IMG/VR virus record: IMGVR_UViG_3300049846_001717
Span: 1 to 64,000 of that record
Origin: a virus
Reading direction: 5' to 3' (one strand)
Length of the DNA stretch: 64,000 nt
Shown here piece after piece: positions 1 to 64,000 of the stretch. A program made the translations under genes and the position numbers. The notes beneath the pieces were generated by a model. That model saw nothing but the letters and a program-made list of their open reading frames with translations. It made no database searches and was not told where the DNA came from. The stretch's first letter is position 1. Each line of letters opens with the position of its first letter.

Positions 1-590
1 TTCCAGTTGATGTGAAATTCGAACGCCACCACGTTTTTGCTAGCCGTGGGATTCTTGTATTTCATGGTACTGGCTTCGTAGTACGACCGGGCAACAAAGT
101 AATTGAGTTTACCCGATTCATCATAAGACGGAATGATGATACGATTTTTGTAAGCACCATCAGTACAATAGCCAATCTGATACCGGAGAATATCGGCCGC
201 GGTCAATCCACGGTCGAGTGTATACCGCATAGCCGTTCGATATCCGAAATCCATGTTCGTCGGCGGCACGTATAACGGTTTGTACTCCGGCGGCAACGTC
301 AATATCGTAGTGGATGGCGTATATTCGGTGACGTTCGATGTGTCATCATTCAACAATCGATACAACTCCGACATTTCTTCCTTCGTACAATTCAATTTGT
401 GAAACAATGATACGAGTTTGCCGCCACGTTCATTACAATGCCAGCAATGCCACGCACCCCGTTTATCGAGGTTAATGGCTAATTTAGGACTGGAATGATG
501 ACAGAACGGACACGAATAGTAGAATTCGCCTTTGGGGTGCCGTTTGTGAGTACCGAGAATGCTATCAATTAGATTGAGTAGTTCTTGCAT
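1..590 (-). CDS. DNA primase, T4 gp61-like (runs off left edge)
   Basis: Hand translation from ATG 590: MQELLNLIDSILG...YSCPFCHHSSPKLAINL...WHCWHCNERGG (Zn ribbon)...YKNRIIIPSYDESGKLNYFVARSY...KYKNP; absent from ORF track because truncated. Confidence 0.85.
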   Translation of the reverse strand, partial: MQELLNLIDSILGTHKRHPKGEFYYSCPFCHHSSPKLAINLDKRGAWHCWHCNERGGKLVSLFHKLNCTKEEMSELYRLLNDDTSNVTEYTPSTTILTLPPEYKPLYVPPTNMDFGYRTAMRYTLDRGLTAADILRYQIGYCTDGAYKNRIIIPSYDESGKLNYFVARSYYEASTMKYKNPTASKNVVAFEFHINW

Positions 591-617
591 AGTTCGCGGA
601 GGAAGTTATGCTGAAAT

Positions 618-986
618 CTACTGTTCATCTACGGATTCGTCAAGTACCTTGGGTTGGATCAGATCCATAAAATGAGTCAATTCTATGGTGACATACGTCT
701 TACTTTTATTGCGCTTGAACACCAATAGCGGTTCGGTACCGGGTTTGGTATTGGCTTCGGCTTGTTCAAGGCACGACCAGATTGAAATTGATTCTTGATT
801 TTTGCATTCCACGGAATAGGGAAACTTTTTCCGTGCGGCGGGACTCAGTTTAATGTCGGTACCAGACGCACCCATCGATGTCGAAACCACATCATCGGGT
901 TCGAGTTCTGAAAATCGTTCAAGAATCAAATCACGTACTTCTTGTTGTAATCGACGACCTTTTGCTTTAGCTGAACTGGGACGCAT
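618..986 (-). CDS. PD-(D/E)XK nuclease, Holliday-junction-resolvase-like
   Basis: KAKGRRLQ...GTDI...SVECKNQE motif. Confidence 0.75.
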   Translation of the reverse strand: MRPSSAKAKGRRLQQEVRDLILERFSELEPDDVVSTSMGASGTDIKLSPAARKKFPYSVECKNQESISIWSCLEQAEANTKPGTEPLLVFKRNKSKTYVTIELTHFMDLIQPKVLDESVDEQ

Positions 987-1012
987 AAAACCTCACGGGT
1001 TGTTATCTATAA

Positions 1013-1765
1013 CTATCGTGGTCGAAGTTTGATGTTGTGCTTTTGTGCATAGGATGTAACCACTTTCATCGCAGATTTATATGCGGGGTGTGTTGCATCA
1101 TATCGAAGTGCGGTTTTAATGAGAATGTCATTACCCGTATCAGGATTCTTTACGGTTTGTGACAACACCGATTTGAGAGAACCACGTACGGAAGTATGTG
1201 AATCGGTTTTCGGCGGATAGCCCAGTTCCGTAATGAACATATTCACTTGTTCTTGAGACATCTCACCTAAATCTTTGAATCCCTCGGGTGGCACATAGGC
1301 TTCGTCCGTGAGATTGCCTAACTTCTTACCAGCAGCATCGTTGTCTGTGATGGCCACGGTTTTTTTATTGAGGATCTTGAACCACGGCAATAATGCCTTA
1401 GGATTGTTCGTTAGAACAGCAATGGCGGCGTGACCGGCGTTACGAAGTTTAACGGCATCGAACACACCCTCAACTACGAATAGAGTATCGGCATCTTTGG
1501 TGATGGATTCAGTGCCCCACACGGCCAATCGACTGGTGTTGTCACTTTCCTTGGCCACATACGAATAATACCGACCAAGCGTCGGATTATTGAATGCTGC
1601 TTTGTCGCCGTTTGGATTGTATTTCTGATATCCCACCATTTGGCCGGACAGGTTATACAACAAAAACGTAGCCTGATTGGTTTCTTTATCCATGATGACC
1701 TGTGTTCGGTCCGGATCCAATCCTCGACTGCGTAAATGTTGTTCGATATCTTCGATCGTTGCCAT
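1013..1765 (-). CDS. Toprim-domain (primase-like) protein lacking Zn ribbon, with C-terminal KNPDTGNDIL module
   Basis: VVEGVFDA, TDNDAAG, KDLGE Toprim motifs. Confidence 0.75.
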   Translation of the reverse strand: MATIEDIEQHLRSRGLDPDRTQVIMDKETNQATFLLYNLSGQMVGYQKYNPNGDKAAFNNPTLGRYYSYVAKESDNTSRLAVWGTESITKDADTLFVVEGVFDAVKLRNAGHAAIAVLTNNPKALLPWFKILNKKTVAITDNDAAGKKLGNLTDEAYVPPEGFKDLGEMSQEQVNMFITELGYPPKTDSHTSVRGSLKSVLSQTVKNPDTGNDILIKTALRYDATHPAYKSAMKVVTSYAQKHNIKLRPR

Positions 1766-1766
1766 A

Positions 1767-3365
1767 TTACTGGCTCTGTTGAATCAATTTCATTGCGGCT
1801 TGGTGCGCGGCATGATCAGCCGGATATTTCAGTGCCGACTTGACGAGAATGTCATTGCCCGTGTCAGGGTTTTTGACTTTCTGGTTCATTACGTCCGTGT
1901 CGGAGGTAATGCTACCTGTTTGTTTCTCGTATTCCTTCTGAACAATGACCAACGCTTCATCAGGAGTCAATCCTGGATTTGCATACCACGCGTCTTCCAC
2001 AGCACTCAATAGATTCTTGATGATTGGACCCGGTTTGATACCCAAGGTTCGCATGATATCATTGCCATTGATAGGCAATGTGGGCTTATTGGCGGACAAG
2101 GCCATACTGGACCGTAGAGTGTCCATGCGGTGCTTGATGAATTCGATTTGGTTGGGCATGGAAGCATGTGCTGAATGCGATACATTGTCCGCTTGCATGG
2201 TTTTCAGCGCCGCATCCAAATCATCACCGAGGTCGGCCATGAACTTTCGGATGGCCTTGTCACTGATACCCGTGCCATCGGGACCGGCGGGCTTGAGTCG
2301 CATGTGTTCTTTGACAATTTTCGCCACCGAATTGATTTGATCCAACGGATATTTCAATCGGCGCATAGCCTCATTAGCAATTTCCGATCCCACATCCTCG
2401 TGTCGATAGAAATGAACACCGGTTTCATCCTCACTTTTCGTTTGAGGTTTGCCAATGTCATGAAATAACGACGCCAATCGGGCAGTGATGTCCGGTTCTG
2501 TGTTCTTCAACACTTTCATGATGTGATTGAACACATCGTCATCATGATACGCATTTTGGGACACACCCACGCACGCGTTCAATTCAGGTAGAACGTGTTT
2601 GTTCAATCCGGTAAAGACCAGCAACTTGATGGCCTTATCCGGTGCATCCGTCATCAACATCTTGTCCAATTCTTCTCGTACACGTTCTTTTGAAATGGTC
2701 TGTAACATGTCAGCATTCTTTCGTAACGCCTTGACCATGGAAATGGGCATCTTCCAATTGTATTTTACAGCAAATCGAATGGCCCGCAACATACGAAGCG
2801 GGTCATCTTTGAACGTAGAATCAGGATCCATCGGTGTTCGAACGATACCATCACGAATGTCGCTCAATCCCATACCCGTGAGATCCAAAACTTCGCCAGT
2901 GGACAGATTTTTGAAGAGTGAATTGACCGTCAAATCTCGACGAAAGGCATCTTCTTTCAGATCGGCGAATATTACTTCAGGCTTTCGGGAATTCTTTTCG
3001 TATGTCTCACCACGCGTCATAACCGATTCGATATCCACGTTGGATAGGTCTACCCCATTGTGTGTGACACCCCGAAGATTGAATTTTGCCGTGCCAAATC
3101 GCGGAAATACGACCGGATTGGCACCTTCGCGGAACGCCCCCACACGGCGGGTGATCCAATTCGCAAATGCAATACCACCGTCGGGCATAGGAATAACGAC
3201 ATCGATATCCTTAACGGGTTTGCCGAGAATTTGGTCGCGCACGGCACCACCGGCCAGCATGACCTTTCCTTCGTACGGAGTACCTTTCAATATCTTTGAA
3301 AAATAGTCCAACGCGGCGTCTTCTTTAGACGCATAATTCTCCAGCAACAATCGAAATCGGATCAT
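1767..3365 (-). CDS. cca: CCA tRNA nucleotidyltransferase with HD domain
   Basis: GGAVRD..KDIDV, EDAFRRDLTVNSL, DDPLRMLRAIRF, SKERVREEL, LFHDIGKP. Confidence 0.92.
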   Translation of the reverse strand: MIRFRLLLENYASKEDAALDYFSKILKGTPYEGKVMLAGGAVRDQILGKPVKDIDVVIPMPDGGIAFANWITRRVGAFREGANPVVFPRFGTAKFNLRGVTHNGVDLSNVDIESVMTRGETYEKNSRKPEVIFADLKEDAFRRDLTVNSLFKNLSTGEVLDLTGMGLSDIRDGIVRTPMDPDSTFKDDPLRMLRAIRFAVKYNWKMPISMVKALRKNADMLQTISKERVREELDKMLMTDAPDKAIKLLVFTGLNKHVLPELNACVGVSQNAYHDDDVFNHIMKVLKNTEPDITARLASLFHDIGKPQTKSEDETGVHFYRHEDVGSEIANEAMRRLKYPLDQINSVAKIVKEHMRLKPAGPDGTGISDKAIRKFMADLGDDLDAALKTMQADNVSHSAHASMPNQIEFIKHRMDTLRSSMALSANKPTLPINGNDIMRTLGIKPGPIIKNLLSAVEDAWYANPGLTPDEALVIVQKEYEKQTGSITSDTDVMNQKVKNPDTGNDILVKSALKYPADHAAHQAAMKLIQQSQ

Positions 3366-3371
3366 ACTGAA

Positions 3372-3680
3372 TTAGTTGGATCCGCGACCTGGGGTGTAGA
3401 ATGGCGTATCCGGTGAATATCGATTGAGTGGAATTGGGGATGTTGCGTCGCCCTGTGGTACGAAGCTCTGTGGTACCACCATCGTCTTCAACTCTTCGTT
3501 GAAATGTTGTACCGCTTTTTCGGTATAGTTACTTGGGTCGCCGGGCTTACGGGCCGTTGCATATTCATCTTGCCATTCGTTGTTTTGATCGACAAAATTG
3601 ACTTTGGCCTGTGGAATGGTGCGAGCTTCGGCCACTCGAGCCTTTTGGGAGTTATTGTACAGCTCTACAAGGTCACTCAT
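3372..3680 (-). CDS. hypothetical protein
   Basis: ORF in tight operon with AGGAG SD. Confidence 0.6.
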   Translation of the reverse strand: MSDLVELYNNSQKARVAEARTIPQAKVNFVDQNNEWQDEYATARKPGDPSNYTEKAVQHFNEELKTMVVPQSFVPQGDATSPIPLNRYSPDTPFYTPGRGSN

Positions 3681-3689
3681 GGTGTCTCC

Positions 3690-4544
3690 TTACGCATCAA
3701 AACGAATGATGATGCTTTGTTGGGTGGTGGCTACTCGACTAATCGGAGATGGAACCTTTGCAATAGCCACTAATTCATACATATCGTTGTACAACCCCAC
3801 GGTAGTGAAATACGGAGTCAAAGTTCCACTGGCAATAAGGTCTTGTGCAGTGGATCCAGAACCTAATACGCTGCCACTGACCGTACGGTTTCGAGCCGAC
3901 GGATTCGAGGTGTAATTGAATTCGCCCGGATCCATCGTGCAAATCACCTGATGTTCGTAAATCGTATGAATGCCAGAGAATTGTACATTGATGGTCGATC
4001 CAGTGGTCATGAACAGACCACGGCTTGTAACCAGTGACCCACTGAATGAGCCCGTATCTTGTTGTATTACTGCCACGCCCACGCCGTAGAAAATGTTACC
4101 GATGACCGTGGTTGGTGCGGTACTCGATACCAATCGACCGTGCCCGTCATCATAAATACTTGCGGTACTGGCGGCCGACGTCAATCGGAATGTGCCCTCA
4201 CGAACCCCTTCTCCAAATTTTTGCTGTGCAATGTTCACAACATAGAAAGCCGACCCGGTCGGATAGAATCGGCGGGCATCGCCCGCGGGTACATAAACAC
4301 TTTCCGAGGTTCCGGTACTACCCGTATAGAACAAATGTTGTGCCGATCGATACAACAGTTGCTTATGTATCCCACTCGTGTTGACGTTGGTCCCGGATAC
4401 GAATGTATTCCAATTGGACGGGGGTGCCAACGCTAAATCGATGAACACTCCATCATTTACCGCTCCATACGTGTGACTGAACGTCCACGATTTATTGACG
4501 CGGAACGGTCGAATGGTGTAATTTTCAGGAGTAATGGATTTCAT
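3690..4544 (-). CDS. virion structural protein (tail/baseplate associated)
   Basis: S/G/T-rich; C-terminal YFTTVGLYND..ELVAIAK motif shared with next gene. Confidence 0.6.
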   Translation of the reverse strand: MKSITPENYTIRPFRVNKSWTFSHTYGAVNDGVFIDLALAPPSNWNTFVSGTNVNTSGIHKQLLYRSAQHLFYTGSTGTSESVYVPAGDARRFYPTGSAFYVVNIAQQKFGEGVREGTFRLTSAASTASIYDDGHGRLVSSTAPTTVIGNIFYGVGVAVIQQDTGSFSGSLVTSRGLFMTTGSTINVQFSGIHTIYEHQVICTMDPGEFNYTSNPSARNRTVSGSVLGSGSTAQDLIASGTLTPYFTTVGLYNDMYELVAIAKVPSPISRVATTQQSIIIRFDA

Positions 4545-4652
4545 GAACGTAGTGTGTCAGGTAAATCGAACGGCCCACTTAAAGTATAGTATTTTGATAT
4601 ACTACCAGTAGTGGGCCGGCCGATGATCAAAACCAACGCTAGCTAAGAATGC

Positions 4653-5726
4653 TTACCAATCGAGACGAACTCTCACAAGCAATTCACGATCGAAACTCTT
4701 CAACGTTGGACGACTCAACTTACCAACGGCCAACAGTTCGTTATCATCGTTGTACATACCGATGGTAGTGACATATACCTTCGGATCCTTGATGAACGAA
4801 TTGTAAATCAATGTACCGTTTGTGGCGTCATAGAACGTCGGATTGTTGGAGTAATTGAACTCCTTGTTACGAATACGAACGAAGTAGTTGGTGCTGGAGA
4901 TGGTTTCCGCGGATCGTGCCTGGAAATCGCCACCCAACTTGATCGAATTGTACAATCCGGCGTGGTTGTATTGATGTACGGCAGAGGAGGCCGTGTTCGG
5001 TGCGAACGGACGACTGCCCGAAGTGCTTGCAAATGCGCCAGAAATCAAACCGACGGACTCACTAATAGCATTTGGGTTGAGAATGATGATGCCGACCGAT
5101 GGATAGAACAATCCATATCCACCGTGGTTCACTGACCGCGATTGAGCAATGGTCGAACCTGACGCACCAGTCAAGCTACCCGATACTACATTGAATACCG
5201 TACCGGCAGTGCCCACAGTTGGGTCCAATGTCTGGCCCGAATCGTCAATGAAGGTACGAAGACCGTTCGATCCCGACAGACGAAGTACCCAATTGCCCGG
5301 ATCCAACGATTCGCGAACACGAGCACGAGCGATATTGATCGCGTAGATGTGATCGTGGCTCTTGTTGCCATCGAAAGTGAACTGTGTGTCTTCCGGCTCC
5401 AACAACAGATTACGATATTGTGAATATACCGCAGTGGTAGACAACGTAGCGGTATCACTATCGGTCAATGTCGGTGCGCCGCCACCATTACGGTTACCGT
5501 AGGCAACGGAGAATTGAACTTCAGGGATCGGAACGCTGCTGGCAACGTTCGGATCGGTCTGATAAACGTCCCAGTAATACTGGCCGGACGTTGAAGATGA
5601 TGCCTGAGCCGACGATGAGTAGAATGCTACGAGGCTACCGGTATCACCAGTCCACAGACCCGTAGTCACTTCACTGGCATTACCAGGAACTATATCGTCT
5701 TCAGAAAAACGTGCAAAAGTACCCAT
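4653..5726 (-). CDS. virion structural protein (tail/baseplate associated)
   Basis: C-terminal YVTTIGMYNDDNELLAVGKLSRP, paralogous to 3690-4544. Confidence 0.6.
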   Translation of the reverse strand: MGTFARFSEDDIVPGNASEVTTGLWTGDTGSLVAFYSSSAQASSSTSGQYYWDVYQTDPNVASSVPIPEVQFSVAYGNRNGGGAPTLTDSDTATLSTTAVYSQYRNLLLEPEDTQFTFDGNKSHDHIYAINIARARVRESLDPGNWVLRLSGSNGLRTFIDDSGQTLDPTVGTAGTVFNVVSGSLTGASGSTIAQSRSVNHGGYGLFYPSVGIIILNPNAISESVGLISGAFASTSGSRPFAPNTASSAVHQYNHAGLYNSIKLGGDFQARSAETISSTNYFVRIRNKEFNYSNNPTFYDATNGTLIYNSFIKDPKVYVTTIGMYNDDNELLAVGKLSRPTLKSFDRELLVRVRLDW

Positions 5727-5740
5727 CGGTCAATCTCCTA

Positions 5741-6376
5741 TTAGGTTGTTGGCTCAGGTCGAATAGTGACCGGAATTGTAATCGTAGCTCCGGTTTCGTT
5801 GCCGATCAAAGTCAATTGCGTCGTAAGAGTCGTATCGACATCCTTTGGCGTCAATGTGAACTCAAGACCTCGTGCGACAACCGCATTTGCGCTACCGACA
5901 TCACCAAGGAACGTCGGAGACGTTGCGCCGGCGCTCGTCGAAAGACCCGTGCCCACCAACACCGCAGCATCCGAATCATACAAAATGGCGGTGTAACCAA
6001 ATCCAGGACCATTCAATCCCTGGGTCGTGGTCGGACGGATTGGCAATGCGTTGGACTGACCCGAAGTTAGGACAATCGTTGTAAATCCTACCGTGATGAT
6101 AGGCATTTGCTTGGTGCCCCGCGGCAACGTGACCAGTTTGTACTTCATTACCTGGGTTTCGTCCGGGGAAGCTTCGATCAGCGGCATATTTTCAATGATG
6201 CTGCCGTAGAAATTGGAGCCCAGTGGATGACTGGTCGTGTATAGACCATAATCTACTTCGTCATCGGCAAGGGCAAACTGACTGATTTTGAATCCAGTAC
6301 CCCGTGCTAGCAATTCTCGACCTTTGGTGGTCAAAATTGCATCGACGGTGGTTTCCGTATTATCAAGGTAGGCCAT
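5741..6376 (-). CDS. virion structural protein (tail-collar/baseplate-like)
   Basis: AILTTKGRELLA..ISQFALADDEVDY N-terminus typical of phage tail-collar-like proteins. Confidence 0.55.
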   Translation of the reverse strand: MAYLDNTETTVDAILTTKGRELLARGTGFKISQFALADDEVDYGLYTTSHPLGSNFYGSIIENMPLIEASPDETQVMKYKLVTLPRGTKQMPIITVGFTTIVLTSGQSNALPIRPTTTQGLNGPGFGYTAILYDSDAAVLVGTGLSTSAGATSPTFLGDVGSANAVVARGLEFTLTPKDVDTTLTTQLTLIGNETGATITIPVTIRPEPTT

Positions 6377-6412
6377 GGTGTTACTCTCCTGTTATACTAC
6401 AAAATTCATACC

Positions 6413-6420
6413 TATAAATA
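6413..6420 (-). promoter_or_regulatory. putative late promoter TATTTATA
   Basis: Exact copies in intergenic positions at 6413, 18647, 27335, 56851. Confidence 0.55.
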
Positions 6421-6435
6421 GTAGGTCTGTGGTCA

Positions 6436-9400
6436 TTATCGAACGGTTAAAACGGGTCCTGATGCATTATTGTTGCGTTGGATAGGTTCGGCACCCGTGG
6501 AAACCACCAGTACATCGCCTGCCGATGGGATAATTTCGATAGCCGGACCACCATCGAAGGTGTCAATGTCCGTGGATTTGCACCCCAATCGCTTTCTACG
6601 CAACGTACCCAATCGACGATCCTCAAAAAACTTGTAATGTTTGGTATCATATCCGACGAACGGTGTATATCCGGCGCTCGCGGCGGTCAGTTCGACCCGT
6701 CCATTGACCTCGGATGCAACTCGAACGTCCCATCGGAACTCCGATACATACGTCATTTTGCGCCAGTTGTCCGTATCTAATGCCGGCGGGTTGTTACTTA
6801 CGAATGCCGTAGGAGATGGCGCGACGGTGCAGACGTACTCTATAGAATTTCCGAACTCAGCAGACCCCGTTTGTCCGGTTTGTACCACAAATTGACCAGC
6901 TCGATAGGTGGTTCCACGGGTCCATGTACCAGCATCCGTGAGTGCAGACTGATTTCGACGCACCACTGCAGACGATGGCACTCGGATCTTACCGGCAATT
7001 TGAGTAAAGTACGTTGTAGACCCCACATATTCAAAATCTACCGTCGGGTAAATGACATTGACCAATACATTTTCATCAAGATAATCATTTAGTCCCGTAT
7101 TGACCAACACGGTTGAACCAGGACGTAACGTTGACAATAATTGTACGAAATATGGCTGATATTGTGGTGGAATTTGTGGAATGCTGGTCGCGCCAAACCG
7201 ACGTAACAAGAAGTTGATGTACGCGCGACGAGATGAATCTTCGTCGATAGTGAGATTTTCGGCTTGTACCAAGTCATCTTGATTCAAATCGATGGTATCG
7301 TCCAAATTCAAGAAATATCCATCGATTATATCGGTCGGTGTAACAATAGGCGACGCTTCTAACGTATCATACGATCCTTCAACATTCATTGTATCGGCCG
7401 TAGTATCCAACACCGTATTCAATGTATCATACGTAGACGATACCGTGGTTGGTTGTGTGGTGACCGGCGTCGCTTCCCACATCGGAGTATCCAACTCTGG
7501 CAATGTATATTGAATCTTGTTACGTTCCAATATCGGAGATTCGAGTACGATACCCGTCAATAGGCGTGTTCGAGCTGGTACCAATTTCTTGGCTTGAAGG
7601 AATAACGATTCCAACAACGTGTCCACAAACCGAATGAACGTGTTGAAGTTGTAGCTGTATGCGTAATTGTTCCAATACAACGTATTCAGTGCCTTAAGGT
7701 CTGGATACGATGTGTCGTACAGATTTGATGGGTCGCCGATGTAATCCTGAATATCGATGTTGCCGATGGATCGAATGATACTATCGTTGATGGCGTCCGT
7801 GGTGGACAAGTAGAATCCAACTGTCGTGTCCGACTGAATTGCATCAAACTTATCGTCCAACACCACCATGCTCTTATTGTGGGACAAGACCGGACTACTA
7901 CCACTTGTGTTGAGGTATCGATATTGTGCTGGATCGGCGATGGAGATCTTGTTGCTTACAAATTGTGTACCGCCCACGTTTGGCGCGTAACGCAATACCG
8001 TACGCGTCTCCGTGTTCATACTATATGGATAGGTGGCTTCGTTTGTAAAGCCCGACGCGCTGAATTGCAACAGAGCGGCTGACGCGGTGTGGTATGCCAC
8101 GTATGGTGATTCATTGACCACAAATGGCGTGGTCCCGAGATTTCGTGGTTTGTTGAAACTCAAACGAACCAACAATTCATCTCGAGCCGAAGTAGTGGCA
8201 TTACCATTGTACAAGGCAGGATACTGTGTATGTAACGATAGTACCGAACTGGATAATGGTGTGGACCACATTCTAAACTCATCAACCGTGCCAATGAATG
8301 GCGCGGATGATCCGCTGGAACCGAGATATAGAGTTGTTCCGGCGGTCCAGAAACCTGGATCTGCGAAGGATGTGTACGCCTGTTCTACGATATCTCCATC
8401 ATCGTCTGCTCGCATGAGTGACATGCTGACCGTGGAGCCGTATCGAGTAAGGGCAAGATGGAAATATTCACCGGAGAACAGTTCTAATGCATCAGTTGAT
8501 TGTACTACACTTGCGCCATCGGTGAACGCCACACGGCCATATGTACCAGCGGTGGGTTGTACGTCAACATACCAGTTGTTGCCTACATTGAACAACGATG
8601 CACTACGTGCAGTTGATGTAGCAAACCGCAGCTGAATCGTGTTTGGTGTACTGAATGTACCACTGAACGGAATTCGAACATACGATCCACTCAATTCCAA
8701 CACGTTTGTCTGTTCTTCAAACACTTCGTATGACGCAGTCGTGTAGAACGACGGCGTAGCTGCTTCACGAATCTGTACGGTGGTTGGCAATACGCCATAC
8801 ACGTTCAACAACCCTCGTAGAGCAGTCGCGGTACCCTTGGTCTTCAACAAGTACATCTGATTGTGAAGGAATCGTTTCCACGTTTCCGCCACAGATGTAC
8901 GATAGACAGCCGGATCCACTTCGCTTTGTGCGCCGATGGTGTAATCGACTAGATTTTCGATCGCGTATTGATTTGGCAAATCGATGCCGAACGAATCGGC
9001 GATCGTCCATACCATGTCCGAAGACAAACCTTCCGTTGGATCACTATTACGATCATAAATTGATGACATGTTATCGGCATACAATTTGACCGTATCAAAA
9101 TGATGACCGACCATATCCACAAACGTGAGGAATGATTCCGATCGCTCATCTGACTGTAGGTATTCAGGAAGATTATTAGCCAGTCGATTGACATTCTGTA
9201 TGTCATACGCCATTGCGATGGCTTCAATGTTACTGATCCAGCCCGATGCACTGGCCGATGCGACCGTTACCACCGATCCACTGATCTTAGGCCACGTTGC
9301 GTCCGCAAGATAATACAATTCATCAACGGCACCACCATCACCAGAAAATGAGGATGAATACGGCACGTTCGATTCATAGTATAAGAATCGTTCGTATCCA

Positions 9401-10479
9401 TCAAATGATTGAATCAAATCGTTACGCTGTGTAACAATCGACTGAATTGCTGGATATACCGCTGATCCGGTGAAACCCGCGAGTCCACTGGATGATACAG
9501 CCGCAGCGACCGACGCCGATTGTTCGTTGATGATTCGGTTGAAATCCTCGATCGACAACAGTTTGTTTTTGAACGCGGCCAATCGATTGAGCGCAGAACT
9601 ATAGAATACGAACTGTGCAAAGTCCGCATAATCTACGTTCAACTCCGCACCCTCAAACGAACTTACAAACCATTGATCTCGAATTGGATCCGATGTGTTG
9701 ATTTTATCGAACGATCCGGTGGTGAACAACGTTTGTTTGGTGGCGTTTTCAATTTCCGCACCAGACCGACCCGCTACATATACGTTTCGATTTGGCGGTC
9801 GAAGATACGTGCGTGGTACGTCAACCTGTGTGTAGAATACGAAGATCTGATCCAACAGTGGTGTTGCCAATTCTCGAACAATCCAACCTGTCGAACGGAG
9901 GTTGACATCAACCGGCAGTGGTTGATACAGTTTGACAATTGCCGATGTTTGTGTGGTATCACCCGGTGCAGGTGCCCAATTCACCAACGTGGCTTGATAA
10001 TCTTGTCCGAAGTTCAGTAATGTCTTACCCCGACGCGATTGATCGAAGTAACGTTCAATACTCTGTGAGGTAAGTTTGTTGACGGCTGCTACTACCGCAT
10101 CAACCAACGGAATCTGAATCGGGTTGATCTGTAATGTGATAGGATACGTGGTTTGTATTGGCTTGTATGCCGGTACCGCCGCGCCTACTTGAATCTTTAC
10201 CGTTATGGTTTTATGTCCAGCTTTGACTTCCGGCCCCGGTATATCGATGGCCTGTGCAGCAGGCGGGAACGCCCGAACAACACCTAGAATTTTGTTGAGC
10301 TTTTCGACCGTGACCTGTGTATCAGGAATGGCATTTACTTGAGCACGTACCTGATTGCCCAAGAAATCCCAACCAACCACGAACACCAGAAAATCACCCC
10401 GTGTGTAAAAGTACGGAGTGTTGGTACGAATTCCATTATCGCGTCGAAGAACGGCAATCTGACTGGTAGTATACCGCAT
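6436..10479 (-). CDS. large baseplate/tail structural protein with probable LamG-like domain
   Basis: 1347 aa; LLKTKGTATALRGLL wedge-like motif; FHLALT..FIGTVDEFRMW LamG-like. Confidence 0.6.
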   Translation of the reverse strand: MRYTTSQIAVLRRDNGIRTNTPYFYTRGDFLVFVVGWDFLGNQVRAQVNAIPDTQVTVEKLNKILGVVRAFPPAAQAIDIPGPEVKAGHKTITVKIQVGAAVPAYKPIQTTYPITLQINPIQIPLVDAVVAAVNKLTSQSIERYFDQSRRGKTLLNFGQDYQATLVNWAPAPGDTTQTSAIVKLYQPLPVDVNLRSTGWIVRELATPLLDQIFVFYTQVDVPRTYLRPPNRNVYVAGRSGAEIENATKQTLFTTGSFDKINTSDPIRDQWFVSSFEGAELNVDYADFAQFVFYSSALNRLAAFKNKLLSIEDFNRIINEQSASVAAAVSSSGLAGFTGSAVYPAIQSIVTQRNDLIQSFDGYERFLYYESNVPYSSSFSGDGGAVDELYYLADATWPKISGSVVTVASASASGWISNIEAIAMAYDIQNVNRLANNLPEYLQSDERSESFLTFVDMVGHHFDTVKLYADNMSSIYDRNSDPTEGLSSDMVWTIADSFGIDLPNQYAIENLVDYTIGAQSEVDPAVYRTSVAETWKRFLHNQMYLLKTKGTATALRGLLNVYGVLPTTVQIREAATPSFYTTASYEVFEEQTNVLELSGSYVRIPFSGTFSTPNTIQLRFATSTARSASLFNVGNNWYVDVQPTAGTYGRVAFTDGASVVQSTDALELFSGEYFHLALTRYGSTVSMSLMRADDDGDIVEQAYTSFADPGFWTAGTTLYLGSSGSSAPFIGTVDEFRMWSTPLSSSVLSLHTQYPALYNGNATTSARDELLVRLSFNKPRNLGTTPFVVNESPYVAYHTASAALLQFSASGFTNEATYPYSMNTETRTVLRYAPNVGGTQFVSNKISIADPAQYRYLNTSGSSPVLSHNKSMVVLDDKFDAIQSDTTVGFYLSTTDAINDSIIRSIGNIDIQDYIGDPSNLYDTSYPDLKALNTLYWNNYAYSYNFNTFIRFVDTLLESLFLQAKKLVPARTRLLTGIVLESPILERNKIQYTLPELDTPMWEATPVTTQPTTVSSTYDTLNTVLDTTADTMNVEGSYDTLEASPIVTPTDIIDGYFLNLDDTIDLNQDDLVQAENLTIDEDSSRRAYINFLLRRFGATSIPQIPPQYQPYFVQLLSTLRPGSTVLVNTGLNDYLDENVLVNVIYPTVDFEYVGSTTYFTQIAGKIRVPSSAVVRRNQSALTDAGTWTRGTTYRAGQFVVQTGQTGSAEFGNSIEYVCTVAPSPTAFVSNNPPALDTDNWRKMTYVSEFRWDVRVASEVNGRVELTAASAGYTPFVGYDTKHYKFFEDRRLGTLRRKRLGCKSTDIDTFDGGPAIEIIPSAGDVLVVSTGAEPIQRNNNASGPVLTVR

Positions 10480-10935
10480 TTAGGTCACGGTCGAGGTAAT
10501 CTGTGGTATGTAAATAGGATTTACGTCAGCCGGAGGAGTTACCGTGAAGTAAATCTTGCTGGTTAGGCTTTGTTGTGACTGTGTGGACCGTTCCTTGGCC
10601 TCAACGGCATCGGGCACAAAGGTAATGTACACATCACGCAATGCGTCAACGGTGATGGTTGATTGTATCTGCGTGTCCGATATCTTGGTACGTGGATATC
10701 CAATATTCAAATAAGATGGATAATCCACCACAACCGTCAATGGTGCATTCGTGGTTTTGTTTTTGAAATAGTATCGTTTGAAGCTGGTTTGTGTTGATTC
10801 ACCCACATTGTACACCACCGGCATAGGATCCACCATATTCAAATCGTACATTTGTGCAGTTTGCATTGCACGAGTCGTTGATTCCGGATCGACGGCCGGA
10901 ATGGTTGTTATGGTTGACGTTGGTGCGAAACTCAT
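10480..10935 (-). CDS. hypothetical (probable structural) protein
   Basis: ORF in structural operon. Confidence 0.55.
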   Translation of the reverse strand: MSFAPTSTITTIPAVDPESTTRAMQTAQMYDLNMVDPMPVVYNVGESTQTSFKRYYFKNKTTNAPLTVVVDYPSYLNIGYPRTKISDTQIQSTITVDALRDVYITFVPDAVEAKERSTQSQQSLTSKIYFTVTPPADVNPIYIPQITSTVT

Positions 10936-11783
10936 GTCATCTGCTTCGTTGGGGTACTAGGTGAAGTAGTCACTTCATCAATTATTGTTGGAGATTCAAC
11001 AGTGGTGGTATCTTCTGGTCGTTTTGGACTCGATGGTAATTCTGGTTTTGGCGGTGATGGCACCGGCGTTGGAACTGGCGCCGGTGTTGGCACGGTAGGT
11101 GATTCCGGTGTAGAATTTTCAGCAGTCAAGTTAACAACAGTCGTGATAGTGGTGACTCCTTCGGGCAGTGCATCGATCATATTGATGTCAAACGTCAATT
11201 GCATCGTTGCAGTGGCACCGGGGAACAATGTTACATCCGATGGTACATAGTTGACACCCGGAATTTTGTTCACCGATGCCAACACCGTTATGGTATCTGA
11301 TGTATTGGTCAATTCAATCGTTGCCGGCAATACAGCGGTTTTTGATCCTTTGGTATATTGACGAACGATGGTGGAATTATTCACCGACACAAGGGAATCA
11401 AGATAGATCGTCGTGTCCGCCTCTGGCTCATTGACAATGTCAGTTGCCGATTGTGAATCGATAGCGTCCGTGATCGACTGTACCGACACGTATTGGAACG
11501 GTACGCCATCAACTCCCAACAACAATACGTTACCTGGCTCGCTCACTTTCTCAGGATCAGTACCAGCGGCCAGCGCGGTTTCAATTTCCAACGCTCGGTC
11601 TGCCGGAATGGTCAGATATTCCTTATTGTTGGTTAGTGTACCATCGGGTAGAATAAGCCACCCACTATACTTGGGCACAGCTTTATTCGCATTCTTTGCA
11701 AGAATGAATTGAATCGCTTCGTTTTGTTCTACCGTTCGTGCATCGGGTGCATCAGATGCTGGCGTGCCTGGTGGGAGAATCAT
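10932..11783 (-). CDS. hypothetical protein with Pro/Thr-rich C-terminus
   Basis: PTVPTPAPVPTPVPSPP linker. Confidence 0.55.
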   Translation of the reverse strand: MILPPGTPASDAPDARTVEQNEAIQFILAKNANKAVPKYSGWLILPDGTLTNNKEYLTIPADRALEIETALAAGTDPEKVSEPGNVLLLGVDGVPFQYVSVQSITDAIDSQSATDIVNEPEADTTIYLDSLVSVNNSTIVRQYTKGSKTAVLPATIELTNTSDTITVLASVNKIPGVNYVPSDVTLFPGATATMQLTFDINMIDALPEGVTTITTVVNLTAENSTPESPTVPTPAPVPTPVPSPPKPELPSSPKRPEDTTTVESPTIIDEVTTSPSTPTKQMT

Positions 11784-11794
11784 AATGAATTCAC

Positions 11795-12598
11795 TTAGTA
11801 TACGTTAAGTCGTGCATCAATCATGTTTGATGCTTGGTATTGCGTTAAAACTTCAACTACGGAGTCTCGAACATATTGGTCAAAATCCGCATCTTGAATT
11901 GACGGATTGGTGGTATCCAATGCCATATGATTGAGAATGCGAGGATACACATCTTGTATCAATTTATCAATCAACATTTGATACTGTGTGGTTACGTCAG
12001 CATAACTTACTTGTGTTCCCACCGACGATCGAAGTTCCTGCACTGCCGATTCCACCAATCCACGAGTTATCCCAGGTACGTCCAGCTTTCCAAACGTTCG
12101 GTCTACTAGTCCTTTTGCTTCCAATTTTGGCACGGATGGTACCACCCATTCTTGCAGTTCGGCACTCTTGGTGGTGTCCAACAACCGAAGACGTAGTTCG
12201 GTTCGGTCCGGACTAATAGCATCCACATACAATACTCGTTGGTCTGGCGAACCTACTTCGGTTCTGAAGAAATTCACCACAATTGAATATCGACCCTGTT
12301 CCAGTACCATATCTCGTACATACTGACCCATATCCAAGTTCACATATTCATACGTGCCCGTTATATCCACCACCGTGGTTAATGTGAGAGCGTTGCTGGT
12401 GGCCGGTATGTTAAGACTCGTTACAATATTACCATTGGAATCATATACCCACAGTTCGATCATGTCTCGTGGATCTGTGCCGAACCACACCGGCTTTACT
12501 CCCAATTGGAATAAATCGGTGTCCCGCGACGACAGTCGTGCCGGTCGGGTATTCAGTGTACTTGCAACGGAATCTGCAAAATTACGTTGATTGGCCAT
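11795..12598 (-). CDS. hypothetical (probable structural) protein
   Basis: ORF in structural operon. Confidence 0.55.
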   Translation of the reverse strand: MANQRNFADSVASTLNTRPARLSSRDTDLFQLGVKPVWFGTDPRDMIELWVYDSNGNIVTSLNIPATSNALTLTTVVDITGTYEYVNLDMGQYVRDMVLEQGRYSIVVNFFRTEVGSPDQRVLYVDAISPDRTELRLRLLDTTKSAELQEWVVPSVPKLEAKGLVDRTFGKLDVPGITRGLVESAVQELRSSVGTQVSYADVTTQYQMLIDKLIQDVYPRILNHMALDTTNPSIQDADFDQYVRDSVVEVLTQYQASNMIDARLNVY

Positions 12599-12876
12599 TA
12601 GACAAAGTATTGAAATGTGGTACGTGATGCATCCATGACAATGTCATACTGTACTCGACTCCACACAGGAGTGGTCATGAGTATAGACATGTGTTGTTGT
12701 CGTGGATCGGCGCCATTGATCTGTATGAACGATGCCACATCTCGTGGCGCGGCCATTGATCCTGATGCCTGTGCTGTGACGGTGTCGGGCACAAATCGAC
12801 TATCCGTGGAATATTGAAGTTCGCCCTCGGCATAGCCATCGGTGTATACAATTTCCGGATTACGAATATTGGTCAT
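12598..12876 (-). CDS. hypothetical protein
   Basis: Start/stop overlaps with both neighbours. Confidence 0.55.
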   Translation of the reverse strand: MTNIRNPEIVYTDGYAEGELQYSTDSRFVPDTVTAQASGSMAAPRDVASFIQINGADPRQQHMSILMTTPVWSRVQYDIVMDASRTTFQYFV

Positions 12877-13940
12877 CGATTCATGCTCACACGGAAGGTA
12901 TGTGCTAGATCAAATATCTGTTCATAATCTTGATCTACCACCTTGACCAACATCTTATAGTATCGACCTGGATACATTCCATGAATTGTGAACTTTGCAA
13001 AGCTTCCCGTTCCGTCCGATGAAATACGAGAGTAATCATCGAATGGAATGATAATGGTATTACTTTGTTGATCCACGATGCTGTAGTATGAGGTTACCGG
13101 CAGACGTTGTGTACCATCATAGTTGCTGAATTGTGTATCGAAGGTTCGAACTGGATATGTGTCCCGTACGGAGAAATCCACACGTACAACATCGTTCACA
13201 CGATATTCCGGTCGAAGATTTCGAGGCAACACGGACAATTGTGATGGAATGGACGATGCAGAAATAGAACCCGTGATGTACTGTTGGTCGTTCCATTTTG
13301 CAATCAGCTGTGGCGAATACACCGTGTGCGTGTTACGAGAGAAGAATCGAATATTGCCCCGATTGGTAATGTCCGCTTCACTTGATGATGGGAATCGTAG
13401 GCACAATCCATAGTTGTCCACGGTTCCCGAGATATGGGATCGAACGAAGGACGTAATATCAACGGTGATATCTTCTACTGGTTGTGCAATAGTGACCGAT
13501 TGTGTGGTAGCATAGGTTTCGCCGCCTGGTGTTGACCAGGTTGACCCCGATTGTCGAGATATCCACGTTACTCCATCGTTTTCAAAGTATCCACCTGCCG
13601 GCGCACGGCTGGAAGTGAATGGCGTGTTGGTATTTTGATAGTAATATCCCGTACCTTCTACCCAACTACGACTTACTTGTGCCAGTTCGAACGTCTGACC
13701 ATATCGAAGATCGTCCGCACGAGCAACAAATAGCTTTAGGTCAAATGATGCACTGGCAGGAATGGTACCGGCAGCAACACTGGCCGATAACGTGGGAATA
13801 TCAAATTGTATCAGTGATCGAATGATCTTTGCACCGGTGGCACTTTTACCGATCTCTAGAATTTCATCCAAACCGGTATTTCGCCAGTTGAACTCTTCAT
13901 AGAGTGACGCATCTTTCACGGGAACGTAGATTTTTCTCAT
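12873..13940 (-). CDS. structural protein, DNRLRE-like domain
   Basis: KDASLYE..NTGLDEILEI..RSLIQFD..WVEGTG..DIT..NYGL..PQL pattern. Confidence 0.6.
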   Translation of the reverse strand: MRKIYVPVKDASLYEEFNWRNTGLDEILEIGKSATGAKIIRSLIQFDIPTLSASVAAGTIPASASFDLKLFVARADDLRYGQTFELAQVSRSWVEGTGYYYQNTNTPFTSSRAPAGGYFENDGVTWISRQSGSTWSTPGGETYATTQSVTIAQPVEDITVDITSFVRSHISGTVDNYGLCLRFPSSSEADITNRGNIRFFSRNTHTVYSPQLIAKWNDQQYITGSISASSIPSQLSVLPRNLRPEYRVNDVVRVDFSVRDTYPVRTFDTQFSNYDGTQRLPVTSYYSIVDQQSNTIIIPFDDYSRISSDGTGSFAKFTIHGMYPGRYYKMLVKVVDQDYEQIFDLAHTFRVSMNR

Positions 13941-13976
13941 ACCAAATGTATCCGAGTTTTATTATGGATGAACATG

Positions 13977-15911
13977 TTACTGTGACGCCGATCCAATAAT
14001 ATCACGTTCTGGATATCGGATTTCGAAAATCGTGGGATCCAACGACGGCCATATGATACCATTGTTCGTGGCCGACGGAATGTCATAAATGAAATCCTGA
14101 TAGTCGGAACCGTCTTTGTATTGATATCGATTGAAAATCTCAACGTTCACTACCGTTTGTACGCCCTCAACATTTCCCAATTCCAACCATACATCATTCA
14201 AAATGATTGGTTGGTTGATTTGCCAATTCTTTACATTGAAGAATTCCTGCATGGCATCGATACATCGTGCAATGACTTCATTCATGTTGTAGTTTTTGTA
14301 CACCACCACCTTGAATTTTACACCAATGTTGACCACGAACGCATCCAGAATACGGACGTTATCCGTTAGCATGCGATATTGATCAAGATATGACTTGAGA
14401 TTCTGTTTGGATTGTGAATTCAACGTGGTCAATGATCCGCGTGAATTGTATCCCAACACGTACAAGTTGATGATGCCCGGACCAGGTTGGTTCGAGACAT
14501 ACACACCTGAATTTGGTGCTTGTTGTTGTGAGGTTCGAAGAATTTCGTTGATCTGGTCATCTTTGGTAACGAATACCTTGGCCACCGATCCATATCGTGC
14601 AGGCATGGCATGTGTACGTGCGATGTAATCCTCGGCCGTAACCAATCGGTTCTGTGCGTTGAAGAAACCTAACGCACCCTGTCGAATTTCTTCGATGGTA
14701 TCACGACCCTTACCACCCGTAGCGGGTTCAGGATTATTGACCGCCAACGATTGAACTACATTACCCCACAATGCGCGTTCTTGTGGTGTAAATGCTGAAG
14801 TCGAGTTGGTTGGCGTGACCGTAATGACTTTGGTGATGGTATTTGACGCGGCATTGGATTCCACGCCACCACCCACGACATAACTGAACGTCAACGTGGT
14901 GTTGTTTGGTACCGAACCATACGAATTGGAGGATAGAAAATCCGATGGATCCAGTGAAGTGGAACCCAAGTTGGTTTGGTATTCACTGTTTGCCAACTTT
15001 CGTGGTTCTAGGTTAATGGTGGCATCCGAATCTTCAAGAATGCCTGATCCAAACTGTACTTCCAGCTGGAAGTCTTCGGTGTATCGTGTGACAAAACGGC
15101 GTGGCGTACGACGTAGCTTTAACACATATGACGGTGGTGTACTGAAATTGACATCATCATCCGATGCACTGGTGTTAACCGTGTCATCGAACACGAGATC
15201 TTGTGCTAGATAGTCCACTTGATGCCACGCGTTGTTGTCGCCGTCCACTACCGAGATGATATCAAGTACGTTAGTATCCGGTAATCGAATCGTGAGGAAT
15301 CGTTCTGGTGCACCAATTGTGACCGTGTGGGTCTTTATGGTACCCGCGACCACTCGTGCCTTTTTCTTGACCAAATACGTCAACGGACGATTGTTGATGT
15401 CCGTGGCATATACGGTAATTTCTCGATCGGCCGGATCGGCAAAGTTGACTTCTTCGATGGTTCGGAAATTCACCACAGGAGAGTCAACTGATGCAAAAAT
15501 TGCAGGCGGAGCCAATCGAACATAGTATTGTTCGTCGGGGACATAATCATCGGCCGCGCCCTTGGCCGGGCACAACTGGAACACATCCACATCGCATGTT
15601 GCGGCCGTGCCAGGATGTGGTTTGTAGCCCATCGATTGGGCAATAGCGATGACATTGTTTTCCTGTTGTGCATAGGACAACAGGTTTTCTCTGAAATTCG
15701 TGTCGATGTAGTAGCCTAACACATCACCGATATAGGCCGCCATATCCATAAACATCATGCCGGGACTTGCTTCGTTGAAATCGGCATTGGTGTTTGGGAA
15801 ATATACCTTTGCGTAATCGATCAGGTTTTGACGATGTTCAGCAAAAGTCTTGGCTAGATAACGTATATCACGCGACCGAGGTGCGAAGGACTTGTTAATT
15901 TTGACGGCCAC
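13977..15911 (-). CDS. baseplate wedge subunit, T4 gp6-like
   Basis: DFNEASPGMMFMDMAAYIGDVL, GGGVESN, ATGGKGRDTIEEIR, AQNRLVTAEDY. Confidence 0.85.
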   Translation of the reverse strand: MAVKINKSFAPRSRDIRYLAKTFAEHRQNLIDYAKVYFPNTNADFNEASPGMMFMDMAAYIGDVLGYYIDTNFRENLLSYAQQENNVIAIAQSMGYKPHPGTAATCDVDVFQLCPAKGAADDYVPDEQYYVRLAPPAIFASVDSPVVNFRTIEEVNFADPADREITVYATDINNRPLTYLVKKKARVVAGTIKTHTVTIGAPERFLTIRLPDTNVLDIISVVDGDNNAWHQVDYLAQDLVFDDTVNTSASDDDVNFSTPPSYVLKLRRTPRRFVTRYTEDFQLEVQFGSGILEDSDATINLEPRKLANSEYQTNLGSTSLDPSDFLSSNSYGSVPNNTTLTFSYVVGGGVESNAASNTITKVITVTPTNSTSAFTPQERALWGNVVQSLAVNNPEPATGGKGRDTIEEIRQGALGFFNAQNRLVTAEDYIARTHAMPARYGSVAKVFVTKDDQINEILRTSQQQAPNSGVYVSNQPGPGIINLYVLGYNSRGSLTTLNSQSKQNLKSYLDQYRMLTDNVRILDAFVVNIGVKFKVVVYKNYNMNEVIARCIDAMQEFFNVKNWQINQPIILNDVWLELGNVEGVQTVVNVEIFNRYQYKDGSDYQDFIYDIPSATNNGIIWPSLDPTIFEIRYPERDIIGSASQ

Positions 15912-15921
15912 GATAAATCTC

Positions 15922-16299
15922 CTAGAATGACAACGTTATGACGTCGGTGATTCTAACATTACTGAGTATAGAATACGCGATGGTGACACGTAGCCGATTG
16001 TATTCGGTGTTGGTGATAACCTGTACGTCGTCGATGGTGATGTAAGGCATCCAGGCACTGGCCGCCTCTTCAACGGATGCACGAACCTCCGATTGTATGT
16101 CATCGTCCATAGGTTGAAATATCACTTGATGGATATTGCAACCAAATTCCGGGAGCATCGGCCGTTCGCCCTTTCTTGTAAGTATCAAATTCGTGAGATT
16201 ACTCCGAACTTGTGTACGGACGTCGAATGCCTGTTCAAAATACCCGTTGTTGCCTCGCTGAATCGGAAGGCTCAGACCAATTGCGGCGGTATTAGCCAC
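15922..16299 (-). CDS. baseplate wedge subunit, gp25-like
   Basis: NLILTRKGERPMLPEFGC, WMPYI. Confidence 0.88.
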   Translation of the reverse strand: MANTAAIGLSLPIQRGNNGYFEQAFDVRTQVRSNLTNLILTRKGERPMLPEFGCNIHQVIFQPMDDDIQSEVRASVEEAASAWMPYITIDDVQVITNTEYNRLRVTIAYSILSNVRITDVITLSF

Positions 16300-16825
16300 G
16301 TAACTTTCCCTTCTGCTTCATACGAGACATGAGTTCGGAATAATCTCTGGTGATGGCTTCCACTACATCCGGTGTTGCCATGGAATCTACTTGATCAATG
16401 GCGTCCAGTACGGAGGGCGTATCGTACATTGATGCATCGCCCATGCTGGCGGCGGTTTCTGCGAGAATGCCAGAGACACCAGAGAAGTTCGTTTCTGTCG
16501 ATTCTCCGATGCGGTCAATGGAGCCATATCCCAACTTCGACGCCATCGAGCGTCGGGCCGAGTCAGGCAGACCGCTTTTGAGGACGGCGGGTTGAATCGG
16601 TCGTGCCGGAGGGGTGCCAGAAGCGGCCGGGCGGGTGCCTGGCTGCGTCGGACGGCTCGGGCGAGGGGTTGGAGGGTTGACGATTCCTTCTGCCAGGAGG
16701 TTCGCCAGGGCGCCAGCCACAGCCTCTTGAACCAACGGTTTTACCAGTTTTGGTACAATTGACTTGACCTGTTTTTGTACCTCTTCGGCAATCATCTGTT
16801 GTAATTCTTGTTTCGTCATGGTCAA
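16292..16825 (-). CDS. hypothetical protein
   Basis: ORF overlapping neighbours. Confidence 0.6.
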   Translation of the reverse strand: MTMTKQELQQMIAEEVQKQVKSIVPKLVKPLVQEAVAGALANLLAEGIVNPPTPRPSRPTQPGTRPAASGTPPARPIQPAVLKSGLPDSARRSMASKLGYGSIDRIGESTETNFSGVSGILAETAASMGDASMYDTPSVLDAIDQVDSMATPDVVEAITRDYSELMSRMKQKGKLRG

Positions 16826-18249
16826 CTCTCTCTATATGAACTGATGGATCGAACGTCGCGGCCGGCATCATTCGATTTCACGGTGAAATTATCGTTGCTG
16901 AGGATCGATTCCAGTTGTGTACGAAGTCTCGAAAACTTAGCAGTATATGCAGCGCTAACCGCCGATGGTCCGCCGGTGGTGTTGGTGGCGTCCACGATGA
17001 TTCCTGGCGATCCCAATGCGTCCAACAGATCAGTCAATAGACGTTTCAACGCATCACCCAACACCAAAGGTTCGGCGGTTCCTGATTCAGAACCAATTAC
17101 TACACGGTTACTTACAATACTTATCTGGCCTTTTGCGGAAATCGTTTGATTTTGACCAGATGCCATCAGAATGTTCGATGTGGACGAGATATCCAAATCG
17201 CCGGTGGTCAATGTCCATTTATTCACCACACGATCCGTTCGGTTTCCGTTGGTCCAGGTGATGTGATCACCCGTGGCATCCATTGTAATATTTCCCATCG
17301 TGGTCCAGTGGATACCCGTTTTGCTGAATCCCATCAGTTTGCTGGCTTTTGCGTTGAGAATCAGTTGGCCACTGTTTTGAATCAGTTGCGATCCCTTGAA
17401 TTCCGTTGGAATGTCGGGTACACTGATGCCGTGAATTTTATCGTTTAAGGTGGCCGGCGTCAACGGTACTAGTTGATCGGATACCATCCACAGTGACGTA
17501 CTATCTCGATCGATGTCTTCGATCGTCGTGGCGAAAGTCGAATTGACGGATGTTGCACCGTTCACCGGTGGTCCGACTCGAATCAACATATTTGGAGATT
17601 GATCTACGGATGACGGAAACGGAATACCGGTCAAAGAATTGACTTTTCCGGATTTCCATGCACTACCGAATCGAATGGACTGGCCAGATCGACCTTCGTA
17701 GATGATATCACCTTCGATGTGTTTCAATCGATACACATTGGCGAGGTCCTGGAAATATGAACCCACAACATTAGTGGTAGGCGGCACCGATACGGTATAT
17801 GGTGCGGCCTGACCACTTCGAATGGTGTCCGTTCGAGCCGGCCCGGTATCAGGGGTCTTAGTTTCGGTTAATAACTCTTTCAGGTCCTGTGCCGTGACTC
17901 GGTTCGATACGTTGAATGTTGCAATGTACCAGAACCGGGTCATCGATTGAAAAACGTATACGATTTCACCTACCAATGGATACTGTGTTTGGTTGGGGTG
18001 CAACGGATACGCCCAACTCAGTACCGATTCATCCTTAAAATTACCATCGGTGAGTGGGCGAAATCGTACGGCGCCGACATTGTATCCGTCGGGGGAGTAT
18101 AGTTCGTGATCGTTGTTGATGATCGAATCCACGACAATCGCTTCTTGGAATTGATCATATTGGGTTTCCGTGCCAAGGCCTACCGGTGATAACGCTTGGA
18201 ATGGGTTGTATGATGCCCCGGCACGAATGTTACGATATCTTGGCTTCAT
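16822..18249 (-). CDS. baseplate hub/spike protein, gp5-like
   Basis: WAYPL..YPLVGEIV OB-fold-like, EGRSGQSIRF, beta-helix-like C-terminus, PLVLGD. Confidence 0.65.
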   Translation of the reverse strand: MKPRYRNIRAGASYNPFQALSPVGLGTETQYDQFQEAIVVDSIINNDHELYSPDGYNVGAVRFRPLTDGNFKDESVLSWAYPLHPNQTQYPLVGEIVYVFQSMTRFWYIATFNVSNRVTAQDLKELLTETKTPDTGPARTDTIRSGQAAPYTVSVPPTTNVVGSYFQDLANVYRLKHIEGDIIYEGRSGQSIRFGSAWKSGKVNSLTGIPFPSSVDQSPNMLIRVGPPVNGATSVNSTFATTIEDIDRDSTSLWMVSDQLVPLTPATLNDKIHGISVPDIPTEFKGSQLIQNSGQLILNAKASKLMGFSKTGIHWTTMGNITMDATGDHITWTNGNRTDRVVNKWTLTTGDLDISSTSNILMASGQNQTISAKGQISIVSNRVVIGSESGTAEPLVLGDALKRLLTDLLDALGSPGIIVDATNTTGGPSAVSAAYTAKFSRLRTQLESILSNDNFTVKSNDAGRDVRSISSYRES

Positions 18250-18631
18250 TTGGAATCTTGGTTACGGCCGACGACAGTTCGGTGGTTAGGGCCGTATCTT
18301 CGGCACGAGCATTAGCGATCAATCGAGCTTTTTCTTCTTCCGACATGAATCCTTCCGGATCCTCTTCAGTGTTTCGTTGGTATGCATCGGCAGAAATGAT
18401 ACGCTGGACGATGGTGGCGATTTTGACCAGTTGTTCATCACTTTTGACACCAACATCGATAAATTCACGAATCACGGGCGCAAGCATAACGGCATCACCG
18501 GGAGATTTGACCAGATCGGTCATCTTCTCGATTATGCCGTTAATTACTGCGCGTTTGGAGAGCGCATTGTTGTATATGTCTCTAAGTACGTCCGTCAGTT
18601 GGACTTGGTCAAAAATTACTGTGTCTTTCAT
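18230..18631 (-). CDS. hypothetical protein
   Basis: GGAGG SD, TATTTATA upstream. Confidence 0.6.
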   Translation of the reverse strand: MKDTVIFDQVQLTDVLRDIYNNALSKRAVINGIIEKMTDLVKSPGDAVMLAPVIREFIDVGVKSDEQLVKIATIVQRIISADAYQRNTEEDPEGFMSEEEKARLIANARAEDTALTTELSSAVTKIPNEAKIS

Positions 18632-18670
18632 ATAGCCTCCGTATACTATAAATAGGAGACTGATATGGTT

Positions 18671-19456
18671 TTATTGACGTTTGGAGTACGTGAAGAACTT
18701 GTTTTCTCGATGCGTTATTCGACCTTCCGCTCGAAACTGTTCAAGGTGAATGATAACATGATCTCGCATCTTGTTGACCACTTTGGTAATACATGAGGTC
18801 TTACAATCGGTCATTTCCCGAATCATCAAGTACAACGCTTTCTTGTTGTAGTTTTCGATCTTGTCGGCCCGTTTGAACAGTTCAATGACGGCGATAGCAA
18901 TGTCAATGTCTCGTTTCTTCTTGAACACACGAGCGATGTTAGCCTCCCAGTAGTCAATCATCAACTTGACGAATTCACGAAAGTCATCTGAGGTTTCTGA
19001 AGACTCCGTCTGCAAGTCCGTCATCTCTTCCAGTGACACGTAATTTTCGTTGACAATGTCCGATAGATACACCGATCGTTTCTCTTGCTTGTATCCCTTA
19101 TCGTTGTGGAGAATCAGATAGTTCTTTGCAATGACCGAGAAGTATGAAAACGATTTGTTTCGTTCTCCATCTTCACGAATCGGCTTGTATTTCGACAGGT
19201 TCATTACCAAAAATCCAATGACCTGTTTTTTGGTTTCGTCGAAACTATCGTTGATGTATGGAAATTTGAACCGATTGATGATACTTTCGGACATCTTGTC
19301 CAGTGGATAGTATAGATGTTCTCGAAAAATTCGTTCTCGGAACTCCATATCTTCACTTTCGTTGTATTGCACGATGTAGTCGTCCAGTTCCGATGGCCAA
19401 TAAACCCCGGTATTACGAACGGGTTCAAGTTCGTCGGCAGTGGACTTATTTTTCAT
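18671..19456 (-). CDS. late-transcription sigma factor, T4 gp55-like
   Basis: KSFSYFSVIAKNYLI resembles gp55 region 2; start moved to MKNKST. Confidence 0.6.
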   Translation of the reverse strand: MKNKSTADELEPVRNTGVYWPSELDDYIVQYNESEDMEFRERIFREHLYYPLDKMSESIINRFKFPYINDSFDETKKQVIGFLVMNLSKYKPIREDGERNKSFSYFSVIAKNYLILHNDKGYKQEKRSVYLSDIVNENYVSLEEMTDLQTESSETSDDFREFVKLMIDYWEANIARVFKKKRDIDIAIAVIELFKRADKIENYNKKALYLMIREMTDCKTSCITKVVNKMRDHVIIHLEQFRAEGRITHRENKFFTYSKRQ

Positions 19457-19718
19457 CAGTGCCACTACGTGATAGAATAAACACATCTAATGCGTCTACC
19501 ATTCCCTTCAACTGCTTGAAGGTGTCACCAACTTCATCATCGGCCTGGAAGGATCCTCTGATGTCGATCTTGGTCATTCCCTCTATCGTTGATTTCAGCG
19601 TGGTTTGCATCTGTTCGAAGAAACTATCATACGTTTCCAACTGCCGTAGCGCAAGCATGATACCAAATATCGCAACGCCGTTGATTATGATCGACAGTAT
19701 CAATAGAAAAAGTAACAT
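19446..19718 (-). CDS. membrane-anchored hypothetical protein
   Basis: N-terminal hydrophobic helix. Confidence 0.6.
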   Translation of the reverse strand: MLLFLLILSIIINGVAIFGIMLALRQLETYDSFFEQMQTTLKSTIEGMTKIDIRGSFQADDEVGDTFKQLKGMVDALDVFILSRSGTDEK

Positions 19719-19725
19719 ACCTACC

Positions 19726-20301
19726 TCACAAATGTGTTAAATCGTAATCGGCAAATTTTTTCATGTACACCGAAACATGTACTCCATTTCCATCGGACAC
19801 CGGGTATGAATATCGTTCCGGTTCAAAATACGCACGAATGCCGCCGGCGCCAATAAGATGTGCCCCGGCCAAGATGCCCGATTTGGTGATACGAACTCCC
19901 TGATATACCGTGCCTTCAAATTTGGCGATGATCGTACGAAGACTTCTCGCATTGTCTCGCAAGTAGATGATCATCACACTATCTTGCAACGTAGAATCTT
20001 TCAGAAATTCATCGGGACTTACATCAACGCCCATCGCCTTGATGGTCTTCAAACTGAACTGATACTTACCTAGATACTTTTTGTTGTATCCACCAACTAT
20101 ATCATACTGTCCACCGGATTCCGCGTTGCCCATCTTATCAAGAAAGGCGTACAAGTCACCACGGCCAGGAACCAATCCTCGATTGTTTCGATACACCGGT
20201 GTGACCGGTGGGTCCTGTTGGATTTGTGGGGAGGGGGTCGAACTCATTACCGCTACGGCCAGACATAATGCGAGGCCTTTTGTTACGGCATTTGATTTCA
20301 T
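19726..20301 (-). CDS. signal-peptide lysozyme-like/lytic transglycosylase (putative endolysin)
   Basis: AESGGQY..LGKYQF..AGAHLIG motifs; N-terminal signal. Confidence 0.7.
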   Translation of the reverse strand: MKSNAVTKGLALCLAVAVMSSTPSPQIQQDPPVTPVYRNNRGLVPGRGDLYAFLDKMGNAESGGQYDIVGGYNKKYLGKYQFSLKTIKAMGVDVSPDEFLKDSTLQDSVMIIYLRDNARSLRTIIAKFEGTVYQGVRITKSGILAGAHLIGAGGIRAYFEPERYSYPVSDGNGVHVSVYMKKFADYDLTHL

Positions 20302-20309
20302 ACTTGCTC

Positions 20310-21092
20310 CTATCGCTGTAATGTTGCGTAGTACGCGTTCTGTTTCTCTTGTCGTTTGATTTCCTTGTGATGCAAAATCGCCAAACTGGTTTCACCCGGT
20401 GGAATCATACCGAACGTCGTATGGCCCGTCAATCGTTCATGTACTTTGTTGATCCATCGAATTTCTGGCTTGTTTCTGAATAATCTGAACTGATAATCGG
20501 GGTACATGATGATCGGCTCATAGTACGTAACGTGTGCTTCCGTTACATTTGGGATCACCGAAGCAAATGTCGGACCGGTGTTTATCACGTATCCATAACC
20601 CATTAACATTTCATATTCGGGTCCATTCACATTCAATTCTCGAACCTTGATAAATTCGTCCATCTTTGTGATGACCCATCCATACTCTTGGATATGTCTC
20701 AACGTCAGCCCTTCAACGGTATTGATACGAGGCAGACCCACGGCTTCAAGTTGGGGATTGGTATCAATGAATAACGGCAAAAATCCCAACAAATCATCCG
20801 TGACCATTTCATCCGCGTCCAAATTCAGAATCCAATCGCCGGTACAGTGACGAATGAGTTCATTCTTATGTTCTGCATAGTCACCATTCAACCTGTGGGA
20901 GTACAGATGAATTTTTGGATTAAATTCTTCGAGAATCTTGATGGTTTCTGGATCGGTGGAGAAGTCATCCAACACCACAATTTCCCACTCCACCTTAGAT
21001 CTATCCGTTGCAATAAACGTGGTCAAATGTGTCAATAATTGACGAATGTAATACCCTTCGTTGTGAGTACAGATAGCCAGAGATATTTTCAT
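20310..21092 (-). CDS. glycosyltransferase family 2
   Basis: ISLAICTHNE, VLDDFSTD, WILNLDADE, KVHE. Confidence 0.88.
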   Translation of the reverse strand: MKISLAICTHNEGYYIRQLLTHLTTFIATDRSKVEWEIVVLDDFSTDPETIKILEEFNPKIHLYSHRLNGDYAEHKNELIRHCTGDWILNLDADEMVTDDLLGFLPLFIDTNPQLEAVGLPRINTVEGLTLRHIQEYGWVITKMDEFIKVRELNVNGPEYEMLMGYGYVINTGPTFASVIPNVTEAHVTYYEPIIMYPDYQFRLFRNKPEIRWINKVHERLTGHTTFGMIPPGETSLAILHHKEIKRQEKQNAYYATLQR

Positions 21093-21134
21093 AGAAATCC
21101 TTGGTGGATATACTGAATGATACTACGTGTTCGT

Positions 21135-22082
21135 TTAATTGTCAAGTGGTGACATGCCCAATCGAGCAAGATAGTGTCTTGCGTCTTCGTCAGTTTTCCA
21201 TCGGTCATCAGTCTTCCAATTAAAATCCGAGCGCATGTAATACGGCATGTCGTCGAGTGGCTGTGATGAACTAGATTCCGGCTCGATTATCGATTCGTGC
21301 GAAATCGCTTTCGGCGACAAAACAGGAGCGAGATCGCTCGCCAATTCTTTATTTCGAATTATGTTATAACCAAAAAACAAACAAATGCTAACCGGATCGA
21401 ACACTAACACAATAATTAGAATAAACCACTTAACCACCGTGTCCAATGGAATACCAAACGATTCGGCGACATAATAAAACGAACCAATCTTGCCGGCGGT
21501 ACTGATGCTGTTTCGAACGGTCAATGTGGCCAATGCCAACGAATCACGAGTCGCTGATAAGGTTGATAGCTGTTTTTGTATGTTGATCAGTTCTGCATCT
21601 TGTTCACGAATGATACGTTGTTGCGTAGTAATGCTACGACCATTCGCCAGCAACGAGTCCAGCCGATTTTCTTGCTGACCACGGGTGGTTTGTAGTTGTT
21701 GTGAACGAGACGATAGTCGTGCCATGGACTCTTCTATGCCGGTTCGTTGTGTCTCGTGCATGAGAATCGTGTTCTGTTTAGTTTGAATGTCTGCGGCGCC
21801 GGTGGCGTACGCACTGGACAGATACCCATAAATACCGACAGAGGTAATCCCCGTCAGAATCACCAGTCCCGCGACTAGGTAGTATCGAATCAATCGTGGA
21901 ATGTCCGACCAATATCGATAGAGCAAACTCACCGATATGATCTTACCCAATTCCAGTGACGTTGCCATGATGCCGGTAAGCAATACCGCACCAGTGAACA
22001 ATTGTGCAATGCCCGTGACCGAGAACGTAGCGGCGCATATGGCAATGAATACTGCGGTGAACAACACGACATATTTGAACAT
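21135..22082 (-). CDS. multi-TM coiled-coil membrane protein
   Basis: 3 N-terminal TMs, coiled coil, VLVFDP TM. Confidence 0.65.
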   Translation of the reverse strand: MFKYVVLFTAVFIAICAATFSVTGIAQLFTGAVLLTGIMATSLELGKIISVSLLYRYWSDIPRLIRYYLVAGLVILTGITSVGIYGYLSSAYATGAADIQTKQNTILMHETQRTGIEESMARLSSRSQQLQTTRGQQENRLDSLLANGRSITTQQRIIREQDAELINIQKQLSTLSATRDSLALATLTVRNSISTAGKIGSFYYVAESFGIPLDTVVKWFILIIVLVFDPVSICLFFGYNIIRNKELASDLAPVLSPKAISHESIIEPESSSSQPLDDMPYYMRSDFNWKTDDRWKTDEDARHYLARLGMSPLDN

Positions 22083-22161
22083 AAGTTCCCCATAAAGTCG
22101 AGGAGCCTAGCGATGCCAGGCTCCCCGGTACTATGATATAACCAGAATGATCACCTCCTGG

Positions 22162-22209
22162 TTAATATCTGTGCTTCACTATTCCTGAATCCGAAAAGAA
22201 CACGAACAT
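22162..22209 (-). other. putative 15-aa peptide MFVFFSDSGIVKHRY followed by AGGAGGTGATC
   Basis: GAGGT SD, ATG 22209, TAA 22162. Confidence 0.35.
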
Positions 22210-22315
22210 ACGTTACCTCATTGAATGTGTACATACTACACTGAGAACGTAGGCTCCTATGGTGAAAAGGTGAAACGACAATAGGAGTGCCGGTGATGGC
22301 ACTCCTATATACGTA

Positions 22316-22594
22316 TCATTTACTATTGTTTATCCGACTGATTATTTCTTTGAATTTCGTAAATTCTTCATCGGTCAGTGACGGCAGTTTCATCTTGACC
22401 GTCAACTTGATCTCACGATCAGATTTGGTGGGCGGCATTGGTTCTGGCGTAGCCGATCCCTCTCGACGTTGTTCTTTCGGTGGAAACGGCGTCTTCTGCG
22501 GCATCTCAACGGCTTCGATATTGTCGAATGAACTCAGGACTGTATCCCACAAACTATCAATCACTTCGCCAAGGTCACGGCGTTTATTCGTCAT
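22316..22594 (-). CDS. hypothetical protein
   Basis: ORF track. Confidence 0.55.
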   Translation of the reverse strand: MTNKRRDLGEVIDSLWDTVLSSFDNIEAVEMPQKTPFPPKEQRREGSATPEPMPPTKSDREIKLTVKMKLPSLTDEEFTKFKEIISRINNSK

Positions 22595-23291
22595 CGGTAG
22601 TGTTCTCCACAGTCAATGACTCCACGAATTCCTGCTTCATCGGGTCGCGTTCGATGGTGGCGCTCAAGTGGTCCGCCCAATGAATGACGTACGGCAGATT
22701 CGTGTGCATCGGAAACTTACCGTGATTCATCAGGTACGCCTTGTTGGCGTCATCATACAAGCCGTCTGAAAGCTTGATGGCGAGAGTTTCCTTGTGTGTT
22801 AAGGTGATGCCGTACTGTTGGAGAATGAACAGCGCGCCATCGGTCACCTTCATGAACGGCAGGCGTTCATTGTGTTTGTACATCGATCCCTGATTCTTTC
22901 GATGCCAGTCCGATTCTTCAATCAGATAGTAGGGTTCGCCGTTAGGCATCCCGAGCTTCCACAGGTCGTGATGTAATGCGGCCATGACCAATTCGGCCAT
23001 TGTATAGTCCAACCACCCACCCATCTTCCGCAGGGTCTTGGTATGTTCCAAGGCGGCGTCATGTACGTGCAAAACGTGCTCCAAATAGCCGCCGGGGAAC
23101 GCGTTGTGATAATGGGATCGACTGGAGGCCGGAGCCGTCAACAGACGATCGCCATAGTCTTCATACATCTTTGTAAGCTTGGCCAGTCGATCGGCGTCCT
23201 TTGCGAACGCATCGGCCATCAATTTGAAAAACCGTTCCTTTTGTTCTGCTATGAGTTCGGCTTCGGTTTTTTGCACTGTCTCGGTCATCAT
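22584..23291 (-). CDS. HD-domain phosphohydrolase (YhaM/Cbf1-like)
   Basis: APAS..HNAFPGGYLEHVL, LHHDLWK, HWADH. Confidence 0.82.
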   Translation of the reverse strand: MMTETVQKTEAELIAEQKERFFKLMADAFAKDADRLAKLTKMYEDYGDRLLTAPASSRSHYHNAFPGGYLEHVLHVHDAALEHTKTLRKMGGWLDYTMAELVMAALHHDLWKLGMPNGEPYYLIEESDWHRKNQGSMYKHNERLPFMKVTDGALFILQQYGITLTHKETLAIKLSDGLYDDANKAYLMNHGKFPMHTNLPYVIHWADHLSATIERDPMKQEFVESLTVENTTDDE

Positions 23292-23321
23292 ATCCTCAAT
23301 GTGAAAAATGCCTATAGATGA

Positions 23322-23350
23322 AAGCTATCTCATCTATAGGCATTTGGCAA
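23322..23350 (-). promoter_or_regulatory. sigma70-type promoter overlapped by 16-bp inverted repeat
   Basis: TTGCCA-17-TAGCTT. Confidence 0.55.
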
Positions 23351-23354
23351 GGGG

Positions 23355-23882
23355 TTAGAACTTCTCGTTTTTTCCGCGCTTGCTACCGGCACGGGACCAC
23401 AATTCGAAGATCGTCGGCACCAACGGCTTCTTTTTCAACGTCATGCCCGTTTCCTCCAGGAGCATGTCTGCCTTGAAATTGTTACACTTGGAGCACGCCG
23501 TGGTGACGTTTTCCCATACGTCCTTACCGTTCTTGGACTGTGGGATGATGTGGTCACGAGTGAGGAATTCACTGCTCTTCAATTGTGAACGGTGACGTCC
23601 ACAGTATTGACAGGTGTAGCCGTCACGAAGGAACAGGTTTCGCTGTGTCAGAATCGCCTTGATACGGTGTGTGGAACGACTCTTGACGAATTCCTTCAAC
23701 ACGATTTGTGTCGGAATCGGCCAAATGTCCTTAGCCGAGTGAATCACATGTTGTGGGTGTTCTTCGGTGATCGTCGCCTTACCTTCAAACACGAGAATCA
23801 ATCCACGCTTTGCCGAAACGACCGCTAACGGCTCGTAACTGGCATTCAGTACAGTACAACGAGTCGTGTCAAGAACAGACAT
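23355..23882 (-). CDS. HNH endonuclease (McrA-like)
   Basis: LNASYEPL, RDGYTCQYCG, DHIIP, CSKCN. Confidence 0.88.
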   Translation of the reverse strand: MSVLDTTRCTVLNASYEPLAVVSAKRGLILVFEGKATITEEHPQHVIHSAKDIWPIPTQIVLKEFVKSRSTHRIKAILTQRNLFLRDGYTCQYCGRHRSQLKSSEFLTRDHIIPQSKNGKDVWENVTTACSKCNNFKADMLLEETGMTLKKKPLVPTIFELWSRAGSKRGKNEKF

Positions 23883-23895
23883 ACATACCTCGAAC

Positions 23896-24333
23896 CTACA
23901 CAGTGTTATGAAGTTGCTGAATCAGGTCGCGACAGACGGTCGCGGATTCATAGTCTTCGATTTTGACGAAATATTCCATCATCAACTTCAAGTGATGTTC
24001 ATATCCCGGCTTAGTGAGTTGTGCAACTTTATCCGTGTTTCCGAACTGGAACAGTGGCAACGTCTCCATCTTGTTACGAATGGCACGTTTCATTTTCTTC
24101 AACACGTAATGATACACTAAATGCTTATTGTTTTCCGTGAAGGATGGCATCAACTGCGGATTGTCGAACGGCAATACAATGATGTGATGTCCACCGAGCA
24201 TTCGAGTCGTCGCTGATGCTCGCTTCGGCACGGACACTTTGGTACGTTGGATGTCAACCGTTGTTGCTTTGGGGGTGACCGGAACGGCACGACCAAAAAT
24301 CAAATCATGAATGAGCGTCCATAGATATTTCAT
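23896..24333 (-). CDS. hypothetical protein with C-terminal UVR-like motif
   Basis: EDYESATVCRDLI. Confidence 0.55.
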   Translation of the reverse strand: MKYLWTLIHDLIFGRAVPVTPKATTVDIQRTKVSVPKRASATTRMLGGHHIIVLPFDNPQLMPSFTENNKHLVYHYVLKKMKRAIRNKMETLPLFQFGNTDKVAQLTKPGYEHHLKLMMEYFVKIEDYESATVCRDLIQQLHNTV

Positions 24334-24553
24334 TTGTCATTCTCCCGCGATGACTTTGGATCGCCAACGCTTGATATTCGATAAGTCGAGCTAAATCATC
24401 GTGGAGAATAGGCACTACTTCGGCAGGCAACTGTTGTTCGTACAATGCAACATATTGTCGAGCCGTCTCTAATTGATCCACGGTAGTACAACTACGAATA
24501 ACCTTACATACATCCGGGTATGAACCGATTAAATCCGTTTCTGGATTTGTCAT
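24305..24553 (-). CDS. hypothetical protein
   Basis: AGGAG SD before MTNPET. Confidence 0.5.
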   Translation of the reverse strand: MTNPETDLIGSYPDVCKVIRSCTTVDQLETARQYVALYEQQLPAEVVPILHDDLARLIEYQALAIQSHRGRMTNEISMDAHS

Positions 24554-24564
24554 ACGGTCTCCTG

Positions 24565-24816
24565 TTATACGATCTCCACCGACGCCCAATTCGTGGACGG
24601 GGGTACACGGAGTTCGTGTTTTTGACACAACCGATCGATCTGGTCAATGACTTTTTTGTAATCTGCGGGGTCGTATTGATACTTCTCAGGATGTTCAATA
24701 ACAGCCTGTACTGCACGAATCAACATTACCAGAGTTTGATAGTCTACGAGTTCATCGTTCGCGTCTTTAATTGCGGTTTGGCATTCTGTCACTCGGTCTG
24801 ATATTTTGAGTTCCAT
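24565..24816 (-). CDS. hypothetical protein
   Basis: ORF track. Confidence 0.55.
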   Translation of the reverse strand: MELKISDRVTECQTAIKDANDELVDYQTLVMLIRAVQAVIEHPEKYQYDPADYKKVIDQIDRLCQKHELRVPPSTNWASVEIV

Positions 24817-24841
24817 GCGTATCTACCTGTGTCAAAGTGAA

Positions 24842-25194
24842 TGGATCCGGGCGGAATCGAACCGCCGTCCGAAATACCGTACTAACAGTATCTTCTCCGT
24901 GCGCAGATGGGTGTCTTATTTCGGTGTACGATGTCACACTCATCGAAGCCATCGTACACCTAGTTCATAAGGCATTCATACGATATGAACGTCTCGTATG
25001 AATTTACTCATCTATCGGTTTCCCGTTCCGTCAATTCAGTACGATGAGAGAACTGAACGAGGATTCGCATACTCTTAAGCAGCGAGAGGAAGTGCTGTGT
25101 TTGCACTTGAATTTTTGACGACAGTTACGGATGTACGTCCTTTCCGGCACGCTTCATTCTGTGTTCGTGTTTCCGTCGAAACCAGGTCGGACCC
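24842..25194 (-). ncRNA. ssrA: tmRNA, tag (A)ANTALPLAA*
   Basis: 5' GGGTCCG..GGTTTCGAC, 3' GGCGGTTCGATTCCGCC-CGGATCC-A, G3:U pair, tag ending LAA-TAA; no encoded CCA. Confidence 0.93.
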
Positions 25195-25505
25195 TAACGT
25201 TTTACTGCAAAACTTCGATCTACCAATGCATCCAATGCGGCTACAATTGATGGTTTGGATCGATTGCTGGGATGCAACATCTTGCGTTCGTACCGCCACA
25301 CCAGTTCACAGATTTCATCCACCGTCATCCATTTACGAGAGTTGAGTGCACGGAGAATGTCACCATGTTGTTTTGCTACTTCTAGATAAATAGCGGGCTT
25401 GATGTTCGGGCGGATGGTGCCGCTCGCAGTATACACATTGAGTCTATACTGCGAGTCGGCCACTGACCTCTGTACATCGATTGTGATGTTGATTTCTGTT
25501 GTCAT
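25194..25505 (-). CDS. hypothetical protein
   Basis: ORF with GGAG SD. Confidence 0.55.
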   Translation of the reverse strand: MTTEINITIDVQRSVADSQYRLNVYTASGTIRPNIKPAIYLEVAKQHGDILRALNSRKWMTVDEICELVWRYERKMLHPSNRSKPSIVAALDALVDRSFAVKR

Positions 25506-25529
25506 ATCTGCTCCGACTATACATAGTCA

Positions 25530-26210
25530 TTACACGTACCGTACTTGGTAAATGTCAAGAATGTATGCATTTTCGGCGAACTGAATGTCCCGGTGCATAT
25601 GACCGCAGATCATCGCGGGTTTGTCCAAACGATTCCACACATCTTCCACGATGACACCGTTTGGATCCGTCCAATCAACCGGCACACCAAAATCCAACTT
25701 GGTCATGGGGTCAAAATACTTACGAATGACCCAATTCGGTGGAATGTGCGTCACCAACAAATCAACCTTGGGATTGCCCATCTTGTTCAAATTCTCGAAC
25801 AGTCGGTCCCGTTCTTCCGGTTGAATATCTTCCCGCGCGTCCCAGTGCCAGCCGTTCTTGAGTCGGTCGGCCTTATCAATAGACGAGGCGCCTCCGAGGA
25901 ACGCAACCACACGACCATCCAATTCCATCACCGTGCCACGAGGCACGTAGAACAAGTTGGGTGCGATTTCCGATACTTCTTGTAGATGATAGAAGTTTTG
26001 AAAATACTCATGATTGCCATCTACGAAATACACACGCTTCTTGAGCGGATTCTTTTGCAGAAAGACAAGATCTGATAATTTAAATCCCAAATCGCCTACT
26101 TGGATACAACTGAGATCGTTGTTTCCACCATTTACGTCGTTGACCGCGTCCACGATACCAGACAACACCCGTACATTACCGTGAATATCACCGATACCAA
26201 CCAATGCCAT
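25530..26210 (-). CDS. calcineurin-like metallophosphoesterase
   Basis: GDIHG, GDLG, DGNHE, THIPP, GHMH. Confidence 0.88.
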   Translation of the reverse strand: MALVGIGDIHGNVRVLSGIVDAVNDVNGGNNDLSCIQVGDLGFKLSDLVFLQKNPLKKRVYFVDGNHEYFQNFYHLQEVSEIAPNLFYVPRGTVMELDGRVVAFLGGASSIDKADRLKNGWHWDAREDIQPEERDRLFENLNKMGNPKVDLLVTHIPPNWVIRKYFDPMTKLDFGVPVDWTDPNGVIVEDVWNRLDKPAMICGHMHRDIQFAENAYILDIYQVRYV

Positions 26211-26220
26211 ATAACCTCCA

Positions 26221-26255
26221 AAAAATAAACCCATCGACGGGAGTGCCAATGGGTT
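26221..26255 (-). terminator. intrinsic terminator at end of tRNA region
   Basis: AACCCATTGGC-loop-GTCGATGGGTT + TATTTTT. Confidence 0.6.
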
Positions 26256-26263
26256 ACGAGTAA

Positions 26264-26350
26264 CGGAAAGTAAGAGATTCGAACTCTTGATCCCTTTAGA
26301 GGGGACACACCGTTTTCAAGACGGGCTCCTAGACCAACCGGACACTTTCC
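26264..26350 (-). tRNA. tRNA-Ser(TGA)
   Basis: Cloverleaf, long V arm, G73. Confidence 0.9.
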
Positions 26351-26431
26351 AAGTATATGTAACCTTCATTCTACTTTGTCATTCTACATGCAAGATTGCT
26401 CCATTTGGGTAATCACCGTAATCTACTCTAT

Positions 26432-27124
26432 TCAACCTTTGTTGGCAAGTAGCTTGTCCAACCGCCACCAGTACGTTTGATATTCGCCCTTAATTTGCAA
26501 CTTCTGCTTGAACAACGGATAGTCGGCGGCGTACTTATCGTTCTTTTCGCCTTCCGTTGCGTTGGCCAATCGATCACAGAGCTTTACGAATACAGCTTCA
26601 CGATCGGTATTAATTCGATCATAATAGCTGGTATTGGATTCCTTCGGTCGTTTGGTTACAAGGTCAACGATGTGTGCCACTTTTGGACCAAATTGTTTTT
26701 CCAATTGTTCCTTAGTGATGGATGTATCTTCCAACACATCATGCAACAATGCGGCCTGTCGTGACGCTGTTGTGCCGCCCTGTGCTAGTTGAAATACTTT
26801 GAGCAAATGATATTTGTATGGCTTATTTCCATACATCTGATCGCCATGGGCTCTGAGCGCAAAGTTGAGAGCCGACCCATAGTTTTGCTGTAGGTGACTG
26901 TCCGGAGCTTTCCCGGCTCGTCCTGATCTACCCGATGATCTATGTTGTGGATGATCGGGGTCCGTTTCTTTATCAAAGATATACTCTAACTTCCCATCCA
27001 CCGTTCGGGCCACGATCTCACCAGATGAATTGGCCCAATAACCCCACCCCTTACTGATCAAGCCACGCTTTTTAGCCTCGTCGCTGGCAGTAGATTCATT
27101 GAATATTTCAAGTAGTAGGATCAT
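26432..27124 (-). CDS. RelA/SpoT-type HD hydrolase (small alarmone hydrolase/Mesh1-like) with N-terminal extension
   Basis: AHGDQ..PYKYHL, LLHDVLEDT, VKLCDRLAN. Confidence 0.8.
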   Translation of the reverse strand: MILLLEIFNESTASDEAKKRGLISKGWGYWANSSGEIVARTVDGKLEYIFDKETDPDHPQHRSSGRSGRAGKAPDSHLQQNYGSALNFALRAHGDQMYGNKPYKYHLLKVFQLAQGGTTASRQAALLHDVLEDTSITKEQLEKQFGPKVAHIVDLVTKRPKESNTSYYDRINTDREAVFVKLCDRLANATEGEKNDKYAADYPLFKQKLQIKGEYQTYWWRLDKLLANKG

Positions 27125-27145
27125 GCGATTCTCTATTCGATTAAA

Positions 27146-27228
27146 CGGAATGCCAGGGAATCGAACCCTGTTGTCCTTGCGGACGTACCTCGGTTCCAGC
27201 GAGGCTCCTAGCCAATCGGTTACATTCC
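27146..27228 (-). tRNA. tRNA-Ser(GGA)
   Basis: Cloverleaf, long V arm. Confidence 0.9.
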
Positions 27229-27344
27229 AACGCGTTCACCTTTACCCATGACCATCGAGGTCATTTCACCCCATTCTATTCATGCACGCCCAACTAACGG
27301 TCCTAAGTTCGAATGGTATGGAACGCAAGGTATCTATAAATAGG

Positions 27345-27632
27345 TTACTTGGATGCTTTCGCCGCTCGCAAATCCATATCCTTCTGGATCATGGAGGCAA
27401 GGGCGAAAATACAGCCAACCGCAACGTCCATCAGTTCGTTGCCTGTTTCGATGGGGTCGTTCTGCTTGACAGCATCCATCAGTTCGAAATATTCTTCGGT
27501 GATGATGCCAAGTGATTCGTGGCTACTGATATACGCGCCGGTGCCATGCTTTTCGATCTTCTGGCCTAGTGCAACGGTCGCGGCTTCAATCGCCTTGAGT
27601 AGAGCGTCATCAGATACTTTCGGTCGTTCCAT
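27345..27632 (-). CDS. MazG-like NTP pyrophosphohydrolase
   Basis: EEYFEL...ELMDVA acidic motif; start MERPK. Confidence 0.55.
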   Translation of the reverse strand: MERPKVSDDALLKAIEAATVALGQKIEKHGTGAYISSHESLGIITEEYFELMDAVKQNDPIETGNELMDVAVGCIFALASMIQKDMDLRAAKASK

Positions 27633-28062
27633 GTGTAACCTCGGGTGTGGGCCAGACATACGGGAGGTCGTCTGGCATGTTTTTGAAATACTTGGAGTAG
27701 TGCTTGAAATCCTTTCGGAGCAGATTGGACTTGTGTGAACGATGTAGCGGCTTTCGGGGGCCGATCCACGGCGGGAAGCCAGTGAAATTCCGAGACACTC
27801 GAGCTTGGAAATACGGCAACAGGCTGTCGTTGTAGCCGCGGCGCCGCCATTCCAAACAGATATACATGCCGTACAGTGCCAACGCACCTTCGTAACCGGT
27901 CCACATCTTGACGGCAGGGTGGTTGCGCCAGCCCTTGGTCTGCGTCTCGTTCAGTAGGATTTGTAGGATCTGCTTGGCTTCAACACGTTGCTTGCCAAGC
28001 CGGCGGTAGTCGAGGACACGGGCCGTGCGCTCGAAATCGGGATATGGAAGGAATGTCTGCAT
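27610..28062 (-). CDS. pyrimidine-dimer DNA glycosylase/EndoV-like protein
   Basis: MQTFLPY..LDYRRLGKQRVEAKQI..HPAVKMW. Confidence 0.85.
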   Translation of the reverse strand: MQTFLPYPDFERTARVLDYRRLGKQRVEAKQILQILLNETQTKGWRNHPAVKMWTGYEGALALYGMYICLEWRRRGYNDSLLPYFQARVSRNFTGFPPWIGPRKPLHRSHKSNLLRKDFKHYSKYFKNMPDDLPYVWPTPEVTHGTTESI

Positions 28063-28068
28063 ACCCGT

Positions 28069-28097
28069 AAACTAACCTTTCGGCACGCGCCTGGCAA
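28069..28097 (-). promoter_or_regulatory. sigma70-type promoter
   Basis: TTGCCA-17-TAGTTT. Confidence 0.45.
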
Positions 28098-28136
28098 CCC
28101 TCCGGCACGCGCCAGGCTTGCGTCTGGCCGTCTAAA

Positions 28137-28210
28137 AACCCCCGGTGGGACTCGAACCCACATCTCCTGTTACGGTGGCCCGTTTAGGAAACGGGACCGA
28201 TACGGGGGGC
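28137..28210 (-). tRNA. non-canonical tRNA-Arg(CCT), no 5' D arm
   Basis: Acceptor, CCCGT-TTCCTAA-ACGGG, GTGGG-TTCGAGT-CCCAC; 7-nt linker replaces D arm. Confidence 0.7.
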
Positions 28211-28216
28211 AACTGT

Positions 28217-28429
28217 TTATCGAGGGTCGGTGTTGTTTTTGAACGCGTGGATTGCGATCTCGGCCTCCCACAACTTGTTTTCTACGTGTTCATCGTATGG
28301 ATATCCGTTTTGCTTCTTCGATTCATCCAACCAATATCGATACGAGTCGATTAGAACTCGTAGGATAGCTTTGGACTGAGGCGATTTAACCGACGCCTCT
28401 ATTGCGTCCAGTTCGTCATAACTGATCAT
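28217..28429 (-). CDS. hypothetical protein
   Basis: ORF track. Confidence 0.5.
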   Translation of the reverse strand: MISYDELDAIEASVKSPQSKAILRVLIDSYRYWLDESKKQNGYPYDEHVENKLWEAEIAIHAFKNNTDPR

Positions 28430-28659
28430 GTGATACGTGCCTCAGACTTGCCGTTGACGGTGATGATTTCGAGCGTGCCCTTGAACTTGATACTACCCTT
28501 CGTGTGAGGGTTATCCGGCGTTTCCTTCGTAGAAAACCCGACCTGTGAATCTACATGCCACACGTAATGAGTTTGGCCCTTGTGTTTGATGACCCACGGA
28601 GGAATGCCCTACGGATCAGTGATATGAGCCTTGTTGAAATGAAAGACGATGGTATCCAT
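28426..28659 (-). CDS. 77-codon phage protein with in-frame TAG (28609-28611)
   Basis: MDTIVFHFNKAHITDP*GIPPWVIKHKGQTHYVWHVDSQVGFSTKETPDNPHTKGSIKFKG...; fills gap exactly, ATGA overlap downstream. Confidence 0.65.
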
Positions 28660-28660
28660 G

Positions 28661-28840
28661 TTACTTAGTGTCCAATTTATTAGCCAATGTTTTTAACTTT
28701 CTAAGAGCAGATTTATACTTCGTCACAGCAAGTTTCCATTCAGGGGATGAATATGTTCCACGTCGATAGGCATTTCCCCATTCATCAAGAATATTTTCCA
28801 TTTCATTCATTATAACATCATTTTTGTTAAGATTTTTCAT
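28661..28840 (-). CDS. hypothetical protein
   Basis: ORF, AT-rich segment. Confidence 0.5.
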   Translation of the reverse strand: MKNLNKNDVIMNEMENILDEWGNAYRRGTYSSPEWKLAVTKYKSALRKLKTLANKLDTK

Positions 28841-29061
28841 TACCACTCCTCGTATGAGGTAACATCCAATGTTTCATTGGTTAATGCATCATGAATTTTA
28901 ACAATGGTTCCCAAGCCAGTAGGCGTAAAACTATAAGTAAATCTACCACCAGCGGCACCGGTGCGGCGCGATATCTTCTTTTCTTTAATTATCGTATCCA
29001 AAAATTCTACCCACTTTTCAATTTTTGGAGCGGCATCAAGTGGTATATTAAATAGAGTCAT
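28840..29061 (-). CDS. hypothetical protein
   Basis: GGRFTYSFTPTGLG..LDVTSYEEW. Confidence 0.6.
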   Translation of the reverse strand: MTLFNIPLDAAPKIEKWVEFLDTIIKEKKISRRTGAAGGRFTYSFTPTGLGTIVKIHDALTNETLDVTSYEEW

Positions 29062-29417
29062 TTCACAAGTGATAGATGTTTAAGTGCTTTTGCCTCTTCT
29101 CGGGTCAATGGACCGATACCAAGTGCAGTCATAATAGGGTTGCCATCAAAGTGAGGAGGCATAACATGGCCAGAATCAATGATGAGACTGTGTGGCCACC
29201 CATTGGCCTTCGCCAGTTTGACCAAGGCACGTATATCGGTGACAGAGCCTTCTAGAGTGACCTTCGTACCCAATCCACCCTTCTGATAGAGCCTGGCACG
29301 CCTGGGATTGAGTTGAACACACTCCAAATACGAATTAAGGAAAGCGTGACCCGCTTGAGCGGCCAGCTTTCCTGTCGGCATGTGTAAATCTTTACGAACT
29401 ATGGCATAGAGCTTCAT
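29058..29417 (-). CDS. peptidyl-tRNA hydrolase, Pth2 family
   Basis: VRKDLHM..GKLAAQAGHA, KVTL, IIDSG, TALGIGP. Confidence 0.88.
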   Translation of the reverse strand: MKLYAIVRKDLHMPTGKLAAQAGHAFLNSYLECVQLNPRRARLYQKGGLGTKVTLEGSVTDIRALVKLAKANGWPHSLIIDSGHVMPPHFDGNPIMTALGIGPLTREEAKALKHLSLVK

Positions 29418-29530
29418 GTTGACTTCATCTTCCTAGAACATATTATTTGGTCTTTTTGTTATGGGTTTTAGCGTGTTTTAACGCTTGTTTCATGGACTTC
29501 ATGAGTTCTTTAAATAGTTTCTTTTTCATA

Positions 29531-29602
29531 AGCTCGTGGCGAGGCTTGAACTCGCTTCTTTCGTTTTAGAGACGAAGGCACCGGCCGATATACCACACGA
29601 GC
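29531..29602 (-). tRNA. amber suppressor tRNA (CTA)
   Basis: Full cloverleaf, TTCGT-CTCTAAA-ACGAA, U73. Confidence 0.85.
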
Positions 29603-29618
29603 GTTTTCAAAATAATAG

Positions 29619-29691
29619 TGCTCACGGAAAGGATCGAACTTTCTGTCTCTACTATGTCAAAGTAGCGTGTTAGCCGGTACACCACGCGAGC
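29619..29691 (-). tRNA. tRNA-Val(GAC)
   Basis: Cloverleaf. Confidence 0.88.
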
Positions 29692-29771
29692 GATCGAGAG
29701 TTCACGAAATTTAACGTTCTTGGTACTCACAACTTTCTTTACGAACGTATAATCTGTGCACAGATTATAAG

Positions 29772-29858
29772 AGGATCGGACAGGATTCGAACCTGTGATT
29801 AAGTCTTTCGACTATATGGTTTTGCAGACCATTGCGTTGGCCACTTCGCTACCGATCC
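29772..29858 (-). tRNA. tRNA-Cys(GCA) with long variable arm
   Basis: U73; V arm AGTC-GAAA-GACT. Confidence 0.85.
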
Positions 29859-29863
29859 AAAAG

Positions 29864-29956
29864 AGCGATTTCCTGAGTCGAACAGGTCTTCGTACCTGGA
29901 GGGGTACGCGTGCTGATGGATCATCTTGCGACAACCCGCCGTTACACTAAAACCGC
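29864..29956 (-). tRNA. atypical tRNA-Gly-like (8-nt anticodon loop, hairpin in D loop)
   Basis: GCG/CGC acceptor, U73; loop CCCTCCAG. Confidence 0.6.
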
Positions 29957-29960
29957 AAAT

Positions 29961-30010
29961 TGGCGCAAAGGGTGGAATTGTACATCCACTACAGAATTGA
30001 ATCCCCTTGC
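29961..30010 (-). ncRNA. tRNA minihelix-like RNA with encoded CCA
   Basis: GCAAGGG/CCTTTGC + GTGGA/TCCAC + G-CCA. Confidence 0.55.
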
Positions 30011-30017
30011 ATATTAC

Positions 30018-30069
30018 TGGCGGCAGGCGAAGGATCTACCCCTTCATACATAGTCAATGCTAGCCCGCC
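30018..30069 (-). ncRNA. tRNA minihelix-like RNA with encoded CCA
   Basis: GGCGGGC/GCCTGCC + GAAGG-7nt-CCTTC + G-CCA. Confidence 0.6.
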
Positions 30070-30096
30070 AAACTGATTTTCACGAGGTTGTTACAA

Positions 30097-30170
30097 TAGC
30101 GGAGGTTGGATTTGAACCAACGTCCTTCCGGTTATGAGCCGGACGCGCTGCCGGGCTGCGCCACTCCGCG
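30097..30170 (-). tRNA. initiator tRNA-fMet(CAT)
   Basis: C1:U72 mismatch, CGCGG 5' end. Confidence 0.88.
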
Positions 30171-30219
30171 TCAATGTTACTTTAACTGTCGAACTTTGAT
30201 CTCATACGTCCCTGTGGGG

Positions 30220-30555
30220 GTTGGATGCCAATAGCCAGGATTCTGTATAATGACAATCATTTGACTCAGTCCTCTTGCGAGGACCGCCCCACGTTTATAG
30301 TGAGGTGCTCTCAACCCGATACCTTTGGTCAGACGGACCCGTATCTGCTCGAGATTGCAGCGCCTATCCTGTCGCCCGTTTCATCCACCGCGTTATCGTG
30401 GCTCGTTTCTGTTGCCGTGACTCCATTTCGGAAAATACGAATTTCTCCATAAGATTCCTTATAGGGGAGCAGCTTCCACTCTAGGCTGTCTTGTGCTGTC
30501 CTGAACTTCCTCAACGTACAATCTAGTGTACGCCGCGATTGTCTAGGCATCCAAC
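30220..30555 (-). ncRNA. rnpB: RNase P RNA
   Basis: P1 GTTGGATGCC/GGCATCCAAC, P2 GACAATC/GATTGTC, CR-I GAGGAAGTTCAGGA pairs with CR-V ACAGAATCCTGGCT (P4), CAACAGAAA, TGAAAC. Confidence 0.88.
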
Positions 30556-30648
30556 TGTTTTACGATGTCCCGCAATTCCTTCCATTCGTCCTTCGTGAAT
30601 TCCGAACCATCCTTGTACATCGGACCGACAAACGTGTCACCCGAATGT

Positions 30649-30677
30649 AGTCTAACATGTTCGATGAACTTTGTCAA
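30649..30677 (-). promoter_or_regulatory. sigma70-type promoter upstream of RNase P RNA
   Basis: TTGACA-17-TAGACT. Confidence 0.65.
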
Positions 30678-30834
30678 GAGCGATTTGTAGTTCATTGTAA
30701 TCCTTACTTCTTGGGAACTTATACTGCATGGAGAGGTCAGGTGCTAGCCATGTCTGGCAGAAGGTGTCTTAGTAGTCTTGCAGGCATCCCTGTAGTGTCT
30801 ATAAGCATAATCTTCTTTTGCATACCTGACCAAG

Positions 30835-30907
30835 TCGGAAAGACAGGACTTGAACCTGCAACCCCCTGGTCCCAAACCAGGTGATCTGCCAATTGATCTA
30901 CTTTCCG
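30835..30907 (-). tRNA. tRNA-Pro(TGG)
   Basis: Cloverleaf. Confidence 0.92.
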
Positions 30908-30916
30908 AGTAGAGGG

Positions 30917-31791
30917 GAACGGGCTGAGAATACACCCGTTCTAGTCATCCTTTTGAACCATTATCCATCCCACATCCCTGTGAGACGTTCGATTCGTTTC
31001 CACGGTGACTCTCACCGTCGATGACCACAGCGACCTTTTTTAAAGTGTGGCGTTTCACTTGTCGTCTAGCACTTCTCGACACTTCTCCTACCGTCTGCCT
31101 TGCGAGCAGTACACAGTCGCTAAACCGTTACGTGCGGGTCTATATCGAAGACTCTCTGGCTTGGGGCCATCGAATCCGCCGTCTTCCTTGCGGGACGGCA
31201 TTACGCTGTTTATCATGCTTAGACCGAGGAAGTCTTTCCGTTTTTGGATTCGTATGATGGATTTGAACCACCATTAAATTGTTAATAGCAATGTGCCTTA
31301 CCGTTAGGCAAATACGACTTTGAACGAAGTGCTTCCTCAGTTGTTCCAATGACTTTTGATCATCAGAATGCAACACTCCGCGGCTACCGTTCCCCCTGAA
31401 CAGGGTACTACGTCATACGTCACGAACTCGGGCTGGCCTCTTAATAGCGGACAGCTCAGTTCATTAGTATTCCTGTGAAGCTCTTGGTTTCAAGGCCTCG
31501 AACCTCACAAGTATCTGTTACCTATCTGTTCTCGCGTGTGGGTTGAAATGGAGCCCGGCACCACCCGTCAGACTTCATGAACTTGCTTTCCTTCCCGAAG
31601 GAAGGGGCGTCAGCCCACGTTTTTCCCATTTCCACGCTTCGAACCTATCACCGAACCTTCGCCCGATGCTACTGGCTTCGAACCAGTAAAGGCCAGACTT
31701 GTTTGGATGAACCGTCTTGCGACGGCCCGGGTTACAAAGATAGCCCGGTTTATAGGCCTTACGACCTACTGTTCTTACGGAGTCCAAACAC
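30917..31791 (-). ncRNA. GOLLD-like large structured RNA (~875 nt)
   Basis: No credible ORF, many GNRA/UUCG hairpins, GTGTTGCATTC..TCAAAAG..GAACAAC, 3' hairpin GAACGGG-TGTATTCTCAG-CCCGTTC, embedded tRNA; family recalled from memory. Confidence 0.7.
31245..31318 (-). tRNA. degenerate tRNA-Asn(ATT) embedded in GOLLD-like RNA
   Basis: TCGTAT/ATACGA, D arm, ATTG-CTATTAA-CAAT, TTCAAAT loop, CCA. Confidence 0.6.
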
Positions 31792-31933
31792 CCCGTTGTT
31801 TCGATTATCAAACAACACTACAATATGGCGGTGTAAAATCAAACTCGATTGTTACAACCCAATCAAGAATTGCCCTGATCGTAAATCCCGTAGTTGCGTT
31901 AGAGTTTCACGACCCTATTGATTTCACACCATA

Positions 31934-32005
31934 TAGCTCTTACGGGTATCGATCCCGTTTTCACAGCTTGAAAGGCTGTTGTCCTAGCCAGTAGACGAAA
32001 GAGCC
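31934..32005 (-). tRNA. tRNA-Glu(TTC)
   Basis: Cloverleaf, T loop ATCGATA. Confidence 0.88.
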
Positions 32006-32023
32006 ATCGTTTCCTACTCATGT

Positions 32024-32052
32024 AACCTAATATATCGAACCCCATTTGGCAA
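32024..32052 (-). promoter_or_regulatory. sigma70-type promoter
   Basis: TTGCCA-17-TAGGTT. Confidence 0.55.
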
Positions 32053-32182
32053 GGGGTGAAACAACAGTAAGAAAACGGCACCGTTTATCTCGTGCGATAC
32101 GGCCTAGGCAATTCACACGCCGCAGAATCCTGACTGGACTTACCCGATCCGGTGCGTGCCGAATCGTTGTTGTTTCAAAAAC

Positions 32183-32289
32183 GAAACTATAGGCGGGATT
32201 CGAACCCAGCTCTCCGGCATTTGCGTGCCTACTCCACCGCGTGGGTGTCTCGGACTTCCGATGTGCTTCCAGTTACACTACTATGTTTC
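32183..32289 (-). ncRNA. tRNA-like RNA with expanded anticodon domain
   Basis: D arm GTGT-AACTGGAA-GCAC, T loop GGGTTCGAATCCC, ~50-nt multi-hairpin in place of anticodon arm. Confidence 0.55.
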
Positions 32290-32292
32290 AAG

Positions 32293-32365
32293 AGCGAATG
32301 AAGGGACTCGAACCCTCAACAACCACCTTGGCAAGGTGGTACTCTGCCAATTGAGTTACATTCGC
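32293..32365 (-). tRNA. tRNA-Gly(GCC)
   Basis: Cloverleaf. Confidence 0.92.
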
Positions 32366-32373
32366 AACTTCTG

Positions 32374-32661
32374 TTACTTCACTGCCAATACGTTGGATTC
32401 CGGCAATACGTAGAACTTCTCGCCGTTGTCTTCCACTTCGAACGCATTGAACTTCTGGAACCAGATCGTGTCACCGACCTTCAAATCCACGGGCGTTCGT
32501 TCGCCGGTTGACGACCACTTGCCTCTGCCCACAGCAACCACTTCGCCGGTGATGACTTGGCCCGTATTCGCCGACGTTTCGGGAATATACAAACCAGCAG
32601 CGGTAGTCTGTGATCCAGCGGTACGTACTCGTACCATCACATTATCGTTCAGAACTCGCAT
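32374..32661 (-). CDS. groS: co-chaperonin GroES
   Basis: LNDNVMV, TTAAGLYIPE, GEVVAVGRG, VKVGD-like LKVGD, ESNVLA. Confidence 0.9.
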   Translation of the reverse strand: MRVLNDNVMVRVRTAGSQTTAAGLYIPETSANTGQVITGEVVAVGRGKWSSTGERTPVDLKVGDTIWFQKFNAFEVEDNGEKFYVLPESNVLAVK

Positions 32662-32683
32662 GAAACCTCTTGGTTGTCGTACA

Positions 32684-32754
32684 TAGCCCCTGGGGGAATC
32701 GAACCCGCATTCGCTGATCCAAAGTCAGCTGTCCTACCATTGAACGAAGGGGCA
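32684..32754 (-). tRNA. tRNA-Gln(TTG)
   Basis: Cloverleaf. Confidence 0.88.
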
Positions 32755-32759
32755 ATAAT

Positions 32760-33017
32760 TCAAACTTTTCGCAACTTGAACATCGTATCGATGCCGTTGG
32801 CATCCGTACCGTGTCGTAAGAATACGATAGGTGTATCCACTCCGTCAAACTTGACACCAACCGCTTCGAACGATAACTGTGGTTGATCCGTGGCTTTGAT
32901 CACAAGACCGCGGGTTCCTGTGAGGAGGAACGTTGGTGCGGCCGATGCACCGTCCAGATGATAGACTGTATCTTCCGTTATTTCCACAACATCGTTTACT
33001 TGTAACTGTGTATTCAT
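32760..33017 (-). CDS. hypothetical protein
   Basis: ORF between tRNAs. Confidence 0.55.
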   Translation of the reverse strand: MNTQLQVNDVVEITEDTVYHLDGASAAPTFLLTGTRGLVIKATDQPQLSFEAVGVKFDGVDTPIVFLRHGTDANGIDTMFKLRKV

Positions 33018-33020
33018 AAG

Positions 33021-33093
33021 AGCAAGTAGCGGGATTCGAACCCGCGACGTCCTGCTTGGAAGGCAGGCATTCTAGCCACTGAATTATACTTGC
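33021..33093 (-). tRNA. tRNA-Gly(TCC)
   Basis: Cloverleaf. Confidence 0.92.
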
Positions 33094-33224
33094 ATTGACC
33101 CTATCTTGAATGCCGTTTTTTAGCGAGGACTTCCAAAACCTCGTACTATCTCTCGACTCAAATCATTAATAGGGTCAACCCGCATTAAATCTCAGAGGAT
33201 TTGGTAATGGGGCAAGTTATGATT

Positions 33225-33400
33225 CTATCGAGAATTTCGTGATTTAATATGTCTGGAGTAAGTTTCTGTTTGCGAATGGCAATTGGGACAGAGTAATCTT
33301 AGATTCGATGACAAATTATTCTTGTTATCGCCGTCGATGTGATCTAATTGAAGAACCAATCTCTTACCTCTAAAGATCGAACAGTGACTAACAATTCGAA
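33225..33400 (-). pseudogene. truncated HNH endonuclease
   Basis: LQLDHIDGDNKNNLSSNLRLLCPNCHSQT, no credible N-terminus; 5' boundary approximate. Confidence 0.65.
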
Positions 33401-33427
33401 ACGGAGCAATATCAATCCTATCGGAAG

Positions 33428-33502
33428 TGGTCAGGGTGGGATTCGAACCCACGGGATGCCGCGGTGTAGGCGCGGTGCACTAGGCCTCTATGCGACCCGA
33501 CC
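33428..33502 (-). tRNA. tRNA-Val(TAC)
   Basis: Cloverleaf. Confidence 0.85.
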
Positions 33503-33648
33503 ATTATGTTGTGTGGACTGCTGTAGACTGTAGTAAGGAAGCTCTACGTCGCCGTGAACTCATTAAGTGGCTACAGATTTGGAATTCATTGAAGTTGTCT
33601 TTTGACGGGTGGATTACCCACTTCGTTAAATTCCTACCACACAACAAG

Positions 33649-33732
33649 TACCGGAGAAGGGAGTCGAACCCTTAGAGCCGAAGCCCACTCGATCTTAAGC
33701 CGAGCGTGTACTGCCAATCCCACCACACCGGT
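33649..33732 (-). tRNA. tRNA-Leu(TAA)
   Basis: Cloverleaf, long V arm. Confidence 0.88.
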
Positions 33733-33739
33733 ATATCAG

Positions 33740-33813
33740 TGCCGGCCACGAGACTCGAACTCGTAAGATCCTGTTTTTGAGACAGGAATGTCTGCCAATT
33801 GCATCAGACCGGC
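33740..33813 (-). tRNA. tRNA-Leu(CAA), short V arm
   Basis: Cloverleaf. Confidence 0.85.
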
Positions 33814-33896
33814 ATATTGAATCTAGAGCTTCCCGCCCGAATACCAGGGACACGGTTATCTCAGCGTAGAGTGGCCACTCTCGCTTTTCGACTCAG

Positions 33897-33978
33897 TGCT
33901 CCAGAAGGGACTCGAACCCTTAAGCCGTTGGGGCAGAAGTTTTTGAGACTTCCGTGTATACCATTCCACCACCGGAGC
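33897..33978 (-). tRNA. tRNA-Leu(CAA)
   Basis: Cloverleaf, long V arm. Confidence 0.9.
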
Positions 33979-34040
33979 ATTGTGTAATCGTTGATCACGG
34001 AGCATTACGACTCCGGCCTTTCGGCTATGGTCCAACAAAA

Positions 34041-34148
34041 TACCGGTGGATGGATTTGAACCATCACTTATCGAAAGGTAATGAGCCTCTCAGTTGACAT
34101 GTTCACCAGCTGTGTGAACACCGCTTCTTCCAATTGAGCGACACCGGC
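34041..34148 (-). tRNA. tRNA-Met(CAT)-like with ~30-nt hairpin between D and anticodon arms
   Basis: GCCGGTG/CACCGGT, TGTTCAC/GTGAACA insert, AGAGG-CTCATTA-CCTTT. Confidence 0.6.
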
Positions 34149-34303
34149 ATTTCTATTTCTTCTTTGCGACGTACTTGTGATTTGGATGAAACCACGTGCA
34201 GGCACACGGTTTACCAATCGTGCTATGACACTGACCTTCACTTAAGTGGTGATATTTGGCCGTATGACCACAATCACACTTCACGTTCTTTGGAATCGTC
34301 ATA

Positions 34304-34386
34304 TGCGGATGAAGGGAGTCGAACCCTTAACCTATTCAGTACTAGATCCTAAGTCTAGCGCGTACTGCCAATCCCGCCACACCCGC
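34304..34386 (-). tRNA. tRNA-Leu(TAG)
   Basis: Cloverleaf. Confidence 0.9.
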
Positions 34387-34601
34387 GTATCGTACGTTTT
34401 TGGTAGAACGTACAAACTATCCGAGAGATGCCCCTCCGGCCAATCCATTTTGACGGAATGGATAAACCGTGTTGTTTCCCCGCTACCAAATGATGGTCCT
34501 GTCTATCGGATGCCTTGTCAGTGCGCCGTCATTACGGCGTGCGTCAGAATCGATGAACGTTTCCTAGGACATTCATAAACCCCTCGGCCCTTACTCCTAT
34601 A

Positions 34602-34630
34602 AGTATACTACATCACCGCGTTTTTGGCAA
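34602..34630 (-). promoter_or_regulatory. sigma70-type promoter
   Basis: TTGCCA-17-TATACT. Confidence 0.6.
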
Positions 34631-35990
34631 GCCCCGGTCGATTTTTCAGTTTATTCCGAAATCGAAATATTGGAGTTTGCTGTTCCACCGGGGTCGGTTC
34701 AACCGTGGTCGGTGGGGTTGCCACGAACTCGACGGGTTGAAGGGCTTCCGTTACCGTATCTCGCATCATTATGAACAGTTCACCCTGTGCGGCCGCCATG
34801 CTGATCTCTCGTTCCTTGTACTTCTGGCTGAACCGTTCTGCGCCGTCGGTATCACCAGGAAAGAACTTCAAATAGAGCTTGACGAGTTGTTGCCGTGATG
34901 CGTTGTCCACCAGAATCCGTCGGTCAATGCGACCAGGTCGAATCAACGCCGGATCCAAATGTTCGATATGGTTGGTGGTCATGATGATGATACGGGGCGA
35001 ATCGGACACCATAACACCATCGATGGAATTCAAGACTTCACTGAACGAGGCCGTGCGCTTCTTTGGCGCGTCCTCTTTCTTATCACCAGAAGAGGGTTCG
35101 GGCTCTTCGTTCATCAAAATCGTTGACGACCGCGAACTCATACCCAACAACGTGGCGTCTACATCTTCAATCAAGAGGATGCTATTACCCGGCAAACTAC
35201 TCAACGACACATCCATTTTCATCATCTGTTCCGACGTATATCGGCAGATGGTCATATTGAGTTCAGATGCCAACGTTCGAACCAACGTGGTTTTACCGTT
35301 GCCCGGCGGGCCATATAGGATGTAGCCGCGGCGAAATGGCACACCCAATCCCAAATACCAATCTTTCTTTGCAAGAAACTGACGAATGTCTGTGGCCAAC
35401 ATGTCGATGGTATTGTTGTCATCGATGACCGTTTCCTTGCTTCGTTTTGCGGTATACCCGACGACCACCCATCCGTTTTGTGACGTCCATTGCATGACCG
35501 GAACCGTGTCCGTTCGCAACGATGCATTGTATGCATCCGTCATGTGTTTGAGAAACGATTCCACAATCTTTCGACTGTTGCGACCCGTTCGGGCCAGATG
35601 GATCTTTCGAACTTCCATTGTCGATTCTTTATTGGCTTTTTCCGAGGAGAACGACACGAAGATTCGTTTTCCTTCATGAAGAATCTTGAACGAACCGGTT
35701 TTTGGACGAAGACGGGGCGTATAGACGTAGGTACCGTTTTTCTGTCGTGTGTAATCCCATGTGGTGTTCATCACGTTGATCCGTCGATCCGTGTGATGAT
35801 TATCGAAATACCAATTGACGACTACGCTGACTTCCAGTTCGGTCGAAAATCGAAAGTACGAGAATGCTCTAGACCAATATTTGCTAAACGTCGATTTTGC
35901 CAGTGTAACGGCCGTACCCATCAATCCAAGAACAAAGCCACCTTGGAACAGTGGATTCTGCGTCAATCCTTCAAATAACGGTAACGTCAT
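34608..35990 (-). CDS. BCS1-like membrane AAA+ ATPase
   Basis: N-terminal TM, GVPFRRGYILYGPPGNGKT, IEDVD, TTNH..LDPALIRPGRID. Confidence 0.88.
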   Translation of the reverse strand: MTLPLFEGLTQNPLFQGGFVLGLMGTAVTLAKSTFSKYWSRAFSYFRFSTELEVSVVVNWYFDNHHTDRRINVMNTTWDYTRQKNGTYVYTPRLRPKTGSFKILHEGKRIFVSFSSEKANKESTMEVRKIHLARTGRNSRKIVESFLKHMTDAYNASLRTDTVPVMQWTSQNGWVVVGYTAKRSKETVIDDNNTIDMLATDIRQFLAKKDWYLGLGVPFRRGYILYGPPGNGKTTLVRTLASELNMTICRYTSEQMMKMDVSLSSLPGNSILLIEDVDATLLGMSSRSSTILMNEEPEPSSGDKKEDAPKKRTASFSEVLNSIDGVMVSDSPRIIIMTTNHIEHLDPALIRPGRIDRRILVDNASRQQLVKLYLKFFPGDTDGAERFSQKYKEREISMAAAQGELFIMMRDTVTEALQPVEFVATPPTTVEPTPVEQQTPIFRFRNKLKNRPGLAKNAVM

Positions 35991-36154
35991 TGGTCCGTGT
36001 GTGTAGGGTTTTCAAATTCAGGAGCACCAAGCTCTGCCGCGAATTCCGGATCCACCGCGGCTAATTGTCGATGGGCCGACACTTGTAGGAATATTGACTC
36101 TCGTTCTTTTTCAGTCATATCGTCTACATCGATATATTTGATCATATCGAACAT
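35987..36154 (-). CDS. hypothetical protein
   Basis: Overlapping small ORF. Confidence 0.45.
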   Translation of the reverse strand: MFDMIKYIDVDDMTEKERESIFLQVSAHRQLAAVDPEFAAELGAPEFENPTHTDQ

Positions 36155-36300
36155 TAGTAACAGCCACCACACCAACTTTGATGATAACTATGACGGTCTT
36201 CCCATTCAACCGGCCGTGGTGCCGGACGTCGTTCTCGGTATTCTGCAACCCGTCCACACCCGGGACATTCGTATACCGTGATGAAGTACCAGCATTTCAC
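36154..36300 (-). CDS. small Zn-finger-like protein
   Basis: CPGCG...CGGC. Confidence 0.5.
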   Translation of the reverse strand: MKCWYFITVYECPGCGRVAEYRERRPAPRPVEWEDRHSYHQSWCGGCY

Positions 36301-36452
36301 GGCTTTTGATGTTTGTTTTTGGGTCGATGATGACAGCTTGAACACTTTTCCCCCGGCCGTACTTTGGCCATATCACATGAACACCACTGACTTCGAGCAC
36401 CTTTCGGGGTGGTTTTCTTCACCCGATTTTCTTTTTTGAGCGGATATTTCAT
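36297..36452 (-). CDS. small Cys-rich protein (51 aa)
   Basis: Hand translation MKYPLKKENRVKK...WCSCD...KCSSC. Confidence 0.45.
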   Translation of the reverse strand: MKYPLKKENRVKKTTPKGARSQWCSCDMAKVRPGEKCSSCHHRPKNKHQKP

Positions 36453-36453
36453 A

Positions 36454-36527
36454 CGCCCCCGGCAGGATTCGAACCTGCACTAATGGAGATTAGAAGTCTC
36501 CCTGACTGTCCTGTTGCCGACGGGGGC
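36454..36527 (-). tRNA. tRNA-Arg(TCT)
   Basis: Cloverleaf. Confidence 0.85.
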
Positions 36528-37200
36528 TTATTGTAATAGTTCGAGTTGACCTCGGAGTACGTCTTTCAACCGGACTTTCTTATCCGATCGATGATCGGTG
36601 ACGATACCGTCCTGTTCCCGATACGTTCGAATCTTATCGCCTCGCATTCCCGAACCTACAAGCTGTTTGCGGTCACCATCGGCTTGCCGTTTCGATTGTT
36701 CGGCCATATACGTGGCTACTCGATGTTCCAACAGTTCACGAGCAGTACGACGATTCTGATGTTGACTCTTCTCTGCGGCTTTCGCTTCGATCTTTGTTGG
36801 TTCGTGCCGCATGATGACACATGATTCAGTCTTGTTACGATGTTGACCGCCGGGGCCGGAATCCTTAGTGGTAAACGTCGTAATGTCTGATTCCTTCAAT
36901 CGCCATGACGCAGGTTCTTTGATCTCAAAGACGGCTACGGTGACGGTTGATGTGTGAACCCGACCACGACGTTCGGTGGGCGGAATACGTTGCCATCGAT
37001 GACCACCTGATTCATTCATCAATAATCGGAGCTTTGAATCGGTGCCTTCGATGATCAGGTCAAAGACTACCTCGGTTCTCCGAAATCACGGACGCGCCGA
37101 GACGAGAGGCAAACGACAGATAGATGTTGGCTTGGTTGGACACGAGCAGTTTTGCATCAGTGCCACCTTCACCAGGTCGGATTTCTACGAGGTATTTCAT
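36528..37200 (-). CDS. minimal class-1 peptide release factor (PxT, GGQ), expressed by +1 frameshift at CTT-TGA-C (~223 aa)
   Basis: Frame 0 MKYLVEIRPGEGGTDAKL...GSL*; +1 frame DLIIEG..ESGGHRWQRIPPTERRGRVHTS..GPGGQHRNKTES. Confidence 0.88.
37059..37073 (-). promoter_or_regulatory. RF2-type programmed +1 frameshift site
   Basis: GAGGT-AGT-CTT-TGA-C (internal SD, 3-nt spacer, shifty stop). Confidence 0.85.
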
Positions 37201-37222
37201 CGAAATTCTCATTAAAGGAAAG

Positions 37223-37299
37223 TGCTCCTAGTGGGACTCGAACCCACACTTGACGGCTTCTCGAACCGTTGACTCTGCCTGAGATTGGTCTACAGGAGC
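37223..37299 (-). tRNA. tRNA-Leu(GAG), short V arm
   Basis: Cloverleaf. Confidence 0.82.
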
Positions 37300-37343
37300 A
37301 TTAATGTCGGTTTTGAGAGAACCGACAAACTCGTATGACTCGC

Positions 37344-37613
37344 TTAGGCGATCGTCCATTCGGAAATGGAGCGGCCCTTTGCAGCGGGACGGCTCGAGTA
37401 CGTATACCCGACCTGTTCGAAGCCATTGCTGAATGCAGCATTGATGAAGCTCAAACGAGTACGGACCTTCATTTCATCGATGCCGTTCTTGCCGAGGTAG
37501 TTGTGCGCGTCATCGGCCGTTACAACGCCCGACGAACGACGATTTGCGAGGCTACGTAGATAGCCACGGAGGCCCGATACCATCTTTTCACGCTTCTGAT
37601 TTGACATAGACAT
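37344..37613 (-). CDS. hypothetical protein
   Basis: AAGGAG SD, promoter upstream. Confidence 0.65.
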   Translation of the reverse strand: MSMSNQKREKMVSGLRGYLRSLANRRSSGVVTADDAHNYLGKNGIDEMKVRTRLSFINAAFSNGFEQVGYTYSSRPAAKGRSISEWTIA

Positions 37614-37662
37614 TAGTGTCTCCTTGATTACAATGTGAAGGTGATTCTCCACATCATACCGA

Positions 37663-37691
37663 AAGATAGTTCACATGTCGTCTTCTGTCAA
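37663..37691 (-). promoter_or_regulatory. sigma70-type promoter
   Basis: TTGACA-17-TATCTT. Confidence 0.6.
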
Positions 37692-37720
37692 GTCGTTGAT
37701 ATTACCTAGATTGTAGACAA

Positions 37721-37794
37721 TGCACTCGGTGGGACTCGAACCCACAAGATTTCGCTTCTGAGACGAAAATGTCTGCCAATTGCATCACGAGTGC
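37721..37794 (-). tRNA. tRNA-Leu(CAG), short V arm
   Basis: Cloverleaf. Confidence 0.85.
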
Positions 37795-37797
37795 GTA

Positions 37798-37871
37798 TAG
37801 CGCTTATGGGAATCGAACCCATCATCAACTGATTGAAAGTCAGTGGTCCAGAACCGATAGACGGAAGCGCC
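37798..37871 (-). tRNA. tRNA-Glu(TTC)
   Basis: Cloverleaf. Confidence 0.87.
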
Positions 37872-37942
37872 GTGCAGGGTTGTTGTTCGCTAGTCATCGG
37901 CCGATGGCATCGCTCCCGCCAGTAACTCCCCAAACTGGCTCA

Positions 37943-38014
37943 TAGCTCTAACGGGAATCGAACCCGTCTTTGCGCCTTGAGAGGGCGCCGTCCTCGCCGA
38001 TAGACGATAGAGCC
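37943..38014 (-). tRNA. tRNA-Glu(CTC)
   Basis: Cloverleaf. Confidence 0.9.
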
Positions 38015-38030
38015 ATACATTAATACATAG

Positions 38031-38105
38031 TCGAAGTGGCGAGATTTGAACTCGCATGATGTCCTGTATCCGAAACAGGCGACTTGCCAATTAGTCCACA
38101 CTTCG
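38031..38105 (-). tRNA. tRNA-Pro(CGG)
   Basis: Cloverleaf. Confidence 0.87.
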
Positions 38106-38401
38106 ATTTGGTGTAATAAACCATCCGGCGGCGAATTCTGCCCCACAACCACCGACGCTAGACCGAGAGGAGTTGCCATGCCGTAGGTAAAGAATCTCGG
38201 ATCTCCCACGAGTTTAGCTGAGCACCCGGCATTGGGAGTGGACTAAGTTGCCCGTATCGAAGGCGAGAAACTGGATTCGACCGACACGACCTCGGTATAC
38301 AGTGACTAACGCGTGCTAAACTCGTATCCATTGCATGTTTCTGCGGTCTTCATATCTACTACACCAATTACTTGGAAACTTCAAACGTTATTCCAAATAA
38401 G

Positions 38402-38476
38402 TCGGAGTGGTGAGAATCGAACTCACTCGAATACCCTGATTCCAAGTCAGGGAGGCTCCCGGCGCCTTTCACTCCG
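38402..38476 (-). tRNA. tRNA-Pro(TGG)
   Basis: Cloverleaf. Confidence 0.82.
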
Positions 38477-38553
38477 ATACTACTCTAGATAGATCTTCAC
38501 TACTTCTCCGATATTCCGCCTCGGGCAATGTCGCCTCGGTACCGTGCGTTCCG

Positions 38554-39240
38554 CTATGCCGCATCCTCGTGAAGATCAAAATCGGACTCCAACATCGCTG
38601 CGCCGTACTTATTCTGCATTTTCGGATTTCGGGAGTTGTCCTTGTTGTGCTGACTCCATCCCATCGACTTGCTGACCTTCCCGTACAGACCACCCTTGAA
38701 AATCTTGTTGTGCAACTCCTGGTGCCGGCTATCGTAGGTCGTGTCCGGAATCCAATGATGGGTGATGATGTTCGGCGTGATCGCCAACACGAACCAATAG
38801 TCATGTTTGACGAAGTAGCCTTTCTTGTCGATCTTTTTCTTGTACGGAAATCCGACGTAGTCGGACCACTCACGATATTGAAAATACGACTTCAACTTCT
38901 CGCTCAGCGATTCGTATTTCTCGACTGTGATCCATCCCAACTTCTGGTTCCGAGGTTCCAACTGGCCGGTACGCCAGTTCATCCACAGAAAATCCTCACG
39001 ACGCGAGAACTGATCGCTGTTGACCAAATCCAACGCCTGCCGAATGTCTCGAGCATCCGTGCGATTGCGGATGTCTTCCCGCAACACGAATCGCCGTGTC
39101 CATCCGTTCTGATAATGCTCCACCGGTTCCCAGTGTCCTGCGCTTTCGTCACGCGCCCATCGGTTTCGGCGCGTCTTTTCGTACTCCGCCCACAACTTCC
39201 GCAACTTCTTTTCTTCTTCGTCCTTATGTGTACGTTTCAT
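38554..39240 (-). CDS. hypothetical protein
   Basis: GAGG SD before MKRTHK. Confidence 0.7.
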   Translation of the reverse strand: MKRTHKDEEEKKLRKLWAEYEKTRRNRWARDESAGHWEPVEHYQNGWTRRFVLREDIRNRTDARDIRQALDLVNSDQFSRREDFLWMNWRTGQLEPRNQKLGWITVEKYESLSEKLKSYFQYREWSDYVGFPYKKKIDKKGYFVKHDYWFVLAITPNIITHHWIPDTTYDSRHQELHNKIFKGGLYGKVSKSMGWSQHNKDNSRNPKMQNKYGAAMLESDFDLHEDAA

Positions 39241-39258
39241 AGAACCTCGTAAAGAAAG

Positions 39259-39332
39259 TGCCAACTCTCGGAATCGAACCGAGCCATGCGGCTCTTCAGA
39301 CCGCCGTTCCGCACCACGTAAACTTAGTTGGC
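39259..39332 (-). tRNA. tRNA-Phe(GAA)
   Basis: Cloverleaf. Confidence 0.82.
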
Positions 39333-39548
39333 TTGGAGCGGGACCGGCTTTTCATTCCGTCAAGGGCTCCCGCTGGACCTGTATATGTGAATGATGGGCG
39401 GTCTTTTGACGGGCCGTTCACAAGAGGCGCCCTGAATCTCGTTACTGAGCCGATTTCACCCATCAAAATGGTGTTCGTATGGTAGTCGGGACCACGCATA
39501 GTGGGCATCGGTCATCCTCCCACAGCTAATCACTACCATACGAACAAG

Positions 39549-39625
39549 TCCGCCCAGTAGGAGTTGAACCTACGTGCAACCAACTAGCCTTTCTACCGTG
39601 TATCAGACGGAGGGCATATGGGCGG
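39549..39625 (-). tRNA. non-canonical tRNA-Ile(GAT), no 5' D arm
   Basis: CCGCCCA/TGGGCGG, CCGT-CTGATAC-ACGG, GTAGG-TTCAACT-CCTAC, A73. Confidence 0.72.
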
Positions 39626-39653
39626 TTATCTGAGTTACATGCGGATATACTTC

Positions 39654-39682
39654 AATCTACTACGATCCATCTTGTGTGGCAA
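39654..39682 (-). promoter_or_regulatory. sigma70-type promoter
   Basis: TTGCCA-17-TAGATT. Confidence 0.55.
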
Positions 39683-39754
39683 GCTCCCACCCGGTTCTGA
39701 CCCGGGCTCTCTGCTTTACCAAAGCAGAATGTCAACCACGATCACTATAGGAGC
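39682..39754 (-). tRNA. tRNA-Thr(GGT)
   Basis: Cloverleaf, atypical T loop. Confidence 0.8.
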
Positions 39755-39773
39755 GTTCGTGAAACCATTGTAA

Positions 39774-39845
39774 AGCTCCATATGGGAGTTGAACCCATTT
39801 ATCCCGCTTACGAGGCGGGTACATCACCCTTTATGCTTATGGAGC
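39774..39845 (-). tRNA. tRNA-Thr(CGT)
   Basis: Cloverleaf. Confidence 0.87.
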
Positions 39846-39915
39846 ATGTGGCTGTGAGATTTTGCACGTTCCCACATTTACTCTCCTCGACTGCTTCTTC
39901 GGAGTACCATCGAAC

Positions 39916-40056
39916 CGCGGGCGTGTTCTGCCATTGAACTATATGTGTACGAGAAGCTGGGCACGGACTGGCACTAAGTATTCCATATTATTCCACACCG
40001 CGTGGCACCGTCTTCAAACTACTCATACGAGGAATTGAACCTCGATCTCACCCTCA
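39916..40056 (-). ncRNA. circularly permuted tRNA-like RNA (T arm before D arm)
   Basis: GGGTG-AGAT-CGAGGTTCAATTCCTCG-TATGAGT...ACACATA-TA-GTTCAATGGCAGAAC-A-CGCCC. Confidence 0.65.
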
Positions 40057-40129
40057 CGCTAACGGTCAGATTCGAACTGACGGCATCCTCATTACAAGTG
40101 AGGTGCATTGGCCTCTATGCTACGTTAGC
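40057..40129 (-). tRNA. tRNA-Thr(TGT)
   Basis: Cloverleaf. Confidence 0.9.
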
Positions 40130-40132
40130 AAG

Positions 40133-40208
40133 TCGGCCCGACTGGAGTTGAACCAGTGTGCACCGTCTAACCTTTCAACCGCTTATCAGGCGGAGGGTAT
40201 ACGGGCCG
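40133..40208 (-). tRNA. non-canonical tRNA-Ile(GAT), no 5' D arm
   Basis: CGGCCCG/CGGGCCG, CCGC-CTGATAA-GCGG, ACTGG-TTCAACT-CCAGT, A73. Confidence 0.72.
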
Positions 40209-40355
40209 GTAGCCGCCTTTTACTGTGGGCCTTCCCACACCGGCTCATGGCCGGAGGTACTCTACGGTTGCCTAATTGGTTGAATGTGGCCAGGTCACTG
40301 ATACGTAGGCACAGCCCTTTCGGGCATCAATACGCACTTCCTCACTGCACATTCA

Positions 40356-40429
40356 TGGACACCACGGGAATCGAACCCGTCACATCGTCATTGCGAATGA
40401 CAATCGCCACCCTTGGTACATTGGCGCCC
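40356..40429 (-). tRNA. tRNA-Ala(CGC)
   Basis: G3:U70. Confidence 0.82.
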
Positions 40430-40499
40430 GAGCCCGCAACCGGCGATGTCCCGGCGAGTTGACCTCCCTTCAACTCTTTCATGCGGCGGATTATTTCAA

Positions 40500-40621
40500 C
40501 GGCGATGGCAGGATTCAAACCTGCATTCGTGTAACTCAAAGCGCTTTGAGAAAGACCATACGGCCACCATGCATAGCAACCGAACGTTCGAACCACGTCT
40601 TATCAGTTAGATGACACCGCC
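40500..40621 (-). ncRNA. tRNA-like RNA with expanded anticodon domain
   Basis: GGCGGTG/CATCGCC, D arm, GCAGG-TTTGAAT-CCTGC, ~65-nt insert. Confidence 0.55.
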
Positions 40622-40624
40622 AAA

Positions 40625-40695
40625 TGGACCGAGTGGGAATCGAACCCACGAGTGCGCCATGCCATGGCGCCAGTTTCCCGTTAGCTTACCGGCCC
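40625..40695 (-). tRNA. tRNA-Ala(GGC)
   Basis: G3:U70. Confidence 0.87.
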
Positions 40696-40715
40696 GAACA
40701 ATGCTTCTAATTTCA

Positions 40716-40786
40716 TGGACCCGGGGAGAATCGAACTCCCATTATCTCGGTGCAAGCGAGATGTCCTCCCATTAAACGACGGGCCC
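40716..40786 (-). tRNA. tRNA-Ala(TGC)
   Basis: G3:U70. Confidence 0.88.
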
Positions 40787-40893
40787 AAATATCTAAACAA
40801 ACTGGACTGCCTTGTGGAACACCAGTCCGCCCTCCATGTTATTTTTCTCGACTTTCATCGGCCACCTATTGATGGGGCAATCCATTTAGACAA

Positions 40894-40968
40894 CGCACCG
40901 TAGAGGAATCGAACCTCTCTATCACTGTTTAACAGACAGTCGTAATCTACCAGACATACCAACGGTGC
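40894..40968 (-). tRNA. tRNA-Asn(GTT)
   Basis: Cloverleaf. Confidence 0.8.
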
Positions 40969-40995
40969 ATAATTCATTACATTTTCTACGGTTAA

Positions 40996-41076
40996 ATCAC
41001 CGGGTGGGAATTGAACCCACGTAGGCTTGCGCCACTGATTAACAGTCAGTTGCCTGAACCATTAGGCTACCGGTGA
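40996..41076 (-). tRNA. tRNA-Asn(GTT) with long variable arm
   Basis: V arm GGC-GCAA-GCC. Confidence 0.85.
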
Positions 41077-41165
41077 GTAACTACCTCTTGACCCCATTAA
41101 ACGATTCGGTTCTAAACCGAGGGAACTCTTGCGAGAAGAAGTACAGATCGTGTGTCGTGTGTAAA

Positions 41166-41375
41166 TGGTGGACCCTGGGATTTCTCAATCCCACAAGTAA
41201 CGTAACCTCGGGACACGACTCCCATTACGGTGCTTGACATGAAACATTCTTGGAGCCCTTAATTCATGTGTCGTGCGACAGTGGAGGCCCGTGTTCAACC
41301 TACTTCAAGGCACGACCCTTGATACAGTGATTGACTCGGTCTTGTAAAATCTTCTTAGGACTCTACACACAGGCC
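41166..41375 (-). ncRNA. unknown ~210-nt RNA with tRNA-like 3' end
   Basis: Ends GGGAT-TGAGAA-ATCCC-AGGGTCC-ACCA. Confidence 0.4.
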
Positions 41376-41378
41376 ATA

Positions 41379-41451
41379 TAACCGCACTCGGATTCGAACC
41401 GAGATTCAGAGGGTCAAAGCCTCTTGTCCTAAACCGTTGGACGATGCGGCA
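41379..41451 (-). tRNA. tRNA-Gln(TTG)
   Basis: Cloverleaf. Confidence 0.87.
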
Positions 41452-41452
41452 G

Positions 41453-41525
41453 TTGCTCTTCTAGGGATCGAACCTAGAGTTTCCTGGGTCAGAGCCAGGC
41501 GTGTTGCCAGTTACACTAAAGAGCA
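41453..41525 (-). tRNA. tRNA-Gln(CTG)
   Basis: Cloverleaf. Confidence 0.9.
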
Positions 41526-41848
41526 AAATGTTCTTTTCTATGACAGTTGGAACATAGTACAATACATTTTTCAACTTCTTGTAAAATTCTTGTCTTACCC
41601 CACGATCCCGCAGAAACCATTGATCCGATGTTACCGTGTTTAATGTTTGGATCTGTATGATGAAAATCTAGACATGCCGGATGTGATTCGGGGCATCGTT
41701 CACATTTCAATGTAGACTTGAATTGTTTCCACCATTCTTGCATTTCCTTACGACGGGTCTGTTTTCTTTGCAAGTACGAATCTTTATTGTTCAGATAATG
41801 TTGTTTGTTATACTGATCTTTCTGTTTTTTGGACCACTTATTTGACAT
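41516..41848 (-). CDS. HNH endonuclease-like protein
   Basis: CERC..CLDFHH..KCIVLCSNCHR; stop lies inside tRNA-Gln. Confidence 0.8.
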   Translation of the reverse strand: MSNKWSKKQKDQYNKQHYLNNKDSYLQRKQTRRKEMQEWWKQFKSTLKCERCPESHPACLDFHHTDPNIKHGNIGSMVSAGSWGKTRILQEVEKCIVLCSNCHRKEHFAL

Positions 41849-41915
41849 AATACTCTCCAATTTTGAGAGGTTGTTATGTATAAGTAGTCTGACCCAAACA
41901 GTTTCAGTCAGATAA

Positions 41916-42101
41916 TTACAACTCACTACATGGGATACAGAATGGTGCTGCGACCTGACGTTTCTTTTCTTCATCGAATCCAACGTCAATGAATTCGATT
42001 TTGTCTTCCGGGATGAAATCCGAACAGTTGACGCAAATCCACGAAATCTGTGATTTACCGTTTTCGATGACCTGCTTCACATTGCGTTTACGAACCAACA
42101 T
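41916..42101 (-). CDS. small Zn-finger-like protein
   Basis: CVNC...CIPC. Confidence 0.55.
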   Translation of the reverse strand: MLVRKRNVKQVIENGKSQISWICVNCSDFIPEDKIEFIDVGFDEEKKRQVAAPFCIPCSEL

Positions 42102-42125
42102 ACGACCTTTCTACGTTAAAGTTGA

Positions 42126-42201
42126 TACCAGTGATGGGTGCCGACCCCATTTCAATTCCGCTTATGAGGCGGACGCCGATGCCGACCGGCTTCCCACTGG
42201 C
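42126..42201 (-). tRNA. tRNA-Met(CAT), atypical T loop
   Basis: TCCGC-CTCATAA-GCGGA. Confidence 0.75.
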
Positions 42202-42238
42202 GTAATGCTATTCCACCCAGGGTATTGCAGAGTAACAG

Positions 42239-42318
42239 TGGTGTGGGAGGGATTCGAACCCACAGGCCGAAGCGCCGGTTTTACAGACCGGTGTTAATTC
42301 CAACATAACTTCCACACC
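42239..42318 (-). tRNA. tRNA-Tyr(GTA)
   Basis: Cloverleaf, V arm. Confidence 0.87.
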
Positions 42319-42519
42319 ATAGATATGTGAGTGCAGTCTCGTTCACCAGTTCCCTGCACTTTCGTTTCACACGTTACGTCACTACAAAGAGTGATGGATT
42401 TTGTTTTCTCACGTTCTCAGAGGAGTATCAGTCCTCTGAGTGCTAAGACATATGACACAACCTACTCTCTAGAATTCCTTTGTGCCACTTCCGGTTCCAT
42501 CAACCGGTCGTCTTGTGTG

Positions 42520-42747
42520 TTGAATTACGTGGTGATGATCCCTCGTTACGAATCGCACGTAACATTGCAATTTAGATGAGTCGCCACCGTCAATCAACTA
42601 GTATGTACGCTGAAAGTGGCCAGCATTTATTTGGTCTGCACATTTAAGACTCTCGCCCAAACTACTTCCCGGCCTTTGCCGCCTTACGGGTATCTCCGGT
42701 TTTCGCCTCATCACCTAGTCATTGCCCAGGTATACTACGTAATTCAA
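42520..42747 (-). ncRNA. unknown structured RNA (~228 nt)
   Basis: Closing helix TTGAATTACGT/ACGTAATTCAA, inner GGTGATGA/TCATCACC. Confidence 0.5.
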
Positions 42748-42748
42748 G

Positions 42749-42821
42749 GGTGATATACCGGTATCGATCCGGTACTCGCGGAGTCACAGTCCACTGTGCA
42801 GGCCACTACACTAATATCACC
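42749..42821 (-). tRNA. tRNA-His(GTG)
   Basis: G-1:C73. Confidence 0.88.
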
Positions 42822-42932
42822 ATAGGTGCAACCCCTAGGCCATCAGTTATTCACCGGCTGGGATGACTCCGCGCAGTGCCGGTCCAGATGCTCTCGTTGT
42901 CAGGGTTGCTGGAGAGCCCACGCTATGCTACA

Positions 42933-43006
42933 TGCTTCGGCTGAGATTCGAACTCAGAAGACTTCCGATTAAGAGTCGGATGCTTTACCTGATAAGCTTA
43001 CGAAGC
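42933..43006 (-). tRNA. tRNA-Lys(CTT)
   Basis: Cloverleaf. Confidence 0.87.
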
Positions 43007-43045
43007 GTAGGAAGGTTGTTTACGGTCTAACCTACAAAGACCACA

Positions 43046-43119
43046 TGCCTCGGGTGGGACTCGAACCCACAACTTACCGCTTAAAAGGCGGCTACTCTGC
43101 GCTATTGAGTTACCAAGGC
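43046..43119 (-). tRNA. tRNA-Lys(TTT)
   Basis: Cloverleaf. Confidence 0.9.
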
Positions 43120-43123
43120 GTTA

Positions 43124-43195
43124 TGCTTCCGGCCGATCCTGACACGGCAACGTGCTGTTTAAAAGACAGCTGTGATTCCTTTTCACCACGGAAGC
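43124..43195 (-). tRNA. tRNA-Lys(TTT), atypical T loop
   Basis: GCTGT-CTTTTAA-ACAGC. Confidence 0.72.
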
Positions 43196-43401
43196 GCTGG
43201 TGCCTCAATGTCGCGGTCACGTTGAGGCGCCGTGAGTGTGCAATATTGCATTTCTGGGACCGCTCACACACGGTCGTGCAATACTGTCCGCTGCTTCTTC
43301 GATTAACCAGTTTTGATGCCCGAAATAAATCCGACGTTCGTTATAGGAACGTTCGGGAAGCAGACTATCGACCTGAACAGAAGTCGGCTCGTACTGCCTA
43401 A

Positions 43402-43473
43402 TGCCCACGGAAAGATTCGAACTTTCTCGGAGAGTTTCGTAGACTCTAATGCTATCCGTTACATCACGAGGGC
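43402..43473 (-). tRNA. tRNA-Arg(ACG)
   Basis: Cloverleaf. Confidence 0.88.
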
Positions 43474-43509
43474 GTTGACGGTGTTTAGTGTGGTTCGCCG
43501 TCACCACTC

Positions 43510-43538
43510 AATATACAACATCTGTCTTCAGTTGTCAA
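43510..43538 (-). promoter_or_regulatory. sigma70-type promoter inside tRNA array
   Basis: TTGACA-17-TATATT. Confidence 0.65.
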
Positions 43539-43555
43539 GTAGCAAACTTCAAAAG

Positions 43556-43641
43556 CGGAAACGATAGGAATTGAACCTACAAGTGCTTATTAGGCACCGA
43601 CTGTTTTCGAGACAGCTTATCGCACCAATGATCGCGTTTCC
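43556..43641 (-). tRNA. tRNA-Ser(CGA)
   Basis: Cloverleaf, long V arm. Confidence 0.87.
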
Positions 43642-43755
43642 AGATTGCAGCAACAAGCACCAACTTTGTATGCATCCGGTGTGCATACCCTTTAATTCGG
43701 CTCCCGTCAGGGGTTGGTTAAAGCTCGACGCCCTCCCCATTCTTGTTACTACAAA

Positions 43756-43842
43756 CGGAAAGTAAGGGATTCGAACCCTTTCCCCGAATTAACGGGGCTG
43801 GTTTAGCAAACCAGTGTAGCGCACCGACTCTACCGACTTTCC
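43756..43842 (-). tRNA. tRNA-Ser(GCT)
   Basis: Cloverleaf, long V arm. Confidence 0.9.
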
Positions 43843-43844
43843 TT

Positions 43845-43884
43845 CGCCCGAAGAGGGACTTTCACCCTCTCTTTCCGTTCGGGC
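43845..43884 (-). ncRNA. tRNA minihelix-like RNA
   Basis: GCCCGAA/TTCGGGC + GAGGG-TGAAAGT-CCCTC + G73. Confidence 0.45.
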
Positions 43885-43894
43885 AGGACGGAAG

Positions 43895-44059
43895 TTACTT
43901 TGTAGCTACCCGTTCTGCGTGCTGACACGCTTTACGATATGCCTCTACGGCTCGTTTGATTCGTTTTACATCTTCCGGCTTTGCAAACTCGTCGATCATC
44001 GTATAGATTTTCTTACGCGCCACAACTGCCTTATGTACTGCCTGCTCTCCGGCGGTCAT
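43895..44059 (-). CDS. hypothetical protein (54 aa)
   Basis: Hand translation MTAGEQAVHKAVVARKKIY...; GAGG SD. Confidence 0.55.
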   Translation of the reverse strand: MTAGEQAVHKAVVARKKIYTMIDEFAKPEDVKRIKRAVEAYRKACQHAERVATK

Positions 44060-44158
44060 ACAACCTCATTAAGTTGGAGTCCAGAACGAGTTGCGGTCAT
44101 GAGCCTTCTCGTATCTCCGCTCGATGGAGCGGTATTCTTCATTTAAACTATCCGGACA

Positions 44159-44230
44159 TACCCTCGGAGGGAATTGAACCCCCTATACTTGGTTCGAAGC
44201 CAAGCGTGATATCCGGTCCACTGCGAGGGC
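44159..44230 (-). tRNA. tRNA-Arg(TCG)
   Basis: Cloverleaf. Confidence 0.87.
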
Positions 44231-44268
44231 GTAGTTTGTTACACTTTGATCAAAACGTTCACCTACAA

Positions 44269-44343
44269 CATGTCCGACAGGATTCGAACCTGCAACAACT
44301 CGTTTTGGAGGCGAGCACCATTAGCCAGTTTGGTTCCGGACAT
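44269..44343 (-). tRNA. tRNA-Trp(CCA)
   Basis: Cloverleaf, G73. Confidence 0.87.
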
Positions 44344-44579
44344 ATACTACGATGGGAGGCGGGCTGGGCACGGGCCGTCAATCGATGCGTCCATCGACGG
44401 TGAGCATTCGCGAAAATACTCACTTCCCGATATTAGTTTGTAACGTACAACACCGTCCCGACACTCCACTAACTTTGAGACGCGTCCACACTCGGACCAC
44501 AAGGCATAGCTGGGGTCGCATCGCCTTGACGGGGAGTAGGCACCCCGTTCTCGTCTCCACTGCGGATCTTACGATCCAG

Positions 44580-44655
44580 AGCCGCTAACCGGATTCGAAC
44601 CGGTACTTCTACATTGGCAATGTAGCGTGCTCAATCCGTTGAACACTATAACGAC
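44580..44655 (-). tRNA. tRNA-Gly(GCC)
   Basis: Cloverleaf, U73. Confidence 0.82.
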
Positions 44656-44662
44656 TTACTTA

Positions 44663-44734
44663 CGGTGTATGCGGGTATCGATCCCGCTTCCTTCCCGTGA
44701 CAGGGGAAGATCCTAGCCAGTAGACGAATACACC
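44663..44734 (-). tRNA. tRNA-Asp(GTC)
   Basis: Cloverleaf, G73. Confidence 0.88.
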
Positions 44735-44742
44735 AACGTATC

Positions 44743-44793
44743 AAAAAACAAGAAACCCCATTCACGGTTTTCAAGGCCGGTGAAGGGGGTTTC
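44743..44793 (-). terminator. intrinsic terminator/attenuator hairpin just before tRNA-Asp
   Basis: GAAACCCC-C-TTCAC..GTGAA-T-GGGGTTTC + TTGTTTTTT. Confidence 0.8.
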
Positions 44794-44817
44794 GGGAAAA
44801 CTTCGGGCGGTTACTGC

Positions 44818-44940
44818 TTAGTTTGCGCCGCCACCCATCCCATCCCCTTCGATTGTATCTTCAATACTGCGCGTACCGAAGGCTTGCTTCGATGCGGGCA
44901 TTGTATTGACTTTATACTGCCAAGTGGTATGGGTAAACAT
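44818..44940 (-). CDS. putative attenuation leader peptide (40 aa)
   Basis: MFTHTTWQYKVNTMPASKQAFGTRSIEDTIEGDGMGGGAN*; 3' codons complementary to terminator 5' arm. Confidence 0.7.
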   Translation of the reverse strand: MFTHTTWQYKVNTMPASKQAFGTRSIEDTIEGDGMGGGAN

Positions 44941-45021
44941 AGGGAAATCCTAGGAGTTGGGTGATTCTGGACTATACATAGTGAGCACGTTCAGAAAACG
45001 GTCACTTTCTTCATATGGTGA

Positions 45022-45050
45022 AGTCTAACACATCGGCCGCCGTTTGGCAA
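45022..45050 (-). promoter_or_regulatory. sigma70-type promoter for leader/tRNA array
   Basis: TTGCCA-17-TAGACT. Confidence 0.65.
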
Positions 45051-45067
45051 GCGTCAGTTTTAACTAG

Positions 45068-45140
45068 TTGGCCCGGAGGGATTTGAACCCCCGCACTTTC
45101 CATTATGAGTGGACCGCTCTGACCGCTGAGCTACGGGCCA
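45068..45140 (-). tRNA. tRNA(CAT), probably Ile2 (lysidine type)
   Basis: Cloverleaf, Ile-like acceptor. Confidence 0.82.
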
Positions 45141-45143
45141 ATA

Positions 45144-45506
45144 TCACCCGATTGGAATATTCGGGGATTTGGATTTGAGTACGTCAATGACACGATCAAA
45201 GCCCCATCGACCGAACATGATGCCACAACATAGGAACAACAACCAGAACATCGGCCAGGTCCAGACCTCATCCATATTACGAACAGACCGAACGATGCCG
45301 GTAAACAACACCGTACATGAAATGCCAAATGCCATCATTTTCGTCGCACTGGGCCGCCCATCAGTTCCGAGCAGGTCCGCGAGGGCCAAGATTTGACGCC
45401 ATCGGGCGTAGATCCATCGAAACACCGGACCGCCACGACTATATGGTCGTTGTACGGAAGGTACTTCAATGGTCTGTTGTCCAACTGGTCGATAGGTCAC
45501 GTTCAA
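45144..45506 (-). CDS. two-TM membrane protein (holin-like?)
   Basis: Two hydrophobic helices. Confidence 0.5.
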   Translation of the reverse strand: MNVTYRPVGQQTIEVPSVQRPYSRGGPVFRWIYARWRQILALADLLGTDGRPSATKMMAFGISCTVLFTGIVRSVRNMDEVWTWPMFWLLFLCCGIMFGRWGFDRVIDVLKSKSPNIPIG

Positions 45507-45544
45507 CTCCCGTGTGGGGAATGTAACCGACTATGACCGTTTTA

Positions 45545-45635
45545 TACTCCCGGTGGGACTCGAACCCACATATTGCGTATCTCAGACGCTGACCGTATCA
45601 TAAGTACGGGGGCTTAACCATTAACCGACAGGAGC
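45545..45635 (-). tRNA. tRNA-Ile(TAT) with long variable arm
   Basis: CCGTA-CTTATGA-TACGG, V arm GCGT..ACGC. Confidence 0.82.
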
Positions 45636-45646
45636 GTACATCCATA

Positions 45647-45675
45647 AGTATACCCTATGGATGATTATTTGGCAA
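45647..45675 (-). promoter_or_regulatory. sigma70-type promoter
   Basis: TTGCCA-17-TATACT. Confidence 0.6.
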
Positions 45676-45707
45676 GCGTGGATTTTCTAGCCATGTCCAG
45701 CTTGTCA

Positions 45708-47330
<1,623 letters not shown>

Positions 47331-47359
47331 TTAGAAACCTTTGAGGGAAGTAATACTGA

Positions 47360-47388
47360 AATCTATATTACCAGTTGTTATCTGGCAA
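47360..47388 (-). promoter_or_regulatory. sigma70-type promoter for groL
   Basis: TTGCCA-17-TAGATT. Confidence 0.55.
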
Positions 47389-47743
47389 GAGCAGTGATGT
47401 ATTCGAACTGTGCTTTGTTTTCGATAATCACCGTTCGCTGCTTTACATCGAACTTCATCGGAAACAATTCACCTGACGGCACAACGATGGTAGTTCGGGC
47501 TTTCGTTGGTCGAGATACCTTGTTATTTCGTCGATATTTGTAGTAACTACTCTTCATCGTTGCAATTCGCTTCGTCTTGTTGTCTTCCGAAACGTTATAG
47601 AGACCTGACTTGACTGGATTGTTGAGAATGCCGGTGACGAATTTATCGACTACGTCTTCGACTGATTGATTATCAGCCCGCGCATCCACCAACTTGTAAA
47701 TCACATCCATATCTTCGTGAGCAACTCTTGGCTTCTTTTTCAT
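47378..47743 (-). CDS. hypothetical protein
   Basis: ORF track. Confidence 0.55.
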   Translation of the reverse strand: MKKKPRVAHEDMDVIYKLVDARADNQSVEDVVDKFVTGILNNPVKSGLYNVSEDNKTKRIATMKSSYYKYRRNNKVSRPTKARTTIVVPSGELFPMKFDVKQRTVIIENKAQFEYITALAR

Positions 47744-47756
47744 TGAAATGATTGGA

Positions 47757-48092
47757 TTAAGGGAATTCTAGCAGATAGTGACGCAGTCGATGGCACGTTG
47801 CACATCGTAGTTCACACTTGTCGAGTTCTTTCTTGAGTTCTTCCCATCGGAAGATGTACTTACCACTGATCTTGAATTCTTTTACCGTGGGATCCATATG
47901 GTCAAAATCGTAACAGACCGGATGGAAGGTTTTCTTGCAGTCCACGCAGATGCCGCCGAGATAAGCAACGGCTTTGATTTTGACCTCGGCGGACCTTGTA
48001 GCTTTGATACAGGTCGAACATTTGACACGAGTGTCGTGGTACTTGGGCTTAGGAATGTATTCCTTGCCACAATCACATCGATATAGTTTCAT
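47757..48092 (-). CDS. HNH endonuclease-like protein
   Basis: CVDC..YDFDH..KCELRCATCHR. Confidence 0.78.
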   Translation of the reverse strand: MKLYRCDCGKEYIPKPKYHDTRVKCSTCIKATRSAEVKIKAVAYLGGICVDCKKTFHPVCYDFDHMDPTVKEFKISGKYIFRWEELKKELDKCELRCATCHRLRHYLLEFP

Positions 48093-48136
48093 GCGACTCC
48101 ATATAGAGAATCCAACCTCTATACGTATCGCCGAAA

Positions 48137-48388
48137 TTACGCGGAAATGACCATTGTTTGATCACCACAAGTCAAATTGATTGACTGAGTGATTTCCTTG
48201 GCAACTTCGTGGAGCGTGGCGAAATCCGTCATGTCAAGATCGCCATACCAGAAATCACCTGACTCGGTAGTTGAGAGCACCGAATTCGGGTAAACCGTCT
48301 CGGTGAGTGGATGAATGATGCGTCCCTGGGTCAGCCCCTTGGACTTCATGGAACGGCTGGCCTGGTCCTGCACGTGTTCGTCGTACAA
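48137..48388 (-). CDS. hypothetical protein
   Basis: GAGGTG SD before TTG at 48388. Confidence 0.45.
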   Translation of the reverse strand: MYDEHVQDQASRSMKSKGLTQGRIIHPLTETVYPNSVLSTTESGDFWYGDLDMTDFATLHEVAKEITQSINLTCGDQTMVISA

Positions 48389-48389
48389 T

Positions 48390-48719
48390 TTACACCTCGT
48401 TAATGAATGTTGCGTAGTGAGTGATGCAGAGCGGCGGTTTGCCGTCATGTTCTTTGCGTCGGATGCCGAATTTTCCACAGACCATACAGGTACGAGCGGT
48501 TTCTTGAAGAATCGATTTAGCAAACCGTTTGAAGATTTCTGAATGGGGTGATGTACCATCATCTTCCAGATACAACACCCCGTCCTTGATTTCCACCCGC
48601 GTCAATCGTACTTGTAACGTCTGTACTGCATCACGAATGACGTCAACGGTATGGGCCCATCCCGGTGGCAACGTACCGAGTGTGTGATGGGTTTGAAGAT
48701 AGCTCTTGATAGTAGACAT
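48390..48719 (-). CDS. hypothetical protein with CxxCG motif
   Basis: TCMVCGKFG..LCITH. Confidence 0.6.
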   Translation of the reverse strand: MSTIKSYLQTHHTLGTLPPGWAHTVDVIRDAVQTLQVRLTRVEIKDGVLYLEDDGTSPHSEIFKRFAKSILQETARTCMVCGKFGIRRKEHDGKPPLCITHYATFINEV

Positions 48720-49549
48720 TACGCCAACGTCTTGAATCGAGTTTTGATCTCACGAACCGTGTCAGCGAAATTCGGCTGTTTGTCCGGTTCGGGATGCCAA
48801 CAAATGTTACGTTCGATCAGATTGTATTCTTCCACGATTCGAGCACCGGGAATCGATGATCCATCGGGATTGTGATCTCGACCCAACAACCAGATATGAT
48901 CGGCAACTGACACGGCGGCCGTAACGTCGTGGGTGACCACAACAATCGTGTTGAAATCCGCAACGTTACCTAGTGCATGGATCATATCCATAACCTGTCG
49001 TTGAACAATCAAGTCCAGTCCAGAAAACGGTTCGTCCATGGACAAGAAATGTTCGGAACACATCATCTGCTGGGCGATGGACACTCGTTGGCGCTGACCA
49101 CCCGACAACTGTGCCGGATATACGTCTCGCTTATCGGTCAGTCCAAATCGTTCAAGGAACGATTGAATTTTGTCTCGAAGCGCCGCGCCCTTCAATCCTG
49201 CTTGTGCACCAGCAATAGCAAGATTGTCATAGACTGTACGCCAATCGAACAACAGATAATTCTGTGGCACCTTGCCAACGAGGCCTGCTCGTACCGGCAC
49301 GCCGTCCGGTCCCAACAAGACTTCACCCGATGTGGGCGCCCGAAGACCCGTGAGTACCTGTAATAGCTGGGTTTTGCCGATGCCACTGGGTCCGAGCAAT
49401 CCAATGATCTGTCCTTGTGCCATGTCCGGCCGTTTGATATCCCGAACGGTTAGATTGACATCACGAAGGATCGGATTACCACCCAACGTCAAATTGACAT
49501 TGCGGACTTGGAGAATGGTGGCGTCATATTTGTATGCAAAGTCACTCAT
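48719..49549 (-). CDS. ABC transporter ATP-binding protein (NitT/TauT-like)
   Basis: GPSGIGKT, YPAQLSGGQRQR, MDEPFSGLD, VTHD. Confidence 0.92.
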   Translation of the reverse strand: MSDFAYKYDATILQVRNVNLTLGGNPILRDVNLTVRDIKRPDMAQGQIIGLLGPSGIGKTQLLQVLTGLRAPTSGEVLLGPDGVPVRAGLVGKVPQNYLLFDWRTVYDNLAIAGAQAGLKGAALRDKIQSFLERFGLTDKRDVYPAQLSGGQRQRVSIAQQMMCSEHFLSMDEPFSGLDLIVQRQVMDMIHALGNVADFNTIVVVTHDVTAAVSVADHIWLLGRDHNPDGSSIPGARIVEEYNLIERNICWHPEPDKQPNFADTVREIKTRFKTLA

Positions 49550-49550
49550 A

Positions 49551-50342
49551 TTACTTACGTCCTGCTGTAGTTAGTGACGCGTGTGGACAGAGTTGCCGTT
49601 TGAGATAGACGAAGAATCCATCCTGCAACAAGCCGAACAATAGAAACATGAGTTGAATGGCGAAGATGATTTCGAGATTCAAATGTCGTTCTTGATTTGC
49701 AAGAACCACACCTACACCACCCTCGTATCGAACCAATACCTCAACACTGGTCAACATCATCCAGACCATTGCGGCATTGCCTCGAATCAAGTCAAGCATT
49801 TTGTCCAGTGTGCCTAGTACGAGAACTTCCCACACAATATGCCACTCCGACATGCGAAGGGTTCGGGCGTGTTCGAATCGTTCAGTCGGCACATTTTGAA
49901 GTACATCATCCACCGACGGCAACAGGAATACGACACCGAAGAAGGTCAGAAGGAAGATTTTCAACTCATGTCCGTCGGCCGCGAGGAAATTAAAGAGCAA
50001 TCCAAGGCCTGCCATTGCGAGAAATCGACCCAGCGAAATGGCTTTGACAATCGGACGAAACACTGGCAGTGCCGTAAGATACCCGAGCGCCAGTGAAATA
50101 CCAACGACAAGGCCCACCGCTTCGAAATTTGTCCATAGACTACTGAGCATGGACGCGGCGAAGCTCGTGTTATCCAGTTCAAGACTCCATAACTGAGTCC
50201 ATGTAACGAGAATGGCCCACGGAGACGGAAAAATCGCCGGGAGCAACGTCCAGGCCAGCAGAAATGCGGCCAGCTCGACCATGGCGATCTTAGTGAATGT
50301 TACTTTGTTGATGCTTTGATTTGGAACAAACCATCCACGCAT
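49551..50342 (-). CDS. ABC transporter permease (NitT/TauT-like)
   Basis: ~6 TMs, FEHARTL EAA-like loop. Confidence 0.82.
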   Translation of the reverse strand: MRGWFVPNQSINKVTFTKIAMVELAAFLLAWTLLPAIFPSPWAILVTWTQLWSLELDNTSFAASMLSSLWTNFEAVGLVVGISLALGYLTALPVFRPIVKAISLGRFLAMAGLGLLFNFLAADGHELKIFLLTFFGVVFLLPSVDDVLQNVPTERFEHARTLRMSEWHIVWEVLVLGTLDKMLDLIRGNAAMVWMMLTSVEVLVRYEGGVGVVLANQERHLNLEIIFAIQLMFLLFGLLQDGFFVYLKRQLCPHASLTTAGRK

Positions 50343-50405
50343 TATGAAACTCGGAATGAGGCGGTGTAGTGGGGCCGTGGAATACGACCCCACTCACCAA
50401 CCAGT

Positions 50406-52223
50406 TTACTTGCCTTCGCCGATGACGATTTCGACACGGCGATTGAGAGCACGACCCTCGCTGGTGTTGTTGTCAGCACGCGGCGCACGTGATCCCATAC
50501 CAAGAGCACGGAGTCGGCCCGGCGGGAAGTCCGACGGCGACTTCTGTTCCAACCACTCCTGTACCGCATTGGCACGAAGCTGTGACAACGCCTCGTTCGT
50601 CGCATCACTGCCCACATTATCCGTGTGTCCGTTGATCTGGACATAGGAACCACGTGCGATAACCAAATGATTGTACAGTTCATTCAATACACGGATCGAC
50701 TGCGGCGTGAATTCTGCCGATCCGGTTCGGAACGTGATGGTATACGAACCACGAGCGAACACATTGGTCATCTGTGCGGCGCCTGAGTACGTAACCTGTT
50801 CGGCCGAGGCGGTAACCGTCGGCGTCATGGCACGCGCCGCATTCACCGCGCCGAGATAGACCACCGATTCCAACGGTGGATAACTCGGATACAAATTCGG
50901 ATACTGCTGAACTACGATATCACCGAACGTAATGTAGGTCGCGGCGAACGAACCATTACGAAGACCCGTCTCCAGGCCGAAGGCATCGATGTTGTCCGCG
51001 AGATTGGCAACACGACTTCCGCCGAGTTCCACCATCAATCCCTGTACGTCCTTCTCTACGACGCCCTTGAAATACTTCTCCCAATACTTGTAATCATTTT
51101 CGGCGTAAAGGGCGGCCGACGCCTTCATTGCGGCCGTGAGAGCGGACGGATAGGCATTGATCTGATCCGCGGCTTCCCACGTTGCGGCCAACATTTCGGC
51201 CACCGCCTGAGTATTCTCCACCGCCACCTTACGGATCATAATGACCGTAGTCGGCATCTGCAACGTCCACTGACGGGTAGACGCGATATTCACCAGTCCA
51301 CCCTTTTGACGGGCCACATTCACATCGCCCGGCGTCCACGTTACCGTGCCGTCAACACAAACACGCTTCCGTTCACCGGTACGCTTACCTTCCCGTACCA
51401 CAGGACGTTCTTCGCAGTAGCCAGCAATGTACTTGGCCGGCGCATCAAGGAAGTCCTTCGCGTTGACCCAGTTCACAGCGTCCGGATCATAGGTGGTCAT
51501 GTCCGGGTTGTTTCGAAGGTCATTTGCCTGACTATATCGCATTGCGATATTCCAGTCACCATCGGGTACATAACCCGAAATCAATGCACCACGCATCGAC
51601 TGTGGATTATCACGCCAAATCTGCGGTCCCATCAACTTGTCTTCACCGTGTGAGTAGCCGATGATACCAACAACATTGGCTACGTATTCCGGTCCAATCT
51701 TCTCCAACTGTGGATTGATGCCAGCAAGAAAAGCGCCGGCACCGTCACCCATGATGGTGACAAACGCCACACCATCCGACTGCGCGGCCCGACCTGCTTC
51801 GAGATCGGTCGCGTACTTCAATAGATCCTGCTGCATCTTCGCGACGTCATCCTGTCGGCGGAGAGACACGTTGACTCCTCGACGTTCGGCGATACTACCC
51901 TTCATCGGCACCGCGCCACCAAGGGCACCGATGAGTGCAGCGTTGCCGTTCCACGCCCAGATTTCACCAGGAATACGAGGCGTGGATAGAGCCGCCGGCA
52001 CCGAGCTTGGGAGCGGGAGCTGTGCGACCTGTGGTCGGACTCGACGAGTCGTGCCTGAATCGGTCAACGCCTCGGCCGCGATACGGTTCGGCACCAGCGA
52101 TGCCATGGTCTGTCCAAGGTATCCGCGTTCCGCGCCGAACTTGATACCGGCGCCGATGAGGGCGAGGACGGCGATGAGCCCAAGATTCTTGAGCAACTTG
52201 TGAGCCTTCGGAGTTAATGCCAT
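50406..52223 (-). CDS. ABC substrate-binding protein fused to C-terminal OmpA-like peptidoglycan-binding domain
   Basis: N-terminal TM; GHTDNVGS..LSQLRANAV..NRRVEI. Confidence 0.82.
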   Translation of the reverse strand: MALTPKAHKLLKNLGLIAVLALIGAGIKFGAERGYLGQTMASLVPNRIAAEALTDSGTTRRVRPQVAQLPLPSSVPAALSTPRIPGEIWAWNGNAALIGALGGAVPMKGSIAERRGVNVSLRRQDDVAKMQQDLLKYATDLEAGRAAQSDGVAFVTIMGDGAGAFLAGINPQLEKIGPEYVANVVGIIGYSHGEDKLMGPQIWRDNPQSMRGALISGYVPDGDWNIAMRYSQANDLRNNPDMTTYDPDAVNWVNAKDFLDAPAKYIAGYCEERPVVREGKRTGERKRVCVDGTVTWTPGDVNVARQKGGLVNIASTRQWTLQMPTTVIMIRKVAVENTQAVAEMLAATWEAADQINAYPSALTAAMKASAALYAENDYKYWEKYFKGVVEKDVQGLMVELGGSRVANLADNIDAFGLETGLRNGSFAATYITFGDIVVQQYPNLYPSYPPLESVVYLGAVNAARAMTPTVTASAEQVTYSGAAQMTNVFARGSYTITFRTGSAEFTPQSIRVLNELYNHLVIARGSYVQINGHTDNVGSDATNEALSQLRANAVQEWLEQKSPSDFPPGRLRALGMGSRAPRADNNTSEGRALNRRVEIVIGEGK

Positions 52224-52253
52224 TTGAAACTGTTCTCCTATTGGAGTGAAAGA

Positions 52254-53252
52254 TTACTTCTTGACGGAAAGGAAATCGGAAAGTGCTGCGTCCGGAGTTG
52301 ATACAACCAACTGGGCAGGAACATTCGACGGGGTTCCGGCAGTCAGGAGACCCTGACTTCCCATCGTACCCAACTGCTTCTTAAGGTCGGCAAGACCTTC
52401 GTTACGAAGGGCTCGCTTGTTCAGGTCAATAGACCCAGCGGCCGTTCGTGACGTTTCTACGAGGATTTCGAGCTTCGCACGCTTCTCATTGTACTGCGTA
52501 CGGATTCGATCGGTCGCGGCGTCATACATTTCACGCTTGGCACCACCCGCAAGAACGGCCGAGATCTTGTTGTTCGCGGAACCCATCGCCTGGGCCGCCG
52601 CATGTCGCTGCGTCTCCAGCTGAACCTGTGTCTTGGTCGTGCTGATTTCGTAGTCCACACGCTTCAGCGCTTCGATGAGGTCTGCAATACCACTGTCCAG
52701 ATCGACGCTCATTTCGGCCAGTTCATCACTGGCTCGCTTGATGGCCGCGGCGTTTTCCAACGCGGCGTTCACCGAGAGGTCTTCTTCCACCGATGTACCA
52801 GCAGCGGCGTGATCGCGAATGCCGGCTTCGGCCTGACTCTGATATTCCTTGATATTCTTCCGATACGCGGCGACCTGCATATCCAACGTACGCTTGGCGC
52901 CCTGTACTTCGGAAATCGCTTCCACCAACTTCGCCCGCTGGTCGATGGCGAACGCAAGGAAGGACTGCATGATGGACACCGGGTCCAAATCAATGACGAG
53001 ACTCGTCATCCATCGGCTGATCATCTGAAAGAGATACCAGGCCGTGTCACTTGTCACGATCTTGTAAATCAGACCCAGTCCCGCCAACAGACCACCCAAC
53101 ATATAGATGTTGGTGGCGGCGGTGATGAGAATCGGAAATACGAGATTGATCAATAGTGCGGCCGGTACGGCTAACACAGCGAGTAGAATGTAACCCGCTT
53201 TACCTTCCGGACGCTTCCAAAAGGACGTAGTGTTCGTATCAGAAGTGTTCAT
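52254..53252 (-). CDS. membrane-anchored coiled-coil protein (PspA-like)
   Basis: 2 TMs then long coiled coil after DPVSIM. Confidence 0.6.
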   Translation of the reverse strand: MNTSDTNTTSFWKRPEGKAGYILLAVLAVPAALLINLVFPILITAATNIYMLGGLLAGLGLIYKIVTSDTAWYLFQMISRWMTSLVIDLDPVSIMQSFLAFAIDQRAKLVEAISEVQGAKRTLDMQVAAYRKNIKEYQSQAEAGIRDHAAAGTSVEEDLSVNAALENAAAIKRASDELAEMSVDLDSGIADLIEALKRVDYEISTTKTQVQLETQRHAAAQAMGSANNKISAVLAGGAKREMYDAATDRIRTQYNEKRAKLEILVETSRTAAGSIDLNKRALRNEGLADLKKQLGTMGSQGLLTAGTPSNVPAQLVVSTPDAALSDFLSVKK

Positions 53253-53872
53253 GAAATGAGATTGGCTGAAATGAGGTCGCGGTCGTGTTCAAGTTGAGAC
53301 GCCACTACATTCGCCGCCATCTGTAGTTGCGCTTGTTTCGTACGAAGTTCAGCATCGATCGATTGACGCTGGGATTCTGCCGTAGCCACCTTCACTCGAA
53401 GTTCGGTGATGGCCACTTCCAACTTTGCCCGTTCTGCGTTCAACGTATTGATTTCGGTGGTCTTCGCCGTAATCTGGTCGGTCAGTAGATTGGACAAACT
53501 GGACTGTAGATGTTCCGTTGCTGACTTCAGCAACCGGATTCGATCGGTGACCGAATCGAGAATCTGTTGTGCCGTGAGCGATCGGAGGCGCATCACGCTC
53601 TTCATCGCGGTTCGTGCTCGGACATTTGGATCGGCGATGTCCTGTGCCAGATCACCATTCATCGTGACGAAATCGGTATATCCGGGAACCGAAGACTGAT
53701 TGATCTTGTCTTGGATGATTCGTAGCGCCCGGTCATCCATTGGAACACTAGACGTCGTTGCGGCCGTTACCGTTGGCGGTAACGTCGAGGAAGGAATAGA
53801 CGAAACAGGCTTCGGAGCCGGCACATCATCCGTCACTAATCCCTGATCACGAAGAAAATCTCTGATACCCAT
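53249..53872 (-). CDS. coiled-coil hypothetical protein
   Basis: First gene of ABC operon. Confidence 0.6.
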   Translation of the reverse strand: MGIRDFLRDQGLVTDDVPAPKPVSSIPSSTLPPTVTAATTSSVPMDDRALRIIQDKINQSSVPGYTDFVTMNGDLAQDIADPNVRARTAMKSVMRLRSLTAQQILDSVTDRIRLLKSATEHLQSSLSNLLTDQITAKTTEINTLNAERAKLEVAITELRVKVATAESQRQSIDAELRTKQAQLQMAANVVASQLEHDRDLISANLIS

Positions 53873-53893
53873 ATAACTCGTTGTTGAAGTGAA

Positions 53894-54119
53894 TCATGTA
53901 AAACTGAGTGATCCGACTATACTGTAGTGTTGTGAGCAAGCGACGGTTCAAAAATCAACAGTCAACATGCAAATGACAATGTCAGTATACGGAAAAACCC
54001 CGTGTCAATCAAAATCTGAGTGATGGGATACTCGTAGGTCAACGACATTCCGCCTCGAATATTTAAGAGCCGTTGCTCTCCAAGACTGCAATACACCCGA
54101 ATCACTCAGTTTTACATGA
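53894..54119 (-). repeat. 19-bp perfect inverted repeat enclosing TTGA-rich structured RNA
   Basis: TCATGTAAAACTGAGTGAT (53894-53912) / ATCACTCAGTTTTACATGA (54101-54119). Confidence 0.75.
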
Positions 54120-54121
54120 CG

Positions 54122-54703
54122 TTAGATCATGCGTTCGGCTTGAAGTACCGCCAATTCCGCATCGGATAGCAGAATGGTTGTAGTCGCGTTGAGAGACTCC
54201 AACGCATCCTGCAACAGATCAATGTTCTTTTGTAGAGTGTGTGCCATTTCCGCCGCAGCGTTGATGGTGTCCTGTGACAGGACCGAATACGACGCAATTT
54301 CCGGCGATGCGCCGTAGGATAGGGACTGGGCATTTCGGGCAGCTTCAACGCGAGCGCGGAGCTGTTCTTCGGTCGGCACCACTGATGCCATAGCGAGGGA
54401 CCGATACGTGGCCAGGCGACCCGCAAGAGCGGCCTGACGCGTGAGAAGGTCCGTAATGCCTGAGGTGGCATTGGCCTGACCAATTTTGATACGAACGATT
54501 TCCAACGTGGAACTGAGCGTCTCGTACTGCGCGATCGCCGCACGATGCTTTTCTTCGGCCTCACGAACCTGTGTTAGAAAATCAGGATCGTGGATATTGA
54601 ACCGGACCATCGACGACTGCGACTCACGTTGCAGTTCCTGCAGACGAGCGGCAATACGGTTACGAATCTTGGCGGCGCGGCGGAGCGAAACGGTCTGTGT
54701 CAT
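54122..54703 (-). CDS. helical coiled-coil protein (DIP1984-like?)
   Basis: SLRRAAKIRNRI..KIGQANA..LQDALESLNATT pattern. Confidence 0.55.
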   Translation of the reverse strand: MTQTVSLRRAAKIRNRIAARLQELQRESQSSMVRFNIHDPDFLTQVREAEEKHRAAIAQYETLSSTLEIVRIKIGQANATSGITDLLTRQAALAGRLATYRSLAMASVVPTEEQLRARVEAARNAQSLSYGASPEIASYSVLSQDTINAAAEMAHTLQKNIDLLQDALESLNATTTILLSDAELAVLQAERMI

Positions 54704-54969
54704 GAAACCTGTTGGGTTGATGTTGCGGATTGTGGTTCGAATGATTGAAGTCTAGTACCGAACGTCTAGAAAATCAAGTCCCTTCTAACTGTACACATTG
54801 TGTCTATTTGAGCTGTTTTAACCATTTCAGTACAATAGCCCGAGCTACTTCTCTGGTCAAATCATATTTGGCCTGTAACGCACACCGGAGCGTGCCTACG
54901 GTAAGCTTTTCAGATGCGTGCAAGTTATCCAAAAACTCGAAGTATTGTGTATCGGTGTTCATACAAGAC

Positions 54970-55284
54970 TCAGTTGGAAATATTGTCAGCCAATCTGCAC
55001 AGAATGTTTCGAACCTGTCGTGGGGTCAACTTGGCAACGATTTTGCTTTCCATACGAAGGATCCACGCTTCCGATGCCTCAGGATAGAAATAGTGCAGCG
55101 TTTCATGTACTAGGGTAGAAATAATCTCATCCCGTGGATCAAGCCAGATTTCCGTTGGGAAAATATTCGTATAAACGTGGCCCCGAGAATTTCGCATCTT
55201 TCGGAACGATATTTTATGACCGTCGGCCAGAAATCTATACAGCCGTTGTGTATATCGATCGACATAAGGCTTGGTTACCGTCAT
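54970..55284 (-). CDS. small HExxH metallopeptidase-like protein
   Basis: TLVHETLH. Confidence 0.55.
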   Translation of the reverse strand: MTVTKPYVDRYTQRLYRFLADGHKISFRKMRNSRGHVYTNIFPTEIWLDPRDEIISTLVHETLHYFYPEASEAWILRMESKIVAKLTPRQVRNILCRLADNISN

Positions 55285-55595
55285 GGACGAATCTCCGGAA
55301 GAAGAACAGCCCATAGATATCAGTGGTCCAGCCTTACCACCCAAAGTAGTAAAATCTACTATCAGATTGTACAAATTCTAGAGAATTGTGCCTCACAGAG
55401 GTTTTAACTCTTTATCGGTGGTCTTTAATGTATGGAGAGTTGTTGGAATGTTAGCACATTCTTTCTTTGGCCGCACCTTTCTTTCTTGGAGCCGGGAAAG
55501 ACGCGCAGGCGGGAGTCGAGAATGTAAGAACTCAATATTACATACTCGGAACCGGCCACAAACAAAGCGTCTAGAACGTAAGTTGTGGTTATGTT

Positions 55596-55880
55596 TTAGT
55601 GCAACTGGCTAACTTCGGACCGCATCCACAATGACCATCCAGCGTCGGGAATCTTCACCGACCATAAGGTATCATCGTGTGTGGACCGGGACCAGCCATC
55701 CAGCGCCGGTAGAATCGTGGCGACCTCATCGGTCCACGCGTGTTCCACCAGCCATTCGTTCATATGGTGTACCAACTTACTACGGGTCGGGGCCACAAAT
55801 GTTTCCGTGGTGCCGTCCTGATGTACAGCGCCGCCGACATAGATACGTTGGGTTTCAGTCATATCAGTTACTTCTGCCAA
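55596..55880 (-). CDS. hypothetical protein
   Basis: ORF track. Confidence 0.5.
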   Translation of the reverse strand: MAEVTDMTETQRIYVGGAVHQDGTTETFVAPTRSKLVHHMNEWLVEHAWTDEVATILPALDGWSRSTHDDTLWSVKIPDAGWSLWMRSEVSQLH

Positions 55881-56245
55881 TTTTCGGTGGGTTCATCATC
55901 GTCCTCATCCGGCATTTGCATGATTTTGTCGAACACAGATTGAATCGTTTCGATCTCATCTTTACTGAGCGGACCATCCGGATCGGCAGACATTTGTTGT
56001 AACAGCTCGTCAAAGCTGTTCGCTTGGTATTTGCCGTCAGCACTACGCCAGATTTTGGTATTTGCGCCATTCAGCTCCATACCAACGTCCGCAACCAATT
56101 GTTGGGTCAGCATCTCCACGTTCAACAATCGGGAGATGATTTCTGGCGTCTTGGATGTTTCCTTGGACAACAACAGGATAGCGATGAACAACACGCCGAA
56201 TCCAAACAACATCACCATCAGCAATGCTAATGTATCTGTAGACAT
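55868..56245 (-). CDS. membrane-anchored hypothetical protein
   Basis: N-terminal TM, GAGG SD. Confidence 0.6.
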   Translation of the reverse strand: MSTDTLALLMVMLFGFGVLFIAILLLSKETSKTPEIISRLLNVEMLTQQLVADVGMELNGANTKIWRSADGKYQANSFDELLQQMSADPDGPLSKDEIETIQSVFDKIMQMPDEDDDEPTENWQK

Positions 56246-56447
56246 ATGTCAACCTCGTTGAATTGATGCATATAACTATCAGTTACGCTGGGTCAAATAT
56301 GCTGTATAGAATGCGTGTGGCGTAATACGAAATGATGGGTAATACATCTTGCGATGCAAAAACCAGTGGAATGATGATGATCGCGGTTCCCATCCACCAC
56401 AAATTTCGTTGGATAAACGGGCGAGCGGTGGATATAGATACCATAGG

Positions 56448-56819
56448 TTACTCCTTGTCGAGAGATTCGTTTGCGATCAACGTTTCAATCTTGGTTTGTA
56501 GGGTTCGCACGGTATCCGTCAACTCGACGATTTTGTGTTCATCCGAGTCGGAGATCGCGTACGCTTCCCAATACTTCTTCTGCCATTTGGCGGCCGCACG
56601 ACGAGCTGCATCAAGTTCATCACGTAATGCATCGACTTCCAATTGATGGGTTTTATCGATTTCTTGACGTAGTGCCGTGATTTCTGACTTATGTTCTTCC
56701 GTTTCTTTCGTCGGTCGTGAGGCGATCCATTTTTCAAAACCTTTGACGATTACTGCGCCAACGGCGGCCGCGATGGCCGCTAACACTTCCGGTGATGCAG
56801 ATTGAAGACTTGACATCAA
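56448..56819 (-). CDS. membrane-anchored coiled-coil protein
   Basis: TM then coiled coil; TATTTATA upstream. Confidence 0.6.
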   Translation of the reverse strand: MMSSLQSASPEVLAAIAAAVGAVIVKGFEKWIASRPTKETEEHKSEITALRQEIDKTHQLEVDALRDELDAARRAAAKWQKKYWEAYAISDSDEHKIVELTDTVRTLQTKIETLIANESLDKE

Positions 56820-56898
56820 TGGCTCCCATCCATCTGATGAACATAACGTCTATAAATATCAAAACGTGATAGGAACCCGTAATAACTACTATGAACTA

Positions 56899-57171
56899 CT
56901 ATTCAATAAAATCCGTCACCACACGTGCCGCGGCTTTGCCCACCGTTTTGAATGTGGCGAGTGGTGTTAGTGTGTCGTTGACTTTGCGTCGTGCTTCATA
57001 TTGTCGCTTGCCCACCACTTCAATCGTACCAATTTCCTTGCCATTCAAGAACACCACTCCGGTATTCGGAATGTCCGGTGCGACTTCAATACTCACATGT
57101 AGATGTTCGTAAATGCCATGATCCTTGACCACGCCATATTGAATGTAATGATCTCCAAATTTCTTTAACAT
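56899..57171 (-). CDS. hypothetical protein
   Basis: ORF track. Confidence 0.55.
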   Translation of the reverse strand: MLKKFGDHYIQYGVVKDHGIYEHLHVSIEVAPDIPNTGVVFLNGKEIGTIEVVGKRQYEARRKVNDTLTPLATFKTVGKAAARVVTDFIE

Positions 57172-57500
57172 TATGATTTATCCGGAAGAGGAAATAGCCA
57201 CCACATAGTGCCTGCCTTATCAGCGTATGCCCACAGAATCGTGCCGGGCAATTCATATTGAAACACAGGAATTACCTCGGTTGGAATAGAGGGTCTATAG
57301 ATCATACGATTCGATGTATTCAATGGAATGAACCGAGCGAGTTCACCGACATACCATTTACTATGGAGACTTATACGTATGTCTTTTTGTATGCGAACGA
57401 TGGCTGGCAACGGTACTTCGAGGGGAACATCACTGTGGATCATGCTATTGACCAATACATTGATTATATGTTTGGATGAGATCGTATCGAAGGTTGACAT
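57171..57500 (-). CDS. hypothetical protein
   Basis: ORF track, start adjusted. Confidence 0.5.
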   Translation of the reverse strand: MSTFDTISSKHIINVLVNSMIHSDVPLEVPLPAIVRIQKDIRISLHSKWYVGELARFIPLNTSNRMIYRPSIPTEVIPVFQYELPGTILWAYADKAGTMWWLFPLPDKS

Positions 57501-57501
57501 A

Positions 57502-58047
57502 TCAAATCGCCCCGTCGGTGTCTTCACCCGGCCCGTCCGTCAGATATAGGTCTTCTGGTAACAGGGTACCATCAAGGGCGGATCGCAATGGATTCTGTCG
57601 AGCATCAGTTCGCGTGTTCGTTTGTTTATGTAAGATGTCGAGTGTCGCGGCAGCAATGGAAATCGGATTATCCGACAGCGTCTCCCGGCCGGCGGCCGTA
57701 CGAATCGATTCCACTTCTGCCGCATGTTGAGTTTGTAGTTGATCTAACATCGACTTGGTTATTTTTGAAATATTCGCGCGCAGTTTCTGCTCATGAATTT
57801 TACGAATTGTGTGCATGATGTTCACGGCCACCAAATCAATGGTGAACAATGTCATCAACATAACCATAACAATGGATAACACCGACCGTGGAATGACCGA
57901 CCATGCATAATATATTATATACACTGGCGGCAGAACATACCAAATGGATTGTATGATCAGTTTGGCCCACAACGTGAGATTTTCTTTCCGGGTTTCATGC
58001 GGCCATAGCATAACACGAAGTTCGGGCCACGAGATTCGCAGGTTCAT
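57502..58047 (-). CDS. two-TM membrane protein
   Basis: Hydrophobic helices. Confidence 0.55.
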   Translation of the reverse strand: MNLRISWPELRVMLWPHETRKENLTLWAKLIIQSIWYVLPPVYIIYYAWSVIPRSVLSIVMVMLMTLFTIDLVAVNIMHTIRKIHEQKLRANISKITKSMLDQLQTQHAAEVESIRTAAGRETLSDNPISIAAATLDILHKQTNTRTDARQNPLRSALDGTLLPEDLYLTDGPGEDTDGAI

Positions 58048-58286
58048 ACCAACCCCAAGAGTTTACGTTCAAGCATCGTATATTTCTGTACCACGGTGCC
58101 GGAACCGTCTCGAACGAATTCTCGAAGTTCGGCCAACAGTTTGGCGTTCTGTTCATCTGCCGTGGTAGATGTGCCGACGGAAGTATACGACGAATTCGTC
58201 GAATCCATCGTATAGTAGGTGATTTTATAATCGGTCATTAATACTCTCCTCGAAAGAACATCACTACGTAGGGAATCCAGTTCCAT
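58044..58286 (-). CDS. hypothetical protein
   Basis: ORF track. Confidence 0.5.
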   Translation of the reverse strand: MELDSLRSDVLSRRVLMTDYKITYYTMDSTNSSYTSVGTSTTADEQNAKLLAELREFVRDGSGTVVQKYTMLERKLLGLV

Positions 58287-58389
58287 GCCACCGGATGCAG
58301 GTCTGCACGTGGGATATGGTCACAATACACCAACCCCCATGCTATACAATATCCCGTGGTTATATACCAGCCTATCAGAAATATGAATG

Positions 58390-58821
58390 TCATCCAAAAT
58401 ATTCAGTGTCGAAAAAGACGAATCGATTGTTGTGAAATCCTACATTTCCTGGCCCAATGTCGAACAGAGACAACTTATCCGACAACCGGTGAATCGCAGA
58501 CGCATGACGAAGATATTGACTATCCGTCAACACCGTCACACGTTGTTGTACCAATACGCCGTCAATCAACGTCGTATAGGGCACATGATCTCGATATTTG
58601 GACCGTCGGACGGATTGAATGAAGTACAGTTCATCCTCTAATGGTTGATGTGCACCATCCCATCGGGTCTTCAATACCCAGTGGTCATTCATTACACAAT
58701 ACCGACTGACCCCAGCTGCAAATTCGGTGAATCCTAATCGTTGTAATGTTGGATCGGCCACCGGATCCGACGACTGTCGAACATGGGGCGCAGCCGAACG
58801 AACGTGAACAGGTAAGTACAT
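58390..58821 (-). CDS. minimal protein-kinase-like fold protein
   Basis: GVSR..VLK..E..DIGPGNVG..FFD. Confidence 0.5.
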   Translation of the reverse strand: MYLPVHVRSAAPHVRQSSDPVADPTLQRLGFTEFAAGVSRYCVMNDHWVLKTRWDGAHQPLEDELYFIQSVRRSKYRDHVPYTTLIDGVLVQQRVTVLTDSQYLRHASAIHRLSDKLSLFDIGPGNVGFHNNRFVFFDTEYFG

Positions 58822-58880
58822 GAAGGAAAGATAGTGGAAGGAACGAACGAAATCAAGAGCAGTTTAACTGTGTCAAATGC

Positions 58881-59135
58881 TTAGATCACACATTTGAACT
58901 GATCGGCTATAATATTTTTCCGTACTGGAAAGGACGCACGATGTATAAGTCGATTACCATCCCGGCTCTGCACAGAATCCTCCACAATATAGTTTGGAAT
59001 CTTATTGGTGAACACGTTCGCCACATAGTTGATCGTGCCGCTACCCAGGTAAAACTCCACGTAACACCGGCCATCCGTCACATACAGATCGTACGGTAAC
59101 ACACCGGCGCTACAAGCAATGATGTATTCAGTCAT
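58881..59135 (-). CDS. tandem paralogue family member 1
   Basis: Y-I-C..VANV..IP..FPVR..F. Confidence 0.7.
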   Translation of the reverse strand: MTEYIIACSAGVLPYDLYVTDGRCYVEFYLGSGTINYVANVFTNKIPNYIVEDSVQSRDGNRLIHRASFPVRKNIIADQFKCVI

Positions 59136-59386
59136 GGTAATATGATTTCAAAGTCTGCCGCCGTGATACCAGGTCTGACCGGAAAACTCACGACATATCG
59201 TCGTAGACCGGCGATCGGGCTAACCTCATATAGTTGCATCTCAAGATCCGGGATTTCACCAAAGTCCACGTTCGCAACGGACCAGATGGTACCCGTATCG
59301 ATTTCAAATTCCAAATAGCACCGATTGTTGTAAACTTCTATATCCGATGGCGGATTGTCGGTACATGCAATGGGATAGGGTTTCAT
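59132..59386 (-). CDS. tandem paralogue family member 2
   Basis: YPIAC..SVANV..IP..FPVRPGITAADF. Confidence 0.72.
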   Translation of the reverse strand: MKPYPIACTDNPPSDIEVYNNRCYLEFEIDTGTIWSVANVDFGEIPDLEMQLYEVSPIAGLRRYVVSFPVRPGITAADFEIILP

Positions 59387-59628
59387 TGGAGCACAATGTA
59401 AAAGTCCGCCGACGTCACTTCGGGACGAAGACTAATCGTCACAATGACGTCACTTGGTGAACGCGTGATCGTTTTGACTTGGTCCGGGATATCAACCCAA
59501 TCAATCCCCGCGATCGAATATAAACACGGATTCCCCGTCAGCGGTTTGGTCCATCGCAGATATAACGTGTGAGTACCCACGGACATATAGTCAGGACGAA
59601 TGCCGCATACAATTTTGTATTTGCTCAT
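59383..59628 (-). CDS. tandem paralogue family member 3
   Basis: YKIVC..SIAGI..DIP..LRPEVTSADF. Confidence 0.72.
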   Translation of the reverse strand: MSKYKIVCGIRPDYMSVGTHTLYLRWTKPLTGNPCLYSIAGIDWVDIPDQVKTITRSPSDVIVTISLRPEVTSADFYIVLQ

Positions 59629-59885
59629 ATGATATGATATGTAAAATCATCCAATGTAATACCGGGACGAAGTCGTAAGATTGCGGTCATGTCGATGCCA
59701 CGCGACTTGGATACATACGTCATTCCAAACGAGTTGGAGGGAATATCACGCCAATGAACACCCGCGATCGACGCCAATGGATCCACGCCAGGGGCTAGAT
59801 GCAGCCATTCAATAATCAGTAGATTCTCTTCGGTTCTGATACTGATCGGATACCGGGTCATGAGAATTTCGTAACGACCGTTCAT
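59625..59885 (-). CDS. tandem paralogue family member 4
   Basis: YEI..SIAGV..DIP..LRPGITLDDF. Confidence 0.72.
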   Translation of the reverse strand: MNGRYEILMTRYPISIRTEENLLIIEWLHLAPGVDPLASIAGVHWRDIPSNSFGMTYVSKSRGIDMTAILRLRPGITLDDFTYHII

Positions 59886-60142
59886 TAGTATAACCGAAAT
59901 TGAAAATCGGATAGTGTCACGCCAGTACGAAGATGCAGCATCATCTGCAAATGTCCCGTGTCATCGTACTGTTGTTGTCGTATCAATCGGGACTCCGGAA
60001 TTCGATGTATCGGCACTTCGGCAATCGACAGTAATGGTTCTATCTTTGATGATATGTTGAACCATGACAAGATCAAGTATCCATTTGTCACCTGACAATG
60101 ATCCGGCATGTGTTTGACGACAATCGTGTATTTGCCGATCAT
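59885..60142 (-). CDS. tandem paralogue family member 5
   Basis: MIGKYTI..SIAEV..IP..LRTGVTLSDF. Confidence 0.72.
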   Translation of the reverse strand: MIGKYTIVVKHMPDHCQVTNGYLILSWFNISSKIEPLLSIAEVPIHRIPESRLIRQQQYDDTGHLQMMLHLRTGVTLSDFQFRLY

Positions 60143-60402
60143 ACGACCACCATTGTGAAATCGTACTGGGTCACAGTTTCTCGAAGGTATACGAACATTG
60201 TAATTTGTACACTCCCGTCGGCAAATGCCACACGACGGACGAATCGACAATGTCGAGGAATATGCGTGAACGGCACTCCAGCGATCGTCACGGCCGGAAA
60301 TGTACGATCCGGTAATCGTTCCCAATTCAAAATTAATTGATGTTGCCACACCGCCCATCGATCGATGGCGTGTGACGTGCGAATTTCATACGGACCATTC
60401 AT
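60139..60402 (-). CDS. tandem paralogue family member 6
   Basis: MNGPYEI..TIAGV..IP..LRETVTQYDF. Confidence 0.72.
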   Translation of the reverse strand: MNGPYEIRTSHAIDRWAVWQHQLILNWERLPDRTFPAVTIAGVPFTHIPRHCRFVRRVAFADGSVQITMFVYLRETVTQYDFTMVVV

Positions 60403-60659
60403 ACAATTTTCACGATGAAATCGTCGTTGGTCAATCCCACACGGAGGTTCAGAATCATGACAGAATTCACCAGACCGTCCGAACGGAGGGCCGTGTGTGT
60501 TCGATACACGGAGAACGGAATGTCCATGACAGACACACCGGCAATGGAAAGCACCGGTACGGTAGGATCGGATAATGCGAACCACATCAACTTCAATTGC
60601 TGCTGATCTACCCAACCTTGTGTCGGCGATATCGTACATCGAATCTCATAAGGCTTCAT
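60399..60659 (-). CDS. tandem paralogue family member 7
   Basis: MKPYEIRC..SIAGV..DIP..LRVGLTNDDF. Confidence 0.72.
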   Translation of the reverse strand: MKPYEIRCTISPTQGWVDQQQLKLMWFALSDPTVPVLSIAGVSVMDIPFSVYRTHTALRSDGLVNSVMILNLRVGLTNDDFIVKIV

Positions 60660-60938
60660 ACCAGCTCCATAATGAAATCCGCCGTCCGGATTCCCGGTCG
60701 CACCGGAAAGGCAACCAGCCATCGATAGTGATAGGGGGAGCCGTTCGAGCAGACGACCCCGTCGCGGAACGGCGATTCGATCCACACCACATCCGGAATA
60801 TCCGTAATTGGAATACCACACACTGTGCGCCGGACACGGGCCAGACCGTGTGGACCACCATGTGAGATACATCACGCCGCTGATAATACTGGTGGCATGG
60901 GGTGACCGGGTACACCGGACCGGATATCGTGCGGTCAT
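60656..60938 (-). pseudogene. tandem paralogue family member 8, frameshifted near 60827
   Basis: MTARYPVRC..PCPA / TVCGIPITDIP..FPVRPGIRTADFIMELV in another frame (2-nt deletion relative to member 10). Confidence 0.65.
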
Positions 60939-61198
60939 ACCACCACCAATTCGAAATCCTTCGACAGAACTCCCGATCGCACCGGAAAGCCGAGAGTCCA
61001 TCGATATCGATTGGGTACGCCAAGGATCAGAGTCTCATCACACTGTACACCCGGGATATCTTCGATCGGGATCCCACAGACCGAGATCGCCGGACACCTT
61101 ACTTGGCCCGTGAAATACCAAATGAAATAGACATTGTCGTTGAGCTTATATCGGGAGTCCGGCAGTCGGATACACCGGACCGGATATCGTGCGGTCAT
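60935..61198 (-). CDS. tandem paralogue family member 9
   Basis: MTARYPVRC..SVCGIPIEDIP..FPVRSGVLSKDF. Confidence 0.72.
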   Translation of the reverse strand: MTARYPVRCIRLPDSRYKLNDNVYFIWYFTGQVRCPAISVCGIPIEDIPGVQCDETLILGVPNRYRWTLGFPVRSGVLSKDFELVVV

Positions 61199-61452
61199 AC
61201 AATCCTCACTTCGAAATCCTCTGGCATCACGCCGGCCCGGACTGGAAAACCCACCGTCCACCGATGTGAGTCCGTGATCACGCTGGATTGCGGATCTTCA
61301 TGGCACCACACCCGTGGAATATTTGCAATCGGAACATCACAAACCGTGAGTGCCGGACACGGGCTGCGAAATTTAGTCCACCACACGAAATAGATACAGT
61401 CTTCGAGCTTATATCGAGTATAGGGGACTTGGGTACAATGGAGAGGGTACAT
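61195..61452 (-). CDS. tandem paralogue family member 10
   Basis: YPLHC..TVCDVPIANIP..FPVRAGVMPEDF. Confidence 0.72.
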   Translation of the reverse strand: MYPLHCTQVPYTRYKLEDCIYFVWWTKFRSPCPALTVCDVPIANIPRVWCHEDPQSSVITDSHRWTVGFPVRAGVMPEDFEVRIV

Positions 61453-61555
61453 ATTTACCTAAATGTGTATAACAGTTCTGGCTGATTTTACCTATCGCCT
61501 ACAGGAAAACGGACTAGGTCGGGGTATTCGCAATGCGATCCTGTTTGGGCCCTAT

Positions 61556-61840
61556 TTATTCAACACCGAAATCCTGGATGGTCAAGCCCTCACGGATCGG
61601 AAATCTGATTTTGATGCCGATCCGATCCTGAACGGCCCGATCCTGAACGGCGAACTCCGGCAGGCCGTCAATGTAGTATGTGATCTCACATCGGGGGATC
61701 TGATCCACAATCCGGCCACAGACCGTCACGATCCATGCGTCGTTTGGCTTCATACCCAACACGATCTCGGCCCATCCCTCACAAAATGTGCATCGCCACA
61801 GGCTCGTGCCGATGATGCGTACTGGATATTTGACTACCAT
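61556..61840 (-). CDS. tandem paralogue family member 11
   Basis: KYPV..TVCG..IP..FPIREGLTIQDF. Confidence 0.72.
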   Translation of the reverse strand: MVVKYPVRIIGTSLWRCTFCEGWAEIVLGMKPNDAWIVTVCGRIVDQIPRCEITYYIDGLPEFAVQDRAVQDRIGIKIRFPIREGLTIQDFGVE

Positions 61841-62073
61841 GAGAAATCCTTAAATTGAACGCCGGGCCTCACATTGAAGAAGAAAATATAGCCGGAGTGA
61901 TCGGTCGAGGGCCGCCAGGTGCCGCGTGGGATCAGGTTGGCATCGACATCACAGACGGTCAGGATGATCTCATGTGGATCGCCGATATGTTCGATCAGGA
62001 TGGCGGCGACGCCGTTAAAGACGTCCATTTCAAGGATCCGCTTATTGCAGACGACCGGATATTTGGCTACCAT
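61834..62073 (-). CDS. tandem paralogue family member 12
   Basis: KYPVVC..TVCDV..IP..VRPGVQFKDF. Confidence 0.72.
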   Translation of the reverse strand: MVAKYPVVCNKRILEMDVFNGVAAILIEHIGDPHEIILTVCDVDANLIPRGTWRPSTDHSGYIFFFNVRPGVQFKDFSW

Positions 62074-62321
62074 GTGAAATCATCCGCGCCGACGCCGGAT
62101 CGGACCGGAAATGCGATGGTGACCGTATTGGTGCCGTAGATATTCCAATTCGGGATATCAACGAATGACACGCCACACACGGTCAATTCGATCTTATTCA
62201 TGAGCCGTGCGGCCAAATGCACCATGATGTGCGTGCGTTCGACGCCGCGACTGAATGAGGTCTTGACCGTTTGTGAGACGCCCAGAATGGGGTGATTGGC
62301 AACGATCGTGTACTGTTTCAT
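62067..62321 (-). CDS. tandem paralogue family member 13
   Basis: YTIVA..TVCGV..DIP..FPVRSGVGADDF. Confidence 0.72.
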   Translation of the reverse strand: MKQYTIVANHPILGVSQTVKTSFSRGVERTHIMVHLAARLMNKIELTVCGVSFVDIPNWNIYGTNTVTIAFPVRSGVGADDFTW

Positions 62322-62668
62322 TACATGTCCAGTGCTTCCCGATCCGGGTAGCGGGCCTCGCTCGAGATATGGGAGAACATCGGCAGGTCGATGGCCTCGG
62401 CCAACTGGCCTCGCAGGGCGATCAGGTCCGCCAGATGTTTGTCGAACTTGACCAGATGCGCTCGTGCCTTCGCCGAATCACTGGCGGATGCGGACAGGTT
62501 GGCATCAAAGGTATTTTCGTCGCCGCGCCGAGCTGACTCGGATGCCATCTGATCCGTTTCGATAGACCAGGTCAGGCAGGCATCCAGCTTCCCTGCGGCT
62601 TCGTGGAGATAAGAGGCCTTCGAGGTCATGGCCGAGATCAGTTTCAGGTCCGGATAGGATCGGGGCAT
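62321..62668 (-). CDS. hypothetical protein (not a family member)
   Basis: Helical ORF. Confidence 0.55.
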   Translation of the reverse strand: MPRSYPDLKLISAMTSKASYLHEAAGKLDACLTWSIETDQMASESARRGDENTFDANLSASASDSAKARAHLVKFDKHLADLIALRGQLAEAIDLPMFSHISSEARYPDREALDM

Positions 62669-62916
62669 TAGTACACTTCCTCGTATTCGACGTTGGTGAA
62701 GCCCAGATCCGTGAAGACCTGCTTCAACAGTTCGTGTGACTCTTCCTGATCGATGGAATATCGCTTGTTGTTGACCATGATGGCAACGCGGCCGGCCTCA
62801 TCCTCGATCCGGATGGGGGTTGTCATTCGTGCCCGCAACGCGATCAATTCGGCTCGATCATCGTTCTGGGCTTTGATGTTGGCGGCGTTGATCGCCGTAC
62901 GCTTGGGATTGGACAT
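62668..62916 (-). CDS. hypothetical protein (not a family member)
   Basis: ORF track. Confidence 0.55.
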   Translation of the reverse strand: MSNPKRTAINAANIKAQNDDRAELIALRARMTTPIRIEDEAGRVAIMVNNKRYSIDQEESHELLKQVFTDLGFTNVEYEEVY

Positions 62917-62918
62917 GG

Positions 62919-63173
62919 TTACACGATCTCCACTTCGAAGTCATCCTCAGTGAGGGATGGACGGACGGCAACGCTATGTTGGGGGCCTTCCATATAACGG
63001 CCGAGTGCGTCCGGGTTGATCACACTCGACATCACGGGAATGTCATCATACGCCACCCCGGCAATGGAAATGATCCGATGTCGGCGTTCGGCGATCGAAA
63101 TCCAGAACCGTCGCATTGATGCCGAGCGCTCGAACAACACTCGGCCCGTTGCTACGATCTTGTACTTAGGCAT
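62919..63173 (-). CDS. tandem paralogue family member 14
   Basis: MPKYKIVATG..SIAGV..DIP..VRPSLTEDDFEVEIV. Confidence 0.75.
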   Translation of the reverse strand: MPKYKIVATGRVLFERSASMRRFWISIAERRHRIISIAGVAYDDIPVMSSVINPDALGRYMEGPQHSVAVRPSLTEDDFEVEIV

Positions 63174-63435
63174 TGACGATCTCCACTTCGAAGTCCTCGA
63201 GCGTGAGGGATGACCGGATGGCCAACGCCGGCTCGCCGTTGAAGGTAACGGTCCTGCCGAACATGCCACGCCTTCGGAAGGAGAAATCCCCTACTTTGGG
63301 AATGTCCTCCCACAGAACACCAGCCACCGAAATGATTTTGTCGTGGTGAACGGCCGGCGCGACCCATACCCGTTCACTTCTGACGGATGGTTCGATCTTG
63401 ATAGGGCCAGTGGCGACGATCTTGTATCTAGGCAT
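63166..63435 (-). CDS. tandem paralogue family member 15
   Basis: YKIVATG..SVAGVLWEDIP..IRSSLTLEDFEVEIV. Confidence 0.75.
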   Translation of the reverse strand: MPRYKIVATGPIKIEPSVRSERVWVAPAVHHDKIISVAGVLWEDIPKVGDFSFRRRGMFGRTVTFNGEPALAIRSSLTLEDFEVEIVNA

Positions 63436-63700
63436 TCACGATCTCCACTTCAAAGTCATCGGCCGTGAGCGACCAGCGAACGGCGACGTATTGCCACGGA
63501 CGGCCCACCCGATCTTCATCACGCCGACCCAACCACGGCGGCGACTCCAATGACAGAAGTTCGGGAATATCTTCCCACATCACGCCCGCCACCGAAATGA
63601 TCCGGTAATCTACCCTGTCCGGGTAGATCCACAGTCGGTTCACATTGTCGGAATATGCAAAGGACACCGGGCCAGTGGCCACGATCTTGTACTTAGCCAT
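63428..63700 (-). CDS. tandem paralogue family member 16
   Basis: YKIVATG..SVAGVMWEDIP..VRWSLTADDFEVEIV. Confidence 0.75.
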   Translation of the reverse strand: MAKYKIVATGPVSFAYSDNVNRLWIYPDRVDYRIISVAGVMWEDIPELLSLESPPWLGRRDEDRVGRPWQYVAVRWSLTADDFEVEIVNA

Positions 63701-63959
63701 TGACGATCTCGATCTCGAAGTTCTGCTGCGACAACATGGGTCGGACTGCCACGCCCTGCCGGTCTACGTAGCCTGTGACATCGCGGCCATAGACCCTTTC
63801 ATGGCCGTTCAACGTGGGGATCTTATCCCACGGCACTCCAGCGATCGACAGAATACGAACGTCGGCCGATTCCGCCTCGATCCACGTGCGTTCTGATGTG
63901 CTCGTGAATCGGAGCTCACCGGTGGCGACGATCTTGTACTTACGCGTCCGGATCGTCAT
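63693..63959 (-). CDS. tandem paralogue family member 17
   Basis: YKIVATG..SIAGVPWDKIP..VRPMLSQQNFEIEIV. Confidence 0.75.
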   Translation of the reverse strand: MTIRTRKYKIVATGELRFTSTSERTWIEAESADVRILSIAGVPWDKIPTLNGHERVYGRDVTGYVDRQGVAVRPMLSQQNFEIEIVNG

Positions 63960-64000
63960 CGTCCATCCCCTCGAAGTCCTGCTCATCGAACGGGACGAAC

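Follow-up and report, generated by a model that had tools for sequence, protein, structure and literature searches.

The window analysed here, 64,000 nucleotides in length, comes from a 98-kb myovirus fragment in IMG/VR (IMGVR_UViG_3300049846_001717) which is about 45% complete and whose parent phage is a large (approximately 200 kb or more), uncultured myovirus. Between about 24.8 and 45.6 kb, its minus strand carries an island of some 50 tRNA and tRNA-like genes together with RNA and protein genes for translation support (Table 1), the parts and their order being read directly from the DNA and the activities given for them being predicted. All the genes of the island share this strand, with a repeated promoter motif ahead of them, and three HNH endonuclease genes are situated within the tRNA array or next to it. 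Most of the inventory drawn up in a first-pass annotation was recovered, namely the tmRNA with its tag and without CCA, Pth2, the release factor, the SpoT-like hydrolase (here the HD_4 protein), the RNase P RNA and, inside the array, GroES. The GOLLD RNA had been omitted from it, while GroEL and the CCA-adding enzyme, which it had placed between 24,842 and 45,635, are present outside that range. Other large phages from the environment also carry the parts of this inventory in combination; in one 332-kb phage contig, Pth2, HD_4 and tRNA-CUA are all found together.

Table 1. Features of the translation island and associated genes (coordinates in the window).
Feature	Coordinates	Strand	Basis
CCA-adding tRNA nucleotidyltransferase with HD domain	1767–3365	-	Pfam PF01743, PF12627, PF01966; TIGR02692 268 bits
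tmRNA, tag ANTALPLAA, G3-U70 pair retained, CCA not encoded	24842–25194	-	ARAGORN; Rfam RF00023
Calcineurin-like metallophosphoesterase	25530–26249	-	Pfam PF00149 4e-9; phrog_1649 5e-30
tRNA array of some 50 tRNA and tRNA-like genes, all without encoded CCA	26263–45635	-	ARAGORN, Rfam, 3' ends read
Eight promoter-motif copies (first hexamers at 47388, 45675, 45050, 43538, 39682, 34630, 30677, 26448)	26420–47388	-	Motif search
HD_4 protein	26432–27124	-	Pfam PF13328 1.3e-11; TIGR00691 positions 1-118
Pth2 peptidyl-tRNA hydrolase	29058–29417	-	Pfam PF01981 1.6e-17
Amber-suppressor-type tRNA, anticodon CUA	29531–29602	-	ARAGORN; Rfam tRNA 48.7 bits
RNase P RNA, divergent, of class A type (338 nt), without P13/P14	30217–30554	-	Rfam RF00010
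GOLLD RNA with embedded tRNA-like element (31245–31318)	30921–31383	-	Rfam RF02032
GroES (Cpn10), within array	32374–32661	-	PF00166 77.9 bits
Release factor of RF1 type lacking domain 1 (223 aa with the +1 shift)	36528–37200	-	Sequence; joined translation
prfB-type +1 frameshift cassette, GAGGT AGT CTT TGA C	37059–37073	-	Sequence
Leader: promoter, 40-codon ORF (44940–44818), candidate antiterminator, intrinsic terminator	44741–45050	-	Sequence, folds, motif
GroEL	45708–47327	-	Pfam PF00118 7.6e-75; TIGR02348 825 bits

ARAGORN returned 46 tRNA calls and one tmRNA, and four further tRNA matches (44580–44655, 37223–37299, 34041–34148 and 39549–39625) were obtained with Rfam, giving a total of about 50–51, including the pseudo-tRNA embedded in the GOLLD RNA, the amber suppressor and several non-canonical forms. 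All 20 amino acids are covered, as had been proposed, although the total falls short of the 55 or so genes first claimed. By simple wobble, the anticodons of the array can read 57 of the 61 sense codons, which represent 95% of the codon usage of the phage. The absence of encoded CCA, also claimed previously, was borne out by reading the 3' ends, since in no tRNA gene, nor in the tmRNA, does CCA follow the discriminator base. The non-canonical forms comprise a D-armless Ile-GAU tRNA, short 'Leu' tRNAs and one tRNA with C at position 33, and their decoding may fail. The GOLLD RNA (172.3 bits, gathering score 150) has tRNA genes on its flanks; among the records of phages with the release factor described below, GOLLD was present in 8 of 39 and tmRNA in 7 of 39. 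Arrays of tRNA genes with GOLLD and HNH have been transferred into mycobacteria (PMC6582537), and these resemble the present one in having GOLLD and a pseudo-tRNA within a large tRNA cluster with HNH endonuclease genes. Nevertheless, they lie on a bacterial chromosome, while this array belongs to a lytic-type myovirus fragment, and its GOLLD adjoins an RNase P RNA.

The tmRNA scored 120 bits (gathering score 47) and has both a tag reading frame and a tRNA-like acceptor end with the G3-U70 pair, while the Pth2 match (64.2 bits, cut-off 23) covers profile positions 1–114 of 115 and is thus full length. The HD_4 protein resembles the hydrolase domain of RelA/SpoT, making it a candidate small alarmone hydrolase, and the ORF adjoining GroEL (47378–47743) matched no family. 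Neither SmpB (PF01668) nor RnpA (PF00825) was matched in the 98-kb record, and a host SmpB could serve the tmRNA. The description of the set as near self-contained was therefore overstated, although absences from a record only some 45% complete are weak evidence. As far as this record shows, the island would still depend on host SmpB, RnpA, aminoacyl-tRNA synthetases, 3'-processing nucleases and elongation factors.

To our knowledge, RNase P RNA is generally held to be a purely cellular gene. The copy in the window matches the full RF00010 model (positions 1–367; 72.8 bits, E 1e-20) at a score below the Rfam gathering score of 100, and lies downstream of a promoter at 30677–30649. Every pair of the P4 helix (CR-I and CR-V) is kept in it and, across seven phage copies, compensatory changes were found at 74/353, 73/354, 71/356, 68/358 and 67/359, the bulged U being invariant. 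In the specificity domain, ACAGAAA and GGAUGAA are present, and of the 44 positions of the P13/P14 segment 3 are left. With bacterial class A RNase P RNA (RF00010; E. coli M1 RNA) it shares P1–P4, CR-I, CR-V with its bulged U, CR-II/III-like motifs and the GGU motif of loop L15, and differs from it in being viral, in its sub-threshold score, in lacking P13/P14 and in having no RnpA gene nearby. Other phage contigs also carry an RNase P RNA next to tRNAs and the release factor; in related contigs the copies measure 242–280 nt, with nearly the whole specificity domain gone, and would thus represent natural minimal ribozymes. The Rfam RNase P model gave no match in the five published phage genomes tested, no publication on a phage RNase P RNA was found, and this gene appears to be undescribed.

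The release factor, directly upstream of whose start lies a tRNA gene, is closer to RF1 than to RF2, both by NCBIfam profile (185 bits with prfA, 109 with prfB) and against PDB structures (134 bits with RF1, 68 with RF2). The match to prfA (TIGR00019), at 173.7 bits below its cut-off of 423, spans only profile positions 115–341, which means that domain 1 is absent, and the motifs QRIPPTE, GRVHTS and GPGGQH align with RF1 structures (PxT decoding and GGQ catalytic motifs). Its frameshift cassette, exactly as the first-pass annotation had described it, is complete: CUU UGA C follows a Shine-Dalgarno-like element at a spacing of 3 nt, and the same layout occurs in eight other distinct phage genes. 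Among 71 distinct phage homologues, 66 have a stop at one of two positions, as an in-frame TGA, one TAG or the CTT-TGA frameshift, plain in-frame UGA being the form used by most. Both this genome and that of a complete 345-kb phage with the in-frame form use TGA as a genuine stop. The release factor of the 345-kb phage is 61–65% identical to the one described here, although that phage matches only 8 of the 166 ORFs of the present one. Since the gate is so widely kept, at least one component of the island would be made conditionally. Most database entries of this family start after the stop, the gate thus leading to routine mis-annotation.

As in the bacterial prfB (RF2) gene, where the same three elements are found, the full-length product would require failed UGA termination; the phage gene differs in being of RF1 type and without domain 1, and its site lies in domain 2 instead of at codons 25–26. 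The gate would thus sense UGA termination, that is, RF2 activity, whereas the protein under its control reads like a factor for UAA and UAG, so that a simple autoregulatory loop seems unlikely. Feedback by the phage factor on its own gene is doubtful, given the RF1-type gene, the displaced site and homologues that mostly rely on UGA read-through, and any benefit of coupling UGA sensing to an RF1-type factor is a matter of conjecture. A viral release factor needing stop-codon recoding (frameshift, read-through) is also known from the class-I gene of Mimivirus and Megavirus (Jeudy et al. 2012, PMC3521657). That factor, however, is of eukaryotic/archaeal type, belongs to an amoebal virus and combines both recoding events in one gene, while the phage factor is of bacterial RF1 type and has one recoding event, of either kind. 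No publication on a gated phage release factor was found, and a stop-codon gate inside such a gene appears to be undescribed.

The promoter motif, TTGMCA-N17-TAKAYT, is sigma-70-like; where 0.06 matches would be expected, eight were obtained, every one of them on the minus strand. Behind one copy, the leader has a candidate antiterminator (44850–44844 pairing with 44788–44782) and an intrinsic terminator (44793–44752 and a U run); in silico, the former folds with -30.3 kcal/mol before the 3' arm of the terminator exists, and the latter with -20.7. In this single instance, a translating ribosome could disrupt the antiterminator. Codons 2–30 of the leader comprise 27 different codons instead of repeating a single regulatory one, and the search for close relatives in which to assess conservation gave none. 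The short ORF, the terminator and an alternative pairing set by ribosome position recall the trp and his leader-peptide attenuators, from which this leader differs in having no single-codon run, in controlling tRNA genes and in being a single, unconserved instance. The attenuator proposed earlier at 44743–44940 can therefore be folded, but stands as one case without a codon run. The conditional character of the system that was to include it is supported in part, the gate being real and conserved. Nevertheless, because eight promoters are spread through the island, no single switch governs it, and the majority of the tRNAs lie outside the reach of the attenuator.

Taken as a whole, the island is probably a translation-support set of a large uncultured myovirus, adding capacity at strained steps and having two conditional parts. 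At least eight sigma-70-like promoters would drive a near-complete decoding set without encoded CCA, and the phage would add capacity at those steps which so many precursors, together with heavy translation late in infection, would strain. The phage RNase P RNA, presumably with the RnpA protein of the host, would trim the 5' ends; the CCA enzyme would add and repair CCA; Pth2 would recycle peptidyl-tRNA that has dropped off; tmRNA, with SmpB from the host, would rescue stalled ribosomes; the domain-1-less RF1-type factor would terminate translation at UAA and UAG; the HD_4 hydrolase would remove (p)ppGpp; and GroES and GroEL would fold proteins. The release factor would be completed only if the ribosome fails to terminate at the internal UGA, i.e. 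when RF2 is limiting or slow, and one tRNA transcription unit would lie behind the leader ORF and terminator, with read-through expected when the leader is poorly translated.

Counter-defence is a general idea arising from established work on phage tRNAs, and the island might mainly be a spare tRNA set with repair and recycling functions, which would sustain translation when the host cuts or depletes its own tRNAs (by anticodon nucleases and similar systems) or when the phage destroys host RNA. A near-complete set, instead of a few rare-codon tRNAs, agrees with this, as do the HD domain of the CCA enzyme, which fits 3'-end repair, and the presence of Pth2 and tmRNA. However, the promoters look ordinary and host-type, with no stress cue, and in general scans (Pfam on about 50 window ORFs; tblastn of the 98-kb ORFs against one distant relative) neither an RNA ligase nor a polynucleotide kinase came to light; we regard this explanation as possible, with the balance tilting against it. 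It seems unlikely that the region is a mobile, mix-and-match cassette spread by homing endonucleases, many of its parts decaying or of little use, since the P4 covariation and the conserved gate mean purifying selection on at least these parts, and a single strand and a repeated promoter motif serve all the genes. The HNH genes, the aberrant tRNA-like genes, the release factor shared with an otherwise dissimilar 345-kb phage and the arrays moved into mycobacteria do point in that direction.

Less likely still is that the tRNAs serve mainly to fit the codon usage of the phage to a host whose tRNA pool differs, with the remaining genes as unrelated passengers. The frequent codons of the phage are indeed covered, and tRNA number climbs with genome size in huge phages (PMC7162821), but nearly all the others, rare ones included, are covered too, and the maturation, rescue and termination genes are interleaved with the tRNAs and recur with them in phages sharing almost nothing else. 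Lastly, suppressor tRNAs and release factors are carried by recoded gut phages (bioRxiv 10.1101/2021.08.26.457843), and the tRNA with anticodon CUA alongside an RF1-type factor resembles that pairing. A stop-codon reassignment switch is nevertheless very improbable here, as TAG, TGA and TAA each end long ORFs, the split-gene signature is absent, and an RF1-type factor would work against amber suppression.

Translation suites of huge phages are, as such, already known, those published comprising tRNAs, CCA enzyme, RF1/RF2 and tmRNA (Al-Shayeb et al. 2020, PMC7162821; Sinorhizobium jumbo phage AP-J-162, PMC11242549). The translation-support set described here likewise unites dozens of tRNAs, tmRNA, CCA-adding enzyme, peptidyl-tRNA hydrolase and release factor in one phage, whereas neither RNase P RNA, GOLLD RNA nor a release-factor recoding gate is found in those papers. 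Such suites are usually described as gene lists, and the viral RNase P ribozyme and the gate give direct handles on how a suite is used. More speculatively, and with rather more doubt than confidence, large phages may possess a feedback circuit on translational capacity, in which the UGA gate would gauge RF2 and the codon-diverse leader would gauge decoding, their outputs raising termination factor and tRNAs, while the RNase P RNA, often directly upstream of the gated gene, would process the extra precursors; the gate would have arisen on two or more occasions, with two forms at either of its two positions. The keeping of a stop-codon gate in hundreds of phage release-factor genes, among them 66 of 71 distinct homologues, would imply that these phages monitor the termination capacity of their hosts.

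The frameshift gate named by the first-pass annotation proved genuine; it lies in the release-factor (RF) gene and represents one version of a stop-codon gate that is widely conserved. Translation of this gene begins at 37200 (MKYLVEIRPGEGG...), with a tRNA gene directly upstream, and the prfB-type site GAGGT AGT CTT TGA C lies at 37073-37059, where a +1 shift joins the frame ending at 36528. Its 223-aa product is closer to RF1 than to RF2 (185 versus 109 bits with NCBIfam, 134 versus 68 bits with solved structures), carries the motifs QRIPPTE, GRVHTS and GPGGQH, and lacks domain 1. Relatives of the factor are encoded in 385 IMG/VR contigs, and 90 loci (80 from IMG/VR, several metagenomic ones and the window) were read, yielding 71 distinct, classifiable N-terminal parts. 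The gene is interrupted by an in-frame TGA in 55 of the 71, by an in-frame TGA with two stops in one, by an in-frame TAG in one, and by a +1 frameshift at CTT TGA in nine, most of which have a GGAGG-like element ahead of the site; five genes are uninterrupted. The stops occupy two positions, either the conserved Trp codon of RF1 (codon 30/31 after the EIR motif) or, as in the window, a site some 10 codons further on, and both positions occur in both forms. The base following the in-frame gate stop was A in 46 cases, G in 17, C in 8 and never U; in E. coli, termination is strongest when U follows the stop. A genetic code in which TGA is read as Trp was considered as the cause of the in-frame TGA and rejected for the window genome and for a complete 345-kb phage with the in-frame form; in both, TGA is a genuine stop, a long in-frame ORF being no commoner after TGA ends than after TAA ends. 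Database entries of the family mostly measure 163-197 aa, corresponding only to the part after the stop, an annotation artefact that is to be expected.

The behaviour of the prfB gate is established, and by analogy the phage gate should let more ribosomes through when RF2 is scarce or slow. Simple autoregulation is doubtful, since the product looks RF1-type; a possible logic would be that added termination at UAA and UAG relieves RF2. The homologue at locus L063 (IMGVR_UViG_3300045256_000058) is broken by an in-frame TAG, not TGA, and such a gate would be truly autoregulatory for an RF1-type protein. A virus-encoded release factor requiring recoding has been described in Mimivirus (PMC3521657); the literature searched, in which most subscription journals were not covered, yielded no gated phage release factor and nothing like the Mimivirus case for phages.

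An RNase P RNA lies at 30217-30554, matched over its whole length by the Rfam class A model under relaxed thresholds (72.8 bits, E 1e-20, the gathering score of 100 not being reached). It keeps CR-I, CR-V, CR-II/III-like motifs and the GGU motif of L15, with P13/P14 nearly gone, while in P4 every pair is kept, three of them via changes on both sides with respect to the bacterial consensus, as is the bulged U. Six further phage copies were found, and the comparison of P4 by motif in the resulting seven revealed covariation at pairs 74/353, 73/354, 71/356, 68/358 and 67/359 with an invariant bulged U, as would be expected if a functional ribozyme core were under selection. In three metagenomic contigs (L004, L044 and L045) the RNA is a miniature ending 19-33 nt before the start of a gated RF1-type gene and usually preceded by tRNA-Arg(CCU). 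The specificity domain is almost wholly missing from the L004 alignment, and the lengths of the L044 and L045 RNAs suggest that most of it is absent there too. The miniature RNA and the gated RF gene look like a conserved ribozyme-release-factor unit. The RNA also occurs in the long viral records G037, G008 and G039, and in the first of these, a 340-kb, 99%-complete record, it scores 255 bits, well above threshold, at G037:C1:95514-95861 (locus L136), about 1.8 kb upstream of the RF gene. No RNase P RNA match was obtained in five published phage genomes, three of them huge; RNase P goes unmentioned in two jumbo-phage surveys and in the huge-phage paper (PMC7162821), and no phage-encoded RNase P RNA was found in the literature, again with most subscription journals not covered.

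Locally, the elements run in the order GOLLD, tRNA-Pro, promoter, RNase P RNA and tRNA-Met. The GOLLD RNA, absent from the text of the first-pass annotation, spans 30921-31383 (-), scores 172 bits, above the Rfam threshold, and contains an embedded tRNA-like element. In mycobacteria, GOLLD has been described within tRNA arrays that were transferred horizontally and contain HNH genes (PMC6582537); the window array likewise has HNH endonuclease genes, three of which lie in or beside it, at 23355-23882, 33225-33452 and 41516-41989 (-).

Coordinates of the protein genes in the window and of the miniature RNase P RNAs in metagenomic contigs
Feature	Position	Remark
CCA-adding enzyme with HD domain	1767-3365	outside the range claimed for the island
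Metallophosphoesterase	25530-26249	
HD_4 protein	26432-27124	matches RelA/SpoT hydrolase region
Pyrimidine-dimer glycosylase	27610-28062	
Pth2	29058-29417	
GroES	32374-32661	within the tRNA array
BCS1-like AAA ATPase	34608-35990	
Release factor	36528-37200	
GroEL	45708-47327	outside the range claimed for the island
Miniature RNase P RNA	L004:7791-8070	280 nt
Miniature RNase P RNA	L044:1707-1949	243 nt
Miniature RNase P RNA	L045:2460-2701	242 nt

Regarding the tRNA array, the inventory gave a total of about 50 genes, where 55 had been claimed, and the coverage of all 20 amino acids was borne out. ARAGORN called 46 tRNAs between 26263 and 45635, as well as the tmRNA, and Rfam added four matches (44580-44655, 37223-37299, 34041-34148 and 39549-39625). 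By simple wobble, 57 of the 61 sense codons are readable, and these make up 95% of the codons used in 80 long ORFs; decoding of CTY would come from the GAG gene at 37223-37299 and that of CCY from UGG. The reading of all 3' ends confirmed that an encoded CCA is absent after the discriminator base in every tRNA gene and in the tmRNA, the few gene ends with a seeming CCA consisting of acceptor strand plus discriminator.

The count takes in a pseudo-tRNA within the GOLLD RNA, a 96-nt gene whose anticodon call has four bases, and several other unusual forms. Two D-armless genes, at 39549-39625 and about 40131-40210 (-), combine GAU (Ile) anticodon arms with normal acceptor and T arms, and are the sole island genes that could read ATC and ATT, the top Ile codons of the phage. 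Also counted are genes of 74-75 nt with Leu anticodons that lack the long variable arm, as do all three genes of 74-77 nt at 37721-37794, 33739-33813 and 37223-37299 (-), with anticodons CAG, CAA and GAG; the GAG gene, in which position 33 is C, is directly upstream of the RF gene, whose shift codon is CUU. The tRNA-CUA at 29531-29602 (-) is of the amber-suppressor type; in the genome, TAG ends 22-23 long ORFs. A tRNA-CUA is present near the same kinds of genes in the unrelated phages G001 and L009. A 108-nt tRNA-like gene at 34041-34148 (-), with a long extra arm and the odd anticodon loop ACAGCTG, scored 33.8 bits with Rfam and was not called by ARAGORN.

The leader proposed as an attenuator comprises a promoter (45050-45022), a 40-codon ORF (44940-44818) with an AGGA ribosome-binding site, and a strong terminator (44793-44752) with a U run, and ends just before tRNA-Asp. 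Before the 3' arm of the terminator is included, the most stable predicted structure has GAAGGGG (44850-44844), within codons 31-33 of the leader ORF, paired with CCCCUUC (44788-44782), the 5' arm of the terminator, forming a three-tiered antiterminator stem of -30.3 kcal/mol versus -20.7 for the terminator. The antiterminator would be melted by a ribosome that gets as far as the last codons of the ORF, whereas an earlier-stalled or absent ribosome would leave it intact; since its fate would depend on ribosome position, the arrangement is compatible with read-through under poor translation. Codons 2-30 of the leader include 27 different codons, against a mean of 20.8 (sd 2.2) in 29-codon windows of the phage, of which 0.5% reach 27. 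The arrangement is suggestive of an attenuator, but is a single instance picked by eye. Searches with the AAA ATPase and the HD_4 protein led to one distant locus apiece, and to no close relative with which the leader could be compared.

Between 26.4 and 47.4 kb there are eight copies of the promoter motif TTGMCA-N17-TAKAYT, every one of them on the minus strand, where 0.06 would be expected; they precede GroEL, tRNA-Ile, the leader, tRNA-Arg, a D-armless tRNA, tRNA-Leu, the RNase P RNA and tRNA-Ser. Only one of the eight is followed by a leader and terminator; therefore, the island is made up of separate transcription units, of which the attenuator could govern just one. The notion of a conditional backup translation system is partly supported, strongly by the gate and plausibly by the leader, while the rest looks driven by ordinary promoters.

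As for the parts themselves, Pth2, the HD_4 protein, the release factor, GroES, GroEL and the CCA-adding enzyme were all found as listed by the first-pass annotation, the range given for the kit failing for the CCA-adding enzyme and GroEL; the tmRNA was confirmed by ARAGORN at 24842-25194, with tag ANTALPLAA, in agreement with Rfam (120 bits). The activities and regulatory behaviour described for the island, gate and leader included, are all inferred. The ORF at 47378-47743 was rejected as a GroES candidate, as it matches no family and the true Cpn10 lies elsewhere (32374-32661). The description of the kit as nearly self-contained fails as far as the record goes: SmpB and RnpA were not found in its 98 kb (about 45% complete), so that the tmRNA and the RNase P RNA would have to rely on partners from the host, and no synthetases, 3' nucleases or elongation factors were seen.

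The full IMG/VR record, of which the window forms the first 64 kb, is linear, with 98,055 bases and a CheckV completeness of about 45%, and a T4 gp6-like baseplate wedge protein (13977-15911) identifies the phage as a myovirus. Judged by this protein, the cultured phages closest to it are Microcystis phage Mel-JY01 (43% identity) and the Flavobacterium 'immuto' phages (39%). Nearly every gene in 1-54 kb lies on the minus strand, and there is no sign of chimeric assembly, since G+C across the island is even (0.45-0.52). Neither megablast nor blastn against 50,697 phage records returned nucleotide relatives of the island or the RNase P RNA. The parts recur elsewhere: the complete 345-kb viral record G001, in which only 8 of the 166 ORFs of the window phage are matched, encodes 52 tRNAs, one of them a CUA suppressor, together with a permuted tmRNA, the CCA enzyme, GroES, Pth2 and a gated factor. 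The tmRNA of this record (G001:C1:306555-306937, tag ANDANGALALAA) is of the two-piece type, that of the window being the standard one-piece molecule. Of 39 viral records that encode the factor, 8 have a GOLLD RNA and 7 a tmRNA scoring above threshold, and 3 give a match to RNase P RNA; a 332-kb contig holds HD_4, Pth2 and tRNA-CUA within 20 kb. The parts thus form a loose, mix-and-match module that moves between large phages with little else in common.

Suites of tRNAs, tmRNA, CCA enzyme, release factors and peptidyl-tRNA hydrolase have been published for huge phages (PMC7162821; PMC11242549; PMC7824862), and the island as a whole is a fresh example of them. What goes beyond these published suites is the presence of an RNase P RNA in a phage, the frequency with which it sits beside the factor gene, and the conserved stop-codon gate.

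What the first reader, a model, noticed from the sequence alone, without database searches (positions are those of the whole stretch)
28426..29602. Amber-suppressor tRNA beside a gene with an in-frame TAG in an otherwise code-11 genome
Seen: intact tRNA(CUA) at 29531-29602; about 0.9 kb downstream a 77-codon gene that exactly fills its gap has TAG at codon 17 (..HITDP*GIPPWVIK..). The intervening segment is visibly AT-richer and none of its ORFs ends in TAG, whereas elsewhere TAG is a normal stop (e.g. gp25, GT2, AAA). The tRNA acceptor (G1-C72, C2-G71, U73) is not Gln-like. Inference: an island imported from a TAG-recoded phage, or suppressor-gated expression.
Basis: partly seen in the sequence, partly recalled or inferred. 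Interest (0 to 1): 0.72.

Follow-up and report, generated by a model that had tools for sequence, protein, structure and literature searches.

The report
Phage genes gated by own amber-suppressor tRNA
A large uncultured freshwater phage that otherwise uses the normal genetic code carries its own UAG-reading tRNA, and beside it a small conserved gene with a UAG stop inside its conserved core; the UAG has been kept through long evolution, so the protein is very probably made in full only when that tRNA overrides the stop.

Summary
tRNA(CUA) lies at 29531-29602(-) (Rfam tRNA, 48.7 bits). A 77-codon gene at 28426-28659(-) has TAG at codon 17.

The TAG is not an error or a recent mutation:
- It is present in the probable source run at depth 55.
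- It is present in a second study's contigs.
- It is present in a ~93%-identical riverine variant (9 synonymous and 2 non-synonymous codon changes).
- It is at the same codon in a distant relative, L001, where pS is 0.82 and pN is 0.19.

It splits the conserved domain, so only read-through gives a whole protein.

Family-wide, I examined 109 distinct phage loci:
- 47 of 62 loci with full flanks have a same-strand tRNA(CUA) within 1.7 kb.
- 73 of 104 genes carry an early UAG (codons 2-6, mostly TAG-ATT). This lineage has the UAG at codon 17 instead.

The adjacent PTH2-like gene has a probable second gate (ATG-TTC-TAG leader), as its relatives do.

The genome is otherwise code 11: 16 of 142 genes end in TAG, and I found no other in-frame TAG. 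The "island from a recoded phage" reading is not supported; "suppressor-gated expression" is.

This scan has found the same module many times on other DNA. I found no published description. The inserted amino acid, the protein's function and the purpose of the gate remain unknown.

The parts
29531..29602 (-). Amber-suppressor-type tRNA(CUA). 72 nt, anticodon loop CUCUAAA, G1-C72, C2-G71, U73, 4-nt variable loop, no encoded CCA.
   Evidence: ARAGORN. Rfam RF00005 at 48.7 bits, full length.
29443..29529 (-). Lys-rich 28-codon ORF. It starts 1 nt after the tRNA and ends TAA-T-ATG at the PTH2 leader. Whether it is translated is unknown.
   Evidence: Read from the sequence.
29058..29441 (-). PTH2-like peptidyl-tRNA hydrolase gene. 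The domain begins at the ATG at 29415-29417. An in-frame leader, ATG(29439-29441) TTC TAG(29433-29435) GAA GAT GAA GTC AAC, precedes it and is a probable second amber gate.
   Evidence: Pfam PF01981, E 1.6e-17, covering the whole domain. Leader read. Relatives have the same layout: L147 (MR*IDDPVMYAI), L148 (MR*IDHSNQPVAYAI, with no ATG after the TAG) and L146 (TAG at codon 8). A tRNA(CUA) is adjacent in L145, L147 and L148.
28840..29061 (-). 73-aa ORF of unknown function in the AT-richer segment.
   Evidence: phrog_26220, E 2.4e-9, function unknown.
28661..28846 (-). 61-aa ORF of unknown function in the AT-richer segment. Its TAA stop lies 1 nt before the ATG of the gated gene.
   Evidence: No family match.
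28426..28659 (-). Amber-gated 77-codon gene of a conserved phage family of small all-beta proteins (FHFNK...PxWVIKxKGxTHYVxH...GFSTKETPDNPHTKGSIKFKG). The UAG is codon 17 (28609-28611).
   Evidence: AlphaFold2 model with pLDDT 92.
28609..28611 (-). The in-frame TAG (CTA on the + strand). It lies in a loop between invariant N9/K10 and W22.
   Evidence: Present unchanged in runs X1, X2 and X3 and in the X4 variant, and at the same codon in L001.

Best explanation
This is a local, gene-specific 'amber gate' in a phage that otherwise uses the standard code.

**Proposed mechanism**
- The phage's tRNA(CUA) is made from the tRNA array and charged by a host synthetase. The amino acid is unknown.
- It reads the UAG at codon 17 of the 77-codon gene about 0.9 kb downstream on the same strand.
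- It probably also reads the UAG at codon 3 of the leader of the PTH2-like gene that directly follows the tRNA.
- Without read-through the ribosome stops after 16 residues. Invariant residues lie on both sides of the UAG, so no functional product is possible. The full protein therefore appears only when, and in proportion as, the suppressor beats release factor 1 at UAG.

**Proposed purpose (inferred)**
The gate ties production of a small translation-related protein, and of the tRNA hydrolase, to suppressor activity. This could be a feed-forward link or a sensor, and resembles in logic the in-frame UGA of prfB.

**What is shown**
- The tRNA gene is present and regular.
- The UAG is present in independent data.
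- Both halves of the frame are under purifying selection.
- The family is linked to tRNA(CUA) and is enriched for UAG.

**What is inferred**
- That the tRNA is expressed, charged and the agent of read-through.
- What the protein does.
- Why it is gated.
For: 1. **The TAG is real and old.**
- It is identical in the source-like run X1 (depth 55) and in contigs of a second study (X2, X3).
- It is kept in a ~93% variant from a third study (X4), which has 9 synonymous and 2 non-synonymous codon changes on both sides of the TAG.
- It is kept at the same codon in L001, which is 70% identical in amino acids and 69% in nucleotides. There pS is 0.82 and pN is 0.19; for codons 1-16 alone the values are 0.81 and 0.10.
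2. **The TAG lies inside the conserved domain.** F6, H7 and N9 are upstream; W22, K25, G28, Y32 and H35 are downstream. A restart at the next start codon (GTG, codon 33) would lose these residues.
3. **The family is linked to the tRNA.** Of 62 distinct loci with at least 1.7 kb on both sides, 47 have a tRNA(CUA) within 1.7 kb. All 78 such tRNAs found are on the gene's strand, upstream in 45 and downstream in 33. In 25 loci it is the only tRNA nearby. No other protein family co-occurs in more than 20 of 110 loci.
4. **Most family members carry an early UAG.** In 89 of 104 members the nearest upstream in-frame stop is TAG, against 30 of 142 genes in this genome. In 73 the layout is M-x(0-4)-TAG at codons 2-6, with no ATG before the domain; ATT follows the TAG in 58. 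So a UAG is selected in this family at different positions.
5. **The genome is code 11.** Stops are TAA 69, TGA 57 and TAG 16. I found no other convincing in-frame TAG.
6. **The PTH2-like relatives have the same M-x-TAG leader beside a tRNA(CUA)**.
Against: - Nothing here is experimental. Expression, charging and suppression by this tRNA are unknown, and no RNA run holding the stretch was listed.
- The two closest database proteins, P0001 (82% identical to the window protein) and P0002 (71%), show Q at this position, and P0003 shows E. I could not see their DNA, so the gate may not be universal in the subclade, or the Q may be a code-15 translation of TAG.
- Thirty family members show no gate, although 22 of them still have the tRNA.
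- Genes ending in TAG show no back-up stops: the median extension is 17.5 codons, against 14 after TAA and 20 after TGA. A strong suppressor should be costly, so suppression may be weak or depend on context.
- The window's PTH2-like gene has an in-frame ATG right after the leader, which could bypass its gate.
- Only 98 kb of the genome was available.
Confidence: 0.74

Rival explanations
1. Tolerated drift, or incipient recoding. Because the phage has a suppressor, a CAG-to-TAG change in a non-critical loop became harmless and was fixed by chance. The TAG has no regulatory role, and its nearness to the tRNA reflects only old synteny.
For: - The position is a variable loop with a one-residue insertion.
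- Close relatives show Q or E there; TAG, CAG and GAG are single-base neighbours.
- Borges et al. propose that in-frame stops accumulate after a phage gains a suppressor.
- Only one or two TAGs occur in 98 kb.
Against: - The only clear in-frame TAG among about 142 genes sits in the one family that is specifically linked to tRNA(CUA).
- 73 of 104 other members carry a UAG at a different place.
- The TAG has survived saturation of synonymous sites.
Confidence: 0.15
2. Pseudogene or artefact. The TAG is an assembly or sequencing error, or a recent nonsense mutation in a dying gene.
For: The gene has a single TAG in a genome where TAG otherwise terminates genes.
Against: - It is present at depth 55 in the source-like run.
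- It is present in contigs of two further studies, one a 93% variant with a 9:2 ratio of synonymous to non-synonymous codon changes.
- It is at the same codon in L001, with pN 0.19 against pS 0.82 and no frameshifts or further stops.
Confidence: 0.02
3. Island from a TAG-recoded (code 15) phage. The AT-richer segment and the gated gene were imported from a phage in which TAG means Gln, together with its tRNA.
For: - GC dips to 34-41% at 28600-29100.
- The PTH2-like gene and two small ORFs are absent at this place in L001.
- Q occupies the TAG position in P0001 and P0002.
Against: - The gated gene itself lies outside the GC dip and is syntenic with L001.
- The island ORFs have no internal TAG.
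- The 109 related loci show no specific gain of coding density when TAG is read as sense, compared with TGA or TAA.
- The tRNA's acceptor stem is not Gln-like.
Confidence: 0.04
4. The tRNA(CUA) serves another purpose, such as read-through extension of other genes, harm to host termination, or a decoy for a host tRNA nuclease. The gated gene would then be read through by some other means, or be made as fragments.
For: - 22 ungated family members still keep the tRNA.
- The phage carries many other tRNAs, a tmRNA and an RF1-type factor.
- The XacN1 authors found no targets for that phage's CUA tRNAs.
Against: This does not explain why UAG, and not UAA or UGA, is the stop found in 89 of 104 leaders, nor why the tRNA is always on the same strand within about 2 kb.
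Confidence: 0.05

Closest known systems
Stop-codon-recoded phages with phage suppressor tRNAs (code 15, TAG read as Gln; crAss-like, Lak and others; Borges et al., bioRxiv 10.1101/2021.08.26.457843; metaproteomic proof in PMC9523058)
   Same: A phage-encoded tRNA(CUA) in a standard-code host allows translation of phage genes that contain in-frame TAG. Those authors also proposed that this controls the timing of expression.
   Different: - There, many genes are recoded (structural and lysis genes), TAG is depleted as a stop, and Gln is inferred.
- Here, the genome is code 11, with 16 of 142 genes ending in TAG.
- Only one or two genes, next to the tRNA, carry a UAG.
- The gated genes are a small unknown protein and a tRNA hydrolase, not late genes.
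- The tRNA does not look like tRNA-Gln.
Orphan suppressor tRNAs of standard-code jumbo phages (e.g. two CUA tRNAs of Xanthomonas phage XacN1, PMC5852040)
   Same: A large phage with a big tRNA set, a CUA tRNA, a peptidyl-tRNA hydrolase and standard code.
   Different: The XacN1 authors read through the 18 annotated amber stops and found no targets. Here the target is an unannotated or split small gene beside the tRNA. In the cultured Rhizobium phage RHph_I1_18 the family gene is not annotated at all.
prfB (RF2) autoregulation through an in-frame UGA
   Same: An in-frame stop codon early in a translation-related gene makes its synthesis depend on how that stop is decoded.
   Different: prfB uses a +1 frameshift and senses its own product. 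Here the stop is read by a tRNA, and no evidence links the gated proteins to UAG decoding. This is a resemblance in logic only.
Laboratory amber suppressors and suppressor-tRNA gene circuits (supE/supF type; synthetic feed-forward gate, PMC7969014)
   Same: A tRNA(CUA) gates a gene that carries UAG. The A36-A37-A38 anticodon loop is typical of UAG readers.
   Different: This is a natural, conserved arrangement in wild phages, and its acceptor stems are diverse.

Membership tests
Amber suppressor tRNA (canonical elongator tRNA with anticodon CUA) | Cloverleaf that scores as a tRNA | tested here: met
   RF00005 at 48.7 bits against a gathering score of 29, model positions 1-71. ARAGORN cloverleaf with a 7-bp acceptor stem and a 5-bp anticodon stem.
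Amber suppressor tRNA (canonical elongator tRNA with anticodon CUA) | Anticodon CUA in a 7-nt loop, with U33 and a purine at position 37 | tested here: met
   The loop is C-U-CUA-A-A. The same loop occurs in 64 of 82 related tRNAs.
Amber suppressor tRNA (canonical elongator tRNA with anticodon CUA) | Is expressed, aminoacylated and inserts an amino acid at UAG | not testable with these tools
   No RNA run was listed. The amino acid is unknown.
Stop-codon-recoded (code 15) phage | In-frame TAG in many genes; coding density rises when TAG is read as sense | tested here: not met
   One clear and one probable in-frame TAG among about 142 genes. Six-frame ORF cover is 0.84 under code 11. It rises to 0.94 with TAG as sense, no more than with TGA (0.97) or TAA (0.95) as sense.
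Stop-codon-recoded (code 15) phage | TAG not used as a terminator | tested here: not met
   16 of 142 genes end in TAG, among them gp25, GT2 and AAA with complete domains.
tRNA-Pyl (ARAGORN's label) | Pyl-type structure: 3-nt variable loop, 6-bp anticodon stem, small D-loop without GG | tested here: not met
   The tRNA has a 5-bp anticodon stem, a 4-nt variable loop and an 8-nt D-loop containing GG. The label follows from the anticodon alone. The defining features listed here are recalled from the literature.
tRNA-Pyl (ARAGORN's label) | pylS and pylBCD genes present | not tested
   I did not search for them. None was noticed in the 98 kb.
Amber-gated small-protein / tRNA(CUA) module of large phages (seen repeatedly in this scan; no paper found) | Member of the FHFNK...GFSTKETPDNPHTKGSIKFKG small-protein family | tested here: met
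   884 homologues, best E 6e-37, 58-82% identity among the best hits.
Amber-gated small-protein / tRNA(CUA) module of large phages (seen repeatedly in this scan; no paper found) | Same-strand tRNA(CUA) within about 2 kb | tested here: met
   The tRNA lies 872 nt upstream on the same strand. 47 of 62 fully flanked loci have a tRNA(CUA) within 1.7 kb.
Amber-gated small-protein / tRNA(CUA) module of large phages (seen repeatedly in this scan; no paper found) | In-frame UAG at codons 2-6 of a short leader, usually TAG-ATT | tested here: not met
   The window gene and L001 have no leader gate. Their UAG is codon 17, inside the domain. This is a positional variant.
PTH2 peptidyl-tRNA hydrolase (Pfam PF01981), for the neighbouring gene | Full-length match above Pfam's cut-off | tested here: met
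   64.2 bits against a cut-off of 23; residues 1-117 match profile positions 1-114 of 115.
PTH2 peptidyl-tRNA hydrolase (Pfam PF01981), for the neighbouring gene | Hydrolyses peptidyl-tRNA | not testable with these tools
   No assay was possible.

The most novel reading that the evidence does not exclude
Large standard-code phages carry a self-contained UAG switch. A dedicated suppressor tRNA is the key. A small protein with no match among solved structures, and a PTH2-like hydrolase, are locked by UAG.

The phage also encodes an RF1-type factor and a tmRNA. The module may therefore act as a rheostat that measures the balance between read-through and termination at UAG, and sets the level of factors that deal with the consequences. 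This would give the 'orphan' suppressor tRNAs of jumbo phages their natural targets.

The codon-17 gate in this window is the clearest case that UAG must be decoded as an amino acid, because it splits the conserved domain.
Probability: 0.35. Interest if true: 0.85.

Novelty: new variant of a known kind. Interest (0 to 1): 0.72.

Why it matters
- **Targets for orphan suppressor tRNAs.** Suppressor tRNAs in phages that use the standard code have had no known targets; the XacN1 authors searched for them and found none (PMC5852040). A conserved gene pair locked by UAG beside the tRNA names such targets.
- **A natural one-codon switch.** It points to a translational switch that needs no change of the whole genetic code.
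- **Annotation.** Gene callers split or miss these genes. The family gene is unannotated in the cultured phage RHph_I1_18.
- **The strongest sequence-level argument.** In this window the UAG lies inside the conserved core, so re-initiation after a mini-ORF cannot explain it.
- **Possible tools.** If confirmed, the module would supply natural, context-tuned suppressor tRNA and gate pairs.
- **Testable.** Rhizobium phage RHph_I1_18 is a cultured carrier in which the switch can be examined.

Tried and rejected
I therefore could not see the DNA of P0001 and P0002, which show Q at the TAG position, and cannot say whether their codon is CAG or TAG.
It did not hold two homologues I tried.
- **Searches that found nothing.**
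  - blastn of the region against GenBank phages: no match.
  - Pfam, PHROGs and NCBIfam: no family for the 77-aa protein.
  - PDB sequence profile: no hit. Foldseek against the PDB: best E 1.6. VIA-align wide: best Z 3.4.
  - BFVD: only uncharacterised phage proteins, best E 5.5e-4 with TM 0.67, and TM up to 0.78 at E 1.2e-3.
  - No RNA run holding the stretch was listed.
  - No promoter or terminator pattern on the - strand within 27900-30300.
- **Other candidate early gates, rejected.**
  - 'ATG AGA TAG' before gene 22584-23291 lies in the loop of a terminator hairpin, and a good Shine-Dalgarno sequence with an ATG follows it.
  - The TAG at 37228 upstream of the RF1-type gene is just the preceding stop.
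- **Origin of the suppressor.** No donor was found among the phage's own tRNAs: the best identity is 71%, to much longer tRNAs, which is not informative.
- **PTH2 in the family loci.** tblastn with the window's PTH2-like protein found nothing in the 144 family loci at E 1e-3.
- **Upstream TAGs in some relatives.** In family members such as L005 and L081, an in-frame TAG lies just before the ribosome-binding site. The frame upstream of it is full of stops, so I counted these members as ungated.
- **Prokaryote genomes.** The scan gave only 3 hits, all probably mis-binned phage contigs, so it gave no clue to the host.
Full report
**1. The observation**

The window is the first 64 kb of a single 98,055-base phage contig with 52% GC. 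It carries 47 tRNA genes and a tmRNA on the minus strand.

- The tRNA(CUA) at 29531-29602(-) is a regular 72-nt cloverleaf with anticodon loop CUCUAAA, G1-C72, C2-G71 and U73.
- It matches Rfam's tRNA model over its full length at 48.7 bits, against a gathering score of 29.
- ARAGORN's label 'tRNA-Pyl' follows from the anticodon alone.
- The gene at 28426-28659(-) reads MDTIVFHFNKAHITDP*GIPPWVIKHKGQTHY..., with TAG as codon 17 (28609-28611).
- GC dips to 34-41% between about 28600 and 29100.
- TAG is an ordinary terminator elsewhere. A crude gene call gives 142 genes with stops TAA 69, TGA 57 and TAG 16. The TAG-ended genes gp25, GT2 and AAA have complete Pfam domains.

**2. The TAG is neither an error nor a recent lesion**

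Public contigs were laid on the region.

- X1, a freshwater-sediment run that is probably the source, holds the stretch without a difference at word depth 55.
- X2 and X3, two runs of another study, hold identical contigs across the TAG.
- X4, a riverine metagenome from a third study, holds a variant about 93% identical. It has 9 synonymous and 2 non-synonymous codon changes, five of the synonymous ones upstream of the TAG. The flanking codons change (CCG to CCA, GGC to AAC) and the TAG is unchanged.

The closest IMG/VR relative is L001, on a 105-kb contig that is syntenic with the window. Its gene is 70% identical in amino acids and 69% in nucleotides, and it has TAG at exactly the same codon: HNADP*NIPPW. 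Between the two genes synonymous sites are saturated (pS 0.82) while pN is 0.19. For the 16 codons upstream of the TAG alone, pS is 0.81 and pN is 0.10. Both halves of the frame have therefore been kept as protein for a long time with the TAG in place.

**3. The gene family, and why this window is informative**

The read-through product has 884 homologues in the protein collection. They are full-length and cover both sides of the TAG. Invariant residues lie on both sides of it: F6, H7 and N9 before, and W22, K25, G28, Y32, H35, F42, T44-P48 and T53 after. The next possible start codon after the TAG is codon 33, so no restart could give a complete domain.

At the TAG column the closest proteins show Q (P0001, P0002) or E (P0003). 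Most others lack this residue, because their loop is one residue shorter. TAG, CAG and GAG are single-base neighbours.

The AlphaFold2 model is confident (pLDDT 92) and all-beta, and the TAG falls in a loop. I found:
- no Pfam, PHROG or NCBIfam family;
- no PDB sequence match;
- no convincing fold match (Foldseek E above 1, VIA-align Z at most 3.4);
- similar predicted folds only in uncharacterised phage proteins.

**4. The family is tied to tRNA(CUA) and to UAG**

I collected 144 loci from IMG/VR and JGI metagenomes, holding 109 distinct family genes.

*Link to the tRNA*
- Of 62 loci with at least 1.7 kb on both sides, 47 have a tRNA(CUA) within 1.7 kb.
- All 78 such tRNAs found are on the gene's strand, upstream in 45 and downstream in 33.
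- In 25 loci it is the only tRNA within 2 kb.
- CUA is the commonest anticodon in these loci: 84, against 37 for the next, GCA.
- No other protein family accompanies the gene in more than 20 of 110 loci.

*Enrichment for UAG.* Notes from earlier parts of this scan prompted me to look at the N-terminal leaders, which my first screen had skipped.
- In 89 of 104 resolvable genes the nearest upstream in-frame stop is TAG. In this genome's genes the figure is 30 of 142.
- In 73 of them the layout is Met, 0-4 codons, TAG at codons 2-6 (mostly codon 3), then the domain with no ATG in between. ATT follows the TAG in 58.
- Thirty members show no gate.
- The window and L001 have the codon-17 gate instead.

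*Phylogeny.* On a quick tree the window sits in a well-supported clade of nine (SH-aLRT 99) that has no early gates.

*Interpretation.* A UAG is thus selected in this family at different positions. In leader gates one could argue for a mini-ORF followed by re-initiation at AUU. Here the UAG splits the conserved core, so only decoding as an amino acid yields the protein.

*Genetic code of the relatives.* The loci are not code-15 phages. Reading TAG as sense raises ORF cover no more than reading TGA or TAA as sense does.

**5. A probable second gate in the window**

The gene that directly follows the tRNA is a full-length PTH2-type peptidyl-tRNA hydrolase (PF01981, E 1.6e-17). In frame with its ATG (29415-29417) lies a leader: ATG(29439-29441) TTC TAG(29433-29435) GAA GAT GAA GTC AAC. 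Relatives at 48-50% identity show similar leaders:
- L147 has MR*IDDPVMYAI, with a tRNA(CUA) next to the gene.
- L148 has MR*IDHSNQPVAYAI, with no ATG after the TAG and a tRNA(CUA) next to the gene.
- L146 has a TAG at codon 8.

In the window the ATG after the leader could bypass the gate, so I rate this one at about even odds. Both gated genes are coupled to a preceding small ORF by TAA-N-ATG.

In the cultured jumbo phages Atu_ph07 and Phosso, a PTH2-like gene and a fused form of the small-protein domain are also neighbours. They have no TAG, and no tRNA(CUA) lies within the 5 kb of Atu_ph07 that I scanned. This hints that the two proteins work together.

**6. The rest of the genome, and the cost of a suppressor**

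- I found no other convincing in-frame TAG in the 98 kb. Two look-alikes were rejected.
- Genes that end in TAG have no nearer back-up stops than others: the median extension is 17.5 codons, against 14 after TAA and 20 after TGA. Suppression is therefore probably weak or dependent on context.
- The phage also encodes an RF1-type factor. It has the Pfam RF-1 domain and the end of the PCRF domain, and a PPT tripeptide is visible in the translation.
- There is also a tmRNA. The phage thus carries both a reader and a terminator of UAG.

**7. Which amino acid**

This is unknown.
- The acceptor stem (G1-C72, C2-G71, U73) is not Gln-like by E. coli rules, which I recalled and did not test.
- Among 82 distinct related tRNA(CUA) genes, position 73 is A in 68, U in 8 and G in 5, and the 1:72 pair is G:C in 72. 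The anticodon loop is nearly invariant.
- The tRNAs of the window and L001 share 62% identity, mainly in the anticodon and T arms.
- The inserted residue may differ between lineages.

**8. Interpretation**

The best reading is a local amber gate. The 77-aa protein, and probably the PTH2-like enzyme, are made in full only when the phage's own tRNA(CUA) reads their UAG. The purpose is inferred. The gate may couple these translation-related proteins to suppressor activity, either as a feed-forward link or as a sensor of read-through against RF1. This is similar in logic to the in-frame UGA of prfB.

The rivals are set out in the Rival explanations section: drift under a suppressor, a pseudogene or artefact, import from a recoded phage, and another role for the tRNA. 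Drift is the only one with real weight.

**9. Literature and novelty**

- Borges et al. describe genome-wide recoding and 'code-change modules' in code-15 and code-4 phages.
- The XacN1 paper reports two CUA tRNAs whose targets could not be found.
- The Atu_ph07 paper reports an opal suppressor.
- Three full-text searches found no description of a gene-specific UAG gate beside a suppressor tRNA in standard-code phages. The library is incomplete.
- This scan has found the same module many times on other DNA. What this window adds is the internal position of the gate, support from independent samples, and conservation of the TAG through synonymous saturation.
- A cultured carrier exists. In Rhizobium phage RHph_I1_18 the family gene (MSEFM-TAG-NESCREVIFHFNK...) is unannotated and directly precedes the annotated tRNA(cta).

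Noticed in passing
window 37721-37794 and 33739-33813 (-): Two tRNAs with Leu anticodons (CAG, 74 nt; CAA, 75 nt) have a short variable loop instead of the long arm of bacterial tRNA-Leu.
   Followed up: no
window 29771-29858 (-); related loci L003, L004, L008, L009, L012, L017 and others: The tRNA(GCA) near the suppressor is 88 nt long and has a long variable arm. In related loci a tRNA(GCA) is the commonest neighbour of tRNA(CUA): 37 GCA against 84 CUA tRNAs in 109 loci.
   Followed up: partly
window 31245-31318 and 40356-40451 (-): There is a tRNA with the unusual anticodon AUU. There is also a 96-nt tRNA-like gene that ARAGORN reads with a four-base anticodon.
   Followed up: no
window 29443-29529 (-): A Lys-rich 28-codon ORF (MKKKLFKELMKSMKQALKHAKTHNKKTK) starts one base after the tRNA(CUA). 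It ends TAA-T-ATG at the PTH2 leader. The 77-aa gene is coupled in the same way (TAA-C-ATG) to the 61-aa ORF.
   Followed up: no
window 36528-37227 (-): An RF1-type release factor gene lies in two frames. It has the Pfam RF-1 domain, the end of the PCRF domain and a PPT tripeptide. The phage therefore encodes both a UAG-reading tRNA and a UAG/UAA-type terminator. An earlier follow-up in this scan described it.
   Followed up: partly
L149 (Rhizobium phage RHph_I1_18, MN988519.1, about 10990-11230): In a cultured T4-like phage the family gene is not annotated. It has TAG at codon 6 (or codon 2 from the second ATG) and directly precedes the annotated tRNA-Pyl(cta).
   Followed up: partly
L150 (Atu_ph07, 197705-198920) and L154 (Phosso, 176617-177832): The gene order is PTH2-like gene, one hypothetical gene, then the small-protein domain fused to an N-terminal extension of about 95 aa. 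There is no TAG. No tRNA(CUA) lies within the 5 kb of Atu_ph07 that I scanned; Phosso was not scanned for tRNAs. Atu_ph07 has an opal suppressor elsewhere (PMC6102473).
   Followed up: partly
window 23296-23345 (-): A strong terminator-like hairpin followed by a run of T lies just upstream of gene 22584-23291. Its loop holds an 'ATG AGA TAG' that mimics an early amber gate.
   Followed up: yes
L151 (PLXT01000115.1, filed as a Methanobacterium MAG) and L152 (filed as a Bifidobacterium MAG): Contigs carrying the phage module (family gene plus tRNA(CUA)) are filed inside prokaryote MAGs. They are probably mis-binned phage contigs.
   Followed up: no

Follow-up and report, generated by a model that had tools for sequence, protein, structure and literature searches.

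Two tandem units of about 50 nucleotides, designated minihelices A and B, were found in the tRNA gene array of this phage, and each appears to encode a tRNA's "top half" (acceptor and T-arm) and nothing else. The reading that we favour, and to which we give somewhat less than an even chance, is that A and B are lineage-specific small-RNA genes in a polycistronic tRNA transcript from which RNase P excises them, their encoded RCCA forming pairs with the GGU of the RNase P RNA. The window (the whole stretch of 64,000 nucleotides that was analysed) covers the initial 64 kb of a phage genome of 98 kb. Its minus strand carries about 50 tRNA genes together with the genes for a tmRNA, a GOLLD RNA and an RNase P RNA. 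The array is rich in duplicated, aberrant and rearranged tRNA genes, and T is the commonest base at position -1 (20 of 47 array tRNAs). As the original prediction stated, CCA is encoded in none of the approximately 50 canonical tRNAs called by ARAGORN or Rfam. The genes around the array also include a metallophosphoesterase and a release factor, in addition to the tmRNA and the following three.

1767-3365: CCA-adding enzyme gene
26432-27124: HD_4 phosphohydrolase gene
29058-29417: PTH2 peptidyl-tRNA hydrolase gene

The pair and its neighbours are as follows, in the 5' to 3' order of the minus strand.

30097..30170, minus strand: tRNA-Met, the unit 5' of B; no encoded CCA
30018..30069, minus strand: minihelix B, acceptor of 7 bp and hairpin of 5-6 bp, G73, encoded CCA; MFE -21.8, z -2.3
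29961..30010, minus strand: minihelix A, acceptor of 7 bp and hairpin of 5 bp, G73, encoded CCA; MFE -15.1, z -1.9
29866..29956, minus strand: X, derived from tRNA-Gly(UCC) but aberrant, with 8 nt in the anticodon loop and an additional hairpin inserted; without CCA
29771..29858, minus strand: tRNA-Cys, the unit 3' of X; no encoded CCA

The architecture and tails that the original prediction described for A and B were found as claimed. In A, the acceptor helix includes one G.U pair (5:68), the 5' strand carries an unpaired 14-nt linker, and the second helix, of 5 bp closed by an 8-nt loop, directly adjoins the 3' strand of the acceptor, for 12 stacked bp in total. In B, the G.U pair of the acceptor helix is at 4:69, the 17-nt linker contains a 4-bp mini-hairpin, and a U8-A9-like dinucleotide is present. 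The second helix of B can be drawn as 6 bp with a 5-nt loop or as 5 bp with a 7-nt loop, and is stacked on the acceptor to give 12-13 bp. Both units have U at -1, G at +1 and a 3' GCCA (G73-CCA). Their 24-25 pairs include no mismatch; three depart from Watson-Crick pairing, each of them as G.U on the transcribed strand. The spacers are 27 nt between tRNA-Met and B, 7 nt between B and A, and 4 nt between the CCA of A and X, which is a tRNA-like packing. Both folds were retained when the entire 238-nt spacer was folded, and the folding z-scores are modest.

No tRNA match was obtained over 29961-30069 by Rfam (E up to 10) or ARAGORN, and a motif scan found no T-loop consensus (TTCRANY) in either unit. 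The Rfam YrlA model did not match A or B, and no plausible ORF was found over them. Sequence comparison detected no significant similarity between A and B, and no residual similarity of either one to any tRNA or odd tRNA of this phage or of its relative G001. Two other identities were tried and rejected. A relaxed ARAGORN run yielded only a spurious composite call as a canonical tRNA, and a tmRNA tRNA-like domain was discarded from the lack of G3:U70, of a T-loop and of an Rfam tmRNA match.

The original prediction placed A and B in a family of five with three further elements, which also lie on the tRNA-gene strand.

43845..43884, minus strand: C, an interrupted hairpin of 7 + 6 bp, all Watson-Crick, without CCA; z -3.4
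39334..39374, minus strand: D, a weak hairpin with CCA at its 3' side, separated from the following tRNA-Phe by 1 nt; z -0.8, an ordinary folding energy
43198..43228, minus strand: E, a plain 7-bp hairpin with ACCA, mid-spacer; z -3.6

This family was reduced to A and B, which themselves are not detectably homologous. The two helices attributed to C are there, but the CCA is absent, and its membership with A and B is not demonstrable; C lies between a 54-codon ORF, whose stop is 10 nt upstream, and tRNA-Ser(gct), 2 nt downstream. D and E are indeed shorter hairpins, and E ends in ACCA, but both are without a second helix. In D, a discriminator precedes the CCA only when the stem is read as 6 bp, and this element is indistinguishable from chance. 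E is stable, but has no T-like arm. Hairpins followed by NCCA occur at about the chance rate, and the generic pattern of a 7-bp stem, N and CCA was observed 10 times within the array against 6.3 expected. On the evidence of this window alone, A and B are an orphan pair.

Bacterial RNase P recognizes its substrates by a 12-bp measure, a preference for U-1 and RCCA-GGU pairing (PMC10731613). A phage RNase P RNA lies about 150 nt upstream of A and B.

30649..30677, minus strand: sigma-70-like promoter upstream of the RNase P RNA, a consensus match only
30217..30554, minus strand: phage RNase P RNA, class A-like; full-length Rfam match of 72.8 bits, E 2.5e-22, below the gathering score of 100

The L15 GGU motif is kept at the aligned position of this RNA. 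A (12 bp) and B (12-13 bp) both have the stacked acceptor and T stem of about 12 bp of a minimal RNase P substrate, together with U-1/G+1 and RCCA. Of the interpretations offered in the original prediction, that of RNase P processing signals gains support at the level of sequence from the stack, the cleavage-site bases, the RCCA and the retained GGU; the observation made there was confirmed in part, and the interpretation is partly supported. The computations spoke neither for nor against its other two interpretations, decoys for acceptor-end toxins or RelA and amino-acid carriers. Since no terminator-like site was found on the minus strand between the promoter-like site and the pair, the RNase P RNA, A and B are probably in one transcript, and tRNA-Met, X and tRNA-Cys would be co-transcribed with them. 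RNase P would then cut each unit at U-1/G+1. The T-loop/S-domain contact of canonical pre-tRNAs would be closed to A and B because their hairpin loops are not T-loops, and the encoded G73-CCA may be the substitute contact that pairs with the GGU of L15. Such a substitution would explain why CCA is present on A and B and absent from the real tRNAs here. Cutting at the 5' end of the next unit would leave trailers of 7 nt and 4 nt, which exonucleases could trim to the CCA. An encoded CCA is generally held to block RNase Z. The predicted products are minihelices of 50-52 nt with a ready-made tRNA 3' end.

Conservation of the helices, on which the original prediction had staked itself, was not found. 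The sole syntenic relative, G001 (66% baseplate identity), has no homologue of A or B, and a search of about 0.9 Mb of DNA from related phages, including G008, G010 and other loci, revealed no analogue. In this comparison A and B appear to be specific to this phage, and their absence from the nearest relative weakens a functional reading. The Met-to-Cys spacer of G001 is 89 nt long, and the gene within it is another one, poorly tRNA-like, with CCA at its end; the tRNA-Cys and X homologue of G001 both encode CCA as well. Other odd tRNA-like genes are conserved with G001 at 75-92%, and the G001 array is far more compact than that of this phage. The nearest homologue of PTH2 among 5.8 billion proteins is only 61% identical, and therefore no close relative is available for comparison.

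The strict plan with NCCA was matched in the whole 98-kb genome by A and B alone, and likewise only these two passed a relaxed scan. Dinucleotide shuffles gave a mean of 0.74 matches per genome against the 2 observed, a count that is not significant by itself and comes from scan parameters fixed after the elements had been seen. When CCA is not required, the plan recurs often, about 40 times on each strand of the 98-kb genome. These counts, the modest z-scores and the lack of conservation would all suit fortuitous inverted repeats in a spacer with a coincidental CCA. However, two matches within 150 nt occurred in 0 of 300 shuffles, both lie on the tRNA strand within a tRNA spacer, and both have G73, U-1, G+1 and a stack of 12-13 pairs in which nothing but G.U deviates from Watson-Crick. 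Since no canonical tRNA encodes CCA, the odds of an accidental CCA on both units are about 1 in 4096. The significance of A and B depends on the tandem arrangement and the context, not on the match count, and we regard chance hairpins as improbable. A doubtful but far from negligible explanation is that A and B are evolutionary debris, functionless remnants of tRNA-like genes that once occupied this slot and lost their D and anticodon arms. They could have originated from CCA-bearing odd tRNAs like the one in this slot of G001, and may still be cut by tRNA-processing enzymes. The crowding of the array with duplicated, aberrant and rearranged genes, the poor CCA-ended gene of G001 in the same slot with CCA on the adjoining tRNA-Cys and X homologue, and the missing conservation all favour such an origin. 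The compactness of the G001 array also makes the spacers of this phage look like added or decaying material. Conversely, no residual similarity to the tRNAs or odd tRNAs of either phage is left, and G73-CCA is kept in both units. In the tRNAs here no part is better conserved than the T-loop, and A and B have lost it wholly while their stem pairs are intact apart from G.U, a pattern unlike the prediction of neutral decay.

Two further explanations concern what the units would do. As acceptor-end decoys, the minihelices would sequester, or compete for, defence enzymes with which the host modifies or cuts tRNA 3' ends, sparing the real tRNAs; toxSAS/CapRel-type pyrophosphokinases, MenT-type nucleotidyltransferases and GNAT acetyltransferases are examples of conceivable targets. 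The neighbouring genes (CCA-adding enzyme, PTH2, HD_4, metallophosphoesterase, tmRNA and release factor) fit tRNA-end repair or counter-defence, and a mature CCA end would be presented without a CCA-adding step. But the products of two genes, each present once, would have to prevail over the entire tRNA pool, and conservation of A and B is missing from relatives with the same accessory genes, so that we consider decoys quite unlikely. We place the same low confidence in the wider proposal that phages with CCA-less arrays encode CCA-ended top halves, which would be excised through RCCA-GGU pairing by the phage RNase P RNA and then act as decoys or sinks in a tRNA-end protection module with PTH2, the HD_4 hydrolase and the CCA-adding enzyme. 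Alternatively, A and B might be solely cleavage signals that part the RNase P RNA and tRNA-Met from the aberrant X, with the minihelices as by-products. There is a precedent in plant mitochondrial t-elements, which guide RNase P or RNase Z to cleave at the ends of mRNAs (PMC1920247), and A directly adjoins X, whose acceptor and 4-bp T-stem are both weak; C is also positioned between a small ORF and a tRNA. Pure punctuation is nevertheless very improbable, as the flanking tRNAs already supply RNase P and RNase Z sites, tandem signals would be redundant, and G001 processes the same genes without A and B.

Among known systems, the closest to A and B are synthetic acceptor/T-stem minihelices and RNase P hairpin model substrates, which share the 12-bp coaxial stack, the 3' RCCA, U-1/G+1 and the lack of D and anticodon arms. 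The synthetic molecules, made in the laboratory, have a genuine T-loop and lack a 5' linker, whereas A and B occur naturally as genes and have 14-17 nt of linker on the 5' strand and loops that are not T-loops. T-elements are likewise tRNA-like without an anticodon and are cis-signals for RNase P/RNase Z cleavage, but they flank organelle mRNAs and encoded CCA is not a defining feature of them, while A and B lie between phage tRNA genes. The tRNA-like domain of tmRNA and the bacterial Y RNA-like (YrlA) mimics (PMC4201824), some of them phage-encoded, also imitate acceptor and T-arm without an anticodon. A genuine T-loop and an analogue of the D-loop are retained in these RNAs, as is G3:U70 for AlaRS in tmRNA; A and B have neither, their acceptor G.U pairs being placed elsewhere. 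T4 rnaC (species 1) and rnaD (species 2) are, like A and B, non-decoding RNA units in a phage tRNA cluster; these T4 RNAs are stable, with a canonical T arm in rnaC and an encoded CCA at the 3' end of rnaD (NC_000866). At 119-139 nt they are more than twice as long as A and B and fold differently, and no sequence relation is expected. No function is known for rnaC or rnaD.

For about forty years, synthetic minihelices have been used as model substrates in work on RNase P, the CCA-adding enzyme and some aminoacyl-tRNA synthetases. Should A and B prove to be expressed and excised, they would be natural equivalents of such constructs, located beside an RNase P RNA that the phage itself encodes. 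Excision by RNase P, the reading that we favour, would imply the rule that an encoded RCCA replaces the missing T-loop contact. A and B would also bear on the old question of the role of non-decoding stable RNAs in phage tRNA clusters, raised by T4 species 1 and 2.

Three CCA-ended RNAs outside the list of the original prediction were also seen in the array.

39469..39545, minus strand: F, a 77-nt RNA with a perfect 14-bp closing stem, then ACCA; z -4.9, 0 of 200 shuffles
40277..40355, minus strand: G, a 79-nt RNA with an 8-bp closing stem, then ACCA; z -2.7
41282..41375, minus strand: J, a 94-nt three-way-junction RNA with a 9-bp closing stem, then UCCA; z -3.8, 0 of 200 shuffles

F begins 3 nt after an aberrant tRNA, G is directly 3' of a 96-nt aberrant tRNA at 40356-40451, and J begins 3 nt after tRNA-Gln(ttg).

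The phage record is 98,055 bp long, of which the window covers the first 64 kb, with almost all genes on the minus strand. ARAGORN detected 46 tRNA genes and a tmRNA gene from approximately 26 to 46 kb, and Rfam added four tRNAs and a GOLLD RNA at 30921-31383. As originally predicted, two tandem units, each with an acceptor helix, a second arm and a G-CCA end, are present in this array when it is read on the minus strand.

30018-30069, minus strand: unit B, 7-bp acceptor helix with one G.U pair, GCCA tail
29961-30010, minus strand: unit A, 7-bp acceptor helix with one G.U pair, 14-nt linker, second helix of 5 bp with an 8-nt loop, GCCA tail

The 17-nt linker of B contains a 4-bp mini-hairpin, and its second helix of 6 bp with a 5-nt loop (or 5 bp with a 7-nt loop) abuts the 3' strand of the acceptor. 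The spacing from B to A is 7 nt, and each unit is preceded by T. These structures are also the minimum-energy folds of the two units (B, z -2.3; A, z -1.9), and they persisted when the entire 238-nt spacer was folded. The stacked helices amount to 12-13 bp, as in the acceptor/T arm of tRNA, and neither hairpin has a T-loop. The two stems were misaligned in a MAFFT alignment of A with B, and analogues were searched for by a base-pair descriptor scan in Python. No significant similarity was found between A and B, or between them and 102 tRNA and tRNA-like sequences of this phage and its syntenic relative. It was also confirmed that CCA follows none of the canonical tRNA genes of the array, in agreement with the earlier claim. 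At least 17 of 47 tRNA genes (29.5-45.7 kb, minus strand) read discriminator-C-T, and most trailers begin with T. In these genes C74 seems to be encoded, and the remainder of CCA not; the pattern may reflect the 3'-processing route of the host.

The two-helix plan with an NCCA tail was passed by A and B only in the whole genome. On average 0.74 hits were found per dinucleotide-shuffled genome, and in 300 such shuffles no two hits ever lay within 150 nt of each other. A relaxed scan returned five weak matches on each strand, with only A and B clean. It is thus the tandem placement of A and B on the tRNA strand, with spacing like that of tRNA genes, and not the number of hits, that makes the pair significant. 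The other three members of the proposed five-member family were not supported. A 7-bp stem followed by N and CCA occurs 20-26 times per strand in the window, and within the array 10 were observed against 6.3 expected; because such stems are common, the shorter hairpins D and E carry no weight. In D, which folds with ordinary energy (z -0.8), a discriminator precedes CCA only under a 6-bp reading of the stem. E consists of a simple 7-bp hairpin and then ACCA. The third, C (43845-43884, minus strand), has the same plan as an interrupted hairpin of 7 + 6 bp (z -3.4), but CCA is absent, and since the tail-less two-helix plan occurs about 40 times per strand genome-wide, C is indistinguishable from chance hairpins. 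It lies 2 nt ahead of tRNA-Ser and 10 nt past the stop of a 54-codon ORF (43895-44059, minus strand). tRNA-Arg(tcg) and tRNA-Ser(gct) are 316 nt apart, and this Lys/Arg/Glu-rich ORF, with GAGG upstream, lies in the gap between them; it had no PHROG match.

When 8-bp stems in the array were considered, CCA was the most enriched trinucleotide after the stem (6 against 2.6 expected). This signal is made up of A, and of three further strongly structured RNAs with NCCA ends, which were not among the members originally proposed.

39469-39545, minus strand: F, 77 nt, 14-bp closing stem, z -4.9
40277-40355, minus strand: G, 79 nt, closing stem within 8-14 bp, z -2.7
41282-41375, minus strand: J, 94 nt, closing stem within 8-14 bp, z -3.8

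The general excess of hairpins with NCCA, for both the 7-bp and the 8-bp stems, is only suggestive. F, G and J each begin 0-3 nt past a tRNA or an aberrant tRNA, and had no Rfam match.

Several other readings of A and B were rejected. They hold both acceptor strands and no T-loop, unlike attP-like copies of the 3' end of a host tRNA; a U-tract, as in intrinsic terminators, is absent; the sole coding overlap is a 22-codon TTG ORF; and the two are dissimilar to each other, unlike type III antitoxin-like repeats. Neither unit belongs to the canonical tRNAs, the tRNA-like domain of tmRNA or YrlA. The nearest in form are synthetic minihelix substrates. The T4 tRNA cluster contains the stable RNAs rnaC and rnaD, and the 3' end of rnaD was confirmed as an encoded CCA. 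Plant mitochondrial t-elements are anticodon-less tRNA-like cleavage signals (PMC1920247).

The genes listed below lie in or around the array, together with those for a metallophosphoesterase, an AAA ATPase and GroEL; the nucleotidyltransferase is farther away.

30217-30554, minus strand: full-length phage-encoded class A RNase P RNA (relaxed Rfam search, 72.8 bits against a gathering score of 100, E about 1e-20)
29058-29417: PTH2 peptidyl-tRNA hydrolase
29531-29602, minus strand: amber-suppressor tRNA(CUA), adjoining PTH2
26432-27124: HD_4 phosphohydrolase
36528-37022, minus strand: release-factor gene fragment inside the array, with the RF-1 domain and only the end of PCRF
1767-3365: tRNA nucleotidyltransferase

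Blocks like CR-I and CR-V and the L15 GGU motif are present in the RNase P RNA. Suppressor tRNAs adjoin PTH2 also in three of four distant relatives (L001, L003, L004).

Bacterial RNase P recognizes the 12-bp acceptor/T stack, U-1/G+1 and, via its S-domain, the T-loop, and the 3' RCCA of the substrate forms Watson-Crick pairs with GGU in L15 (PMC10731613). A and B have every one of these features but the T-loop, and the phage RNase P RNA, which keeps the GGU motif, is encoded about 150 nt upstream, apparently under one promoter-like site with them. From these sequence features, excision of A and B by RNase P through RCCA-GGU pairing is the likeliest of the readings considered, although at slightly less than even odds. 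The encoded RCCA would replace the missing T-loop contact, which would explain why only A and B carry CCA, and would make loop-less minihelices competent substrates ahead of any CCA addition. Cutting at the 5' end of the next unit would leave short trailers, which exonucleases could trim to CCA. CCA is generally regarded as a block to RNase Z.

The pair is real, and its origin by coincidence of chance hairpins is improbable. Neutral decay, in which A and B are the evolutionary debris of tRNA-like genes, is a more serious alternative, although still a doubtful one. Both explanations are opposed by the tandem arrangement, by two G73-CCA tails against none in about 50 tRNAs, by 24-25 stem pairs with no mismatch and only G.U exceptions on the transcribed strand, and by the complete loss of the T-loop consensus, which every real tRNA here keeps. 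On the other side, the absence of A and B from the one syntenic relative counts against an important conserved function. If RNase P does release the RNAs, they might act as acceptor-end decoys; the neighbouring tRNA-end repair genes fit such a role, which we nevertheless regard as quite unlikely.

No close relative was found in the collections searched. The region gave only tRNA-Met matches against 50,697 phage records (megablast and blastn), an exact pattern from part of B had no match in viral contigs, and the B-to-A junction pattern had 16 hits among prokaryote genomes, every one a random GC-rich match. The exact tRNA-Val pattern hit only the 105-kb contig G001 among viral contigs and three unrelated arrays in metagenomes, with no hit in prokaryote genomes. 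In a search of 5.8 billion proteins, no PTH2 homologue exceeded 61% identity, with further relatives at 59% and 58%; the phages located by PTH2 were about 50% identical without synteny, and the AAA ATPase query gave nothing useful. The baseplate protein (66% identity) led to G001, the one syntenic relative found.

G001 and the window share the order GOLLD, tRNA-Pro, RNase P-like RNA, tRNA-Met and tRNA-Cys. The G001 RNase P-like RNA (L036 11600-11800, minus strand) occupies the same slot with only about 200 nt, and matches the archaeal model (46.8 bits). The Met-to-Cys spacer of G001 is 89 nt, lacks A and B, and contains a poor tRNA-like gene with a CCA end. When every array spacer was compared with G001 by BLAST, none of A to G or J was conserved, F, G and J included, whereas odd tRNA-like genes were kept at 75-92% identity, namely the aberrant gene X (29866-29956) and D-armless tRNAs near 40140. 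Descriptor scans near tRNAs detected no analogue of A or B in the 96 sequenced kb of G001, the complete 335-kb relative G008, G010 or the three metagenomic arrays. G008 carries an identical 12-bp hairpin with ACCA twice (322527-322561, plus strand; 165161-165195, minus strand), far from tRNA genes. In G001, a sub-threshold match to YrlA, a bacterial Y RNA-like RNA (37 bits, E 8.5e-5), at L036 16067-16175 (minus strand) overlaps tRNA-Glu(ttc), upstream of tRNA-Glu(ctc).

X (minus strand; G001 L036 13361-13434, minus strand) derives from the tRNA-Gly(UCC) family, and a normal 71-nt homologue exists in an unrelated viral contig (L066 3525-3595, minus strand). Its anticodon loop is 8 nt in both this phage and G001, and the anticodon stem differs via compensatory changes. 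An extra 23-nt hairpin is inserted in the D region in this phage, and a CCA end is encoded in G001. In this phage X directly follows A, an arrangement that G001 does not preserve. Several aberrant tRNA-like genes have CCA inside the anticodon-like loop: TCCA or CCCA in X, and ACCA in the 96-nt gene at 40356-40451 (minus strand) and in the slot-filling gene of G001 (L036 11362-11436, minus strand). This may be a coincidence, or may represent Trp-like or quadruplet anticodons.

Follow-up and report, generated by a model that had tools for sequence, protein, structure and literature searches.

Few ribozymes are common to all cellular life; RNase P RNA, which trims the 5' ends of tRNAs, is among them, and to our knowledge its gene has so far been described in cells and organelles only. 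The stretch of viral DNA analysed here (the window, 64,000 nucleotides) covers positions 1 to 64,000 of an IMG/VR virus record 98 kb long (IMGVR_UViG_3300049846_001717; CheckV completeness 45%), and its minus strand encodes, at 30220-30555, a 336-nt RNA running from the 5' strand of P1 through the 3' strand of P1. The locus raises the question of whether a phage carries an RNase P RNA of its own and, if so, what that RNA would do in an infected cell.

Identity and fold of the 30220-30555 RNA

The original prediction had named the locus a phage-encoded RNase P RNA from its letters and proposed comparison with the Rfam models by Infernal. In a sensitive-mode covariance search, the bacterial class A model was the best match within the RNase P clan (RF00010, RNaseP_bact_a; 30217-30554, minus strand, model positions 1-367, 72.8 bits, E 3.5e-22), and a search of the whole 98-kb record returned the same match. 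An Rfam scan at gathering thresholds reported no RNase P family, as the score of the window RNA lies below the RF00010 gathering score of 100 although the match is full length; default Rfam annotation therefore overlooks such genes. Alignment to the model showed that the consensus motifs J2/3 CGC, GAGGAA, ACAGAAA, GGAUGAA, GCAA, CGGGU, AAUG and ACAGAA are kept. The proposed canonical fold contains 96 pairs, all of them standard, the RNA was more stable than 100 of 100 shuffles (z -3.74), and its centroid fold retained P1, P2, P3, P9, P15-P17 and P18. The structural elements are listed below by window coordinates, by RNA position (0 being window position 30555), or by both.

P1: 30546-30555 (GUUGGAUGCC) with 30220-30229 (GGCAUCCAAC), minus strand; 0-9 / 326-335; perfect 10 bp
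P2: 30537-30543 (GACAAUC) with 30252-30258 (GAUUGUC), minus strand; 12-18 / 297-303; 7 bp
J2/3: GC directly after the P2 5' strand, minus strand; invariant
P3 hairpin: 30513-30534, minus strand; 21-28 / 35-42; 8 bp including 2 G-U pairs
CR-I GAGGAAGUUCAGGAC: 30498-30512, minus strand; contains the 5' strand of P4 with its bulged U at 30504
CR-V ACAGAAUCCUGGCUA: 30232-30246, minus strand; 309-323; contains J2/4 and the P4 3' strand
P4: minus strand; 48-50, 52-56 / 315-322; 8 pairs and bulged U51 in the standard register
P5: minus strand; 57-60 / 194-197; 4 positions per strand
P6: 30488-30491 (AGAC, J5/7) with 30331-30334 (GUCU, P17 loop), minus strand; 64-67 / 221-224; 4 bp at the homologous place
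Specificity domain: 30362-30486, minus strand; 69-193; P7, P8, P9, an extra hairpin, P10, P11 and a short P12
CR-II AACAGAAACGAG in J11/12: 30402-30413, minus strand; aligns to the model consensus ACAGAAA and is conserved in L152, L153 and L155
CR-III GGAUGAAACGG: 30376-30386, minus strand; placed by model alignment and comparison with relatives
J5/15 GCAA: 30355-30358, minus strand; 197-200; invariant in every alignment
P15-P16-P17 arm: 30309-30354, minus strand; 201-246; L15 loop GGGUU (3' side) at 30313-30317
Extra 6-bp hairpin between P15 and P18: 30287-30305, minus strand; 250-268; among the compared sequences, in the window RNA only
P18 with GCAA tetraloop: 30268-30285, minus strand; 270-287; covaries, and relatives carry GNRA loops
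CR-IV / J18/2: 30259-30267, minus strand; 288-296; AG..AAUG kept in the model alignment

The catalytic-domain helices P1, P2, P3, P5, P15-P17 and P18 are thus all present. The perfect 10-bp P1, P2, P3 and P4 with its bulged U, read earlier from the sequence, all lie on the minus strand where they had been placed, and the CR-II- and CR-III-like motifs are likewise found. The specificity domain has P7-P12 and the CR-II/CR-III module; P13/P14 is absent, 44 model positions being reduced to 3 nt here and similarly in L152, L153, L155 and L178. The L15 GGU, partner of the tRNA 3'-CCA, is present, with CGGGU invariant. On its 5' side, the P15/16 loop of the window RNA has GAGCA where the model has AAAUAG. 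The P6 pairing of the window RNA (AGAC/GUCU) is only 4 bp long and no better than in chimeras; in relatives P6 reaches up to 8 bp and comprises 27 distinct strand pairs, for example GAAC/GUUC and GAGC/GCUC.

The most altered part of the core is P4. In the fixed bacterial-consensus register, GAGGAAGUUCAGGAC and ACAGAAUCCUGGCUA form the canonical 8-pair helix with the bulged U unmoved; departures from the canonical sequence affect four pairs, three changed on both sides and one turned from G-C to U-G. Two highly conserved bases adjacent to the metal-binding bulge are altered, changes that we take to correspond to A67 to G and G68 to U in E. coli. Together with the changed 5' side of the P15/16 loop, these bases could alter catalysis or CCA binding.

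Distribution and covariation of the variant-P4 family

Relatives were sought with gapped CR-I...CR-V patterns of the exact variant; a scan with the single 14-mer CR-I gave mostly chance matches. The exact variant was found on 24 IMG/VR contigs, many of them 100-500 kb long, at spacings of 114-277 nt, and on a further 11 metagenome contigs, the two sets together amounting to a family of 30 distinct RNAs, 158-359 nt long. Within 185,579 species-representative cellular genomes the pattern occurs five times, one occurrence lying on a misbinned contig identical to a 455-kb phage contig. The genome matches L147-L150 were set aside as chance, being without GAGGAAG, ACAGAAU and the P1 helix. A blastn search of the window RNA against 50,697 deposited phage genomes returned no match, and neither did one with the canonical-type RNA L178.

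The family follows tRNA arrays, not GOLLD or tmRNA. At least three tRNAs were located within 5 kb at 27 of 37 loci, all on the strand of the RNA, and at 20 loci a tRNA lies within 150 nt of it. The nearest PTH2-linked relatives of the window phage (L120-L123, including two complete genomes) are without any RNase P RNA, so that the gene is accessory, or dispensable, in this lineage. The cultured phages whose baseplate protein is most similar, Mel-JY01 and the Flavobacterium immuto phages, likewise have no RNase P RNA.

Several family members and related copies differ in size or setting. One short member (L057, 456-629, 174 nt) matched the RNase P clan unaided (45 bits, E 1.5e-9), with the archaeal model RF00373 as best model. 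Minimal RNAs of about 158-180 nt (L057, L128, L129, L131 and L132), carried on phage contigs of 24 to 380 kb, have no specificity domain, and in these RNAs the P6 pseudoknot forms between AUUUGG in the P5 hairpin loop and CCAAAU in that of P17. The public but unannotated 484-kb phage LR756508.1 carries a 226-nt copy (49 bits; L165:1501-1726, equal to 76010-76235) with CR-I GAGGAAGCUCUAGAU and CR-V ACAGAAUCUAGGCUA, sharing the GAGGAAG signature and showing further compensatory changes in P4; this RNA ends 1 nt ahead of a tRNA-Ser gene. A member with 61% G+C (L141, IMGVR_UViG_2522572155_000001) sits among 32 tRNAs on a 152-kb record of the IMG/VR provirus class that is 95% complete, and its host genome, if identifiable, could point to a culturable system.

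Covariation was assessed with the strands of P1, P2, P3, P5 and P15 fixed in register by the invariant motifs. These helices are represented in the family by 25, 23, 26, 15 and 14 distinct sequences, respectively, and were 90-96% paired within an RNA (90% for P3) compared with 41-61% between RNAs. Under equal offset optimisation, P1 was fully paired in 19 of 30 RNAs and in 3.7% of chimeras, and P2 in 20 of 30 RNAs and in 6.3% of chimeras. RNAalifold, given the window RNA with L152, L153 and L155 and no prior structure, found P1, P2, P3, P5, P7, P8, P9, P11, P12, P15, P16 and P18, with compensatory changes in 37 of 63 pairs. A formal count over seven phage RNAs used the structure drawn from the window RNA and took in P2, P4, P5, P7, P8, P11 and P15, the helices that MAFFT held in register. 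Its 34 pairs were 100% paired against 81.9 +/- 1.7% in shuffles (0 of 500 equal), sliding the partners lowered pairing to 30-38%, and two-sided changes occurred in 19 of the 34. Across the seven sequences P2 was 100% paired, with both sides changed in four of its seven pairs; P7 and P8 were 100% paired with compensatory changes, and P15 was 100% paired with covariation. P4 was also 100% paired, four of its eight pairs being changed on both sides relative to three canonical-P4 phage RNAs of otherwise the same architecture.

These comparisons bear on whether the RNA is an inactive relic, a phage-captured copy of host rnpB that is now decaying. Such a history would fit the low covariance-model score, the loss of P13/P14 together with the insertion of extra hairpins, and the existence of related phages without the gene. 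We nevertheless consider it very improbable. Every helix is intact, and the fold is kept through compensatory changes in 30 distinct homologs, which requires selection. Moreover, the invariant core is conserved over a G+C span of 32 to 61% in the RNA regions of the family contigs, and the variant was found in no cellular genome. The evidence supports reading the locus, as originally predicted, as a phage-encoded RNase P RNA, one that is strongly diverged, near full size and still in possession of its specificity domain; the covariance-model match, the complete catalytic core, the covariation in 30 homologs and the phage context without rnpA all point to this identity.

As a control, the canonical bacterial motif was put through the same search and matched 27 viral contigs. 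Approximately nine of these matches are host rnpB at or near provirus edges, with at most one tRNA nearby and an RNA G+C far above that of the locus. On the small provirus contigs L175, L184, L187 and L191-L194, canonical rnpB is found at the contig edge or close to it, and the RNA has 57-58% G+C where the locus has 39-45%; these edge copies probably represent flanking host DNA, with rnpB as a possible integration site. A further 10 of the 27 lie inside tRNA arrays, nine of which share the strand of the RNA throughout, and the eight RNAs that were scanned scored 181-280 bits. In-array canonical-P4 RNAs occur on viral contigs of 31 to 463 kb (L178:4030-4350, L183:4462-4786, L179:512-862, L181, L189, L197, L199 and L200). 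A match to the L197 query in a sequence named Microcystis phage MaAM05 (L201, MW495066.1 111323-119478) was not counted; there the rnpB-like stretch sits among fabI, engB, mtgA and glyS, and the region looks bacterial.

Three of the canonical-P4 copies (L178, L183 and L179) share the P13/P14-less specificity domain with the closest relatives of the window RNA, which indicates that the variant P4 arose within a phage lineage. A tentative extension, and on balance a rather unlikely one, is that the GAAGUUCAGGAC / ACAGAAUCCUGGCUA clade constitutes a phage-specific RNase P functionally separate from the host enzyme, for example through activity without RnpA, activity with some phage protein, or insensitivity to the effects of infection on cellular RNase P. 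Were it so, tRNA maturation would stay under the phage's own control, and the gradation in size from 336 nt down to about 160 nt would amount to a natural experiment on the minimal working RNase P RNA.

Genomic setting, probable protein partner and proposed function

The RNA is encoded within a minus-strand region (24.8-45.6 kb) that holds approximately 47 tRNA genes, tmRNA, GOLLD, a PTH2 peptidyl-tRNA hydrolase, an AAA ATPase and GroEL; similarity searches with GroEL gave no usable host signal. The genes most relevant to the RNA are as follows.

1767-3365, minus strand: CCA-adding enzyme (tRNA nucleotidyltransferase; phrog_2244, E 8.9e-59)
30097-30170, minus strand: tRNA-Met, 49 nt downstream of the RNase P RNA
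30543-30695, minus strand: 50-aa phage gene (phrog_21984, E 6.1e-10, full length), directly upstream of the RNase P RNA
30834-30907, minus strand: tRNA-Pro, upstream of the RNase P RNA

The TAG stop of the 50-aa gene falls inside P1/J1-2 of the RNase P RNA, so that mRNA and ribozyme share sequence. The RNA had also been credited with a promoter of its own, TTGACA-17-TAGACT. The motif exists at 30677-30649, but its status as a promoter is not supported, since such sites occur at chance level in the region (two against 1.4 +/- 1.0 expected). The minus-strand motif is a 10/12 match, lies inside the 50-aa gene and would leave a leader of about 85 nt before P1. We propose that the RNA is made within long minus-strand tRNA-cluster transcripts, in the order tRNA-Pro, 50-aa gene, RNase P RNA and tRNA-Met, and that it would be cut out of them.

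Other RNA genes of the cluster have features of their own. The GOLLD RNA (30921-31383, minus strand, 172 bits) lies 366 nt upstream of the RNase P RNA and contains an embedded tRNA-like gene (31245-31318); its counterpart in the syntenic relative L121 scores 143.5 bits, slightly below the gathering score of 150. The tmRNA (24839-25194, minus strand) encodes the tag ANTALPLAA, the tRNA at 29531-29602 (minus strand) has a CUA, amber-reading anticodon, and for a 96-nt tRNA-like gene at 40356-40451 (minus strand) ARAGORN calls a four-base anticodon.

Since large contigs classed as viral that carry many tRNAs, tmRNA and GroEL can be misclassified, and canonical rnpB was found at the edges of some IMG/VR provirus contigs, the contig might instead be cellular, from a reduced-genome bacterium or a misbinned fragment, with the RNA as that organism's own rnpB. 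We give this only the slightest chance. The window holds a baseplate wedge gene and PHROG-only genes and belongs to an IMG/VR virus record, rnpA is absent, and the RNA lies in the middle of a same-strand array of 47 tRNAs, as it does in other phage records with 94-100% completeness or terminal repeats.

The absence of RnpA from the window, noted in the original prediction, was borne out and extends to the whole 98-kb record, neither of which contains PF00825. Five further phage records that carry a family member likewise yielded no rnpA, completeness being at least 94% in four of them, and a search of the neighbourhoods for a recurrent protein family beside the RNA, as a possible novel subunit, found none. 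Because neither the phage nor its relatives encode an RnpA, the window RNA most probably borrows that of the host.

Taken with the conserved fold, this setting makes it likely, in our assessment, that the locus yields a working RNase P RNA that operates with the host protein subunit in maturing the pre-tRNAs of the phage itself. The RNA would adopt a bacterial type-A fold, its catalytic domain (P1-P6 and P15-P18) built with the CR-I/IV/V core around P4 and the bulged U, and its slimmed specificity domain (P7-P12 without P13/P14) presenting the CR-II/CR-III elbow-binding module. Partnered by the borrowed RnpA, it would remove the 5' leaders of the approximately 47 phage pre-tRNAs in the infected cell, supplementing or replacing the host enzyme. 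Service to the phage tRNA array fits the same-strand placement of the family in such arrays. The elements needed for ordinary pre-tRNA cleavage are kept (the P4 core, J5/15 GCAA, ACAGAA, CR-II/III and L15 GGU), and both the elbow-reading CR-II/CR-III module and the CCA-binding GGU of the window RNA are of the ordinary type; the specialisation for odd substrates suggested in the original prediction is not supported. Counting against a working RNase P, only three of the 46 phage tRNA genes encode CCA, the partner of L15. At the position just before the 5' end, 20 of the 46 tRNAs have U and 14 have C.

An RNase P-derived RNA might alternatively have ceased to be a general pre-tRNA 5' endonuclease and act as a decoy for host RnpA, as a regulator, or as a ribozyme redirected to the neighbouring GOLLD RNA, tmRNA or unusual tRNA-like transcripts. 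The changed bases beside the P4 metal-binding bulge and on the 5' side of the P15/16 loop would be in keeping with such a role, as would the lack of a phage rnpA, the proximity of GOLLD with its embedded tRNA and the tmRNA in the same cluster, and the smaller family members without an entire specificity domain. We judge this improbable, given that the P4 changes are compensatory and leave the helix and bulged U in register, that CR-II/III, J5/15 GCAA, L15 GGU and ACAGAA are retained, and that the family tracks tRNA arrays instead of GOLLD or tmRNA.

A working RNase P RNA of this kind would extend the set of translation steps supplied by phages to the maturation of tRNA 5' ends. The window locus, its 30 variant-P4 relatives and the 10 canonical-P4 in-array copies together show that large phages commonly carry the catalytic RNA and not the protein. 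They also form a natural series, from canonical copies of up to 280 bits through the 72.8-bit full architecture to the smallest RNAs near 160 nt. With its compensated P4 rewrite, this series lends itself directly to learning what is required in the ribozyme core.

Comparison with known systems

The open literature yielded no description of an RNase P RNA encoded by a virus. In targeted reading, viral RNase P RNA goes unmentioned in a jumbo-phage review (PMC13282480, 2026), an RNase P evolution study (PMC12974513, 2026) and an RNase P gene-finder paper. Huge phages are described as carrying tRNAs, tmRNA, SmpB and other factors, again with RNase P unmentioned (PMC7162821). The likeness of our locus to phage tRNA arrays, tmRNA and GOLLD lies in the shared neighbourhood and in the apparent logic of carrying copies of host translation-support RNAs.

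The closest structural counterpart is class A RNase P RNA (RF00010), exemplified by E. coli M1 RNA (rnpB) and the Thermotoga maritima P RNA. The window RNA and class A have in common P1-P6, P7-P12, P15-P18 and CR-I to CR-V, together with the P4 bulged U, J5/15 GCAA, L15 GGU, a GNRA-capped P18 and a covariance-model alignment over the full length. Unlike class A RNAs, the window RNA is phage-encoded, lies inside a tRNA array in a genome without rnpA and scores 72.8 bits against a threshold of 100. It also differs in being without P13/P14, in its very short P12, two extra hairpins and altered P15/16 loop 5' side, and in a P4 rewritten at four of eight pairs, including two normally invariant bases.

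Archaeal type A RNAs (RF00373) resemble the window RNA in having a specificity domain without P13/P14, whereas P18 and the bacterial P15-P17 arm, GGU loop included, are retained in the window RNA. Archaeal RNase P RNAs work with four to five proteins.

Reduced forms are also known, among them the minimal type T RNase P RNA of Pyrobaculum (PMC3012483, as cited in PMC7191817) and organelle-encoded reduced P RNAs (PMC4264200). These RNAs show that an RNase P RNA scaffold can do without the greater part of its specificity domain (PMC3012483 via PMC7191817; PMC4264200). The phage relatives of 158-216 nt (L057 and L128-L134) look analogous to these type T and organellar RNAs, whereas the window RNA is viral and is not minimal, having kept CR-II/CR-III and P7-P12.
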